Assembly: GCA_002269645.1 (NCBI GenBank)
Contig: NIVC01002542.1
Span: 1 to 41,760 of the forward strand
Direction of reading: 5' to 3'
Length of the DNA stretch: 41,760 nt
Origin: Macrostomum lignano
Lineage: Eukaryota
This document shows positions 1 to 41,760 of the stretch, piece by piece. The notes below the pieces were generated by a model. That model ran no database searches. It saw only the letters and a list, made by a program, of their open reading frames with translations, and had not been told where the DNA came from. Made by a program: the position numbers and the translations under genes. Each line of letters begins with the position of its first letter. The stretch's first letter is position 1.

Positions 1-311
1 GGAAAGAAGCGAGATTGATCACTTATATTCATAAATTAGTGCAAAAAGCGTTGAAAAGCCCAACTTGCAAAAATGTTCACACAGAGGTCATGTAAGGTCA
101 ACTATGAGTCAAACTGGTTTCATTTCTGAAAGTTTGGAATACGATGATTTCTAACAAGTTTGACGCAATAAATATGCATATTTAACTCAGATACAGAACA
201 TGAGTTTCAGATAATTTTAAAAAAATACGCGATAGCTCGTACAAGCGAACCTAAAGTTACGACCACAAAATTTCACTTTAGGCACCAAAAGACGTGTAAA
301 ATCTGAGCTGA

Positions 312-1253
312 CCCACCGCATCCCCATTCCCTGAGCCACCTCATCCCCTTTCCTTGAGCCACCCCATGCCCACCTTCTGAGCCACCCCATCTCCACTCCC
401 TGAGCCACCTCATCCCCATTCCCTGAGCCACCCCATCCCCACTCCCTGAGCCACCCATCCCCACTCCTGAGCACACCCCCATCCCACTCCCTGAGCCACC
501 CCATCCCCACTCCCTGAGCCACCCCATCCCCATTCCCTGAGCCACCCCATCCCCACTCCCTGAGCCACCCCATCCCCACTCCCTGAGCCACCCCATCCCC
601 ACTCCCTGAGCCACCCATCCCCACTCCTGAGCCACCCATCCCCATTCTTTGAGCCACCCCATCCCCACTTTGAGCCATCCCATCCCCACTCCCTGAGCCA
701 TCCCATCCCCATTCCCTGAGCCACCCCATCCCCATTCCCTGAGCCACCCATCCCCATTCCCTGAGCCACCCCATCCCCATTCCCTGAGCCACCCCATCCC
801 CATTCCCTGAGCCACCCCATCCCCATTCCCTGAGCCACCCCATCCCCATTCTTTGAGCCACCCCATCCCCACTCCTGAGCCATCCCATCCCCATTCCCTG
901 AGCCACCCATCCCCACTCCCTGAGCCACCCCATCCCCACTCCCTGAGCCATCCCATCCCCACTACCTGAGCCAACACATCCCCATGAATTCCCTGGGCCA
1001 CCATCCCCACTCCCTGAGCCATCCCAACCCCACTCCCTGAGCCATCCCATCCCCACTCCCTGAGCCATCCATCCCCACTCCCTGAGCCATCCCATCCCCA
1101 CTCCCTGAGCCACGCCATCCCCATGAATTCCCTGAGCCACCCCATCCCCACTCCCTGAGCCATCCCAACCCCCTTTCCCTCAGCCACTCCATCCCCATTC
1201 TCTGAGCCACCCCAGCCCCACTCCTCACTCCCTGAGCCACCCCAACCCCACTC
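312..1253. repeat. 22-23 bp C-rich minisatellite (unit ~CCCTGAGCCACCCCATCCCCACT), about 40 copies
   Basis: Unit read directly. It explains the overlapping MAQGVGMGWLREWG ORFs. Confidence 0.95.
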
Positions 1254-1510
1254 GCAGGTGTCCAGAAGCCCCCAAGGCGCGCAGCGGCAGTTGACAACAG
1301 AGTCACAGCTAGAACACACAAGGCCGCTATTTGGTGATGCGCGCGCAGAAAAAAACGGTCAACACAATTGTTTGCCTCAAGCTATCGGATTTACTCCAGC
1401 TGTCACTACTTGGCGTGTTAAAAAAGTCATAGAATAGATCTATTTTCGCGCTGCTGCAGGCCAGACTGCAAGACAGAGGATTTTTCAGTAGATTTGCGGG
1501 GGGGCCTTAC

Positions 1511-1689
1511 AAAATCCCGGATGTAATGCGGCATGGATGCCAGGTACTCCTTGTCACAGGCCTGGAAATGTGTGAGTATTTCACAGAGATAGCGCTTTAC
1601 TTTTAGGCTGAGTTGCAGAAATTGCTCCCTGACAGGGAAGTGAGGGAGAACAAAATCATCGATATCGATTGTATCAATCCGCGTCCGTC
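1511..1689 (-). CDS. Candidate orphan coding exon, product unknown
   Basis: Flanked by TTAACAG acceptor and GTAAGG donor; open frame RTRIDTIDIDDFVLPHFPVREQFLQLSLKVKRYLCEILTHFQACDKEYLASMPHYIRDF. No family recognised. Its phase-1 start does not fit the phase-0 end of the last FERM exon. Confidence 0.3.
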
Positions 1690-2017
1690 CTGTTAATTCC
1701 GGCCGAGTGCCGCGTCCCAACAAGAGCCGGTTCTGTTGATTGAATCGCCTCCAATTCTATACAAGTGCGAGATGGGACTCAAAGGCTAAGATGGGAGAAG
1801 GCGGTGACAGTTGGATGAGGGAGCCAAGTTTTTTGCCTATTTTGGCAAAGTTATTTGACAGAAAAATTCACAATAAACCCAAGATTGTCCGGTGGATTAA
1901 ATCCCATTTGATGAGCTGTGCTTTCTAAGAAAAACAAATGTTTTTCCTGCTCCTGGGAGATTAAAAAAACTAACTAAACTAACTCAGCAACATGTTCAGG
2001 TTTCCACCCGAAAACAG

Positions 2018-2158
2018 TTCACAAGATCTACGATTCACAAGATCTACGATTCACACGATCTACAATTCACAAGATCTACAATTCACAAGATTTATGGTTC
2101 ACAGGATTCACGATTCACAAGATATACAATTCACAAGATCTACAATTCACAAGATCTA
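2018..2158. repeat. 16-bp tandem repeat (TTCACAAGATCTACGA), about 9 copies
   Basis: Read directly. Confidence 0.9.
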
Positions 2159-2620
2159 GTTCAAAGTGCATACTCTCAATATTGCACGCTCCGAGCTGAG
2201 CTTCAGTCTCCGTCATCACTTTTTTAAGCCAACAAAGTTTCGAAATGCTGCGCTGAACAAAATTGCTTCGCCTGAGTGGGAGAGCTCAGAGAGTTACTAG
2301 ACAGGAGATGAGGGTGTGAGGCGGAGTCAGTGGGAAAACTTTTCTGCTCCCAAATCCGGGTAGATTATTAGATCCCCCAGCTTATGGGGCAGCATGGCCA
2401 TGGTCAGCGGCAATGCGGGAGCTAAAATTACTTTTCAAATTCACGCAGCCAGAGTGGCAGTTCCAATTTTCAGAGGGATATGGGAAGAAGAGAAAAGAGA
2501 AATGCTGCAATATTTACTTCCCATTCTGCACCTTCGTTACAGTGTGTGTTCATATTCGCATTTAGGAGTAAAACTGGCCTCTATAAACACAGAACTGTCC
2601 CAGTGCAATGCTGCTGTTCA

Positions 2621-2870
2621 TCTTCACTTTCCTACCCTCTATCTAATGTGCATTGCAGATGTGCATCTTCACTTTTCTACCCTCTTTATCTAATGTACAT
2701 TGCAGATGTATATCTTCACTTTCCTACCCTCTTTATCGAATGTACATTGCAGATGTACGTCTTCACTTTTCTACCCTCTTTATCTAATGTACATTGCAGA
2801 TGTACGTCTTCACTTTCCTACCCTCTTTATCTAATGTACATTGCAGATCACTTCATATTCACTTTCCTAA
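2621..2870. repeat. ~47-bp tandem repeat (TCTTCACTTTCCTACCCTCTTTATCTAATGTACATTGCAGATGTACG), about 5 copies
   Basis: Read directly. Confidence 0.9.
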
Positions 2871-2947
2871 TCCTTCCCAACAGCCACAGACCTTGAGTCA
2901 CTACAGCTGATTGATAAACATGAGCACATTTTGAGTATGTTTCTTAC

Positions 2948-3103
2948 ATTTGTCTCCGGATGCAATTTCACCAGAAACTTCTTCCTTTTAAAGCTGAGCT
3001 TACGAACTTTGGCCCAATTGAAACAATTGATGCGCACAGTGCCTTGGAATACTAGCACACCTGTGTGAGCCACGGCCAGGCTCAGGGGCAGGCTGTCTCT
3101 GTC
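2948..3103 (-). CDS. FARP: FARP-like exon 7 (FERM C lobe)
   Basis: CTACAG/GTAAGA boundaries, 52 codons, [15 protein letters not shown]...KLHPETN. Confidence 0.9.
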
Positions 3104-6100
3104 CTGTAGTGTAGGGATAGTAGTAGTCATTACTGAAAATATATTGCTTGACAGGAATATGTAGGCTACTTATAGAATTGGTAGACAGCAGTTCTTACCC
3201 GAGCAGGGTGAAGCCTGATGCCGTACAGGTCCACCTTTCTCACGGTGTCCAGCAGGCTGTACTCGGCGTCTTCTGGTGTCAGGCCGCTGGTAAGTGATGA
3301 AGTTTAATATTTATTGCTTTTTGAAATGGCCAGCTTATGTTTAGGAATCTGCCCAAGAGTCTGCCTGAGAAGAAATTTTATACCACTTTTTGTGAGAAGC
3401 TTACACGTGAGCTTTGTGGTATTCCATCACTTTTTTTAGTAGTTCCTCGCTAACGGGACTTGGCAGTACCTTCAGCCGCGTCAGATAGAGTGTGTCCAGG
3501 TATTCTTCTTCGAGGAAGTCGCCGATCTCCGCTATAAAAAGAAATTTATTATTTATCTTTCTAAAAATGCTGATGTCCTCGTCAAAGGGGTGGGTGGAGG
3601 CGGGGCGTGAGGTGGGTGCCGGAGGGGTGGGTGGAGGCGGGGCGTGAGGTGGGTGCCGGAGGGTGGGTGGAGGCGGGGCGTGAGGTGGGTGCCGGAGGGG
3701 TGGGTGGAGGCGGGGCGTGAGGTGGGTGCCGGAGGGGTGAGTGGAGGCGGGGCGTGAGATGGGTGTCAGGTGGATAGGTGCGAGGCGTGAGATGGGTGTC
3801 GGGGTGGATTGGTGCGAGGCGTGAGGTGGGTGTCGGGGTGGATGGGTGCGAGGCGTGAGGTGGGTGTCGGGGTAGATGGGTGGAGACGGGGCTTTGGTCT
3901 TTGGAGAATGGAGGCGTGACGTGAGCTGATTTTTTGGGGTGGTTGCGGTGAATGAGACGGGTTTGGCAAGATGTAATTAGAGCAATAGAGAAGGATTATA
4001 AATGGAAGTCTGCAAAGAAGGCCAACAATTGCAAAGCCACACATGAAGCCTAGCTGTCGTCAATCAGCAGCACTTCAATCAGAGAGCCGCTCATCCAGTG
4101 AACCAGCTCTAGCAAAAAAGCTAATCACGATGGAAAGTGAAAAAAGGGAAAGCTTTGGTCGATAAAACATTTCGGCTTATATTCTTATAAGACTTATAAC
4201 TCCTTTGCTTGGCTGATAAGAAGAAATTCAACATCGGAACACGACACGGCAATCGTGAGGGCGATGATTTCGATTCGTTCTGACAGTTTCTCCGCTGTCT
4301 GCATTGCGCGTATAGTCAGCCGCACAAGGGTTTTGAAGAGGGAAATCAAGGACGCGCCGCTGGTTGAAGTGCTCTCCTGCTGGACTTTCTCATTCTCCTT
4401 TCCACTCTGTATTTCTGCTCTTAGCGGCAGAAATTGCATTTTCCACTCGAGCTGGAACTCTGGGGGGCAATTAGCAATAGTCGTCCTGCGGCCAGATATT
4501 TGCGGGTAAGCAGAGAGACCTCCGGTGTTCACTTGCTGCGGCCCTGGCCAGGAATCAAGCCGCAGCTGCCTTATCTGCTGCCCTCCCTATCACTCGGTTA
4601 GGGATGCATTAGGATCGCATTTATGGGGATTCCAGAACGAACCTGACCCCAAGCCAATATACTTGTTCCTAACTAACAAAGTGGAGAATTGTCAATGACT
4701 GGGAGAATAACTGCATGGTAGCTCGACACAGGGATGGACTGGCTTGGGAGAACCTTTCTGTCTTTTAATTTTTTTCGGCTTTGTCTTTACTGAACAGAAA
4801 TAATTCCTGTGTGATGACGTCTCTTGTGTTTTAATCACGGATATTTATTTTTATTCTGTTGCCGATATCAGATATCATAAGGTATCATTCAGATATCATT
4901 CTGATAGCCTTCTCTCCCGTGTCCTTCAGGGGTCCACTAGCCTTCTCTCCCGTGTCCTTCAGGGGTCCACTAGCCTTCTCTCCCGTGTCCTTCAGGGGTC
5001 CACTAGCCTTCTCTCCCGTGTCCTTCAGGGGTCCACTACCCTTCTCTCCCGTGTCCTTCAGGGGTCCACTAGCCTTCTCTCTCGTGTCCACTACCCTTCT
5101 CTCTCGTGTCCTTCAGGGGGGTTTACTACCCTTCTCTCTCGTGTCCTTCAGGGGGGTTTACTACCCTTCTCTCTCGTGTCCTTCAGGGGTCCACTACCCT
5201 TTTCTCTCGTGTCTTTCAAGGGTCCACTACTCTTCTCTCTCGTGTCCTTCAGGGGTACACTACCCTTCTCTCCCGTGTCCTTCAGGGGTCCACTACCCTT
5301 CTCTCTCGTGTCTTTCAGGGGTCCACTAACCTTCTCTCTCGTGTCTTTCAGGGGTCCACTACCCTTCTCTCTCGTGTCCTTCAGGGTCCACTACCCTTCT
5401 CTCCCGTGTCCTTCAGGGGTCCACTAGCCTTCTCTCCCGTGTCCTTCAGGGGTCCACTAGCCTTCTCTCCGTGTCCTTCAGGGGTCCACTACCCTTCTCT
5501 CCGTGTCCTTCAGGGTCCACTAGCCTTCTCTCCCGTGTCCTTCAGGGGTCCACTACCCTTCTCTCCCGTGTCCTCAGGGGTCCACTAGCCTTCTCTCTCG
5601 TGTCTTTCAAGGGTCCACTACTCTTCTCTCTCTCGTATCCTTCAGGGGTCCACTAGCCTTCTCTCCCGTGTCCTTCAGGGGTCCACTACCCTTCTCTCCC
5701 GTGTCCCTCAGGGGTCCACTAGCCTTCTCTCTCGTGTCTTTCAAGGGTCCACTACTCTTCTCTCTCTCGTATCCTTCAGGGGTCCACTACCCTTCTCTCC
5801 CGTGTCCTTCAGGGGTCCACTAGCCTTCTCTCTCGTGTCTTTCAAGGGTCCACTACTCTTCTCTCTCTCGTATCCTTCAGGGGTCCACTACCCTTCTCTC
5901 CCGTGTCCTTCAGGGGTCCACTAGCCTTCTCTCTCGTGTCTTTCAAGGGTCCACTACTCTTCTCTCTCTCGTATCCTTCAGGGGTCCACTACCCTTCTCT
6001 CCCGTGTCCTTCAGGGGTCCACTAGCCTTCTCTCTCGTGTCTTTCAAGGGTCCACTACTCTTCTCTCTCTCGTATCCTTCAGGGGTCCACTACCCTTCTC

Positions 6101-9100
6101 TCCCGTATCCTTCAGGGGTCCACTACACTTCTCTCTCGTGTCGTTATGTGGCTCCTTCTACCTTTCTCTTTTCTCCTTCAGAGGCTGCTCTGCTAATTGT
6201 TACTGCTGTCCTTTAGGGTGTCCTGCAACCCTTCAGTAGGTCCTGCTTACGATAATCTCTAGTCCTGTAGGGTAGGGTGTCTTATTTCTCTTGCCTCTCG
6301 CCCTTCAGCCAGCCCTTCTAACCCGTCTATACTCGTATTTTCTACCAGAGAACCCGGCTGCCAATCGCGGCAATAAAATCGAGCAGAAAGTTGATTTCGG
6401 ACTTTTTATCGACTTTTTCGAAGAGCAGCAGAAGCTCGGCAGCTCAAGCCATCCCGCTATTGCAGGCTATATTGGTGAAGTTTTGCTCATTTCGAGAGTA
6501 AAACAAAGCTTAATCCTGCCCGCTGTGCTGCTCATAAATCATAAGTCACCCGCCCGAGCCCGACTGTGTTGGGGCACGATAACTTCATATACCACAGATT
6601 AATGCGACTCAGATTGCGGAGAGATTGCGGAGAATCCGATGCCAGAAATTGGAGACGACCAACTCCAACTGTATAATCTTCTTCTGGGGGCCGCAGCTTG
6701 TTGGCCTAGCGAGCACTGCAGCAAGATCCTTCAGGCACTGCTGTGACAGCACCTTCCCGATCCTTCAGGCACTGCTGTGACAGCACCTTCCCGATCCTTC
6801 AGGCACTGCTGTGACTGCACCTTCCCGATCCTTCAGGCACTGCTGTGACTACACCTTCCCGATCCTTCAGGCACTGCTGTGACAGCACCTTCCCGATCCT
6901 TCAGGCACTGCTGTGACTGCACCTTCCCGATCCTTCAGGCACTGCTGTGACAGCACCTTCCCGATCCTTCAGGCACTTCTGTGACTGAACCTTCCCGATC
7001 CTTCAGGCACTGCTGTGACTGCACCTTCCCGATCCTTCAGGCACTTCTGTGACTGCACCTTCCCGATCCTTCAGGCACTGCTGTGACAGCACCTTCCCGA
7101 TCCTTCAGGCACTGCTGTGACAGCACCTTCCTGATCCTTCAGGCACTGCTGTGACTGCACTTTCCCGATCCTTCAGGCACTTCTGTGACTGAACCTTCCC
7201 GATCCTTCAGGCACTGCTGTGACTGCACTTTCCCGATCCTTCAGGCACTGCTGTGACTGCACCTTCCCGATCCTTCAAGCACTTCTGTGACTGCACTTTC
7301 CCGATCCTTCAGGCACTGCTGTGACTGCACCTTCCCGATCCTTCAGGCACTGCTGTGACAGCACCTTCCCGATCCTTCAGGCACTGCTGTGACTGCACCT
7401 TCCTGATCCTTCAGGCACTGCTGTGACTGCACCTTCCCGATCCTTCAGGCACTGCTGTGACAGCACCTTCCCGATCCTTCAAGCACTTCTGTGACTGCAC
7501 TTTCCCGATCCTTCAGGCACTGCTGTGACTGCACCTTCCCGATCCTTCAGGCACTGCTGTGACTGCACCTTCCCGATCCTTCAGGCACTGCTGTGACTGC
7601 ACCTTCCCGATCCTTCAGGCACTGTTGTGACTGCACCTTCCCGATCCTTCAGGCACTGCTGTGACTGCACCTTCCCGATCCTTCAGGCACTTATGTGACT
7701 GAACCTTCCCGATCCTTCAGGCACTGCTGTGACAGCACCTTCCTGATCCTTCAGGCACTGTTGTGACTGCACCTTCCCGATCCTTCAGGCACTGCTGTGA
7801 CAGCACCTTCCCGATCCTTAAGGCACTGCTGTGACTGCACTTTCCCTATCCTTAAGGCACTGCTGTGACTGCACTTTCCCGATCCTTCAGGAGCCACCGA
7901 TCTTCAAGGGTTCCAGTAACCTGGAATCTCTTCAGATGCTTCAAGAATCCCTACTGCCCTTTGTCTGATCTCCCAGGGCGAGATGATTCTGTCTGATCTG
8001 ACGCGATTTAAATGGAATCGAAGGGACCAGCTCTTCTCTGCTTCTCTAAATATGCTGTTTTTTATCGATTTTTCACTCTGAAAATTCCCTAAGGAAATGT
8101 TGCTAAGGAATTTTTGTTAGGGTAATTTTATATTTCACAATAAACCCACCTAACCAACAAACTGAAAAAGTGCAATGTCAGATTGATTAATGACTAGCGG
8201 CAATTTTTTACAAACGCTTTCTACACTGCCTCGCTATTTTCGCACATAGCCAGTTAGGCCAAATGGTAACAGTATTGTGCAATTACTAAATGGTTGAAAA
8301 TTGCTGTTTTGAAGTGTTATTTCATGCTGAGTACGAAGATAACTGTCCAATTAATCGGCTGGCAAACCCATCGGTTTTCTGCTTGATGAGATGGATGATG
8401 GATGATTGGGGAACATCCGTCCAGCCACTCGCACCAAGACAGGCGCTCATCCCGACGCACACAACCCACGCCAAAGCGCCCGTCATAAAATCCATCTCAA
8501 ATGACGCCCCTCCCGACACCCACCTCACGCCCAGCACCCCTCCCGACACCCACCTCACGCCCAGCACCCCTCTCGACACCCACCTCACACCCAGCAACCC
8601 TCCCGACACCCACCTCACGCCCAGCACCCCTCTCGACACCCACCTCACACCCAGCACCCCTCCCAACACCCACCTCACGCCCAGCACTCCTCTCGACACC
8701 CACCTCACACCCAGCAACCCTCCCGACACCCACCTCACGCCCAACACCCCTTCTGACACCCCCTCCCGCCCAGCAGCCCTCTCGACACCCACCTCACACC
8801 CAGCAACCCTCCCGACACCCACCTCCCGCCTAACACCCCTCTAGACACCAACCCCACGCCCAACACCCCTTCCGACGCCCTCTTCACACTTTCCAGTTCT
8901 ATTCGGGCTATTCCAGCTCCTCATTTTAATAGCAACAATGGGCGCTCACCCTGCACCAGGTAGGAGGCTAGCAGGGCGGCAGTGTTATCGCAGCAGGGCA
9001 GCAGGCCGTTAACAATGTCGCGTTTAATTTGCAAAGAAAATAGAAACCTGCAAAGGCGAGGAAAGGGTTATCTGATTTCTTAAAAAACAAAGGGGAGGTG

Positions 9101-12100
9101 ACTCGGCATAAAAATGAGGTTTCCCATAGATTATTGACTGAGCACCCAACTGAGCAGGCAGAAGCAAGCAGGGCGAACAAGAAATAAAGAAACTGGATGT
9201 CGCAATTCTGTCAGCTGAGAGAAAAAGCAGCAGCAGAAGACTCTGGCCACGACGAGATGGTGATCGATTGGCACAGAGAGGCTGCGAGGCGCAATAGAAG
9301 GAGACTCAGGCGTGAACAGGGCGTACGCCAAGGCTGGCTGAGGAATTGTCCTCGTGGCTTGAGCTGAGTGTACTTGTAGGGCAGCCCCCCCCCCTATCCC
9401 TGAGCTTGCAGGCCGATAGCTGAAATAGCTGAAACTCTTCCTGGTCGATACACGCGAGAGGGATCGAGAGCGAGACAGAAAAGGGCGGAGAGAGAGAGAG
9501 AGAGGCTGCGAGAGAGGGGGCGCTCTGATGAAGCCCTGATGCTGCTTTATTCGCCCCGCTATCGGAACTGCTTCGCTGTCTCAGCCGGGGCCGCAGCAGC
9601 CGTCACGCGCCCAGCTATCATGGGGGGGGGAGGCCAAGAGGGAACGTGAAATCCTAGAGATCCCAGAAACTATTCCCTTAATTTTTGGTTCGTCCCGGCA
9701 AGCCAGCATAAATGAGAATTTCTGTTCCTGCTGCAGCTTGACTTTGCGAGTCTTCGTTGCTGTTTAACAGACTTGTGAAAGGATTTTACATTTCCCACAG
9801 TGTGCGCGCCAGATGCTGGGCGGCGCCTCGGGCTGAAGGCAGTGGCTTGATAAAACGTTTCTTAATCTGGAGATTGATTCTCCTCCATAAATCAATAATT
9901 ATAATACAATTTTTGAGTAGAGCGTATAGAAGCAGATGTCAACTTCACACTTCGAACTGCAAAATAGTAGACTTCAACCTGGCAACCTTAAGACCTTCAA
10001 GGTCCAGCAGGTGATCACAACAGGTGAACTGCAGTTCAACTTGAACTGACCACTCACTGGTGTGCATCAGACACTGTTTCAAAACCATTGAGAACTTCAT
10101 CAATGTGCTCCTTGTACTTGCAGTTGCAGAAAAAAGTAAAAAAACTTTCTCTCTAGACTCGCTGCCTCCCAGGGCTTCAGTTAATCCCCCGTTTTTCGAA
10201 AAAAAGTAATCCCTAAAGCCGGAAAAAATTTCCCCGAGGCGGAATAAAAATAAAAGTACAAAGCCGGGCGAAACATCGGATAAACATCTGGGCGCGAAGT
10301 TTTAATCCAAGTTGGATTTGCTAAAATTTGCAGATCAATATCTCTGGCGGGGCCTGCAGAGCTGGGAAGTTGCGGATAGAAAGCCGGCTTGCACGGAACA
10401 CGCGAACGAGAAAAAAACCTTTTTTTTTTCAAAGACTGCTTTTGCTTTCGGTGGGTAATTTGAATTCAAATTATTGGAAAGTCTACCTGCACACAGTATA
10501 CAGAGAAAGGAAACTTTAAACGCTTGAACATTTGCACTCATCCACTTGACTCGGCCCACGCATGCAGTCGCCGCTCTCACCTGGAGAACTCGTCCTCGAG
10601 CAGGTGCGGGTCTGGCGGGTAGAATTTGACCGAAAAGTAAAACACCAGCTCTGTTGAAGACGGGCACTGCTTGGGCAGCGTCTTTGAGTGGTCCAGCCAG
10701 CACTGCGGGAGGGAATCGAGAGGGAGAGAGAGAGAATTCGGATTAAGAGTCTCTTGGCTCTCTTTGATTCGAATGGAATGGCGCGGGGAGTTGCCAGGCG
10801 GCATTGGGAGCCACTTGTGCCTCCACACCTTGCGGCAGGCCATTAGCTCTGATTGAGCGAACTAATCAAAGTGACAGCAAATTGTGCGTCACAAATTGCA
10901 AGTCTAAATTGCTTTAGTTCCGAGAGGAATAATGAGTCTCAGCCACTCTTCCGATGAGAATGTCCTGTGAGACTTTTGAAATTATAGGCAACGTCTTTAA
11001 CAGTAGAACTACCAAGGGGGGGGAAATTCCCCCCCCTGACAATTTTTTTTGCTGCGCCGGAACGGAGCAACGCAGGCACACGAAATTCAAGAACACGGGC
11101 TAACTTTTTGTTGCGCACCTTCTCAAACAAGAATCAAGTCGCCAGCCCTCCGGACCGTCGAGATATTCGACGATTCTGCTAGAAGGTCGGATTTTTCCCA
11201 TAAGCGCTAGTGTATTCAGTACACCCCTGTGCGCCAATCAGCACTGCGCCTCAGTGCAGCCTTGCTAAGTCTCCAAATTTCATCAGCACGTCGACCACAT
11301 GTGTCTGCATCAGTTCTGACTTCGTTGGTCACTAGCCTTCACCCAGGTAGAGCTTCTGGACCCTCAACAGCTGTGGCACCAGGTGACTATGGACACCCTG
11401 ATGCGGATTTCTCTAGTTTCGCCGATCAAGCCTCGACAGTGGGCAAGAATCAACCGCCAGACATTCTCAGCTAGTCTCTCAAGCATTCCGTCATCATTCC
11501 GACGCCGTCGGCTCCTTCAACAGATTACACCAGGTGACTATGGACAGCCTGATAAGAATTTCTCTAGTTTCGCTGATCAAGCCTCGACAGTGGGCAAAAA
11601 TCAACTGCTGGACATCCTCAGCTAGTCATTCAAGCATTCCGTCATCACCCCGATGCCGTCGGCACCTTCAACATGTATGTATAAAAGTATGTGTAATAAT
11701 AATATAAATATACAGCAACATGAGTTAAAGCTTAACTATAGCTATGTCTGTGCTTAAAAATTTTTGAGAGCTTCGAAATGTTAAGAGCATGATGAAAAAT
11801 CACGCTCAGGTGTCCTTACTCACCTGGTGCCACCTGTTGAAGGTGCCGACGGCGTCGGGGTGGTGACGGAAGGCTCGAGAGACTAGCTGAGGGTTTTCAG
11901 AAGTTGAGGCTTGCCCACTGTCGAGGCTTGATCAGCGAAACTAGAGAAATCCGCATCAGGTTGTCCATAGTCACCTGATGCCACAGCTGTTGAAGGTCCA
12001 GAAGCTCTACCTGGGTGAAGGCTAGTGACCAACGAAGTCAGAACTGATGCAGACACATGTGGTCGACGTGCTGATTAAATTTGGAGACTTAGCAAGGCTG

Positions 12101-15100
12101 CACTGAGGCGCAGTGCTGATTGGCGCACAGGGGTGTACTGAATACACTAGCGCTTATGGGAAAAATCCGACCTTCTGGCAGAATCGTCGAATATCTCGAC
12201 GGTCCGGAGGGCTGGCGACTTGATTCTTGTTTGAGAAGGTGCGCAACAAAAAGTTAGCCCGTGTTCTTGAATTTCGTGTGCCTGCGTTGCTCCGTTCCGG
12301 CGCAGCAAAAAGAATTGTCAGGGGGGGGGAATTTTTCCCCCCCTCTTGGTAGTTCGACGGGCGGAAAAATGGCTTGGTATTCCTACTGTTAATATGAACA
12401 ACTGTTCTCACCTGCCGACCTTCTTTGGATAGGAACTCCAGATCAAAGTAATCGATTTCTAGTAGTCGAAGCTTCTTAACCACTGCGTCGAATAACTCCT
12501 GGCCCGGGACTCGAGTCTGCGGAATGAGATCGTTGGCTAGATTAGCAATCCATTCTATTCCTGTGTTGTGAGTTGCGCCTCACAATGCCTTTGCCCCAAC
12601 CTCTGCGCTCTCCGCCTCTCCTCTCCCTGCCACTGGTTCATTCTGTTCTGCCACCCCACTCCGTCTTAAGCTGTCGTTATTCATTTTATTTTTCTTGTTT
12701 TCATTTTTATTGGCTGACGTATTTTCGTCTTTCTCTCTCGTTTGGGCCAGTCCAATTATGTCTCTCTCTCCGCGGAGGCACCTGATTGGCTAGCTTTCCC
12801 CCTTCTTTCTCTCCCGTTTGGGCCAGTCCAATCATGTCTCTCACCGCGGAGGCACCTGATTGTCTAGCTTTCCCCCTTCTTTCTCTCCCGTTTGGGCCAG
12901 TCCAATCATGTCTCTCACCGCGGAGGCACCTGATTGGCTAGCTTTCCCCCTTCTTTCTCTCCCGTTTGGGCCAGTCCAATCATGTCTCTCACCGCGGAGG
13001 CACCTGATTGGCTAGCTTCCCCCCTTCTTTCTCTCCCATTTAGGCCAGTCCAATCATGTCTCTCACCGCGGAGGCACCTGATTGGCTAGCTTTCCCCCTT
13101 CTTTCTCTCCCGTTTGGGCCAGTCCAATCATGTCTCTCACCGCGGAGGCACCTGATTGGCTAGCTTCCCCCCTTCTTTCTCTCCCGTTTGGGCCAGTCCA
13201 ATCGTGTCTCTCACCGCGGAGGCACCTGATTGGCTAGCCTTCCCCTTCGTTCTCTCTCGCCCTTCAACTCTATAAGTTTTGCCCCCCCCTACCCCACCCC
13301 AGCCCTGGGTGGCTCAGCTTCACCCAGCCCCCCCCCCTGCTCTCCCCCAGTATTTATGCGCGCGCACGGCCCTCGCCCTCCCGGCTCCTTCTACCACTAC
13401 TTACTTAGTTGCAAAAGTCAGAGCAAAACGAAATAAAGCGACAAGGCGAAGCCAGCCTGCATGAGCGCAGTGAGTGACCCCTCCCGGTAAGATAAAGTGT
13501 TACTCTTCATTTATTTATCATCTTCTAAATTCTGTGCTTTCATCACCGTCTTTATTCGGGTATGCGAAGTGTCCGTATGCCTTCAGATTCTTGTTCACCT
13601 CTGCTTTTGCTGAGTGGCCATTTGATCGCAGCCTCCTCATCTGCACCTCCCTCTTGCCGTAGGGCTGGACGAGTGTCTGTACGCTCCCAGTCCCTCCACT
13701 TCCGCCCCGAAGTGTCTGCACTCCTCGAAGGTCGCCGCTCTCCCGCCTTTCATACCTGGCAAGCTCTTGGTGGTCCCGTACCCGAACCACGAACACCCCG
13801 TCTGCGTCCGCACTGACGGAAGCGGAAAATACAACACCTGCATCTTTGTGGGCTAGATTAGCAATCCATTCTATTCCTGCATCCTTTTGGGCTAGATTAG
13901 CAATACATTCTATTCCTGCATCCTTGTGGGCTAGATTAGCAATCCATTCTATTCCTGCATCCTTGTGGGCTAGATTAGCAATCCACTCTATTCCTGCATC
14001 CTTGTGGGCTAGATTAGCGATCCATTGTATTCCTGTATCCTTGTGGGATAGATTAGCAATCCATTCTATCCCTGCATCTTTGTGGGATAGATTAGCAATC
14101 CATTCTATTCCTGCATCTTTGTGGGCTAGATTAGCAATCCATTCTATTCCTGCATCCTTGTGGGCTAGATTTGCAATCCATTCCATTCCTGCATCCAGGC
14201 GGCTCAGATACCAATCTCTAACACCCATCAGTGCTAATCAATGTCAGCGCCAAGTCAGGATAAACGCATTCCAGCAGCGCCAACAGAGCACACTGACAGG
14301 AGCTGCTCAGCCGCAGATGTGCCAGTTCTTGTCAGCCCTTCCACACTCAGTCAGTTGTGTCTCCCCGCAGCCTTTTTAACCGCTGGTCTTGAGAATTCCA
14401 CTCCCCCACCTAAGCCTCCCTCCCGCATCCCGTCCAGCCGCTCCTCTCATTAATAAGGAGAGAGCCATATTGAATTACCCTCGCACTGCTCAGTGGAGAA
14501 GAATTAAGCAAAGCCGAGAGCTGCTGAACAGCCGGAGAGACTCAGAGGGAGGGGTTGGGTGGATGGAGGTTTATGAGCCGGCAACAAATTGAATTTGCGC
14601 CGCAGAGTCGCCAGAATCCCCCCTGCCCGCCTCCCAGATGATCGGCGGGACTCAACATAATCTTCTAGTCGCTAGCGGATTCGAACCCCCGACTTCCCTT
14701 ATTTTCGATTAGATTTCTGAAAATTAATAAAAAACTGTCAAAATTGATGGCGTCGTCGAGATGTTAAGATCTGGAAGATTTGAGATCTATGAGATTTAGA
14801 GTGAAATCTATTAAATTTCAGGTCTAGGAGATCAACTGTCTGAGATCTATGAGAGCTACTGTATGACATCTATGAGAGCTACTGTCTGAGATCTATGAGA
14901 GCTACTGTATGACATCTATGAGAGCTACTGTCTGAGATCTATGAGAGCTACTGTCTGAGATCTATGAGAGCTACTGTATGACATCTATGAGATCTACTGT
15001 CTGAGATCTATGAGATCTACTGTCTGAGATCTATGAGAGCTACTGTCTGAGATCTATGAGATCTACTGTCTAAGATCTATGAGAGCTACTGTCTGAGATC

Positions 15101-15963
15101 TATGAGAGCTACTGTCTGAGATCTATGAGAGCTACTGTATGACATCTATGAGATCTACTGTCTGAGATCTATGAGATCTACTGTCTGAGATCTATGAGAG
15201 CTACTGTCTGAGATCTATGAGATCTACTGTCTGAGATCTATGAGAGCTACTGTCTGAGATCTATGAGATCTACTGTCTAAGATCTATGAGAGCTACTGTC
15301 TGAGATCTATGAGAGCTACTGTATGACATCTATGTTTTGGCATCCGGACTCAAAGCAGACAGGCAGTTTATATCGCCAATCTTTCCTCTTTGCCCTGCTC
15401 TGTTTGATTTGGCTTCAATCGTTTTCTTGCACCGGGACCCCAAATTGCTGCTTTTCCACTACAAAGGAAGTAGCTGGCAAAAGCCAACAGAATCAGCGGT
15501 TGAGCACGAACTCCTCGCTCTCTGTTGCGCGATTGTGGCTACCAGGAAATTGGCTTCGTCAAAGTGGAAACTAATTTGTTTGCTGCCGTGGGCCTGCGAG
15601 CCGAGTTTGCTTTAGTGAGCAGCCGCGCGCATGACATTTGGCATCTTCTGGGTCTCCGCGGGAAATCTTCTCTCGAGCTTTCTTACTCGCTTTTGCTGAG
15701 CAAAACTGTTCCTTTTTCTAATTTTCTTCTTTCTGCTTCAAATTTTCTGAGGAACTTCCCGTTTGATTTGAGTAATTCTACTCGGCCCTACTTAGCTAGA
15801 AGGAGTTCAGGCTACTCACCGGCACCTGAAAGGAATTCACGGTGTCATCGAGCAGCACAACCTTCACGGTAAGAGTCTTGTGCTGCTGCTGTTGCTGCTG
15901 TTGGTGCTGAGACAGCAGCGGCGACACGAGCCTCTGCTGGATGGTTCGCCGAATTTCCGACAT
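2948..15963 (-). CDS. FARP: FARP/CDEP-family FERM-domain protein, 5' part (7 coding exons covering the FERM N, B and C lobes; gene incomplete in this window)
   Basis: Exons 15963-15820, 12516-12412, 10702-10581, 9047-8950, 3531-3405, 3286-3199, 3103-2948, all GT-AG with compatible phases (0,0,2,1,2,0). Joined peptide includes [27 protein letters not shown]...[35 protein letters not shown] and [13 protein letters not shown]...[23 protein letters not shown]. The last motif is typical of FARP1/FARP2/FRMD7/CDEP. Confidence 0.88.
3199..3286 (-). CDS. FARP: FARP-like exon 6
   Basis: TACCAG/GTAAGA boundaries; [29 protein letters not shown]. Confidence 0.9.
3405..3531 (-). CDS. FARP: FARP-like exon 5
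   Basis: TTATAG/GTAAGC boundaries; [10 protein letters not shown]...[10 protein letters not shown]. Confidence 0.88.
3588..3890. repeat. G-rich 33-37 bp minisatellite (core GGCGTGAGGTGGGTG[C/T]CGG)
   Basis: Read directly. It is the reverse complement of the 8505-8880 array. Confidence 0.9.
4903..6140. repeat. 33-bp minisatellite (CCTTCTCTCCCGTGTCCTTCAGGGGTCCACTAG), with a 101-bp higher-order unit in the distal part
   Basis: Read directly. The 11-aa periodicity in the ORF track ([11 protein letters not shown]) matches. Confidence 0.95.
6726..7892. repeat. 34-bp minisatellite (CCTTCCCGATCCTTCAGGCACTGCTGTGACTGCA), about 34 copies
   Basis: Read directly; very homogeneous. Confidence 0.95.
8505..8880. 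repeat. 30-bp C-rich minisatellite (CCTCCCGACACCCACCTCACGCCCAGCACC)
   Basis: Read directly; 10-aa periodicity in the ORF track. Confidence 0.92.
8950..9047 (-). CDS. FARP: FARP-like exon 4
   Basis: TTTGCAG/GTGAGC boundaries; [32 protein letters not shown]. Confidence 0.9.
10581..10702 (-). CDS. FARP: FARP-like exon 3
   Basis: CCCGCAG/GTGAGA boundaries; [12 protein letters not shown]...[18 protein letters not shown]. Confidence 0.9.
11006..12355. mobile_element. Foldback/MITE-like element with ~530 bp inverted arms and a short AT-rich centre
   Basis: 11006-~11537 is the reverse complement of ~11819-12355, with scattered mismatches. Termini are GAACTACCAAG-G(n)-AAATT-C(n). The left arm has an extra ~140 bp subrepeat. 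No TSD or transposase found. Confidence 0.75.
12412..12516 (-). CDS. FARP: FARP-like exon 2
   Basis: TTCCGCAG/GTGAGA boundaries; [35 protein letters not shown]. Confidence 0.9.
12564..13836 (+). mobile_element. Solo-LTR-like insertion (1,273 bp)
   Basis: Starts TGTTGT and ends ACAACA, with CCTG duplicated on both sides (12560-12563, 13837-13840). Removing it restores an intact 39-bp minisatellite unit. Internal CCAAT repeats, TATAA at ~13271 and AATAAA at ~13432 suggest plus orientation (inference). Confidence 0.75.
12741..13250. repeat. ~74-bp tandem repeat x7 inside the LTR, each unit with facing CCAATCA/TGATTGG boxes
   Basis: Unit TTGGGCCAGTCCAATCATGTCTCTCACCGCGGAGGCACCTGATTGGCTAGCTTTCCCCCTTCTTTCTCTCCCGT. 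Confidence 0.92.
13837..14195. repeat. 39-bp minisatellite (CTGCATCCTTGTGGGCTAGATTAGCAATCCATTCTATTC), about 9 copies, plus a split-off partial copy at 12536-12563
   Basis: Read directly; 13-aa periodicity in the ORF track. Confidence 0.93.
14833..15333. repeat. 23-bp minisatellite (GAGATCTATGAGAGCTACTGTCT), about 21 copies
   Basis: Read directly. Confidence 0.95.
15820..15963 (-). CDS. FARP: FARP-like first coding exon with a poly-Gln tract
   Basis: GCCATCATG start, in-frame upstream stop, [54 protein letters not shown] donor, phase 0. Confidence 0.85.
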
Positions 15964-17767
15964 GATGGCGCCGTCGCCGGCTTCAGCAGCAGCCGAGGCC
16001 GTGAAGGATTGGCTTCGATGCCGCTGGAGTGGTGCAGTGCGGTGTTGCTATGCAGGCCTGAGCACGTGAGCTAACTAGTAGTCTATGGCAGCAACTCAAG
16101 CTCAAGTGTAGCTTATGCAATTCTTGATCACTACTGGCGGTCTGTTTGAGCGGGGGTAAATTGCTCCGTCTTTTCGGGTGGGAGGGCTGCTTGGGGTTAG
16201 GCGAGAGCAACTGGCTGTAATGGGGGGAGAAGGCAGTTTGGCAGGGAATGGAAGGGTGAGAGAGAGAGAAAGAGAGAGAGAGAGTTTTTAAAGAAGAAAA
16301 ATAGCGCCAAGGAAGTGGCAGCAATATTGCTTTTAGAAGCTTGGCTTGGCTGGGGGTTGAAGCCTGGACGCGTTCGGCTGCCGAAGCGGTCGCTGCCGGG
16401 GCGATGGGGAGCCGCTACTGCACTCTTCCTCCTTCGCTGGCGAAATAGAACGAGGTGAAGCCAAAGACAGACAGAGGGAAGTGAAGGGTCGGTTGGAATG
16501 GGGGAGTGGAAGAGGGAGAGAGGGGAAAATAGAAAAGAATGACGAGTGGGGGAACCAAGCCGCTGTGCCGGCCAATTGTGCCAGCTAGCCAATGGGAACT
16601 TTCGCCCTAAATAGGAGAATCAGGCGAAGCAAGGGGGTCCGCAGCCCCCCCCTGGTTTTGGCGTGCGAATACATGCTGCACACGTTAGTTTTGTGTTCTA
16701 CTTGCACTGCGAGAAAAAAATGGCTTAATTTAGTGTTTGCTGATGATTTGTCGATAAGGTTTGGCCAGCAATCAATTATATATACTGACCTGAAAAAATA
16801 AATTAGCCGTTAGAATTCAAATTGACAGTACGCGTTCTTCTTTCAGTATTACTTACGAACTGCTGCATTCGATTAATCTTCTAGTCCGTATCGAATTTCA
16901 CTGTCTATAATTTGGTTAATGGATTATAAGATGGGGAAATAGTTGCGCGTCTCCTTCCTACTGTCTTGGAGGAATCAACTGCTACATCAGTTGCAGACAG
17001 ACACAAAAAACTCAGTGCTTTTAAGCAGTCTTCAAATGTTTTTTGAACCTTTGATTGATAATTAATAATGCAGAGTACTCAGTGGCATTCCAAATAAATA
17101 ACCATATGCAGACCGCAGTGTAACATAAAGATTGTTTTTGTCATTGGTAATAGAGTCCACCTATAATTAAAGTCTCTTGAACTTGTACTAAAACGTGCGA
17201 ACTAAGAATTTGAATGTATAAATCGAATGTTAATAAGATATGTATTTTAACGACAATTTATTAATATATAAATACCTACACATCTTCATGTTTCGCAGTA
17301 TAACAGCAAATCAGTATGTCCTTTTGTTTACGACTCTAACAATTGTGGCAATCTCTAAGAGACAAAATCGGACACTACATTTAAATTGACTACAACTTAT
17401 TGTCCAAAGAATATAATAAGTAAATTTTCATAAAATTAATAGTATTAATAAACTGACATCAGTTTTCGATGCAACAAAACGTGATTAAGTAATAGGTAAT
17501 TTTAGTTTACAACATGGTAGTAAATTATCTTGAGATCCAACTAAAATGAAATTCTAGTGTTAAAAACCAGTTTTTTAAAGAATAAAGTAACTTTTTTGAA
17601 CATTTTAGAGACATTTTAAACAATAATGTAGGCATATGACAAAAAGCCAGCTCCTTTTCATATTCTTCTTACTAAAGACATATGTTACTCTTGTATAAAG
17701 CCTAGAAATATGAAATCATATTCATACAAGTAAGTTTTTTTAAGAGTGATGGCAACAAAAAGCGGGC

Positions 17768-18460
17768 ATCTGCAGATTAGCAAGCACCCCCCAGATATTA
17801 TAGAAGCATCCACCCAGATAGCAAGCATCCACTCAGATAGCAAGCATTCTGCAGATATCAAGCACCCCAGATATTATAGAAGCATCCTGCAGATAGCAAG
17901 CACCCCCCAGATATTATAGAAGCATCCACCCAGATAGCAAGCATCCACTCAGATAGCAAGCATTCTGCAGATATCAAGCACCCCAGATATTATAGAAGCA
18001 TCCTGCAGATAGCAAGCACCCCCCAGATATTATAGAAGCATTCTGCAGATAGCAAGCACCCCCAGATATTATAGAAGCATTCTGCAGATAGCAAGCACCC
18101 CCCAGATATTATAGAAGCATTCTGCAGATATCAAGCACCCCAGATATTATAGAAGCATCCTGCAGATAGCAAGCACCCCCCCAGATATTATAGAAGCATT
18201 CTGCAGATAGCAAGCACCCCCAGATATTATAGAAGCATTCTGCAGATAGCAAGCACCCCCCAGATATTATAGAAGCATCCACCCAGATAGCAAGCATCCT
18301 GCAGATAGCAAGAATCCCTAAATAGCAAGCATCCTGCAGATAGCAAGAATCCCTGAATAGCAAGCATCCCTGGATAGAAAGAATCCCATGCATGTAGCCA
18401 GTACCCCCTCTCCCAAATAGCAAGTATCCCCCTCGAGAGCAAGCATCCACGAGACAGCAA
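17768..18460. repeat. CAGATAGCAAGCATCC-family minisatellite (17-19 bp core with ~39 bp composite units), copy 1
   Basis: Read directly; same family as 21797-22370. Confidence 0.9.
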
Positions 18461-18564
18461 GTAGCTAGTGCAAATGTTACTTCCGCTAATGCAATAATCG
18501 CTTTCTCAGGTTGTGCAACAATCCACGTCTCAGCGAGCGCAATAATCTCTTTTTTAGACAGCGC

Positions 18565-20965
18565 AGTAATCAGCTTCTCAGCTAGTGCAATAATCCTTGG
18601 TTTATTAATAGCAATAATCCTTGATTAATCAAGTGCAATAATCCTTGGTTTATCAAGTGCAATAATCCTTGGTTTATCAAGTGCAGTAATCTTTGGCTTA
18701 TCAAGTGCAATAATCCTTGGTTTATCAAGTGCAATAATCCTTTGTTTATCAAGTGCAATAATCCTTGGCTTATCAAGTGCAATAATCCTTGGTTTATTAA
18801 GTGCAATAATCCTTGGTTTATCAAGTGCAATAATCCTTGGTTTATCTAGCGCAGTAATCCTTGGCTTATCAGGTGCAATAATCCTTGGTTTATCAAGTGC
18901 AATATTTGTTTATCAAGTGCAATAATCCTTGGTTTATCAAGTGAAATAATCCTTGGTTTATCAAGTGCAATAATCCTTGGCTTATCAACTGCAATAATCC
19001 TTGGTTTATCAAGCGCAGTAATCTTTGGCCTATCAAGTGCAATAATCCTTGGTTTATCAAGTGCAGTAATCCTTGGCCTATCAAGTGCAATAATCCTTGG
19101 TTTATCAAGTGCAATAATCCTTGGTTTATCAAGTGCAATAATCCTTGGTTTATCAAGTGCAATAATCCTTGGCTTATCAACTGCAATAATCCTTGGTTTA
19201 TCAAGTGCAATAGTCCTTGGTTTATCAAGCGCAGTAATCCTTGGCCTATCAAGTGCAATAATCCTTGGCTTATCAAGTGCAATAATCCTTGGTTTATCAA
19301 GTGCAATAATCCTTGGTTTATCAAGTGCAGTAATCCTTGGCCTATCAAGTGCAATAATCCTTGGTTTGCCAAGAGCAATAATCCTTAGTTTATCGAGTGC
19401 AGTAATCCTTAGTTTTCCAAGTGCAGTAATCCTTGGTTTATTAAGAGCAATAATCCTTGGCTTATCGAGTGCAGTAATCCTTGGTTTGCCAAGAGCAATA
19501 ATCCTTGGTTTATCAAGTGCAATAATCCTTGGTTTATCAAGTGCAATAATCCTTGGTTTATCAAGTGCAATAATCCTTGGTTTATCAGATGCAATAATCC
19601 TTGGCTTATCAACTGCAATAATCCTTGGTTTATCAGATGCAATAATCCTTGGCTTATCAACTGCAATAATCCTTGGTTTATCAAGTGCAATAATCCTTGG
19701 TTTATCAAGCGCAGTAATCTTTGGCCTATCAAGTGCAATAATCCTTGGTTTATCAAGTGCAATAATCCTTGGTTTATCAAGTGCAATAATCTTTGGTTTA
19801 TCAGATGCAATAATCCTTGGCTTATCAACTGCAATAATCCTTGGTTTATCAAGTGCAATAATCCTTGGCTTATCAAGTGCAATAATCCTTGGTTTATCAA
19901 GCGCAGTAATCTTTGGCCTATCAAGTGCAATAATCCTTGGTTTATCAAGTGCAGTAATCCTTGGCCTATCAAGTGCAATAATCCTTGGTTTATCAAGTGC
20001 AATAGTCTTTGGTTTATCGAGTGCAGTAATCCTTAGTTTTCCAAGTGCAGTAATCCTTGGTTTATTAAGAGCAATAATCCTTGGTTTATCGAGTGCAGTA
20101 GTCCTTGGTTTATTAATATCAATAATCCTTGAATAATCCAGTGCATTAATCCTTGGCTTATCAAGTGCAACATTCTTTACTATCAAGTGCAATAATCCAT
20201 GGCTTATCAAGTGCAATAATCCTTGGCTTATCAAGTGCAATAATCCTTGGTTTATCAAGTGCAATAATCCTTTGTTTATCAAGTGCAATAATCCTTTGTT
20301 TATCAAGTGCAATAATCCTTTGTTTATCAAGTGCAATAATCCTTGGTTTATCAAGCGCAGTAATCCTTGGCTTATCAAGTGCAATAATCCTTGGTTTATC
20401 AAGTGCAATAATCCTTGGTTTATCAAGCGCAGTAATCTTTGGCCTATCAAGTGCAATAGTCCTTGGTTTATCGAGTGCAGTAATCCTTGGTTTTCCAAGT
20501 GCAATAATCCTTGGCTTCTTGAGTGCAGTAATCCTTGGTTTGCCAAGAGCAATAGTCCTTGGTTTATCGAGTGCAGTAATCCTTGGTTTTCCAAGTGCAG
20601 TAATCCTTGGTTTATTAATAGCAATAATCCTTGGCTTCTTGAGTGCAGTAATCCTTGGTTTGCCAAGAGCAATAGTCCTTGGTTTATCGAGTGCATTAAT
20701 CCTTGGTTTTCCAAGTGCAATAATTCTTGGCTTCTTGAGTGCAGTAATCCTTGGTTTGCCAAGAGCAATAGTCCTTGGTTTATCGAGTGCAGTAATCCTT
20801 GGTTTTCCAAGTGCCGTAATCCTTGGTTTATTAATAGCAATAATCCTTGATTAATCAAGTGCAGTAATCTTTGGTTTGCCAAGAGCAATAGTCCTTGGTT
20901 TATCGAGTGCAGTAGTCCTTGGTTTATTAATAGCAATAATCCTTGGCTTATCGAGTGCAGTAATT
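18565..20965. repeat. 24-bp satellite array (TCAAGTGCAATAATCCTTGGTTTA), about 100 copies
   Basis: Read directly. It explains the 696-aa ALDKPRII/LLHLINQG ORFs. Confidence 0.97.
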
Positions 20966-21656
20966 TAAGTGTTTTTATTTAGTCCTTTAATAAAACCTTT
21001 TAATAAAAAATTTTACACTACTACTTTTAAACTACTTAGATTCGAACCTAGGTCGCTGCATTAGCAGTCTGGTCTGTTCAGCTCTAGGCTAGCTCTCATC
21101 GAAGTTATCAGTGATGTTGTACCACTTATATAATTCAACACTCACACCAAGTCAGGTAGAGTAAAAAGTCTCACGAAGCAGTTATGACATAATCAATTTC
21201 TTAGGCAAGTCAGTACCAGTGTCTATGAAAGTTTACAATATGGTTACGTAATATAAATTCAGTACTGCGCTATGCTTTCACACTCAAAGCTGTGACGCAA
21301 TTCAATTGAGTGTCAAATTCAGCCAGTACACAGACGATAAATAAAGTGTATTGTGATGCAATCTATTTCAGAATCAGAATTCAACCAGTCAGTTTTTCTG
21401 CTAGCATTCTTACGATGCATTTCAAGTCGAAAGAGCTGCTTGACCTTTGCAAAAAAGCATGTTTTTCGAATATTTAATCCCTTTAGCATCAAGCAATTTC
21501 TTAGCCACGATGCATGTACTGTCACGGGAAAATTTCTGATCGAACAGTGCAAGTTCGAAGAAAATCGGTTGAGCCGTTTTTGCTAAAATCAATCACACAC
21601 ACACACACATACACACACACACATACCGACAGACCATTTTTAGTATATTGGACTAG
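20966..21656 (+). mobile_element. Dispersed-repeat tail, copy 1 (Helitron/Helentron non-autonomous-like 3' region)
   Basis: Colinear homology with 40745-41338. Ends AAGTTCGAAGAAAATCGGTTGAGCCG-(CA)n-CAGACCATTTTTAGTATATTGGACTAG. The homology is observed; the class is inferred. Confidence 0.55.
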
Positions 21657-21796
21657 CAATCTTCGCCCCCCGATGGGGGACATCTGGATAGAATCTCTGT
21701 TCTCTACAATTAACAAAAAGACAGCCAAAAAATCCTTCACAAAGACAACAGACAAACTGCTCAAATGAAGTGAATTGCAATAAGAAATCTTCCCAA

Positions 21797-22370
21797 GACC
21801 ACAAGCATCCCCCAGATAGCAAGCATCCTCCAGATAGCAAGCATTCTCCCAGATAGCAAGCATTTCCCAGATAGCAAGCATCCCCAAGATAGCAAGCATC
21901 CTCCAGATAGCAAGCATCCCCAGATAGCAAGCATCCCCCAGATAGCAAGCATCCCCCAGATAGCAAACATCCCCCAGATAGCAAGCATCCCCAAGATAGC
22001 AAGCATTCCGCAGATAGCAAGCATCCCCCAGATAGCAAGCATCCCCAAGATAGCAAGCATCCCTCAGATAGCAAGCATACCCCAAGATAGCAAGCATCCC
22101 TCAGATAGCAAGCATACCCCAGATAGCAAGCATCCCCCAGATAGCAAGCATCACTCAGATAGCAAGCATCCCTCAGATAGCAAGCATCCACCAGATAGCA
22201 AGCATCCCCCAGATAGCAAACATCCCCAGATAGCAAGCATCCCCCAGATAGCAAGCATTCCCCAGATAGCAAGCATTCCCCAGATAGCAAGCATCCCCCA
22301 GAAAGCAAGCATCCTCCAAATAGCAAGCATCCCCAAGATAGATAGCATCCCCAAATAGCAACCATCCACC
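21797..22370. repeat. CAGATAGCAAGCATCCCC-family minisatellite (17-19 bp), copy 2
   Basis: Read directly. Confidence 0.92.
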
Positions 22371-22470
22371 AGACAATAAGTAGCTAGAGCGACAATTTCC
22401 TTAGCTTTATAGTGGCTCCTTTAAATTGGCATGGCGCTTTATACCTTTACATTTGAAATTGGATATCTTG

Positions 22471-22575
22471 AATGTTTGACATGGTGGCTCTTTTATGTTT
22501 GACATAGTGGCTCTTCTATGTTTGACATGGTGGCTCTTTTATGTTTGACATAGTGGCTCTTTTATGTTCGACATG
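22471..22575. repeat. 23-bp satellite (TGTTTGACATGGTGGCTCTTTAA), left part, interrupted by the Maverick
   Basis: Continues in register at 37304 once the element and one TSD copy are removed. Confidence 0.92.
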
Positions 22576-22678
22576 AGTAGTATACGTTTTTTTGACACAA
22601 AGCCGATTTCCTTATGGCGAAATACATAGTAAGTACAGGCCCAAAAAAATGGCAGAGTCCGAAATTTCATGTGCACGC
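22576..22678 (+). repeat. Left TIR of the Maverick
   Basis: First 84 bp match the reverse complement of 37220-37303 perfectly; 4 mismatches in the next 19 bp. Confidence 0.95.
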
Positions 22679-23134
22679 AGTCTGAAATTCCATGTGCACG
22701 CAGTCTGAAATTCCAAGTGCACGCTAAATATCTTTTACGCAACGTGATTATTCAGACGAATTGCATATCCACCTGTCCAAAATACAAGTAACCGATTCTA
22801 GCAATGGTGACACAAACACACTTCAAAGGATTCCATTCAAGACAAATTTACTCCAAAGCTATTCACACATTTCAAGTGTTTTTGAAATATTGAAAACTTG
22901 TGAATATTATCACCCTTTTGAAGAAAGATAGTAAATGATCTATTCTTGAGTGCCTATAGAATTTTTGCACCAACTTGAGCAGATGGTTTACAGATACTAT
23001 GTCAACAACTGCGTCAACATGCTTCTTCTTTATACTATATATATATACGAACACACTGACACAGAAAATATTAAATAACTTAAACCAAGTTTACATTATA
23101 CTACTTGTTCAACTATACTTACATCTTAAGTGAA

Positions 23135-23996
23135 ATGAAGCGATCACGTCAGCAGGAATTGGCCGAGCGCTATGTTAAACAAGGTAAGATAATCACCTAC
23201 TCTAGTTCAGTTTTCTTTTTTAGATTGACTGTTCGCTATAGTTTAGTTTCTAGATTGATTGTTAGTTCGGTTTCTGTTTAGACCGATCCTCTGTTTGTTC
23301 AGTCTCTAGATTGATTTTCTGCTAGTTCGGTTTCTGTTTAGACTAATACTCTGCTAGTTCAGAATTTCTAGATTGATTGTCTGCTAGTTCGGTTTCTGTT
23401 TAGACTGATTCTCTGCTAGTTCAGTTTCTATATACATTGTATACATGCACCTATACCAAATTTCCCTCATCTTATCCATTATTATAGCATTCAAGAATGG
23501 TTTCTTCACGCGGCCACCTCCAGATCAGTGCAAACGCATTTGCCACGACACCACCACATCCAATTCTGCTGCAAGAGCATCATATTCTACATCTCTCGCC
23601 AGAGTAACCTCGATTCATGTCGAGAGACAGACAACTGAGCTAGATCGCATTTACACAAGAACTGATGTTATTCAGTCAATTAGGCAGCAATCGAACCCAC
23701 GACCAACTGACCAACTGCAGTATGCACCACCACCACCATCACCAACCAGCTACAATGACCCAACAAAGCAAACTTGCAGTAAGCCTACAAGTACCAAACC
23801 AACGACAGCAACTGAAACACCATCATCATCAATTGCTATTTCTACCCAAGTTCAACCGCTGCTAAACTCGCCAATTATTGTACAGAAGGACATCAAGTCT
23901 GTAAAAGTCTCTCAAATGAGCACAGGCTTCTACCAAGTAGAATTACCAAAGACCTGTAATACAACTCAAGTATTTGAATATTGGGACCTATCTTAA
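23135..23996 (+). CDS. Maverick accessory ORF1, spliced (exons 23135-23183 and 23488-23996), 185 aa, function unknown
   Basis: ATG...CAAG/GTAAGA donor and TTATAG acceptor join in phase 1, giving MKRSRQQELAERYVKQAFKNGFF...; central region is Thr/Ser/Pro-rich. Confidence 0.55.
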
Positions 23997-24252
23997 AAAG
24001 ACATTTTTTCTAACTCTTCATAAAATTTTGCCAGCAATGTGTCCAAGTAATTGCTCTTTTAGTATATATCAAACAAGTCTGTAATCAATAATATAATCTC
24101 TATAAATTCATTATTCTAAAAAATTCTTTCAATTTTATTCGCCATTTATTGAAATTATTTAATTCAATATAAAGTCAATATCTTGTACAGTCATCATTAA
24201 ACAAAAATTATTAATCCATGCAAATAATTTTTTTTTCATACGTTTCTTTAGC

Positions 24253-24935
24253 CATGGTCTGGCTTTTGCCTCAACAGTATGATTTAGCTGTGGTCCAGCT
24301 TTTGCCTCAACAGTATGATTTAGCTGTGGTCCAGCTTTTGCCTCAACAGTTTTTAGCCGTGGTCCGGCTTTTTTGCCTCAGCAGTATGATTTAGCTGTGG
24401 TCTAGCTTAAAACTGCATCAACAGTGATTTAGCTATAGTCCAGGCTTAACTACCTCAACGATGATTTAGCTATAGTCAAGGCTAAACTGTCTCAACAGTA
24501 ATTTTAGCTGTTGTCCAGACTTAACTGCCTCAACAGTGATTTTAGCTGTGGTCCAGGCAACTGTCTCAACAGGGATTTAGCTGTAGCCGATTAGCTTAAC
24601 TGTCCAGTTATTTAGCTGTGAGCCAAGCAGCAGCACCCGTCTCAACAGTGAGAATTAGCTATGGTCAGCTTTACCTCAACTGTGATTTGGCTGCTGTGGT
24701 CTAGCATAACTGACTCAACAGTAATTTTAGCTGTAGTCGTCCAGCTTAACCACCCGTCCAGTTTTATAACCATGGTCCAGCTTAACCACCGTCTCAATGT
24801 ACAGCGATTTAGTCGTGGTCCAGCTTAACCGTCTCAACGTACAGTGATTTAGCCATGGGTCTAGTAGCAATTAACCGTATCAATAGTGATTTAGCCGTGG
24901 TCCAGCTTAACTGTCTCAACACAGTAATTTAGCTT
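24253..24935. repeat. Degenerate ~35-bp tandem repeat inside the Maverick (CTCAACAGTGATTTAGCTGTGGTCCAGCTTAACTG-like)
   Basis: Recurring TTTAGCTGTGGTCCAGCTT and CTCAACAG motifs, about 18 units. Confidence 0.8.
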
Positions 24936-25644
24936 AGTCCAAACAGCATTTGTGTGTCAACTGCACTGACTGCATGCGGTTATAGCAGCGGCAGTCATTA
25001 TAGTCCCAACAAGCTGCGCGTCGCAGCATGATAGTGTAACTCTATATAGCTTCTGCTCAATATAGGACTGCAAAAGCTGAGTTACAACTATACCTTTTTC
25101 TGTTTGAAAAGTAACACTCTATATATAGGTTACTCAAGCAATCTCTTGTCACCGTGCGAGCTAAAAAATTCCAACATGCAAGCAAAACTTTCAATAAATT
25201 AATTTCATAGCACCGCGTGCAGCTTATTTTTACTCTAAAATCCAAGATTGCTAATTTTTCAAGTCGCAAAATATTTTAATTACATTCTACTTGAGAACAA
25301 AACCAATCTAATGAAGCAGCAACCAGCAGTCTTCTTATTAAACGCTTGCCATCGTGTTACTCTTGCAAATTTATAACTAGTGTGCCTAAGATTCATTAAT
25401 TTTATTGTATAAAATATCAACCTACATTTGCGTAAAATTAGACCTAATCATGCAACCCACCCTAGAAACTTATGCCACCTTTGGCACGCAACAATGTCTT
25501 AATCAGCACGCAACAATTAAATTTGTTTACTAGTTCACAAACAGCATGCAAAGCTTGCTATAAATACAAGACCCGAAATGGTCAATTTTTCATGAGCTCA
25601 ATCATTACAGCAAAAGAAATACTATATTCAATTGCTTGTAAGAC

Positions 25645-26843
25645 ATGGCAGCTTGCATCAAGACGGAGTCAATTGTACGCTCCGACTCGAGTCCGATTTT
25701 TTACGTTGGAGAGCAGTCTACAACCACGACTGGTTCGTCCTGCCAGTTTCGATCTATTGCGTGGAAACCATCAATCGAGTGTACAAAATGGTACCCAATT
25801 ATATTGCAAACCAAGGCTCCAATGGAGCTTTTTCGTGGAATCGCAGAAAGGCCAGAGCTCGATCATCCGTCTTGCAGACACGACTCTCGCGACGCAGTAA
25901 GTGTCCAATTTCATCCAGACAGCTGCGATAAGGAACTCTTCCACTCTCTCCGGTGAGCACCATATTAAATTTATACAATTAATTTTAGGAAACTATATTC
26001 ATAATTTATATAATGTTTTGCAGTCAAGTCGAAAAAGGTCTATCGGTCAAGTTGAACGAGATTCAAGATGCTCGACCCTTGGCACGACTAACAAAACCAG
26101 CTCATCAGCATGCTAACGACGTCCTCGAGTTTGTGCCTCAACAATGGCTGGCTATAAAGCCTGCTTACCCTTGTGCCACAATCAGGATCAGCAACGATCA
26201 TCCACACGGGAAGGAGGTGTCCATTTCCGATTTCAAAGGTGTCAGCGGTACCTACCAAATGACAGTGCAAGCAACGAGCTTGTATTGTCCAAAAGGCTGC
26301 CTCGTCTGGCGCATTACATTCGCTGTGCGCTCTCTGACACTCATAGAATCTTCCGACAACATGTTGCAGCGCCTCGACATGTTCAAGGGAGTGCTTGCAC
26401 ACCTACCCGCGACCAAGTCAGCAATTAGAAGCAGGAGTCCGTCCCCAACATCTACCTGTGAGCAAGAAGAAGCAAATGAACAAAGCCTGCAGAATTCAAG
26501 CCAGGTGACACCTGCCAAGTCACCTGCAAAGCGTCGGTCTACCACCACCGTATCGAAGAAGTCGACTACATCGAATGCAGCGCCAGCCTCTATTGAACCG
26601 CCGCCTAAAAAGCAAGTTCGAAAACGCAGCGGTGCAAAACAGCAAAACAATTCTGCCGAAGCTGGTGCAGATGGCACAGACTGGGTGGAGGCTCCACCAG
26701 CAAAGATCTTGGTGAGTACACCTGCCTCTGGAACCAGGGTAGCGTCCAAGGAGACAGCATTTTTAAAGCGTGCTGCTGCGGACGCTACTACAGCTAGCGT
26801 GTCTTCATCGGACGACTCGTACAGCAGCTCTGATGATGAGTAA
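25645..26843 (+). CDS. Maverick accessory ORF2, spliced (exons 25645-25952 and 26024-26843), 375 aa; possible OB-fold ssDNA-binding protein
   Basis: A 71-nt GTGAG...TTTTGCAG intron fuses two ORF-track ORFs in frame (…HSLR-QVEK…). Low-complexity basic linker and acidic C-terminal tail. The SSB call is a pattern-based inference. Confidence 0.6.
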
Positions 26844-27053
26844 CAAAATTTTTGACTAATTTTATCCAAGTTTTAACTAACTTATTCCACTATATTTATC
26901 AAATTTTTGGCTAGGGAAATATTATTTTTTAGGGAAAAGCTCAAAACATTTTTTGCTACTCCTTGTACGCTAACCAGGTTTTGTAATTTAATATTAGAAT
27001 TTACGATAGTATAGTCATGTTTAACTTTTCTTATTATTTATTTTCCGTTTTAG

Positions 27054-27611
27054 CGACTTGTCCTATTAATAGTTACTGCGAGTCTGAAGCTGCACCCGTT
27101 TGAAAAATTTGATTTAAAGCAGACCAAACAGAAGCTACAGACCAGAAACCGGTTTTGCAAACTATTCCTAAGCCGACCAACAATGCTAAAGACAATTTAT
27201 TCAAATGCTAAAATCCAACTTTATCCAGCAGGAAAACTAACTATATATGGCTGTAAATCAAATTCTCAGATAGTCTCAGTTTTACGATTTATCAACGACA
27301 CTATTAATTGTGTAGATTTTGATTCAGTAAAAATTCAGAGCAGTACCTATGTCGGCTTTATTGGTCATCTTTGGCCAAAATTCGGTTTCTCTAGTCTAAA
27401 AAGATATGCAGGCTACTATTCGAATTATCTGGTTGGATACGATGCAGAAAATTTCCCACAAGCAGTTTCTGTTAGATCAGCATCAAAACCAAGGCTTTTT
27501 TGTAACATATTTTTTTCGAAAAAGTTTGTTATTATGGGCGTTCAAAACACTCATGAATTGAATAATATTCTTAACCATGTCAAGGATTTTTTAATCTCTG
27601 TTAATAACTAA
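27054..27611 (+). CDS. TATA-binding-protein (TBP)-fold protein, both repeats; 5' exon not located
   Basis: The frame is open from the TTTTAG acceptor at 27053, 43 codons before the first ATG. Motifs align with TBP: LIVTASL..FDL, KIQLYPAGKLTIYGCKS, VKIQS, YDAENFP, KPRLFCNIFFSKKFVIMG. Confidence 0.75.
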   Translation, partial: RLVLLIVTASLKLHPFEKFDLKQTKQKLQTRNRFCKLFLSRPTMLKTIYSNAKIQLYPAGKLTIYGCKSNSQIVSVLRFINDTINCVDFDSVKIQSSTYVGFIGHLWPKFGFSSLKRYAGYYSNYLVGYDAENFPQAVSVRSASKPRLFCNIFFSKKFVIMGVQNTHELNNILNHVKDFLISVNN

Positions 27612-27834
27612 ACTTAACAAGTAAACAATTGCTGTCAAATCGCAGTTGCGATGCATTCTTTTACAAACATTTTGTCTTTTTTTATTTATTTACCAATTGT
27701 TTTCTCTAATAGTAAACGTGTCAGCTATACCTATAACTAACCAAATCATCATTTTTCTTACAGCCGCAAATGACAAACCGGATCATCTATTAATATTATG
27801 CTCGATACGCTCGTTGTCGAGCTAGGTGCACACA

Positions 27835-28548
27835 ATGCCGCGTGCACAATGCCAAATCTGCAGAAAAAAGTTCAGTAATCAAGCCGAGCTGCATGCTCAC
27901 TCGCATGGTGCTTGTTTTTCACCGCAACGATTACTGACCGGATCGCTGCAAAACCTGATCGAAAACCCACCAGATGGGTGGTCCATCGCTTTGCGCGAGT
28001 CAGCTCATCGTGGTCGGGTAAATTTTGTCGAATTTACTCCCACTCTTGAACAACAAGGCAACAGCTCTGGCGAGTTACTTCCTGGCGAGTTGATTGCGTC
28101 TTTAAGAGAACCAATATTTAAAATATTGGAAAAAATTGGCTCACCCAGTTTATTAATAAGAGTCTGCTTTCACTTGAAAGTGACACTATTTCGACCGAAA
28201 ACAGCAGCAGACGACAACGATGGCTCGAGCAGCGAAGAGATCATTTCGGTCTATTTTAATACCAACATTGCGACAATATCATTTGATGAGACGATTACAA
28301 ACAGTGACATGCTGTTATCTCCCGAGGCCTACAATGACTGGTTCGCACGCGTTATTAATCAGTTGTTAATAAAAATTGACAATTTTCAATCTCGAGGTAG
28401 TAATTGGCAATATAGAGCAATCGAGCAGCTAGACTTGATGCTCTGCGTTTATCGCAAAAGCCATGCAAGCACACTGTCAACAAATACGTCCCACGGTGGT
28501 GTGGGGGCGGGCGGCGGCAGTGGTGGTGGTGGCGGCGGTGGTGGTGGT

Positions 28549-28580
<32 letters not shown>

Positions 28581-28911
28581 GCGCGGGGAGTCCGGTCCAG
28601 TCCGGTCCGGTCCAGTCCGGTCCGGTCTGGTTAAGCAGCAATCGTTTAAAGTTCCAGTCTCAATCGGTCGCAAAGCTGGAGCAGTACTGCTTCTAAAGCC
28701 GCACAGAGCAGTTTAAAGCATCAAGACTATTTAAGAGTCTTACACAAGCGACAACTTGTGTTTTCGCGCATACAGTCCATTCGTTCTCGAAAACAGAAAG
28801 TTTTTTTTGATGCAACAAAGAAAACTTGCACTAAGCTTCTTCGATACGAAGCGATCCTGGACAAGTTCAATTAATTCGCTACCCTTTGGACACTGGCACT
28901 TGGCTAATTAA
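27835..28911 (+). pseudogene. polB: Truncated N-terminal part of a Polinton protein-primed DNA polymerase B (C2H2 finger plus terminal-protein-like region); exonuclease and polymerase domains absent
   Basis: CQICRKKF...HAH finger; IDNFQSRGSNWQYRAIEQLDL matches the GSGW motif of Polinton pPolB N-termini. After two in-frame stops (28714, 28732) the frame continues with the expected DNLCF. No catalytic PolB motifs or long ORF anywhere between the TIRs. Confidence 0.65.
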
Positions 28912-29203
28912 TTAACAATATGCTCTGATCTCTTTTGTTGTACAAAGTAATAGCATGCTATAGAAGACTGTAACCCATCATTAATTTTTTCATTGATCAT
29001 TATTTACAATAAATAAATGATACCGGCATTCGTTTAAATTATAATTTTAGCACTTTTTTGTGTTTAATTATTTGAAAAAGTATATTTTTTATAGTTAGAT
29101 TCTCAAGACTAAGCTTGTGTTTGTAGTAGACGTAAATGTAGTGCTATCGTTCATGTTTCAAGAAAAAAAACTTTTTTTTAAACTTTCAGCTACAAGAATC
29201 GAC

Positions 29204-29686
29204 ATGAATCCCGAGCAGCAGCAGCAACAACAACTAACTGATCGTAAGCTTTTAGTTGAACGTCTATACGATTCGGCAACGATTCCGACCCGAAAAACTG
29301 TCGGGTCGATCGGGTATGATCTTTGCGCTGGCGTCGATGGTACCATTCCGGCCTACGAGTCCCGGAGTGTGCGAACCGGACTCAAAATTCGCTTACCGCC
29401 TGGTACCTATGGCAGGATAGCGGGACGTTCCAGCATGGCTCTGCACAGCTTATTTGTTGGCGGTGGCGTAATCGACCCCGACTATACTGGTGAAATCTGT
29501 ATAGTCTTGTTTAATTACAGTCCGGAAGACTTTGAGTACTATGCCGGGCTCAGTATTGCACAACTGGTTCTGGAGCAGGCCGTGCTTGCTTCAGTCTATG
29601 TGACTGAAGCAGACAATTCGATTCGGATGATTGAGCCGCCGACCAAGCGGCGCGGCTTTGGCGGCTTTGGCAGCACTGGCCAATAA
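29204..29686 (+). CDS. dut: Trimeric dUTPase
   Basis: All five motifs present: GYDL, GRSS, GGVIDPDYTGEI, IAQLV, RRGFGGFGSTG. Likely ATG at 29204. Confidence 0.95.
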   Translation: MNPEQQQQQQLTDRKLLVERLYDSATIPTRKTVGSIGYDLCAGVDGTIPAYESRSVRTGLKIRLPPGTYGRIAGRSSMALHSLFVGGGVIDPDYTGEICIVLFNYSPEDFEYYAGLSIAQLVLEQAVLASVYVTEADNSIRMIEPPTKRRGFGGFGSTGQ

Positions 29687-29777
29687 GTATAATAATAATA
29701 ATAAACTGATTTTTTTCTTTGGTGATTGGTGCACTATGCGAGAGCTTTGTAAATACTATAAGCAATTTTAAAAATTT

Positions 29778-30221
29778 ATGCCTAAAATATATGTTGTAAA
29801 AATGTCTCCAGCGAAAGATCGAGGTTTTAAAAAGAAAAAGAAGAGCATTCGTAAAAAGAAGAAATCTATTAGAAAGATTAATAAAAAGCAACAAGGTTAT
29901 GGTGTCGTAAATTGGTTAATTAATCATTTACCATTTGAAGCACATTTACCCGGCGGATATCAGTTTTGTGGTCCAGGTACGCAACTGCAAGCTAGGCTAG
30001 CAAAAGGACAACGAGGAATTAATCGGCTTGACAATTTGTGCATGCTTCACGACGTGGCCTATGATAAAAATTCTGACGTGCAAGAGAGGTTAAAAGCTGA
30101 TAAGCTATTAGAATCTGGTGCACGAGAGATTGCCCACGATCCGTCTACTGGTTGGAAAGAAAAACTAGCTGCGAAGTTGGTTACCAAGGTTATGCAAGTT
30201 AAGCAACGCTTTGGTGCTTGA
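29778..30221 (+). CDS. Parvovirus-type phospholipase A2 domain protein (adintovirus PLA2X-like) with a basic N-terminus
   Basis: YQFCGPG Ca-loop and NRLDNLCMLHDVAYD catalytic HD; Lys-rich leader ending in QQGYG. Confidence 0.85.
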   Translation: MPKIYVVKMSPAKDRGFKKKKKSIRKKKKSIRKINKKQQGYGVVNWLINHLPFEAHLPGGYQFCGPGTQLQARLAKGQRGINRLDNLCMLHDVAYDKNSDVQERLKADKLLESGAREIAHDPSTGWKEKLAAKLVTKVMQVKQRFGA

Positions 30222-30223
30222 AA

Positions 30224-30913
30224 ATGCAGCAGCCATACAATATGCAACTAGCTCACGATTCTACATTTATTATTGCTGGACCTTCAAACTCGGGTAAAAC
30301 TGAATGGACGTTGCGTTTGTTGACTGAACGAAAAGAATTATTTGATAAAAAACCGTGCCGTCTTGTTTGGTGCCATGGATCAAGTTTGAAACCAGACGAT
30401 CAACAACGAATTAGAACATGCTGGCAAAAAAGCGGTCTTGACCCTATTGTTTTTGTACCCGAATTCACACCACAGATGATTAATCGTTTTTTACCACACG
30501 ATTTGGTTGTTGTTGACGACTTGCAAAGCGAGATTGCTAAGTTGCCAGAATTTACTAGTATGTTTACAAAGCATGCGCATCATATCCCTTTGACTTGTCT
30601 GTACCTTTGTCAAGGTCTTTTTAACAAGTCTGATCCAGAAGCACGCATGCGAAGTTTATCAGCTAGTTATATTTGTCTAACTCGTAGTGTGCGCGATCGA
30701 ACCACAGTTGAACATCTCGGTCGACAAATGTATCCGCGTAATAGTAGGTTTCTAGTGAATGTGTATGAAGACGCAACAAATAACAAACCTTTTTCATATT
30801 TATTCATTGACCTGCGGCAAGTGACACCAGATTTTTTACGATTGAGAACAGGAATATTTTCTGGTGATGAACAAGTTGTCTATACTCGTGAATGTGATGC
30901 AAAGTTTGTGTAA
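30224..30913 (+). CDS. A32/FtsK-like genome-packaging ATPase
   Basis: Walker A GPSNSGKT, Walker B LVVVDD, HH...Q sensor region, YLFIDL...LRLRTGIF C-terminus. Confidence 0.92.
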   Translation: MQQPYNMQLAHDSTFIIAGPSNSGKTEWTLRLLTERKELFDKKPCRLVWCHGSSLKPDDQQRIRTCWQKSGLDPIVFVPEFTPQMINRFLPHDLVVVDDLQSEIAKLPEFTSMFTKHAHHIPLTCLYLCQGLFNKSDPEARMRSLSASYICLTRSVRDRTTVEHLGRQMYPRNSRFLVNVYEDATNNKPFSYLFIDLRQVTPDFLRLRTGIFSGDEQVVYTRECDAKFV

Positions 30914-30970
30914 TATTATTATAAGCAAATTATAAACTGTTGTCAATATTAGTTTGTGTTTTATTTCAAA

Positions 30971-31960
30971 ATGAGTTTTTACGTTTTTTTGCCGTCAAAC
31001 GATATCAGTTACGAAACCAACTCGCCTAATGAATTTCGAGTGCGACTAACTGAACCAATAAATTTATTGAACGGATTCTTCGAGGTTGCACTAGTTGAAT
31101 TACTGTGCCATGGAGCAATTACGACGCCAAATGCTCATCGTGAGCGTCGATTTGAAGTTCCATATTTTGCGGACATTGACTCAATAATACGATTAAAGAA
31201 AAACTATTGGGGTCGTGTTTGGGCAGAGGCAGACTTGGATGCTTACGTTTCCTGGCAACCGTCTGGTACAGATGAAAAATTTGCCTGGCTTTTACGAAAT
31301 TCAGGCGAAAAAACTATTGGATTAGAACTACCAGTTACATTTATGGACGCTTTCAAATTTGACTCTTGGAAGAAACTTTCTGGACTTGTCTCGGAAAAAT
31401 TATCAAAACCTGCCGCTGGTAGTGTACAACCACCGGATGGTTCATACTTGGATTTGATAAAAAGTCTCGACAATACTCTAGCGCTAGTACCTGAGAACTA
31501 TTATGTTTTTTATTGTGTTCTATCGCCTGGTGAAGCTATACGACTTGTTTCGCATGGAGACTATCTTCGAAAAACGGAAGGAGAAGTGTACATCAAAGTA
31601 CACCAATATTGGTTGAGAAATCGTGTTTGGCGCATTAACAAAACCTACTTGGATGCTGTGCTACCTTCTCCGATGCCTAGTAAAACGGTTTACATGTACT
31701 GTTACACAGATATAATCGAGTATCAAGCAGTGGGAAGTACATCAGTACCGTTGCTTCGAGTTGTGGAACTCCAACAAAAGAAAAACGGAGAACTTATACG
31801 CGATAGCAGTGCATTGCAAACACCCTACTACTTGAAAACAAATCGACAACAAATTCACGAGATTTCGATTCGACTATCGGACCAGCGCGGAAAACCGTTT
31901 AATTTTGATCCGGGAGCACACGTTGTTGTCGTACTGCATTTTAAACATAGGTCGGACTAA
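30971..31960 (+). CDS. Minor capsid protein (penton, single jelly-roll)
   Basis: MSFYVFLPSN start; C-terminal YTDII..Q.VG....PLLRVV and IRLSDQRG.PF...VVVLHF pattern of Polinton mCP. Confidence 0.85.
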   Translation: MSFYVFLPSNDISYETNSPNEFRVRLTEPINLLNGFFEVALVELLCHGAITTPNAHRERRFEVPYFADIDSIIRLKKNYWGRVWAEADLDAYVSWQPSGTDEKFAWLLRNSGEKTIGLELPVTFMDAFKFDSWKKLSGLVSEKLSKPAAGSVQPPDGSYLDLIKSLDNTLALVPENYYVFYCVLSPGEAIRLVSHGDYLRKTEGEVYIKVHQYWLRNRVWRINKTYLDAVLPSPMPSKTVYMYCYTDIIEYQAVGSTSVPLLRVVELQQKKNGELIRDSSALQTPYYLKTNRQQIHEISIRLSDQRGKPFNFDPGAHVVVVLHFKHRSD

Positions 31961-32016
31961 TTTATAAGCAAAGATTAATTGTGTAATAGAAAATTTTGTG
32001 AATTTGTTTTGTAAGA

Positions 32017-32445
32017 ATGAGCGAACTAACAGAAAAAGGAAAACAAAATGCTCGCTCATTGTGTCAGTGTGCTTTTTTACTACAAATTGTTTATCGGCTA
32101 AAGCATCCAAAGCAGAGAAAAAGTTTTTTACAAACACTTTCAGAGTCGGAGATACGATGTCTAGTAGACTTTCTGTTTAATATTATTAGTGGACGTATTA
32201 AAATTAGTAACTGTAACAAAAGACGACTTGAGAAGCATCGCAGATATATACGCCAGCTTTTGGAACAGAAGACTCCAATTACTGCAAAAAGGAAAATACT
32301 TGTCCAACACGGAGGATTTTTACCTTTTTTGGCTCCAATTATTGCCGCTCTACCTGCTATAAGCACTGCGCTTGGGATAACGTCTGGAGTAGTTGGTACC
32401 GCCGCGGGAGCAGCGAATTTAATACGATCAATTCAACGAAAGTAG
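32017..32445 (+). CDS. Conserved Maverick virion precursor-like protein ending in a GG-FLPFLAPII hydrophobic/amphipathic peptide
   Basis: KRKILVQHGGFLPFLAPIIAAL motif; lies within the morphogenesis cluster. Confidence 0.75.
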   Translation: MSELTEKGKQNARSLCQCAFLLQIVYRLKHPKQRKSFLQTLSESEIRCLVDFLFNIISGRIKISNCNKRRLEKHRRYIRQLLEQKTPITAKRKILVQHGGFLPFLAPIIAALPAISTALGITSGVVGTAAGAANLIRSIQRK

Positions 32446-32455
32446 TAGGAATATA

Positions 32456-33145
32456 ATGCGAACTAACGAGAGTAGTAGTTTTCAACGAATGTATCTAGTA
32501 CCTGAATCTGTGTATCAATCTGCATGTCAAGGTGCAGAGCAAGGATCGTCACCAACTGCTGAGACACCTCGAAAAACTGAAGTTTTAGACGCACCGCAAG
32601 ATGCTCTGGCAAAAAATATGGTGGAAATGAGAGACCAAATGGATAACTTGGACAAGGAAATGGAAAAGGAGCCAAATTACACAGCTCAATTGAAACGAAG
32701 CAGATTGGAAGACAAACTTTTAAAATTGCGCAAAGTCTATCGCACTGGAGACGAGGACAATCTGTCACTTGTTCGCAAAGGGACTACTGTAAGAAGTTCA
32801 TATGCCAGCGAATCAAGGGAAATTCCTAAAGTTTTTTTACCACGTTTCGAAGCTCTCGCTCAAAACCTATTTTCGGACATGGACAAGAATGCAGAACCAA
32901 TGCTGGCTAATTTGACTGATGCCGAGATACAAGATCTCATGGAATATGTTGTTCGAGACAGACCGCTTAAGCGACACGAGACTCAACCGCCTAGTGGACT
33001 AAAAACATTTTTAGACTTTCTTCGAAAACGTGGAATCGCAGCAAACCAAATCGGGCGTCATGTACGAAACGAGCTAATGTCTGCTCCAAAAACTGTTGCA
33101 AAGGAGGATCTTAGTCTGTTTGAAAATTATCAAACACTGAATTAA
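32456..33145 (+). CDS. Maverick ORF of unknown function, 229 aa
   Basis: Clean ATG ORF tightly packed between core genes. The RMYLVP start, coiled-coil LDKEM segment and PPSGLKTFLDFL motif resemble a recurrent Polinton ORF (from memory, not searched). Confidence 0.7.
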   Translation: MRTNESSSFQRMYLVPESVYQSACQGAEQGSSPTAETPRKTEVLDAPQDALAKNMVEMRDQMDNLDKEMEKEPNYTAQLKRSRLEDKLLKLRKVYRTGDEDNLSLVRKGTTVRSSYASESREIPKVFLPRFEALAQNLFSDMDKNAEPMLANLTDAEIQDLMEYVVRDRPLKRHETQPPSGLKTFLDFLRKRGIAANQIGRHVRNELMSAPKTVAKEDLSLFENYQTLN

Positions 33146-33257
33146 GTTGTTTTAAAATTACAGATTACGTTTTAACAAAATTGATTCGAGCACTATAAGC
33201 TTTTTAAAAAGGTTAATTTTTTGTTTATGAAAAATATATAGTTTAATAAGACAAACC

Positions 33258-33446
33258 ATGTCATCTATCTTCCAAAAACTTTTGATTCGTCTCTGTGAGT
33301 TTTTTTGCATAAAATCTGAATGTGTGCCGTTTCTGGGAAAGGAGCACAACGAGGATACTGACGGAGATTCGATCGAGGCTTCGTTCTTTTGTTGCAACTG
33401 TCAAACGACTAGCATCAATCTAACTGATGATGAAGCGAGTGCGTAA
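33258..33446 (+). CDS. Possible small Cys-rich ORF, 62 aa
   Basis: ACCATGT start; fills the gap before the integrase and overlaps its start, like other junctions in the cluster. Confidence 0.35.
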   Translation: MSSIFQKLLIRLCEFFCIKSECVPFLGKEHNEDTDGDSIEASFFCCNCQTTSINLTDDEASA

Positions 33447-34587
33447 GGAAATTGAAGAATTTTTGACGGATGCTTTTTTTAACTTGAACAGGCCTACTTC
33501 ATTTAGTGGTAACAAGACTATACTTGTTCGTGAAGTACGTAAAAAGTTTCCACAGATTACGAACAAAGTTGCAAAGCGCGAAGTTGATAATTGGGTGCGA
33601 TCAACAAATGAGCATCATTTATTTCGAAAAACACGACGAAACTTTCCAACTCCAAAAATTAGTGTGCCACCAGTTGCAAAGTTTCAGTTTCAAATCGATT
33701 TGGCAGATTTACCTCAATACAAGACGGAAAATCGAGGTTATCGTTACATACTTGTTCTTATCGACTGTTTTACTAGAGTTGTACGACTAAGACCATTGCG
33801 TACAAAGAAGCCTTCAGAAGTTAGTCAAGTATTACTAGAGATTTTTCGAAGTGGTTTTAAGCCTGTTTATTTACAAGGTGATGCTGGTATGGAGTTTCTC
33901 GGAAGAGCTACACGTCAAATGCTGAAACAGGAAGGAGTTCGATTTTTTGTTAGCCAAAGCAATTACAAGGCAAGCATGGCTGAACGATTTATCCGCTCGT
34001 TAAAGGAACGTCTATTACGATACTTTCGAGCAAAAAATTTACCTCGATGGTTTGACATTTTACCGCAATTGGAAGATAATTTCAACTCTAGTCCTCATCG
34101 ATCCTTGAGTGGAGAAACACCAAAACGGGTAGAGACAGACCCGCATTTACAAGGAATTTTGTGGGACAAAATGTTTGCGAAGTCGTACACTAAAAAGAAT
34201 GAGAATAAATTTAAAGTTGGTGATTGGGTTAGAATTACACGACGTCGAGGAACATTTGAAAAAGGATACACTACGACTTGGAGTAATTCAAAATATCGCA
34301 TTCATCGTGTACACTTGACAGACCCGCCAATGTACGAATTAGTGGACCCTGAAGATGGATTTGAAGTGCTGAAAGGAAGGTTTAACCAAGCGGAACTAAT
34401 GTTGGTAAACGAGACAGATGAAACACCTAATGAAATTGAAAAAGTTATTGAAACTGATCGAGCGAAAAATGGAAGTCGTCTGTATCTAGTAAAATGGAAA
34501 GGTATGCCAATCTCAAGAAGTCAGTGGTTAAACGAAAATGATCTTGACGCAAAGACTGCTAAACTATTTTCTAAAGTGTATAAGTAA
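33427..34587 (+). CDS. int: Retroviral-like (rve, DDE) integrase with C-terminal chromodomain
   Basis: FQIDLADL (D), LQGDAGMEF (D), MAERFIRSLK (E); FKVGDWVRI...FEKGY; chromodomain IEKVI...YLVKWKG...QW. Confidence 0.96.
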   Translation: MMKRVRKEIEEFLTDAFFNLNRPTSFSGNKTILVREVRKKFPQITNKVAKREVDNWVRSTNEHHLFRKTRRNFPTPKISVPPVAKFQFQIDLADLPQYKTENRGYRYILVLIDCFTRVVRLRPLRTKKPSEVSQVLLEIFRSGFKPVYLQGDAGMEFLGRATRQMLKQEGVRFFVSQSNYKASMAERFIRSLKERLLRYFRAKNLPRWFDILPQLEDNFNSSPHRSLSGETPKRVETDPHLQGILWDKMFAKSYTKKNENKFKVGDWVRITRRRGTFEKGYTTTWSNSKYRIHRVHLTDPPMYELVDPEDGFEVLKGRFNQAELMLVNETDETPNEIEKVIETDRAKNGSRLYLVKWKGMPISRSQWLNENDLDAKTAKLFSKVYK

Positions 34588-34595
34588 CACATGAA

Positions 34596-35087
34596 TTGGG
34601 ATTGCATGACGAAGAGAAGACTGTTGAAATGGATCCTATTTTTGCTTTTTATTCTGGTCCGAATAGATCTGCTGAAGGTGGAGGTGGATATGGCATTCCT
34701 GTTTACGAAGGTTACGGTTTTTTGTCAAATTTGGCGGACAGATTGGTGTATCCTGTACTACGCAACGCAAAGAAAGATTTCTTGGATCGTGGTCTGGAGT
34801 ATTTGAAAAGTGCGACAGCAAAAATTGGTATGGGTCGGAAGCGTCACTTGGACACAGAATCGAGCGAAGAGATGTTTAATACAACTGCAGTTTCGAGACC
34901 AAAGCGAAGGAAAAGAACCAGTGGAGTGGCTATAAGCTTAGGAAAGAAGAAACGGCAAAAGAAACGACGAACAAGACAGTGTGGAAAGGGACGCGTGAAC
35001 AAAAGAAAACGCAAGAAGACCGGTGGTATAGGAAAACGTCGAACTGCTACTGCAAGCAAGAAACTTTTTAGTCTGTTTGAAAAGTAG
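34596..35087 (+). CDS. Basic core-like protein (adenovirus pVII-like role inferred)
   Basis: Arg/Lys-rich C-terminal half; GGGG/GYG/GxG motifs; lies immediately upstream of MCP. Confidence 0.7.
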   Translation: MGLHDEEKTVEMDPIFAFYSGPNRSAEGGGGYGIPVYEGYGFLSNLADRLVYPVLRNAKKDFLDRGLEYLKSATAKIGMGRKRHLDTESSEEMFNTTAVSRPKRRKRTSGVAISLGKKKRQKKRRTRQCGKGRVNKRKRKKTGGIGKRRTATASKKLFSLFEK

Positions 35088-35088
35088 C

Positions 35089-36411
35089 ATGAACCATTTG
35101 CTTGGACCTGATATTGCTGCTCTTAAAAGTGAATTGTCGCTATTTGATCAAAGTCCTGTTCAGTTTAGTGTTTTGGATAATCGATATACTAACATTCAAC
35201 CGCAACATGGTATTACAAAAGGATCACCTATCGAATTTGAAGTTGTGCCTGCAGGCGATTTGTATTTGGATCTACAAGAAACTGTGCTCACGGTATGCTT
35301 CAGCGTTAGTGATAGTGAAGGTGAACCTATAGATGCAACGAAAAATTTTGTTTGTTTGAATAATTTGGTTATTGGAACATTGTTTGAGGACGTTCAATTT
35401 ACTATTGGCGATACTGTAGTTGAAGGTGGTAGTTTTATGTATCCATACAAGGCTATGCTTCTTACATTACTGGAATATGGACATACAGCTCAGAAGGCTG
35501 GTTTACTGCCGTGGGGGTTTTACAAGGATACAGCTGGTAAAATGAATGCAACAAGTGAAAACGATGGACGAACAAAGAGGCAGGCGCTCATTGCTAACAA
35601 TAGGCGGTGCACTGTATCGGGGCCGTTATTCTTGGATTTGTTTCGTCAGCCTCGGTATCTACTATCAAAGACACCACTACGGATCAAGCTCATACCGGCA
35701 AAAAGTAAATTTGTCCTGAGCGGGTCAACATTAGAAGCTGGTGCGGTTTTAAAAGACTATGAGATCAAGTTTTTGCGTGCAGAACTACGATTGCGGTTTG
35801 TTCAACCCTCGCCGAGTGTTATCAGTGCACATGCTCATGGACTTAAAAGTCACAATGCATTATATCCGCACCGAAGTCTAAGCCTTGGTACGTTTACTAT
35901 ACCCCGAGGATCGTCTAGCCATACGCATGAAAATTTGTTTCCTAGTGGGGTACCACGGCTTTTATTGATGGCAATCGTAAGCAACAAGGCATTCAATGGA
36001 AGCATGGACACAAATCCGTTCAACTTTGAGCATGCAAATGTGAGCAGCATTGGTGTGTTTGTGAATGGAGACTCGGTACCATCGCGTCCGCTGCAGACAA
36101 ACTTTGGAGATGATTGTGTGACAGAGTATAATTTTTTGCTACAACAGCTTGGAATCTATCTACAGGGACGAGATATTGGATTTAATATGCTGGATTACGC
36201 CAATGGTTACTCAATTTTTGCATTCAGTCTTGGAAGTGAACCTGGTGTCGGACGGGGAGTGCAACTGTATAAGGAAGGAAATGTAAAACTAGAGTTACGC
36301 TTCAATGCTGCAACTAGTACCGTGTACAACGTCATATTTGGAGGTATATTTGACAAGCAACTGCAACTGACTGAACTTCGCGACATTGTTCCTGGCACAG
36401 TATGGAAGTAA
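35089..36411 (+). CDS. Major capsid protein (double jelly-roll, hexon-like), 440 aa
   Basis: SELSLFD, PIEF...YLDL, YPYKA, LDLFRQPRYL, AFNG....NPFNF and GY.IFAFSL patterns typical of Polinton MCP. Confidence 0.92.
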   Translation: MNHLLGPDIAALKSELSLFDQSPVQFSVLDNRYTNIQPQHGITKGSPIEFEVVPAGDLYLDLQETVLTVCFSVSDSEGEPIDATKNFVCLNNLVIGTLFEDVQFTIGDTVVEGGSFMYPYKAMLLTLLEYGHTAQKAGLLPWGFYKDTAGKMNATSENDGRTKRQALIANNRRCTVSGPLFLDLFRQPRYLLSKTPLRIKLIPAKSKFVLSGSTLEAGAVLKDYEIKFLRAELRLRFVQPSPSVISAHAHGLKSHNALYPHRSLSLGTFTIPRGSSSHTHENLFPSGVPRLLLMAIVSNKAFNGSMDTNPFNFEHANVSSIGVFVNGDSVPSRPLQTNFGDDCVTEYNFLLQQLGIYLQGRDIGFNMLDYANGYSIFAFSLGSEPGVGRGVQLYKEGNVKLELRFNAATSTVYNVIFGGIFDKQLQLTELRDIVPGTVWK

Positions 36412-36965
36412 TTGATTCTATCCTAGATCGTGGTGTAACAGATCGCTTCCTTCGCAATGTTGTATCGAAATTGTGCGCACATTTTTTAAATGTTGTATTT
36501 CTTGGTGTTTTTCCTCAAAACTTTGTTGGTGGACTTAGACGCTTACCTTTAGACGGTAAAGACTATTTTTTTATCGTTAATACTGACGTCTCCAACCTGC
36601 CCGGAAAACATTGGGTATGCGTTTGGGTTTATGGTCATCGAGCAGGTCGCGGTAGCAAACGACTTGGTGAATATTTTGATTCTCTTGGTCTAGTACCATT
36701 GCCAAGAATAGCAAAATGGCTAGGAAAAGAATGTGGAAATTCGAAAAATTGGTGTTATAGTCGCTTTGCTATCCAAGACCCACAGAGTGGAAGTTGTGGA
36801 TTTTGGGTAATTTTTTATATTTTTCATAAGTTGACTACCAGAGGAAACCTAGAGTGTTTTATTCGAAGCGTTTTTAAACGGAATATAATTCGCACTGGTT
36901 CGTTTCGATACTTGTATGCTAAATTACGCAATTTTGTTTTACGAGTGCTGCCTCAATATTTGTAA
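36402..36965 (+). CDS. Adenain-like (Ulp1 family) cysteine maturation protease
   Basis: NTD....PGKHW (His), EYFDSLG (Asp), IQDPQSGSCG (Gln/Cys); start overlaps the MCP stop. Confidence 0.95.
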   Translation: MEVIDSILDRGVTDRFLRNVVSKLCAHFLNVVFLGVFPQNFVGGLRRLPLDGKDYFFIVNTDVSNLPGKHWVCVWVYGHRAGRGSKRLGEYFDSLGLVPLPRIAKWLGKECGNSKNWCYSRFAIQDPQSGSCGFWVIFYIFHKLTTRGNLECFIRSVFKRNIIRTGSFRYLYAKLRNFVLRVLPQYL

Positions 36966-37200
36966 ACTCGCTAATTTGTGCGTCAAATTGTGTTTGTATC
37001 TAGTTGAAATATACAATACTGCTTGAAAAGAAGAATTTAAATGCGTTAAGTTATACGCGAAATAAGCTTTGTGTCAAATTGAATTTTGGTTGGGCTTGTA
37101 ATTAGCTGCATTCATTGCGGATAGAATTTAGGTGGATAGACAGGTGTTTGCGTAAAAGTGATTCAGCTAATTGGTTAATTCATTGCGTAAAAGCTAGTTT

Positions 37201-37303
37201 GCGTGCACGGCAAATTTCAGACTCTGCCATTTTTTTGGGCCTGTACTTACTATGTATTTCGCCATAAGGAAATCGGCTTTGTGTCAAAAAAACGTATACT
37301 ACT
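37201..37303 (-). repeat. Right TIR of the Maverick
   Basis: Reverse complement of 22576-22678; followed by TSD GACATG. Confidence 0.95.
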
Positions 37304-40300
37304 GACATGGTGGCTCTTCTATGTTTGACATGGTGGCTTTTTTAGGTTTGACATGGTGGCTCTTTTATGTTTGACATGTTGACTTTTTTATGTTCGACAC
37401 GGTGGCTCTTTTAGGTTTGAACCGGTGGCTCTTTAATGTTTGACATGGTGGCTCTTTAATGTTCGACATGGTGGCTCTTTTATGTTCGACATGGTGGCTC
37501 TTTAATGTTTGACATGGTGGCCCTTTAATGGTTAACATGGCGGCTCTTTAATTTTCGAAATGGTGGCTCCTTAATTTTCGAAATGGTGGCTGTTTTATGT
37601 TTGACATGGTGGCTCTTTAATGTTCGACATGGTGGCTCTTTAATGTTTGACATGGTGTCTGTTTTATGTTTGATATGGTGGCTCTTTAATGTTCGACATG
37701 GTGGCTCTTTAATGTTTGACATGGTAACTCTTTTATGTTTGATATGGTGGCTCTTTAATGTTCGACATGGTGGCTCTTTAATGTTCGACATGGTGGCTCT
37801 TTAATGTTCGACATGGTGGCTCTTTAATTTTTAACATGGTGACTCTTTTATGTTCGACATGGTGGCTCTTTTATGTTTGACATAGTGGCTCTTCTATGTT
37901 TGACATGGTGGCTCTTTAATGTTTGACATGGTGGCTCTATTATGTTTGACATGGTGGCTCTTCTATGTTTGACATGGTGGCTTTTTTAGGTTTGACATGG
38001 TGGCTCTTTTATGTTTGACATGTTGGCTTTTTAATGTTCGACATGGTGGCTTTTTAATGTTCGACATGGTGGCTCCTTTAGGTTTGAAATGGTGGCTCTT
38101 TAATATTTGACAAGGTGGCTCTTTAATGTTCGACATGGTGGCTCTTTTAGGTTTGAACCGGTGGCTCTTTAATGTTTGACATGGTGTCTGTTTTATGTTT
38201 GACATGGTGGCTCTTTAATGTTCGACATGGTGGCTCTTTAATGTTCGACATGGTGGCTCTTTAATTTTTAACATGGTGACTCTTTTATGTTCGACATGGT
38301 GGCTCCTTAAGGTTTGAAATATTGGCTCTTTAATGTTTAACATGGTGGCTTTTCTATGTTCGACATGGTGGCTTTTCTATGTTCGACATGGTGGCTCTTG
38401 TATGTTCGACATGGTGGCTCTTTTAATGGTCGACATGGTGGCTCTTTAATGTTCTTCATGTTGGCTCTTTTATGTTTGACATGGTGGCTTTTTTATGTTT
38501 GACATGGTGGCTCTTTTATGTTCTACATAGCTGCTCTTTTATGTTCGACATTGTGGCTCTTGTATGTTCGACAGGGTCGCTCTTTTAGGTTTGAAATGGT
38601 GGCTCTTTAATATTTGACAAGGTGGCCTTTAATGTTTAACATGGCGGCTCTTAAATTTTCGAAATGGTGGCTGTTTTATATTTGACATGGTGGCTCTTTA
38701 ATGTTCGACATGGTGGCTCTTTAATGTTCTTAATGGTGTCTGTTTTATGTTTGACATGGTTGCTCTTTTATGTTCGACATGGTGGCTCTTTAATTTTTAA
38801 CATGGTAACTCTTTTATGTTTGATATGGTGGCTCTTTTATGTTCGACATGGTGGCTCTTGTATGTTCGACATGGTGGCTTCTTTAGGTTTGAAATGGTGG
38901 CTCTTTAATATTTGACAAGGTGGCTCTTTAATGTTCGACATGGTGGCTCTTTTAGGTTTGAAATGGTGGCTCTTTAATATTTGACAAGGTGGCTCTTTAA
39001 TGTTTGACATGGTGGCTCTTTAATGTTCGACATGGTGGCTCTTTAATGTTTGACATGGTAACTCTTTTATGTTTGATATGGTGGCTCTTTTATGTTCGAC
39101 ATGGTGGCTCTTTAATGTTTGACATGGTGGCTCTTTAATGTTTGACATGGTAACTCTTTTATGTTTGATATGGTGGCTCTTTAATGTTCGACATGGTGGC
39201 TCTTGTATGTTCGACATGGTGGCTTCTTTAGGTTTGAAATGGTGGCTCTTTAATATTTGACAAGGTGGCTCTTTAATGTTTGACATGGTGGCTCTTTAAT
39301 GTTTGACATGGTGGCTCTTTTAGGTTTGAAATGGTGGCTTTTAATGTTTGACAATGTGGCTCTTTAATGTTTGACATGGTGGCTTTTTAATGTTCGACAT
39401 GGTGGCTCTTTTAGGTTTGAACCGGTGGCTCTTTAATGTTTGACATGGTGGCTCTTTAATGTTTGACATGGTGTCTGTTTTATGTTTGACATGGTGGCTC
39501 TTTAATGTTCGACATGGTGGCTCTTTTAGGTTTGAACGGTGGCTCTTTAATGTTTGACATGGTGGCTCTTTAATGTTTGAAATGGTGGCTCTTTAATGTT
39601 CGACATGGTGGCTCTTTAATTTTTAACATGGTGACTCTTTTATGTTCGACATGGTGGCTCCTTTAGGTTTGAAATATTGGCTCTTTAATGTTTAACATGG
39701 TGGCTTTTCTATGTTCGACATGGTGGCTTTTCTATGTTCGACATGGTGGCTCTTGTATGTTCGACATGGTGGCTCTTTTATGTTCGACATGGTGGCTCTT
39801 GTATGTTCGACAGGGTCGCTCTTTTAGGTTTGAAATGGTGGCTCTTTAATATTTGACAAGGTGGCCCTTTAATGTTTAACATAGCGGCTCTTAAATTTTT
39901 GAAATGGTGGCTCCTTAATTTTCGAAATGGTGGCTGTTTTATATTTGACATGGTGGCTCTTTAATGTTCTTAATGGTGTCTGTTTTATGTTTGACATGGT
40001 GGCTCTTTAATTTTTAACATGGTGGCTCTTTTAGGTTTGAAACGGTGGCTCTTTAATGTTTGACATGGTGACTCTTTAATGTTTGACATGGTGGCTTTTC
40101 TATGTTCGACATGGTGGCTCTTGTATGTTCGACATGGTGGCTTCTTTAGGTTTGAAATGGTGGCTCTTTAATATTTGACAAGGTGGCTCTTTAATGTTCG
40201 ACATGGTGGCTCTTTAATGTTTGACATGGTGGCTCTTTAATGTTCGACATGGTGGCTCTTTAATGTTTGACATGGTAACTCTTTTATGTTTAATATGGTG

Positions 40301-40725
40301 GCTCTTTTATGTTCGACATGGTGGCTCTTTAATGTTTGACATGGTGGCTATTTAATGTTTGACATGGTAACTATTTTAGGTTTGAAATGGTGGGTCTTTA
40401 ATGCTTGACAATGTGGCTCTTTAATGTTTGACATGGTAACTCTTTTATGTTTGATATGGTGGCTCTTTTATGTTCGACATGGTGGCTCTTTAATTTTCGA
40501 CATGGTGGCTCCTTTAGGTTTGAAATGGTGGCTCTTTAATGTTTGACATGGTGGCTCTTCTATGTTCGACATGGTGGCTCTTCTATGTTCGACATGGTGG
40601 CTCTTTAATTTTTAACATGGTAACTCTTTTATGTTCGATATGGTGGCTCTTTTATGTTCGACATGGTGGTTCTTTAATGTTCGACATGGTGGCTCCTTTA
40701 GGTTTGACATGGTGGCTCTTCTATT
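37304..40725. repeat. 23-bp satellite array (TGTTTGACATGGTGGCTCTTTAA), about 148 copies
   Basis: Read directly. The 23-aa periodicity (3 units) explains the MSNIKEPPC ORFs. Confidence 0.97.
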
Positions 40726-40744
40726 GCGCTTTTTTTATGTTTAG

Positions 40745-41338
40745 CAGTTTTTTAGTTTTTAAGGTGTTTTAATAAAAAATTATTTTGCGCTTCTAAGACT
40801 CGAACCCAGGTCGCTACATTAGCATTCCAGTCTGTTCGCATCAGGGCTATCTCTTTTCAATTGGAGAACATGAATTGTGGCCCTTATAATTCAATTCTTA
40901 CAGCAAGTCAATTGGAGTAAAAAGTTATGACATAATCAATTCTCAGTCAGCCAGTATCAGTCTCACTTCGAGTTAGCAATATGGTTACGCAATTTCAATC
41001 AAGTCGTGTGTGCATTTCTTCGGCACTGTTTTCAACTTGTTGTGATGCAATCTTTATCAGAATTGAAATTCAGTCAGTCAGTTTTTTTCTCTAGCATTCT
41101 TACAATGCATTTCAAGTCGAAAATTTTGCTTGACCTTTGCAAAAAGCGTGTTTTTCGAATATTTAATCCCTTTAACATTGAGCAATTTCTTAGCCAAGAT
41201 GCATGTACTGTGCCAGGAAAATTTCTGATCGAATGATGCAAGTTTGAAGAAAATCGGTTTGAGCCGTTTTTTCTGAAATCAATCGCATACCCATATACAT
41301 ACATACATACAGACAACTCATTTTTAGTATATAGGATT
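40745..41338 (+). mobile_element. Dispersed-repeat tail, copy 2 (Helitron/Helentron non-autonomous-like 3' region)
   Basis: Homologous to 20966-21656; ends AAGTTTGAAGAAAATCGG...(TACA)n-CAGACAACTCATTTTTAGTATATAGGATT. Confidence 0.55.
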
Positions 41339-41760
41339 GCACTTTTTAAGAACGTATAAGCAAAATTCTAAATCATCGATTTTTTTAATTTCCACTGGCA
41401 TTTTGCATTGACTTGATATGCATTTTATACAAGCTAATCAAATGACAATAAACTCCTTTTTATCGTTATCATTTTCTCGAGCCTCGCTATGAACTTCGTT
41501 TTTTTGCACTCTGCCTTTGCTCCTATATGGCACAAAATTTAAATTTGTGTAAAATCATAAAATGAATTGCAATTTTTCAATGAACAAAATATACAGTTCT
41601 TTCTTATCACTGAACACATGCGTGTCTTCAATTACTTGAGCTTGAGCCAACTGTATATATGTAACCTGTATACATACTGCATTATGGCACATTGAGTGCA
41701 TAAATCCACCTTTGATTTCTTTCATATCAGCTTTGCATGTCGATCTTAATACATTTAATT

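Follow-up and report, generated by a model that had tools for sequence, protein, structure and literature searches.

Structure and gene content of the element

The window, meaning the whole stretch of DNA analyzed (41,760 nucleotides of Macrostomum lignano, contig NIVC01002542.1), contains a Maverick of 14,728 bp (22576-37303). The features that define Polintons/Mavericks are present: TIRs with (AGT)2//(ACT)2 ends (a motif defined in the available text of PMC8097293), a 6-bp TSD, a D-D-E RVE integrase, a packaging ATPase, and an adenovirus-type protease. The Maverick/adintovirus-like identity given in the original prediction stands, as does its reading of a single element with both ends; the predicted span of 22570-37309 counted both TSD copies. 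The features are as follows.

22472..22575, no strand: left-hand 4.5 units of the 23-bp satellite, closing with the TSD copy 22570-22575
22576..22659, + strand: left TIR, 84 bp, perfect, starting AGTAGT
22656..22724, + strand: three 23-bp subterminal repeats; the right end has a single related copy
23135..23996, + strand: spliced gene, 185 aa, S/T/P-rich (exons 23135-23183 and 23488-23996)
24247..24933, no strand: internal non-coding repeats of 36-75 bp
25645..26843, + strand: SSB-like gene, probably with exons 25645-25952 and 26024-26843; acidic/basic tail
27054..27611, + strand: TBP-like ORF, 185 aa stop to stop, beginning at a splice-acceptor-like site
27835..28716, + strand: 5' part of pPolB as an ORF of its own, with zinc finger, terminal-protein (TP) domain, Gly linker, and first vOTU residues
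28710..28911, + strand: C-terminal pPolB stub in two frames, changing near 28,800
29153..29686, + strand: dUTPase with its motifs (Pfam E 1.5e-29)
29778..30221, + strand: PLA2-like virion protein with basic N-terminus (Phospholip_A2_4, E 3e-9); TATAAG at 29757
30224..30913, + strand: packaging ATPase with Walker motifs; relatives in 10/57 Maverick-like loci
30971..31960, + strand: assigned minor capsid protein, homologous to ORFs in the same position; relatives in 15/57 loci; TATAAG at 30920
32017..32445, + strand: small basic protein with adenovirus pX-like C-terminus (Adeno_PX, E 2e-6); TATAAG at 31963
32456..33145, + strand: 229-aa ORF; TATAAG at 32358
33427..34587, + strand: RVE integrase with chromodomain (Pfam rve, Chromo; D-D-E); TATAAG at 33194
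34629..35087, + strand: 152-aa basic ORF; TATAAG at 34579
35089..36411, + strand: major capsid protein (MCP), 113 relatives; TATAAG at 34931
36402..36965, + strand: adenain-like cysteine protease with H/D/C motifs; relatives in 32/57 loci; TATAAG at 36268
37220..37303, - strand: right TIR, ending ACTACT
37304..40720, no strand: right part of the 23-bp satellite, ~149 units, starting with the TSD copy 37304-37309

As predicted, the ends read AGTAGT...ACTACT and the TIRs are perfect over 84 bp, with the first mismatch at position 85 and a longer match of 104 bp at 96% identity. The predicted TSD, GACATG, lies on both sides. This hexamer is itself part of the 23-bp satellite, occurring 89 times in the right array, so its identity alone is little proof; the duplication is fixed by the satellite register: when the element plus k bases is removed, the 23-bp period returns only at k = 6 (21/23 matches; none of the 23 alternative k values exceeds 9/23). 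With just 104 bp of satellite on its left side, the insertion lies at the edge of the array. The suggestion that the satellite shelters the element from selection found no support, because about half of the flanks is tandem repeat (49% of the window once the element is taken out); the satellite is also extremely abundant in sequencing runs, and one contig shows another flank. The exact terminal 23-mer had no match in IMG/VR, and Rfam gave none at gathering scores.

INT, MCP, mCP, ATPase, PRO, PLA2, and dUTPase are all uninterrupted and keep the expected motifs (INT D91/D152/E186, Walker A and B, protease H/D/C, and those of PLA2 and dUTPase), taken here as generally defined. Pfam matches above cut-off were obtained for rve, chromo, dUTPase, Phospholip_A2_4, and Adeno_PX, with the Peptidase_C5 match of the protease reaching only E 0.038. 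The MCP matched its closest relatives along its whole length (100% of the query) at 67% identity. Its relatives include fish proteins named 'F54H12.2-like', a name linked to the Maverick capsid; there was no match in PDB by profile search and no relative in IMG/VR. Both capsid proteins, expected to be of double and single jelly-roll type, have full-length relatives in a comparison set of 57 capsid-related Maverick-like loci, most of them short and distant (24-38% capsid identity). Ten related frames to the pX-like protein occurred in the same loci. By position, this protein is inferred to be GasderminX-like and the 152-aa product cupiennin-like, the latter having no relative in the 57 loci; no family was found for the 229-aa ORF in Pfam or these loci. 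As judged from their open frames, the virion genes of this family may still be expressed.

The Maverick was present in 20 runs from 7 studies (69-98% of sampled words). Contigs were compared in four runs, X1 and X15 being DNA-like and X10 and X19 only guessed to be RNA, with no run that contains the element recorded as such. The longest contigs differed from the element at 8/11,042, 3/10,811, 5/6,061, and 66/8,355 letters, so that three of the four runs agree to within 0.1%. The predicted youth of the insertion is upheld by this difference of 0.03-0.08% and by the perfect TIRs and TSD.

An internally deleted DNA polymerase gene

The completeness and self-replication implied by the original prediction did not hold. 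No polymerase ORF exists anywhere in the element, nor any other replicase in any frame, and pPolB is internally deleted at about 28,710, with ~1,060 codons (~3.2 kb) gone, including the vOTU catalytic site, exonuclease, and palm. When a profile built from six polymerases was run over the complete set of 1,632 stop-to-stop frames in the window, only its positions 12-180 and 1187-1256 of 1259 were matched. The full pPolB P0132 (PAA65278.1) aligns with the TP ORF over residues 1-298 (37%, E 1e-54) and with the stub over about residues 1352-1421, with nothing aligned in between; its polymerase motifs A, B, and C (960, 1158, 1259) fall in the deleted part. The stub also matches P0122 (PAA84795.1, residues 921-991), and the TP ORF also aligns with P0123 (residues 2-172) and P0124 (PAA91590.1, residues 6-46, 88% identity over 41 residues). 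The vOTU cysteine motif of P0124 begins a few residues past the end of its match, so the adintovirus marker of a PolB with N-terminal OTU is present in this close relative and absent, by deletion, here. The M. lignano records of P0124, P0132, and P0122, all complete or near-complete pPolBs, carry no Maverick annotation. Because of the deletion the element cannot replicate itself, and lacking a complete pPolB it is filed as a non-autonomous Maverick derivative and not as a complete provirus.

The TP ORF stops two codons past the junction. Its best ten fold matches were Y-family polymerases, several on the little-finger/PAD domain (Z 4.8-6.5), and its TP fold is consistent with the available text of PMC11161782. 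Nine non-synonymous and six synonymous differences were counted in it (15 in the ORF, among 40 of 273 listed), which gives no sign of strong constraint. Several candidates were set aside. A 'DNLCF' near 28,750, considered as a broken vOTU, has its homology in other frames and is polymerase C-terminus. P0119 was a chance repeat match. P0120, seemingly a relative with an internal deletion of its own, was not used, as it may be a gene-model artefact, its accession adjoining that of a mid-polymerase fragment from an equally long contig. An X10 contig (28773-29978) taken as proof that all copies lack polymerase was withdrawn, since it starts downstream of the junction.

Left-arm genes and the TATAAG motif

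At least one left-arm gene is spliced. The intron of 23135..23996 is GT..AG, contains a 32/62-bp tandem repeat, and leaves the exon joint in frame; the joint was present in X10 and X19 and absent in X1 and X15. Exon 2 had no Pfam match. In the SSB-like gene, a 71-nt GT..AG intron with matching phases is predicted, and one X19 contig stops at 25952. The Atlas placed this ORF nearest DUF2738 (0.93, 209/256 features; the family rests on 10% of members with poor agreement) and also near the DUF5871 and Pox_I3 clusters of Nucleocytoviricota, which serves as a lead only. Its first exon alone had no Atlas match, and the ORF had none in Pfam or PHROG and no relative in IMG/VR.

The TBP-like ORF, whose 5' exon was not found, matched Pfam TBP in two stretches (E 2.2e-7, 31 bits against a cut-off of 22.9) and archaeal TBP (PDB 1mp9, E 3e-4), with both C-lobe phenylalanines aligned. 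A single-sequence model was too poor to test the fold (pLDDT 46), with no Foldseek match, and IMG/VR held no relative. TBP-, SSB-, dUTPase-, and TP-like relatives were found in none of the 57 capsid-related or nine polymerase-related loci, most of them short and distant, one minus-frame TBP match in the 57 (E 0.004) being taken as chance.

TATAAG occurs eight times on the + strand, each time 21-233 nt ahead of a different right-arm gene, suggesting a promoter-like motif common to the virion genes. Picked post hoc, it ranked first among 1,170 hexamers (p 1e-5; corrected, about 0.012), and its upstream bias held for windows of 60-400 nt (p <= 6e-4). Four of the eight sites lie inside upstream ORFs. 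There was no upstream enrichment in the 57 capsid-related loci (16/69, p 0.21), and a weak excess also appeared in the nine polymerase-related viral contigs, where no TBP relative was detected (11/57, p 0.04). Unusually, a single Maverick would thus combine its own TBP-like gene with a promoter-like motif before its virion genes. Searches of freely available article text returned no paper by title on animal Mavericks with a TATA-binding protein and no TBP-plus-TATAAG pairing in Mavericks; no paper on polintons together with TATAAG was found among the matches listed.

Origin of the element and comparison with known systems

We favor, with a probability of roughly 0.62, a young, non-autonomous, adintovirus-type Maverick from a helper-dependent family, whose deleted form multiplied using polymerase supplied in trans. 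In this history an ancestor lost ~3.2 kb from the middle of pPolB and kept a stand-alone TP, both TIRs, the integrase, an open virion module, and the dUTPase, SSB-like, and TBP-like genes, as seen in the alignments. Because most of its own DNA polymerase is lost, the deleted form probably spread with a helper's enzyme, likely borrowed from co-resident Mavericks with complete pPolB while using its own ends and integrase; M. lignano itself is a likely source of such helpers. The present copy likely then integrated with a 6-bp duplication, the satellite being simply a large target. Early left-arm genes spliced by the host, the TBP-like factor among them, may activate the virion genes of the right arm by way of a TATAAG(C) promoter that these have in common; the element could then supply capsids and, in the manner of a helper's defective satellite, become packaged. 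This last step we regard as possible, at somewhat less than even odds. A fuller picture is doubtful: a spreading defective 'satellite' Maverick, packaged and transmissible, that borrows polymerase only, brings its own TP, SSB, integrase, and capsids, and transcribes its genes in two stages, its TBP-like protein activating the virion genes at TATAAG(C).

The deletion might instead be private to this copy, arising after insertion or as an assembly error near GGC/GTCCG repeats, in an otherwise autonomous family. The junction lies ~75 bp from microsatellites, a close full-length relative exists (P0124), vertebrate Maverick copies are mostly defective according to the available text of PMC8097293, and no contig among those listed bridges 28,710 (the repeat at 28503-28636, just upstream, was left out). 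Against this, the window's form of the frame break near 28,800 holds about 78% (X1), 84% (X15), 100% (X10), and 49% (X19) of depth, and because it prevails in three runs, most copies appear to share the dead polymerase end. P0124, moreover, belongs to another subfamily, since it differs at 5/41 residues while most contigs are 99.9% identical. Weaker counter-evidence comes from gene model P0114, whose pieces are 99-100% identical to the element with no polymerase domain listed, and which runs on into Ty3/gypsy domains that the element lacks. We consider a private deletion unlikely. Still less probable is passive copying of one non-autonomous insertion by host duplication or polyploidy, or a single polymorphic locus in pooled animals, with no current helper. 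Near-identical contigs across studies fit the inheritance of one locus, M. lignano has a hidden polyploidy, and contig depth does not equal copy number, so that pooled animals could mimic several copies. One X10 contig, the sole source of a second flank, nevertheless joins the exact terminus to sequence absent from the window; minor variants make up ~5-25% of depth in the DNA-like runs, and internal deletion variants are present in single contigs, all of which speak against it.

Retention by the host, with the stand-alone TP dominantly inhibiting related Mavericks or the locus feeding a small-RNA defense and the capsid genes open through youth, would fit a TP that survives as an ORF of its own and stops two codons past the junction, and an X19 contig that starts at the TP acceptor-like site with 23 unaligned letters hints at a processed transcript. 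Perfect TIRs and TSD with an open integrase point to recent mobility and not to old capture, and the TP substitutions do not suggest strong constraint; we judge it very improbable. A satellite-sheltered endogenous adintovirus, complete and self-replicating, to which the intact ends, TSD, integrase, and virion genes would correspond, has hardly any probability left: the missing replicase refutes it for the copy as assembled, and tandem repeat fills half of the flanks. The element favored here, a helper-dependent Maverick, illustrates that perfect ends and open capsid genes do not imply an autonomous provirus. Particle production and the movement of polB-less copies are left open by the papers on animal Mavericks consulted here, and a family with likely helpers in Macrostomum makes both examinable by observation; the worm can also be handled with RNAi. 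If correct, the pairing of a TBP-like gene with a motif lying once before each of eight genes would offer a first way into the timing of Maverick virion genes.

Orthopolintovirales insertions have been noted, in the available text, in Rhabditophora; searches of freely available article text for Macrostomum polintons or Mavericks found no related paper. As described in the available text of PMC8502044 and PMC8097293, adintoviruses and animal Polintons-Mavericks share with the element the (AGT)2//(ACT)2 ends, TIR, 6-bp TSD, RVE integrase, packaging ATPase, candidate hexon- and penton-like proteins, adenain, and PLA2-like and pX-bearing genes, as well as a parent pPolB of TP-vOTU-exo-palm type and a length of ~18 kb counting the gap. 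The element differs in its internally deleted pPolB, its TBP-like and SSB-like genes, and its spliced genes, the core ORFs of intact vertebrate Mavericks being described there as intronless. Alpha adintoviruses are marked by PLA2X and Beta by GasderminX plus Cupiennin in the available text of Starrett et al.; because PLA2 and pX lie on separate ORFs, these markers appear mixed here. A TBP gene in a polinton-class genome is also known from MELD viruses (PMC8502044, a legend from a section on non-animal data sets), where the available text ties no promoter motif to it, and the SSB-like ORF, as a lead only, recalls the TBP/SSB genes of Nucleocytoviricota.

Mobile polB-less polintons have a precedent in Pieris and other Lepidoptera (bioRxiv 10.1101/2025.02.07.637071), where the available text describes them as TIR-flanked, near-identical, and beside fuller relatives, and leaves their movement open. 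There, polB loss goes with LINE or gypsy cargo, whereas the present element has a clean internal deletion and TP as an ORF of its own. A stand-alone TP gene, split near the TP/vOTU boundary, is likewise described for a Stylophora polinton and adenoviruses in the available text of PMC11161782; unlike the element, these retain a working vOTU-pPolB gene. Among the M. lignano polymerases, P0124 has the same Gly/GPVRS linker and P0132 aligns at both remaining ends, whereas these two and P0122 keep the vOTU, exonuclease, and palm motifs and an endonuclease VII domain.

Termini, target site and surroundings of the element

Direct comparison of the two ends of the Maverick element bore out the perfect terminal inverted repeats (TIRs; 84 bp without mismatch) and the Maverick termini described in the original prediction. 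The flanking hexamer GACATG adjoins the element on either side and belongs to a 23-bp satellite unit, so the satellite register was tested; cutting out the element plus k bases rejoined the 23-bp periodicity at k = 6 only (21 of 23 matches), with at most 9 matches at each of the 23 remaining k values. The precise 6-bp target site duplication is thus real and of Maverick length, as given in PMC8097293. Between 69 and 98% of sampled words from 27000-36900 were present in 20 of the 24 runs listed, from seven studies of one organism, and the sequence is therefore no private artefact. The claim of uninterrupted genes also held, with open frames and motifs where expected for integrase (INT), major and minor capsid proteins (MCP, mCP), packaging ATPase, protease (PRO), a PLA2-like protein and dUTPase.

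Features of the element (coordinates on the + strand of the window)
22576-37303: extent of the element, 14,728 bp, AGTAGT at the start and ACTACT at the end
23184-23487: segment cut out by a GT..AG joint that links a 16-codon exon in frame to the ORF at 23445-23996
25645 and 26013-26843: ORFs that a predicted 71-nt intron would link in frame; the second is SSB-like
27054-27611: TBP-like ORF
27835-28716: upstream piece of the protein-primed DNA polymerase B (pPolB)
28692-28902: stretch that aligns with the pPolB C-terminus (C-terminal stub)

Of the 27,032 bases by which the window exceeds the element, tandem arrays make up 13,373 (49%), the insertion lies 104 bp from the array edge, and the satellite is much commoner than the element in all four sequencing runs compared (X1, X10, X15 and X19). 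Chance accounts for the insertion site, and the suggested shelter of the element by the satellite is unsupported. AT-rich repeat copies at 21032-21593 and 40790-41283 (70 to 87% identical, with a CA/CATA microsatellite at the end) are candidate dispersed units that may be Helitron/HINE-like, and the 18-, 23- and 24-bp satellites seem to be nested in such units. Elsewhere, an inverted repeat at 11003-11376 and 11981-12358 (378 bp, 97% identity) encloses a 151-bp tandem repeat and is possibly a MITE-like or foldback element. Window positions 1-17000 hold about a dozen unrelated minisatellites (units of 16 to 151 bp) in DNA of 41 to 56% G+C, where every frame of at least 200 aa derives from repeats.

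Polymerase deletion and terminal protein

The completeness implied by the original prediction did not hold, and the element is not an intact Maverick. No pPolB-sized ORF was found in an ORF scan of the whole element. The upstream piece matches residues 1-298 of P0132 (PAA65278.1; 37%, E 1e-54), a 1,422-aa pPolB annotated in Macrostomum lignano, and the C-terminal stub, spread over two frames, matches residues 1352-1421; the polymerase motifs of P0132 (A at residue 960, B at 1158 and C at 1259) lie inside the unmatched gap. The closer relative P0124 (PAA91590.1) shares 36 of 41 residues at 28588-28710 and, within a few residues past the matched part, has the cysteine motif of vOTU, the domain after the terminal protein (TP), a motif that the window lacks. 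Each of the 1,632 stop-to-stop frames in the window was searched with a polymerase profile of six full-length relatives (1,259 positions), which matched at positions 12-180 and 1187-1256 and nowhere else. Together, these two-ended matches therefore place a loss of ~1,060 codons (~3.2 kb) at ~28,710, two codons past which the upstream piece stops. The GGC and GTCCG microsatellites at 28496-28631 are coding, and their GPVRS repeat, common to P0124, is a low-complexity linker from TP to vOTU. Two adjacent M. lignano accessions (P0120 and P0130) together resemble a single polymerase split by gene prediction.

A structure predicted for the upstream piece (pLDDT 66) had Y-family polymerases as its ten best fold matches, several aligned on the little-finger/PAD domain, with middling Z scores (4.8-6.5; rmsd 3.0-4.5, 98-114 aligned). 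PMC11161782 compares polinton terminal proteins with Y-family polymerases and locates a natural cleavage between TP and vOTU. The deletion would thus leave a near ready-cut TP. An X19 contig begins at an acceptor-like site (27763-27764) with 23 unaligned letters, which may come from an upstream exon or spliced leader; an intron is predicted just ahead of 27764, as it is ahead of 27054.

Left-arm genes and a right-arm motif

The joint that removes 23184-23487 is present in X10 and X19, which are guessed to be RNA, and absent in X1 and X15; no other observation speaks as strongly for transcription of some copy. An X19 contig ends at 25952, the final base ahead of the donor of the predicted 71-nt intron (25953-26023). 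The SSB-like second exon offers a lead, a likeness (Atlas 0.93) to Nucleocytoviricota clusters with DUF2738, DUF5871 or Pox_I3, which we take to be single-strand binding proteins. The putative TBP-like ORF scores above the Pfam TBP cut-off and also matches archaeal TBP. A search of 66 related loci, all distant and most of them short, turned up no relative of either gene. A figure legend in the section of PMC8502044 on non-animal data names a MELD virus with TBP, and figures and supplements in the literature could affect how new the TBP-like gene is. A perfect GTGAGT donor at 26712, inside the SSB-like ORF, fits in phase the acceptor ahead of the TBP-like ORF, and an SSB-TBP splice form is possible from the sequence.

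A repeat finder grouped three 20-mers containing TATAAGC, which occurs six times (1.0 expected). TATAAG is found eight times on the + strand and once on the - strand, and each + strand site sits 21 to 233 nt upstream of a separate right-arm gene:

Genes with TATAAG upstream: PLA2, mCP, pX-like, ORF229, INT, ORF152, MCP, PRO

None lies in the left arm or before ATPase or dUTPase. This placement ranked first among 1,170 hexamers (p = 1e-5, ~0.012 corrected), for a motif noticed post hoc and with four of its sites inside upstream ORFs; it persisted for windows of 60 to 400 nt (p ≤ 6e-4). Upstream enrichment was absent in 57 capsid-related loci (16/69, p = 0.21) and weak in nine polymerase-related loci (11/57, p = 0.04). 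Hypothetically, TATAAG would act as a late promoter that is recognised by the TBP-like protein of the element itself, and host TBP could equally recognise it. Separately, the + strand carries TGTTTGAAAA at 25101, 33117 and 35074, three copies versus 0.09 expected, one of them 15 nt upstream of the MCP start.

Copies of the element and their likely origin

Contigs of the four runs, from four studies, were aligned to 22380-37420, and each run covered all 30 bins. Among the eight longest records per run, mismatches to the window numbered 8 of 11,042 letters in X1 (possibly the sample behind the window itself), 3 of 10,811 in X10, 5 of 6,061 in X15 and 66 of 8,355 in X19. Minor variants at ~5 to 25% of depth suggest several copies, bearing in mind that contig depth is not copy count and that pooled animals could produce similar variants. 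At the ~28,800 frame break the window's form held ~78% (X1), ~84% (X15), ~100% (X10) and ~49% (X19) of depth, and the dead polymerase end is therefore common to most copies. A minority of contigs deviate there, at nearby places and within the TIR, as would be expected from one or more sister subfamilies. At 22619-22643, 22680/36977, 24434-25536, 26294-26479 and 26529-26663, individual contigs have a TIR that has diverged, a joint that switches strand, and deletions within the element, suggesting either a sister subfamily or further deletion derivatives. The gene model P0114 has three pieces 99 to 100% identical to the element, followed by Ty3/gypsy domains that the window does not contain; no polymerase domain is listed for it.

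The element is real: a young Maverick of the adintovirus type that is non-autonomous and behaves as a defective, helper-dependent member of its group. The nearest named relatives are M. lignano proteins, including polymerases, complete or nearly so, from two or more families. The host is probably Macrostomum, and polymerase supplied in trans would be the simplest mechanism. We give a probability of about 0.6 to a young non-autonomous family multiplied with a helper's polymerase in trans. We infer, rather than observe, that most copies have lost this same stretch: among the records listed from the four runs, none spans the 28,710 junction, in a comparison that passed over the repeat at 28503-28636 and whose listing stopped short of 11 joints and 380 loose ends. 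The same gap leaves room for a deletion private to this copy, which we consider unlikely, as the dead polymerase end at ~28,800 is shared by most copies. Passive duplication of one non-autonomous insertion is more doubtful still, since in one X10 contig position 22576 is joined to another flank, at least 255 letters long, and the 30 of these letters that are listed do not occur in the window. Host capture of the element seems very improbable, and an autonomous provirus, with its pPolB ORF gone, is scarcely credible.

In butterflies, bioRxiv 10.1101/2025.02.07.637071 describes mobile polintons without polB beside more complete relatives, leaving the mechanism open. The loss of polB thus has precedent in known mobile polintons; the stand-alone TP, the spliced genes, the TBP-like and SSB-like genes and the one-per-gene TATAAG motif together set this element apart.

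Follow-up and report, generated by a model that had tools for sequence, protein, structure and literature searches.

A start-less TBP-fold exon and a candidate late-promoter word in a Maverick element of Macrostomum lignano

Structure and gene content of the element

The stretch of DNA analysed here (the window; 41,760 nt of Macrostomum lignano contig NIVC01002542.1) carries a Maverick, or Polinton, element. Its terminal inverted repeats (22576-22679 and 37200-37303) measure 104 nt and are 96% complementary; the termini read AGTAGT and are flanked by a 6-bp target duplication, GACATG, at 22570-22575 and 37304-37309. All recognised genes lie on the + strand, in the order U, TBP-like, pPolB N-terminal part, dUTPase, PLA2-like, ATPase, minor capsid, pX-like, a frame without assignment, integrase-chromodomain, core, major capsid and protease (Table 1). 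The inverted ends, 6-bp duplication, integrase, pPolB, ATPase, capsids, protease, pX-like and PLA2-like genes are shared with Mavericks, Polintons and adintoviruses (PMC8502044). Matches above the Pfam cut-offs were obtained for dUTPase, PLA2-like, Adeno_PX, rve and chromo, the integrase pairing an rve match of 33.7 bits (cut-off 32.6) with a chromodomain; the protease reaches only E 0.043. Pfam returned no match over cut-off for the packaging ATPase, major and minor capsid or protease genes, all of which are homologous to genes of Polinton contigs. The names ATPase, capsid and core are assigned presumptively, from known Maverick gene content together with this homology.

Table 1. Positions in the window of the Maverick element, its genes and its candidate signals
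Feature	Position	Strand	Remarks
Maverick/Polinton element	22576..37303	+	14,728 bp; inserted in 23-bp satellite; polymerase-deleted family
TATAAAT, canonical	25559..25565	+	~85 nt before gene U ATG
Gene U exon 1	25645..25952	+	ATG to phase-2 donor; conserved in sister families
Gene U intron 1	25953..26023	+	71 nt, GT..AG
Gene U exon 2	26024..26843	+	probable OB-fold ssDNA-binding domain, basic linker, acidic tail; with exon 1, 375 aa
Splice donor GTGAGT in gene U	26712..26717	+	phase 0, K-x-L|V-S; 342 nt before TBP acceptor
Pyrimidine tract and AG acceptor	27030..27053	+	phase 0 to TBP frame; intact in 20/20 copies checked
TBP-like exon	27054..27611	+	185 codons, start codon absent; P42, Y57, F134, F153; stirrup D130 and E132
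pPolB N-terminal part	27764..28716	+	AG acceptor 27762-27763; ATG 27835; catalytic part deleted
dUTPase, PLA2-like, packaging ATPase, minor capsid, pX-like, ORF 32423, integrase-chromodomain, core, major capsid, protease	29099..36965	+
TATAAGCAA	29757..29765	+	before PLA2-like gene
TATAAGCAA	30920..30928	+	51 nt before ATG of probable minor capsid gene
TATAAGCAA	31963..31971	+	54 nt before pX-like core gene
TATAAGTAA	34579..34587	+	50 nt before basic core gene, which precedes major capsid and protease genes

The pPolB of the window aligns only to residues 3-275 of a sister pPolB, its C-terminal part being unmatched, and the catalytic part is likewise absent from 20 of 20 identical copies checked. 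With only the N-terminal part of pPolB retained, the window element is therefore non-autonomous. The loss of most of the polymerase in the window copy had no place in the original prediction. In a near-identical subfamily, a polymerase frame of 1,414-1,415 codons is present in two of the three copies fetched, the third being frameshifted, and the 185-codon TBP frame is kept in all three; the polymerase of a sister family matches PF03175. Across the genome, 83 of 97 candidates match the TBP-like protein, 22 of them identically. The order U-TBP-pPolB is kept in 7/7 diverged regions fetched, which represent five further families with 39-46% identity in the TBP-like protein and the same gene position in all six. 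A kinase frame, assigned by a Pfam dNK run on two of the five, follows the TBP-like gene in these five other families and is absent from that of the window. At L029:3640-5046 (-) and L031:3672-5090 (-) the TBP-like frame is prolonged by a domain of the deoxynucleoside kinases (Pfam dNK, 85 bits); this fusion occurs in one family, and elsewhere the kinase is a separate overlapping frame.

Several further features of these elements were noted. Between L021-L022 and L023-L024 (G000 C2529, C272), dS is 1.3-1.9 in U and TBP and only 0.05-0.14 in ATPase and PLA2-like, a disparity which suggests that early and structural modules are exchanged between Maverick families. The 23-bp satellite array extends on both sides of the window element (22300-22575 and 37304-40700), and at least one other copy (L054) lies near the same satellite types, so satellites may be preferred or tolerated as Maverick targets. 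Between the left end and gene U, degenerate tandem repeats of ~36-40 bp, variable between copies, occupy 24250-24930 and could form a replication or enhancer region. At 23172-23996, an ATG frame of four codons, which has a strong donor (23184), precedes a 195-codon frame with a hydrophobic start, a Pro/Thr-rich body and no Pfam match. Outside the Maverick, an inverted repeat pair of 531 nt at 11016-12341 (94% complementary, 264 nt apart) is probably a small non-autonomous transposon.

Fold, residues and relatives of the TBP-like exon

The original prediction had extended a 142-aa ORF by 43 codons to a splice acceptor and read the product as a TBP fold within a virus-like element of ~15 kb. The 185-codon frame is indeed open behind a pyrimidine tract and TAG, with its first Met at residue 44, and the TBP-like motifs quoted at that time are present in the translation. 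The exon scores 31 bits against the Pfam TBP family PF00352 (gathering cut-off 22.9; E 2.2e-7), which is matched by 13 of 14 aligned rows, two of these being host proteins. Profile-profile comparison with cellular TBPs gives a probability of 98.9 and E 1.3e-17, and each of the seven sequence matches among solved structures (E up to 10) contains TBP. A model predicted from seven Maverick rows only (pLDDT 89.4, pTM 0.61) has TBPs as its five best structural matches among 48,161 chains (Z 10.4-12.1, next 8.2), with 166-167 residues aligned over 1-185. At an rmsd of 7-9 Å and a TM of about 0.45, from so shallow an alignment, these matches support the two lobes and leave the angle between them unsupported. 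The top Atlas and viral fold matches are nucleocytovirus TBP-like proteins. Between the two closest sister families dN is 0.219 and dS 1.294 (dN/dS 0.17), the other between-family pairs being at or near saturation. The 14.7-kb Maverick almost certainly encodes a real TBP-fold gene, as had been proposed, and one under purifying selection.

Residues were compared over 11 clade A, 5 clade B, 41 metagenome and 24 cellular rows, in columns that carry what we take to be yeast TBP numbering, partly matched to a table in PMC12529657. All four intercalating aromatic residues (F, Y, F, F) had been thought to be kept: Y57, F134 and F153 are, and the first Phe is replaced by P42. This F99 column holds Pro in 10 of 11 clade A rows (the other is a gap), in 5/5 clade B rows, in 41/41 metagenome rows, which were chosen partly on the Pro motif, and in none of the 24 cellular rows, 22 of which have Phe. 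The F116 column is Tyr in clades A and B, and the F190 and F207 columns are Phe in every clade A, clade B and metagenome row. The predicted loss of the central Asn residues holds, with L4 and S96 in their place, and Asn is lost from the N69 and N159 columns in clade A. Changes on the DNA face fall in the N69, F99, N159, V122, T124 and T215 columns; F134, P135, R141, F153 and Y57 on the same face are invariant or nearly so.

The acidic pair of the C-lobe stirrup, D130 and E132, is invariant in 7/7 rows of this genome; the E188 column is kept in 11/11 clade A, 5/5 clade B and 40/41 metagenome rows, and the E186 column (D130) is N or S in 4 of the 11 clade A rows. TBP and TFIIB form a well-known pair, whose contact requires DNA. 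When a TFIIB carried by the element was sought with PF00382, 15 matches turned up, distributed over 7 contigs, with no multicopy family among them; the host TFIIB gene is split by introns. The basic helix-2 patch, a surface used by host regulators (PMC7221094), is lost in clade A. The stirrup acids bind TFIIB, and large-virus TBPs have diverged at both, often alongside a viral TFIIB (PMC7221094). Nucleocytovirus TBP-like proteins resemble the Maverick protein in being virus-encoded and divergent, with a changed regulatory surface on the N-lobe, but their TFIIB contacts have diverged and they often bring their own TFIIB (PMC7221094), whereas the Maverick keeps the acids and no TFIIB of its own was found. 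The Maverick genome also differs in measuring 15-20 kb, and no RNA polymerase match was seen in it. Cellular TBP and its paralogues (PF00352; host TBP L040, TRF2/TLF-like L046) share the two-lobe fold, the order of its elements, the C-lobe Phe pair with its following Pro and the acidic TFIIB stirrup. They differ at ~21% identity, by the Pro and Tyr in the F99 and F116 columns, the lost central Asn residues and helix-2 patch, and by the organisation of the Maverick gene, a mobile start-less exon in many copies.

The TBP family model has at least 150 matches in the genome (150 of 330 candidates having been scored). Among them are six host loci, three TBP and three that we take to be TRF2-like; the rest include many clade B Maverick copies. 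All 11 contigs sampled from these matches have pPolB nearby, nine of them with ATPase and capsid as well. Searched by profile, 1.84 billion proteins yielded 146 hits, of which 4 are close, and many of the weaker ones share a G-R-P-x-M motif. Scanning JGI metagenomes with 27 weaker relatives yielded eight loci, of which three are clear Polintons (integrase, capsid, ATPase and protease, with pPolB in one) and three more have a protease or capsid gene adjoining the TBP-like gene; in these metagenome loci the TBP-like gene has its own ATG. Word-index protein searches found no relatives of the window protein or of longer fused forms, and searches of IMG/VR (two alignments) and of phage records gave none of the TBP-like protein.

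In a tree of 51 selected rows, clade A groups with the metagenome Polinton rows (97/93; bootstrap unsettled, long branches), and host TRF2 is set apart. Joining clade A, metagenome and clade B rows in one group receives 71/92, so that a single origin is neither shown nor rejected. This phylogeny, which had been proposed as a check, bears on whether the exon is merely a recent, decaying retrocopy of host TBP. The host gene, intronless over its core, would suit such an origin, but its identity to the TBP-like protein is 21%, forcing clade A together with it is rejected (p-AU 9e-5), and the Polinton grouping and a dN/dS of 0.17 rule a retrocopy out, to a negligible residual probability.

The original prediction placed TBP outside the standard Maverick gene set. 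The novelty is smaller than that, given the Polinton TBP genes in metagenomes and a 2021 figure legend that labels a TBP in a related element (PMC8502044). Beyond this label, section 3.4 and a term search of the text and one supplement of that paper gave no mention of the family, its residues, a promoter word or splicing. Earlier descriptions of a Maverick TBP may exist, for example in repeat databases. What the present locus adds is the residue signature, a promoter-word count held out from the window, and a start-less exon with two splice routes.

Clade B Mavericks differ in layout. In L052, L055, L057, L062 and L065 the TBP-like gene has its own ATG and overlaps an upstream frame, presumably exonuclease-like by its motif and without a Pfam hit. 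The clade B protein is nearly invariant in its N-lobe and variable in its C-lobe. Some clade B Mavericks carry a PC4 domain gene. In metagenome Polintons (L092:3088-3798, L097:8810-9568), a frame on the same strand extends over the beginning of the TBP-like gene; judged by eye it resembles PC4, and it has no Pfam match.

Gene U and the start of the TBP-like exon

Gene U lies directly upstream of the TBP-like exon. Its intron 1 is spliced out, as a 71-nt skip, in runs X2, X6 and X7 of three studies (3/4 runs), and both intron ends are present in 19 of 19 genomic copies spanning it, so the gene U unit is transcribed. In two of the runs the variant letters are those of the polymerase-bearing subfamily. 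A skip of 184 nt with non-canonical ends in run X1 (26294-26479) is probably a deleted genomic copy. Neither Pfam nor PDB sequence searches gave a match to U, nor did a fold search with exon 2 only, for which the model was poor (half-domain pLDDT 44.7). Weak look-alikes in the Atlas (scores 0.87-0.91) are NCLDV hypothetical proteins, in clusters where DUF2738, DUF5871 and Pox_I3 account for 10%, 15% and 12% of members. [quoted passage not shown]

The manner in which the TBP-like exon acquires a start codon is suggested by two conserved splice sites. A YAG followed by an Arg codon occupies the same phase-0 position before the exon in 6/6 families, and an in-frame ATG lies upstream in one of the six only. 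Within gene U, a donor of the form GT(A/G)AG(C/T) sits at the same codon and phase in 6/6 families, 259-619 nt upstream of the acceptor; its Val and Ser codons are always GTR and AGY, and the gap from the U stop to the acceptor is 124-490 nt. Other copies, to which the original prediction had looked for an intact 5′ exon, thus offer a kept acceptor and a kept donor in U, and an in-frame ATG in a single family. The expected junction ending at 27053 fared less well: contigs of four runs guessed to be RNA (X1, X2, X6 and X7), which drop rare forms and cannot show RNA ends, show neither a joint nor a loose end at 27053/27054, and at 26711 they likewise lack a joint (0/4). Unspliced contigs cross the donor in X1, X2 and X7 and the acceptor in X1, X2 and X6. 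From the conservation of both sites, the exon is probably spliced at 27053, to a leader, to the U donor or to both.

The likelier route, at roughly even odds, is trans-splicing: the spliced leader of the host would be joined to the exon, and the AUG at the end of this leader would open a protein of 186 aa. Host TBP is identical in sequence to the protein of M. lignano, a species whose spliced leader terminates in ATG and serves to resolve operons (PMC8629364, PMC12582326). By a count made by eye among 34 free-standing relatives, 7 have their start Met 4 residues before the Asn column, where a Met supplied at the TBP acceptor would also fall, and 6 more have it 5 or 6 residues before. In two families the polymerase begins with ATG-CC; the other four show TTCCAG|CC, in three of these exactly at the position of the ATG and in the fourth nearly so, one of the three having an in-frame ATG further up. 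The host trans-acceptor motif does not separate cis from trans sites: the TBP acceptor ends in TAG, and the cis acceptors of intron 1 also fit. Before the dUTPase ATG, in four families (window 29170-29205 and sister loci), acceptor-like TTTCAG or TTCCAG occurs within a few bases, as an operon-like early unit would need. A cis leader was also considered, namely the strong donor after 23183 behind the four-codon ATG frame, and was set aside, no counterpart being found in the sister stretches.

A second route, plausible at somewhat lower odds, would use donor 26712 to produce a U-TBP fusion, 517 aa long by arithmetic. An upstream donor favours cis- over trans-splicing, and GT[G/A]AG is the top donor motif of the host (PMC8629364). 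If this cis-spliced fusion were the main product, it would act at replicating element DNA, with the SSB-like part on displaced single strands and the TBP part on AT-rich DNA or engaging TFIIB there, thereby coupling late transcription to replication or serving replication or packaging itself. The phase-0 donor at the same codon in 6/6 families, written in the preferred motif of the host, agrees with such a fusion, and the 42-50-codon tail behind the donor is conserved (dN 0.33, dS 2.6, 44 codons), which is what two real isoforms would require. Against its being the main product are the absence of the junction from the contigs of four runs, the failure of a word-index search, a weak one, to find a long relative, and the weak Atlas lead on which U as an SSB depends. 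The metagenome Polinton relatives, moreover, have their own ATG and no such fusion, and the donor may instead control 3′-end formation. As the principal product the fusion is therefore unlikely.

Alternatively, the exon could remain mostly unspliced and yield only the 142-aa product from Met44, or nothing, as a passenger in a young polymerase-deleted family. The acceptor is indeed covered by unspliced contigs only, and among the 22 identical copies too little time has passed for selection to be visible. But codons 1-43 are open and partly invariant in 7/7 rows (R1, A9, L28, K36, P42), they form the first strand and helix of the predicted model, and the acceptor is conserved in 6/6 families, all of which make a passenger very improbable.

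A comparable arrangement is known in adenoviruses, where one early E2 promoter serves the ssDNA-binding protein and the polymerase through alternative acceptors, with a start codon from an upstream exon. The Maverick would share an early unit of SSB and polymerase with an upstream-supplied start codon, but adenoviruses are not known to encode a TBP and use cis leaders, whereas the Maverick leader may be the trans-spliced one of the host.

The word TATAAGYAA and the proposed role

The word TATAAGYAA, first spotted by eye, has four sites in the window element, all in sense orientation and 21-54 nt before the ATG of a structural gene. When the whole window is shuffled, 2 of 100 shuffles reach 5 word matches. 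With the word fixed on the window and counted in the five other families, 14 sense and 0 antisense sites were found against 0.72 expected. It stands 46-54 nt before the homologous ATG of the minor capsid gene in 5/5 families holding that gene. It is absent before the ATGs of the ATPase, integrase, major capsid and protease genes, which abut upstream genes, and was not found before clade B genes. In the metagenome Polinton L092, the core TAWGYAW precedes 5 of 13 ORFs (0.67 expected); the signal is weak in L097 (2 of 14; 0.66 expected). The canonical TATAAAT upstream of gene U is a candidate early promoter, which host TBP would read.

In TBP-DNA structures, the 5′ TA step lies with the C-lobe and the 3′ end with the N-lobe. 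A remodelled N-lobe would thus face the altered 3′ half of the word, which is a fit and not a test. The placement of the C-lobe proline agrees with a C-lobe at the 5′ step (PMC12529657), and the general TBP-TATA picture is given in PMC10005294. What links word and protein is their co-occurrence in related elements only.

These features suggest, with a probability of about 0.6, that the TBP-like protein mimics TBP at late genes, working with TFIIB and Pol II taken from the host and switching on capsid and core genes through TATAAGYAA. In such a scheme, the early unit (SSB-like U, TBP, dNK in sister families, pPolB and dUTPase) would be transcribed from the canonical TATA by host factors, and the TBP-like exon would gain its start by splicing at 27053. 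Its product would then bind TATAAGYAA ~50 nt before the capsid and core genes. Its C-lobe, with F134, P135 and F153 kept, would grip the 5′ half of the word, TATA, and the altered 3′ half, AGCAA, would be read by the remodelled N-lobe (P42, Y57, L4). The bound protein would recruit host TFIIB and RNA polymerase II, constituting a late-gene switch. The original prediction offered two roles. Redirection of host Pol II to element promoters gains indirect support, at the level of sequence, from the TATA word, the kept TFIIB acids and the lack of a TFIIB detected in the element. Competition with host TBP at ordinary TATA boxes is less likely, since one intercalating Phe, both central Asn residues and several residues of the sheet are changed.

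Another reading makes the protein a decoy: it would keep the stirrup, bind DNA poorly and sequester TFIIB or TBP partners and damp host transcription, TATAAGYAA being read by host TBP or TRF2. Many residues of the DNA face are changed and the stirrup is the best-kept surface, as such a decoy would have it, and the word is a few bases off a canonical TATA box. Yet the DNA face keeps F134, P135, R141, F153 and Y57 with little or no variation, the loss of the basic helix-2 patch in clade A fits evasion more than baiting, and a small integrated element would presumably gain little from a general shut-off. This reading is accordingly rated improbable, a little below the fusion as main product.

The proposed late-gene mimic has a functional parallel in herpesvirus ORF24 (beta/gamma), which acts on a non-canonical TATA word at late promoters with host Pol II; ORF24 of KSHV reads TATT late promoters (PMC12529657). 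ORF24 is large, however, keeps four Phe, lacks the TFIIB acids and binds Pol II directly and requires five viral partners (PMC12529657). The Maverick protein is a bare core for which no partner was identified. More speculatively, animal Polintons may possess their own family of TBP mimics and a private late programme, run from a box of TATAAGYAA type with the help of host TFIIB and Pol II. RNA processing would gate this switch in the present flatworm lineage: start codons would have been surrendered by the TBP exon and, in four families, by the polymerase as well, both relying on the AUG of the host trans-spliced leader, and an optional cis-splice would fuse TBP to the SSB, tying late transcription to replication. 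Taken as a whole, this extended picture is doubtful.

A one-protein TBP mimic with a matching word would make the ordering of early and capsid genes in Mavericks testable by gel shift, reporter and RNAi in a laboratory flatworm. If the proposal holds, the TBP-mimic system would be much smaller than its counterparts in herpesviruses and giant viruses, and its protein would be a TBP whose specificity has been altered in nature; the element, DNA-virus-like, might also depend on host leader trans-splicing for its start codons. In clade B, a TAAGAA-like word may precede the genes.
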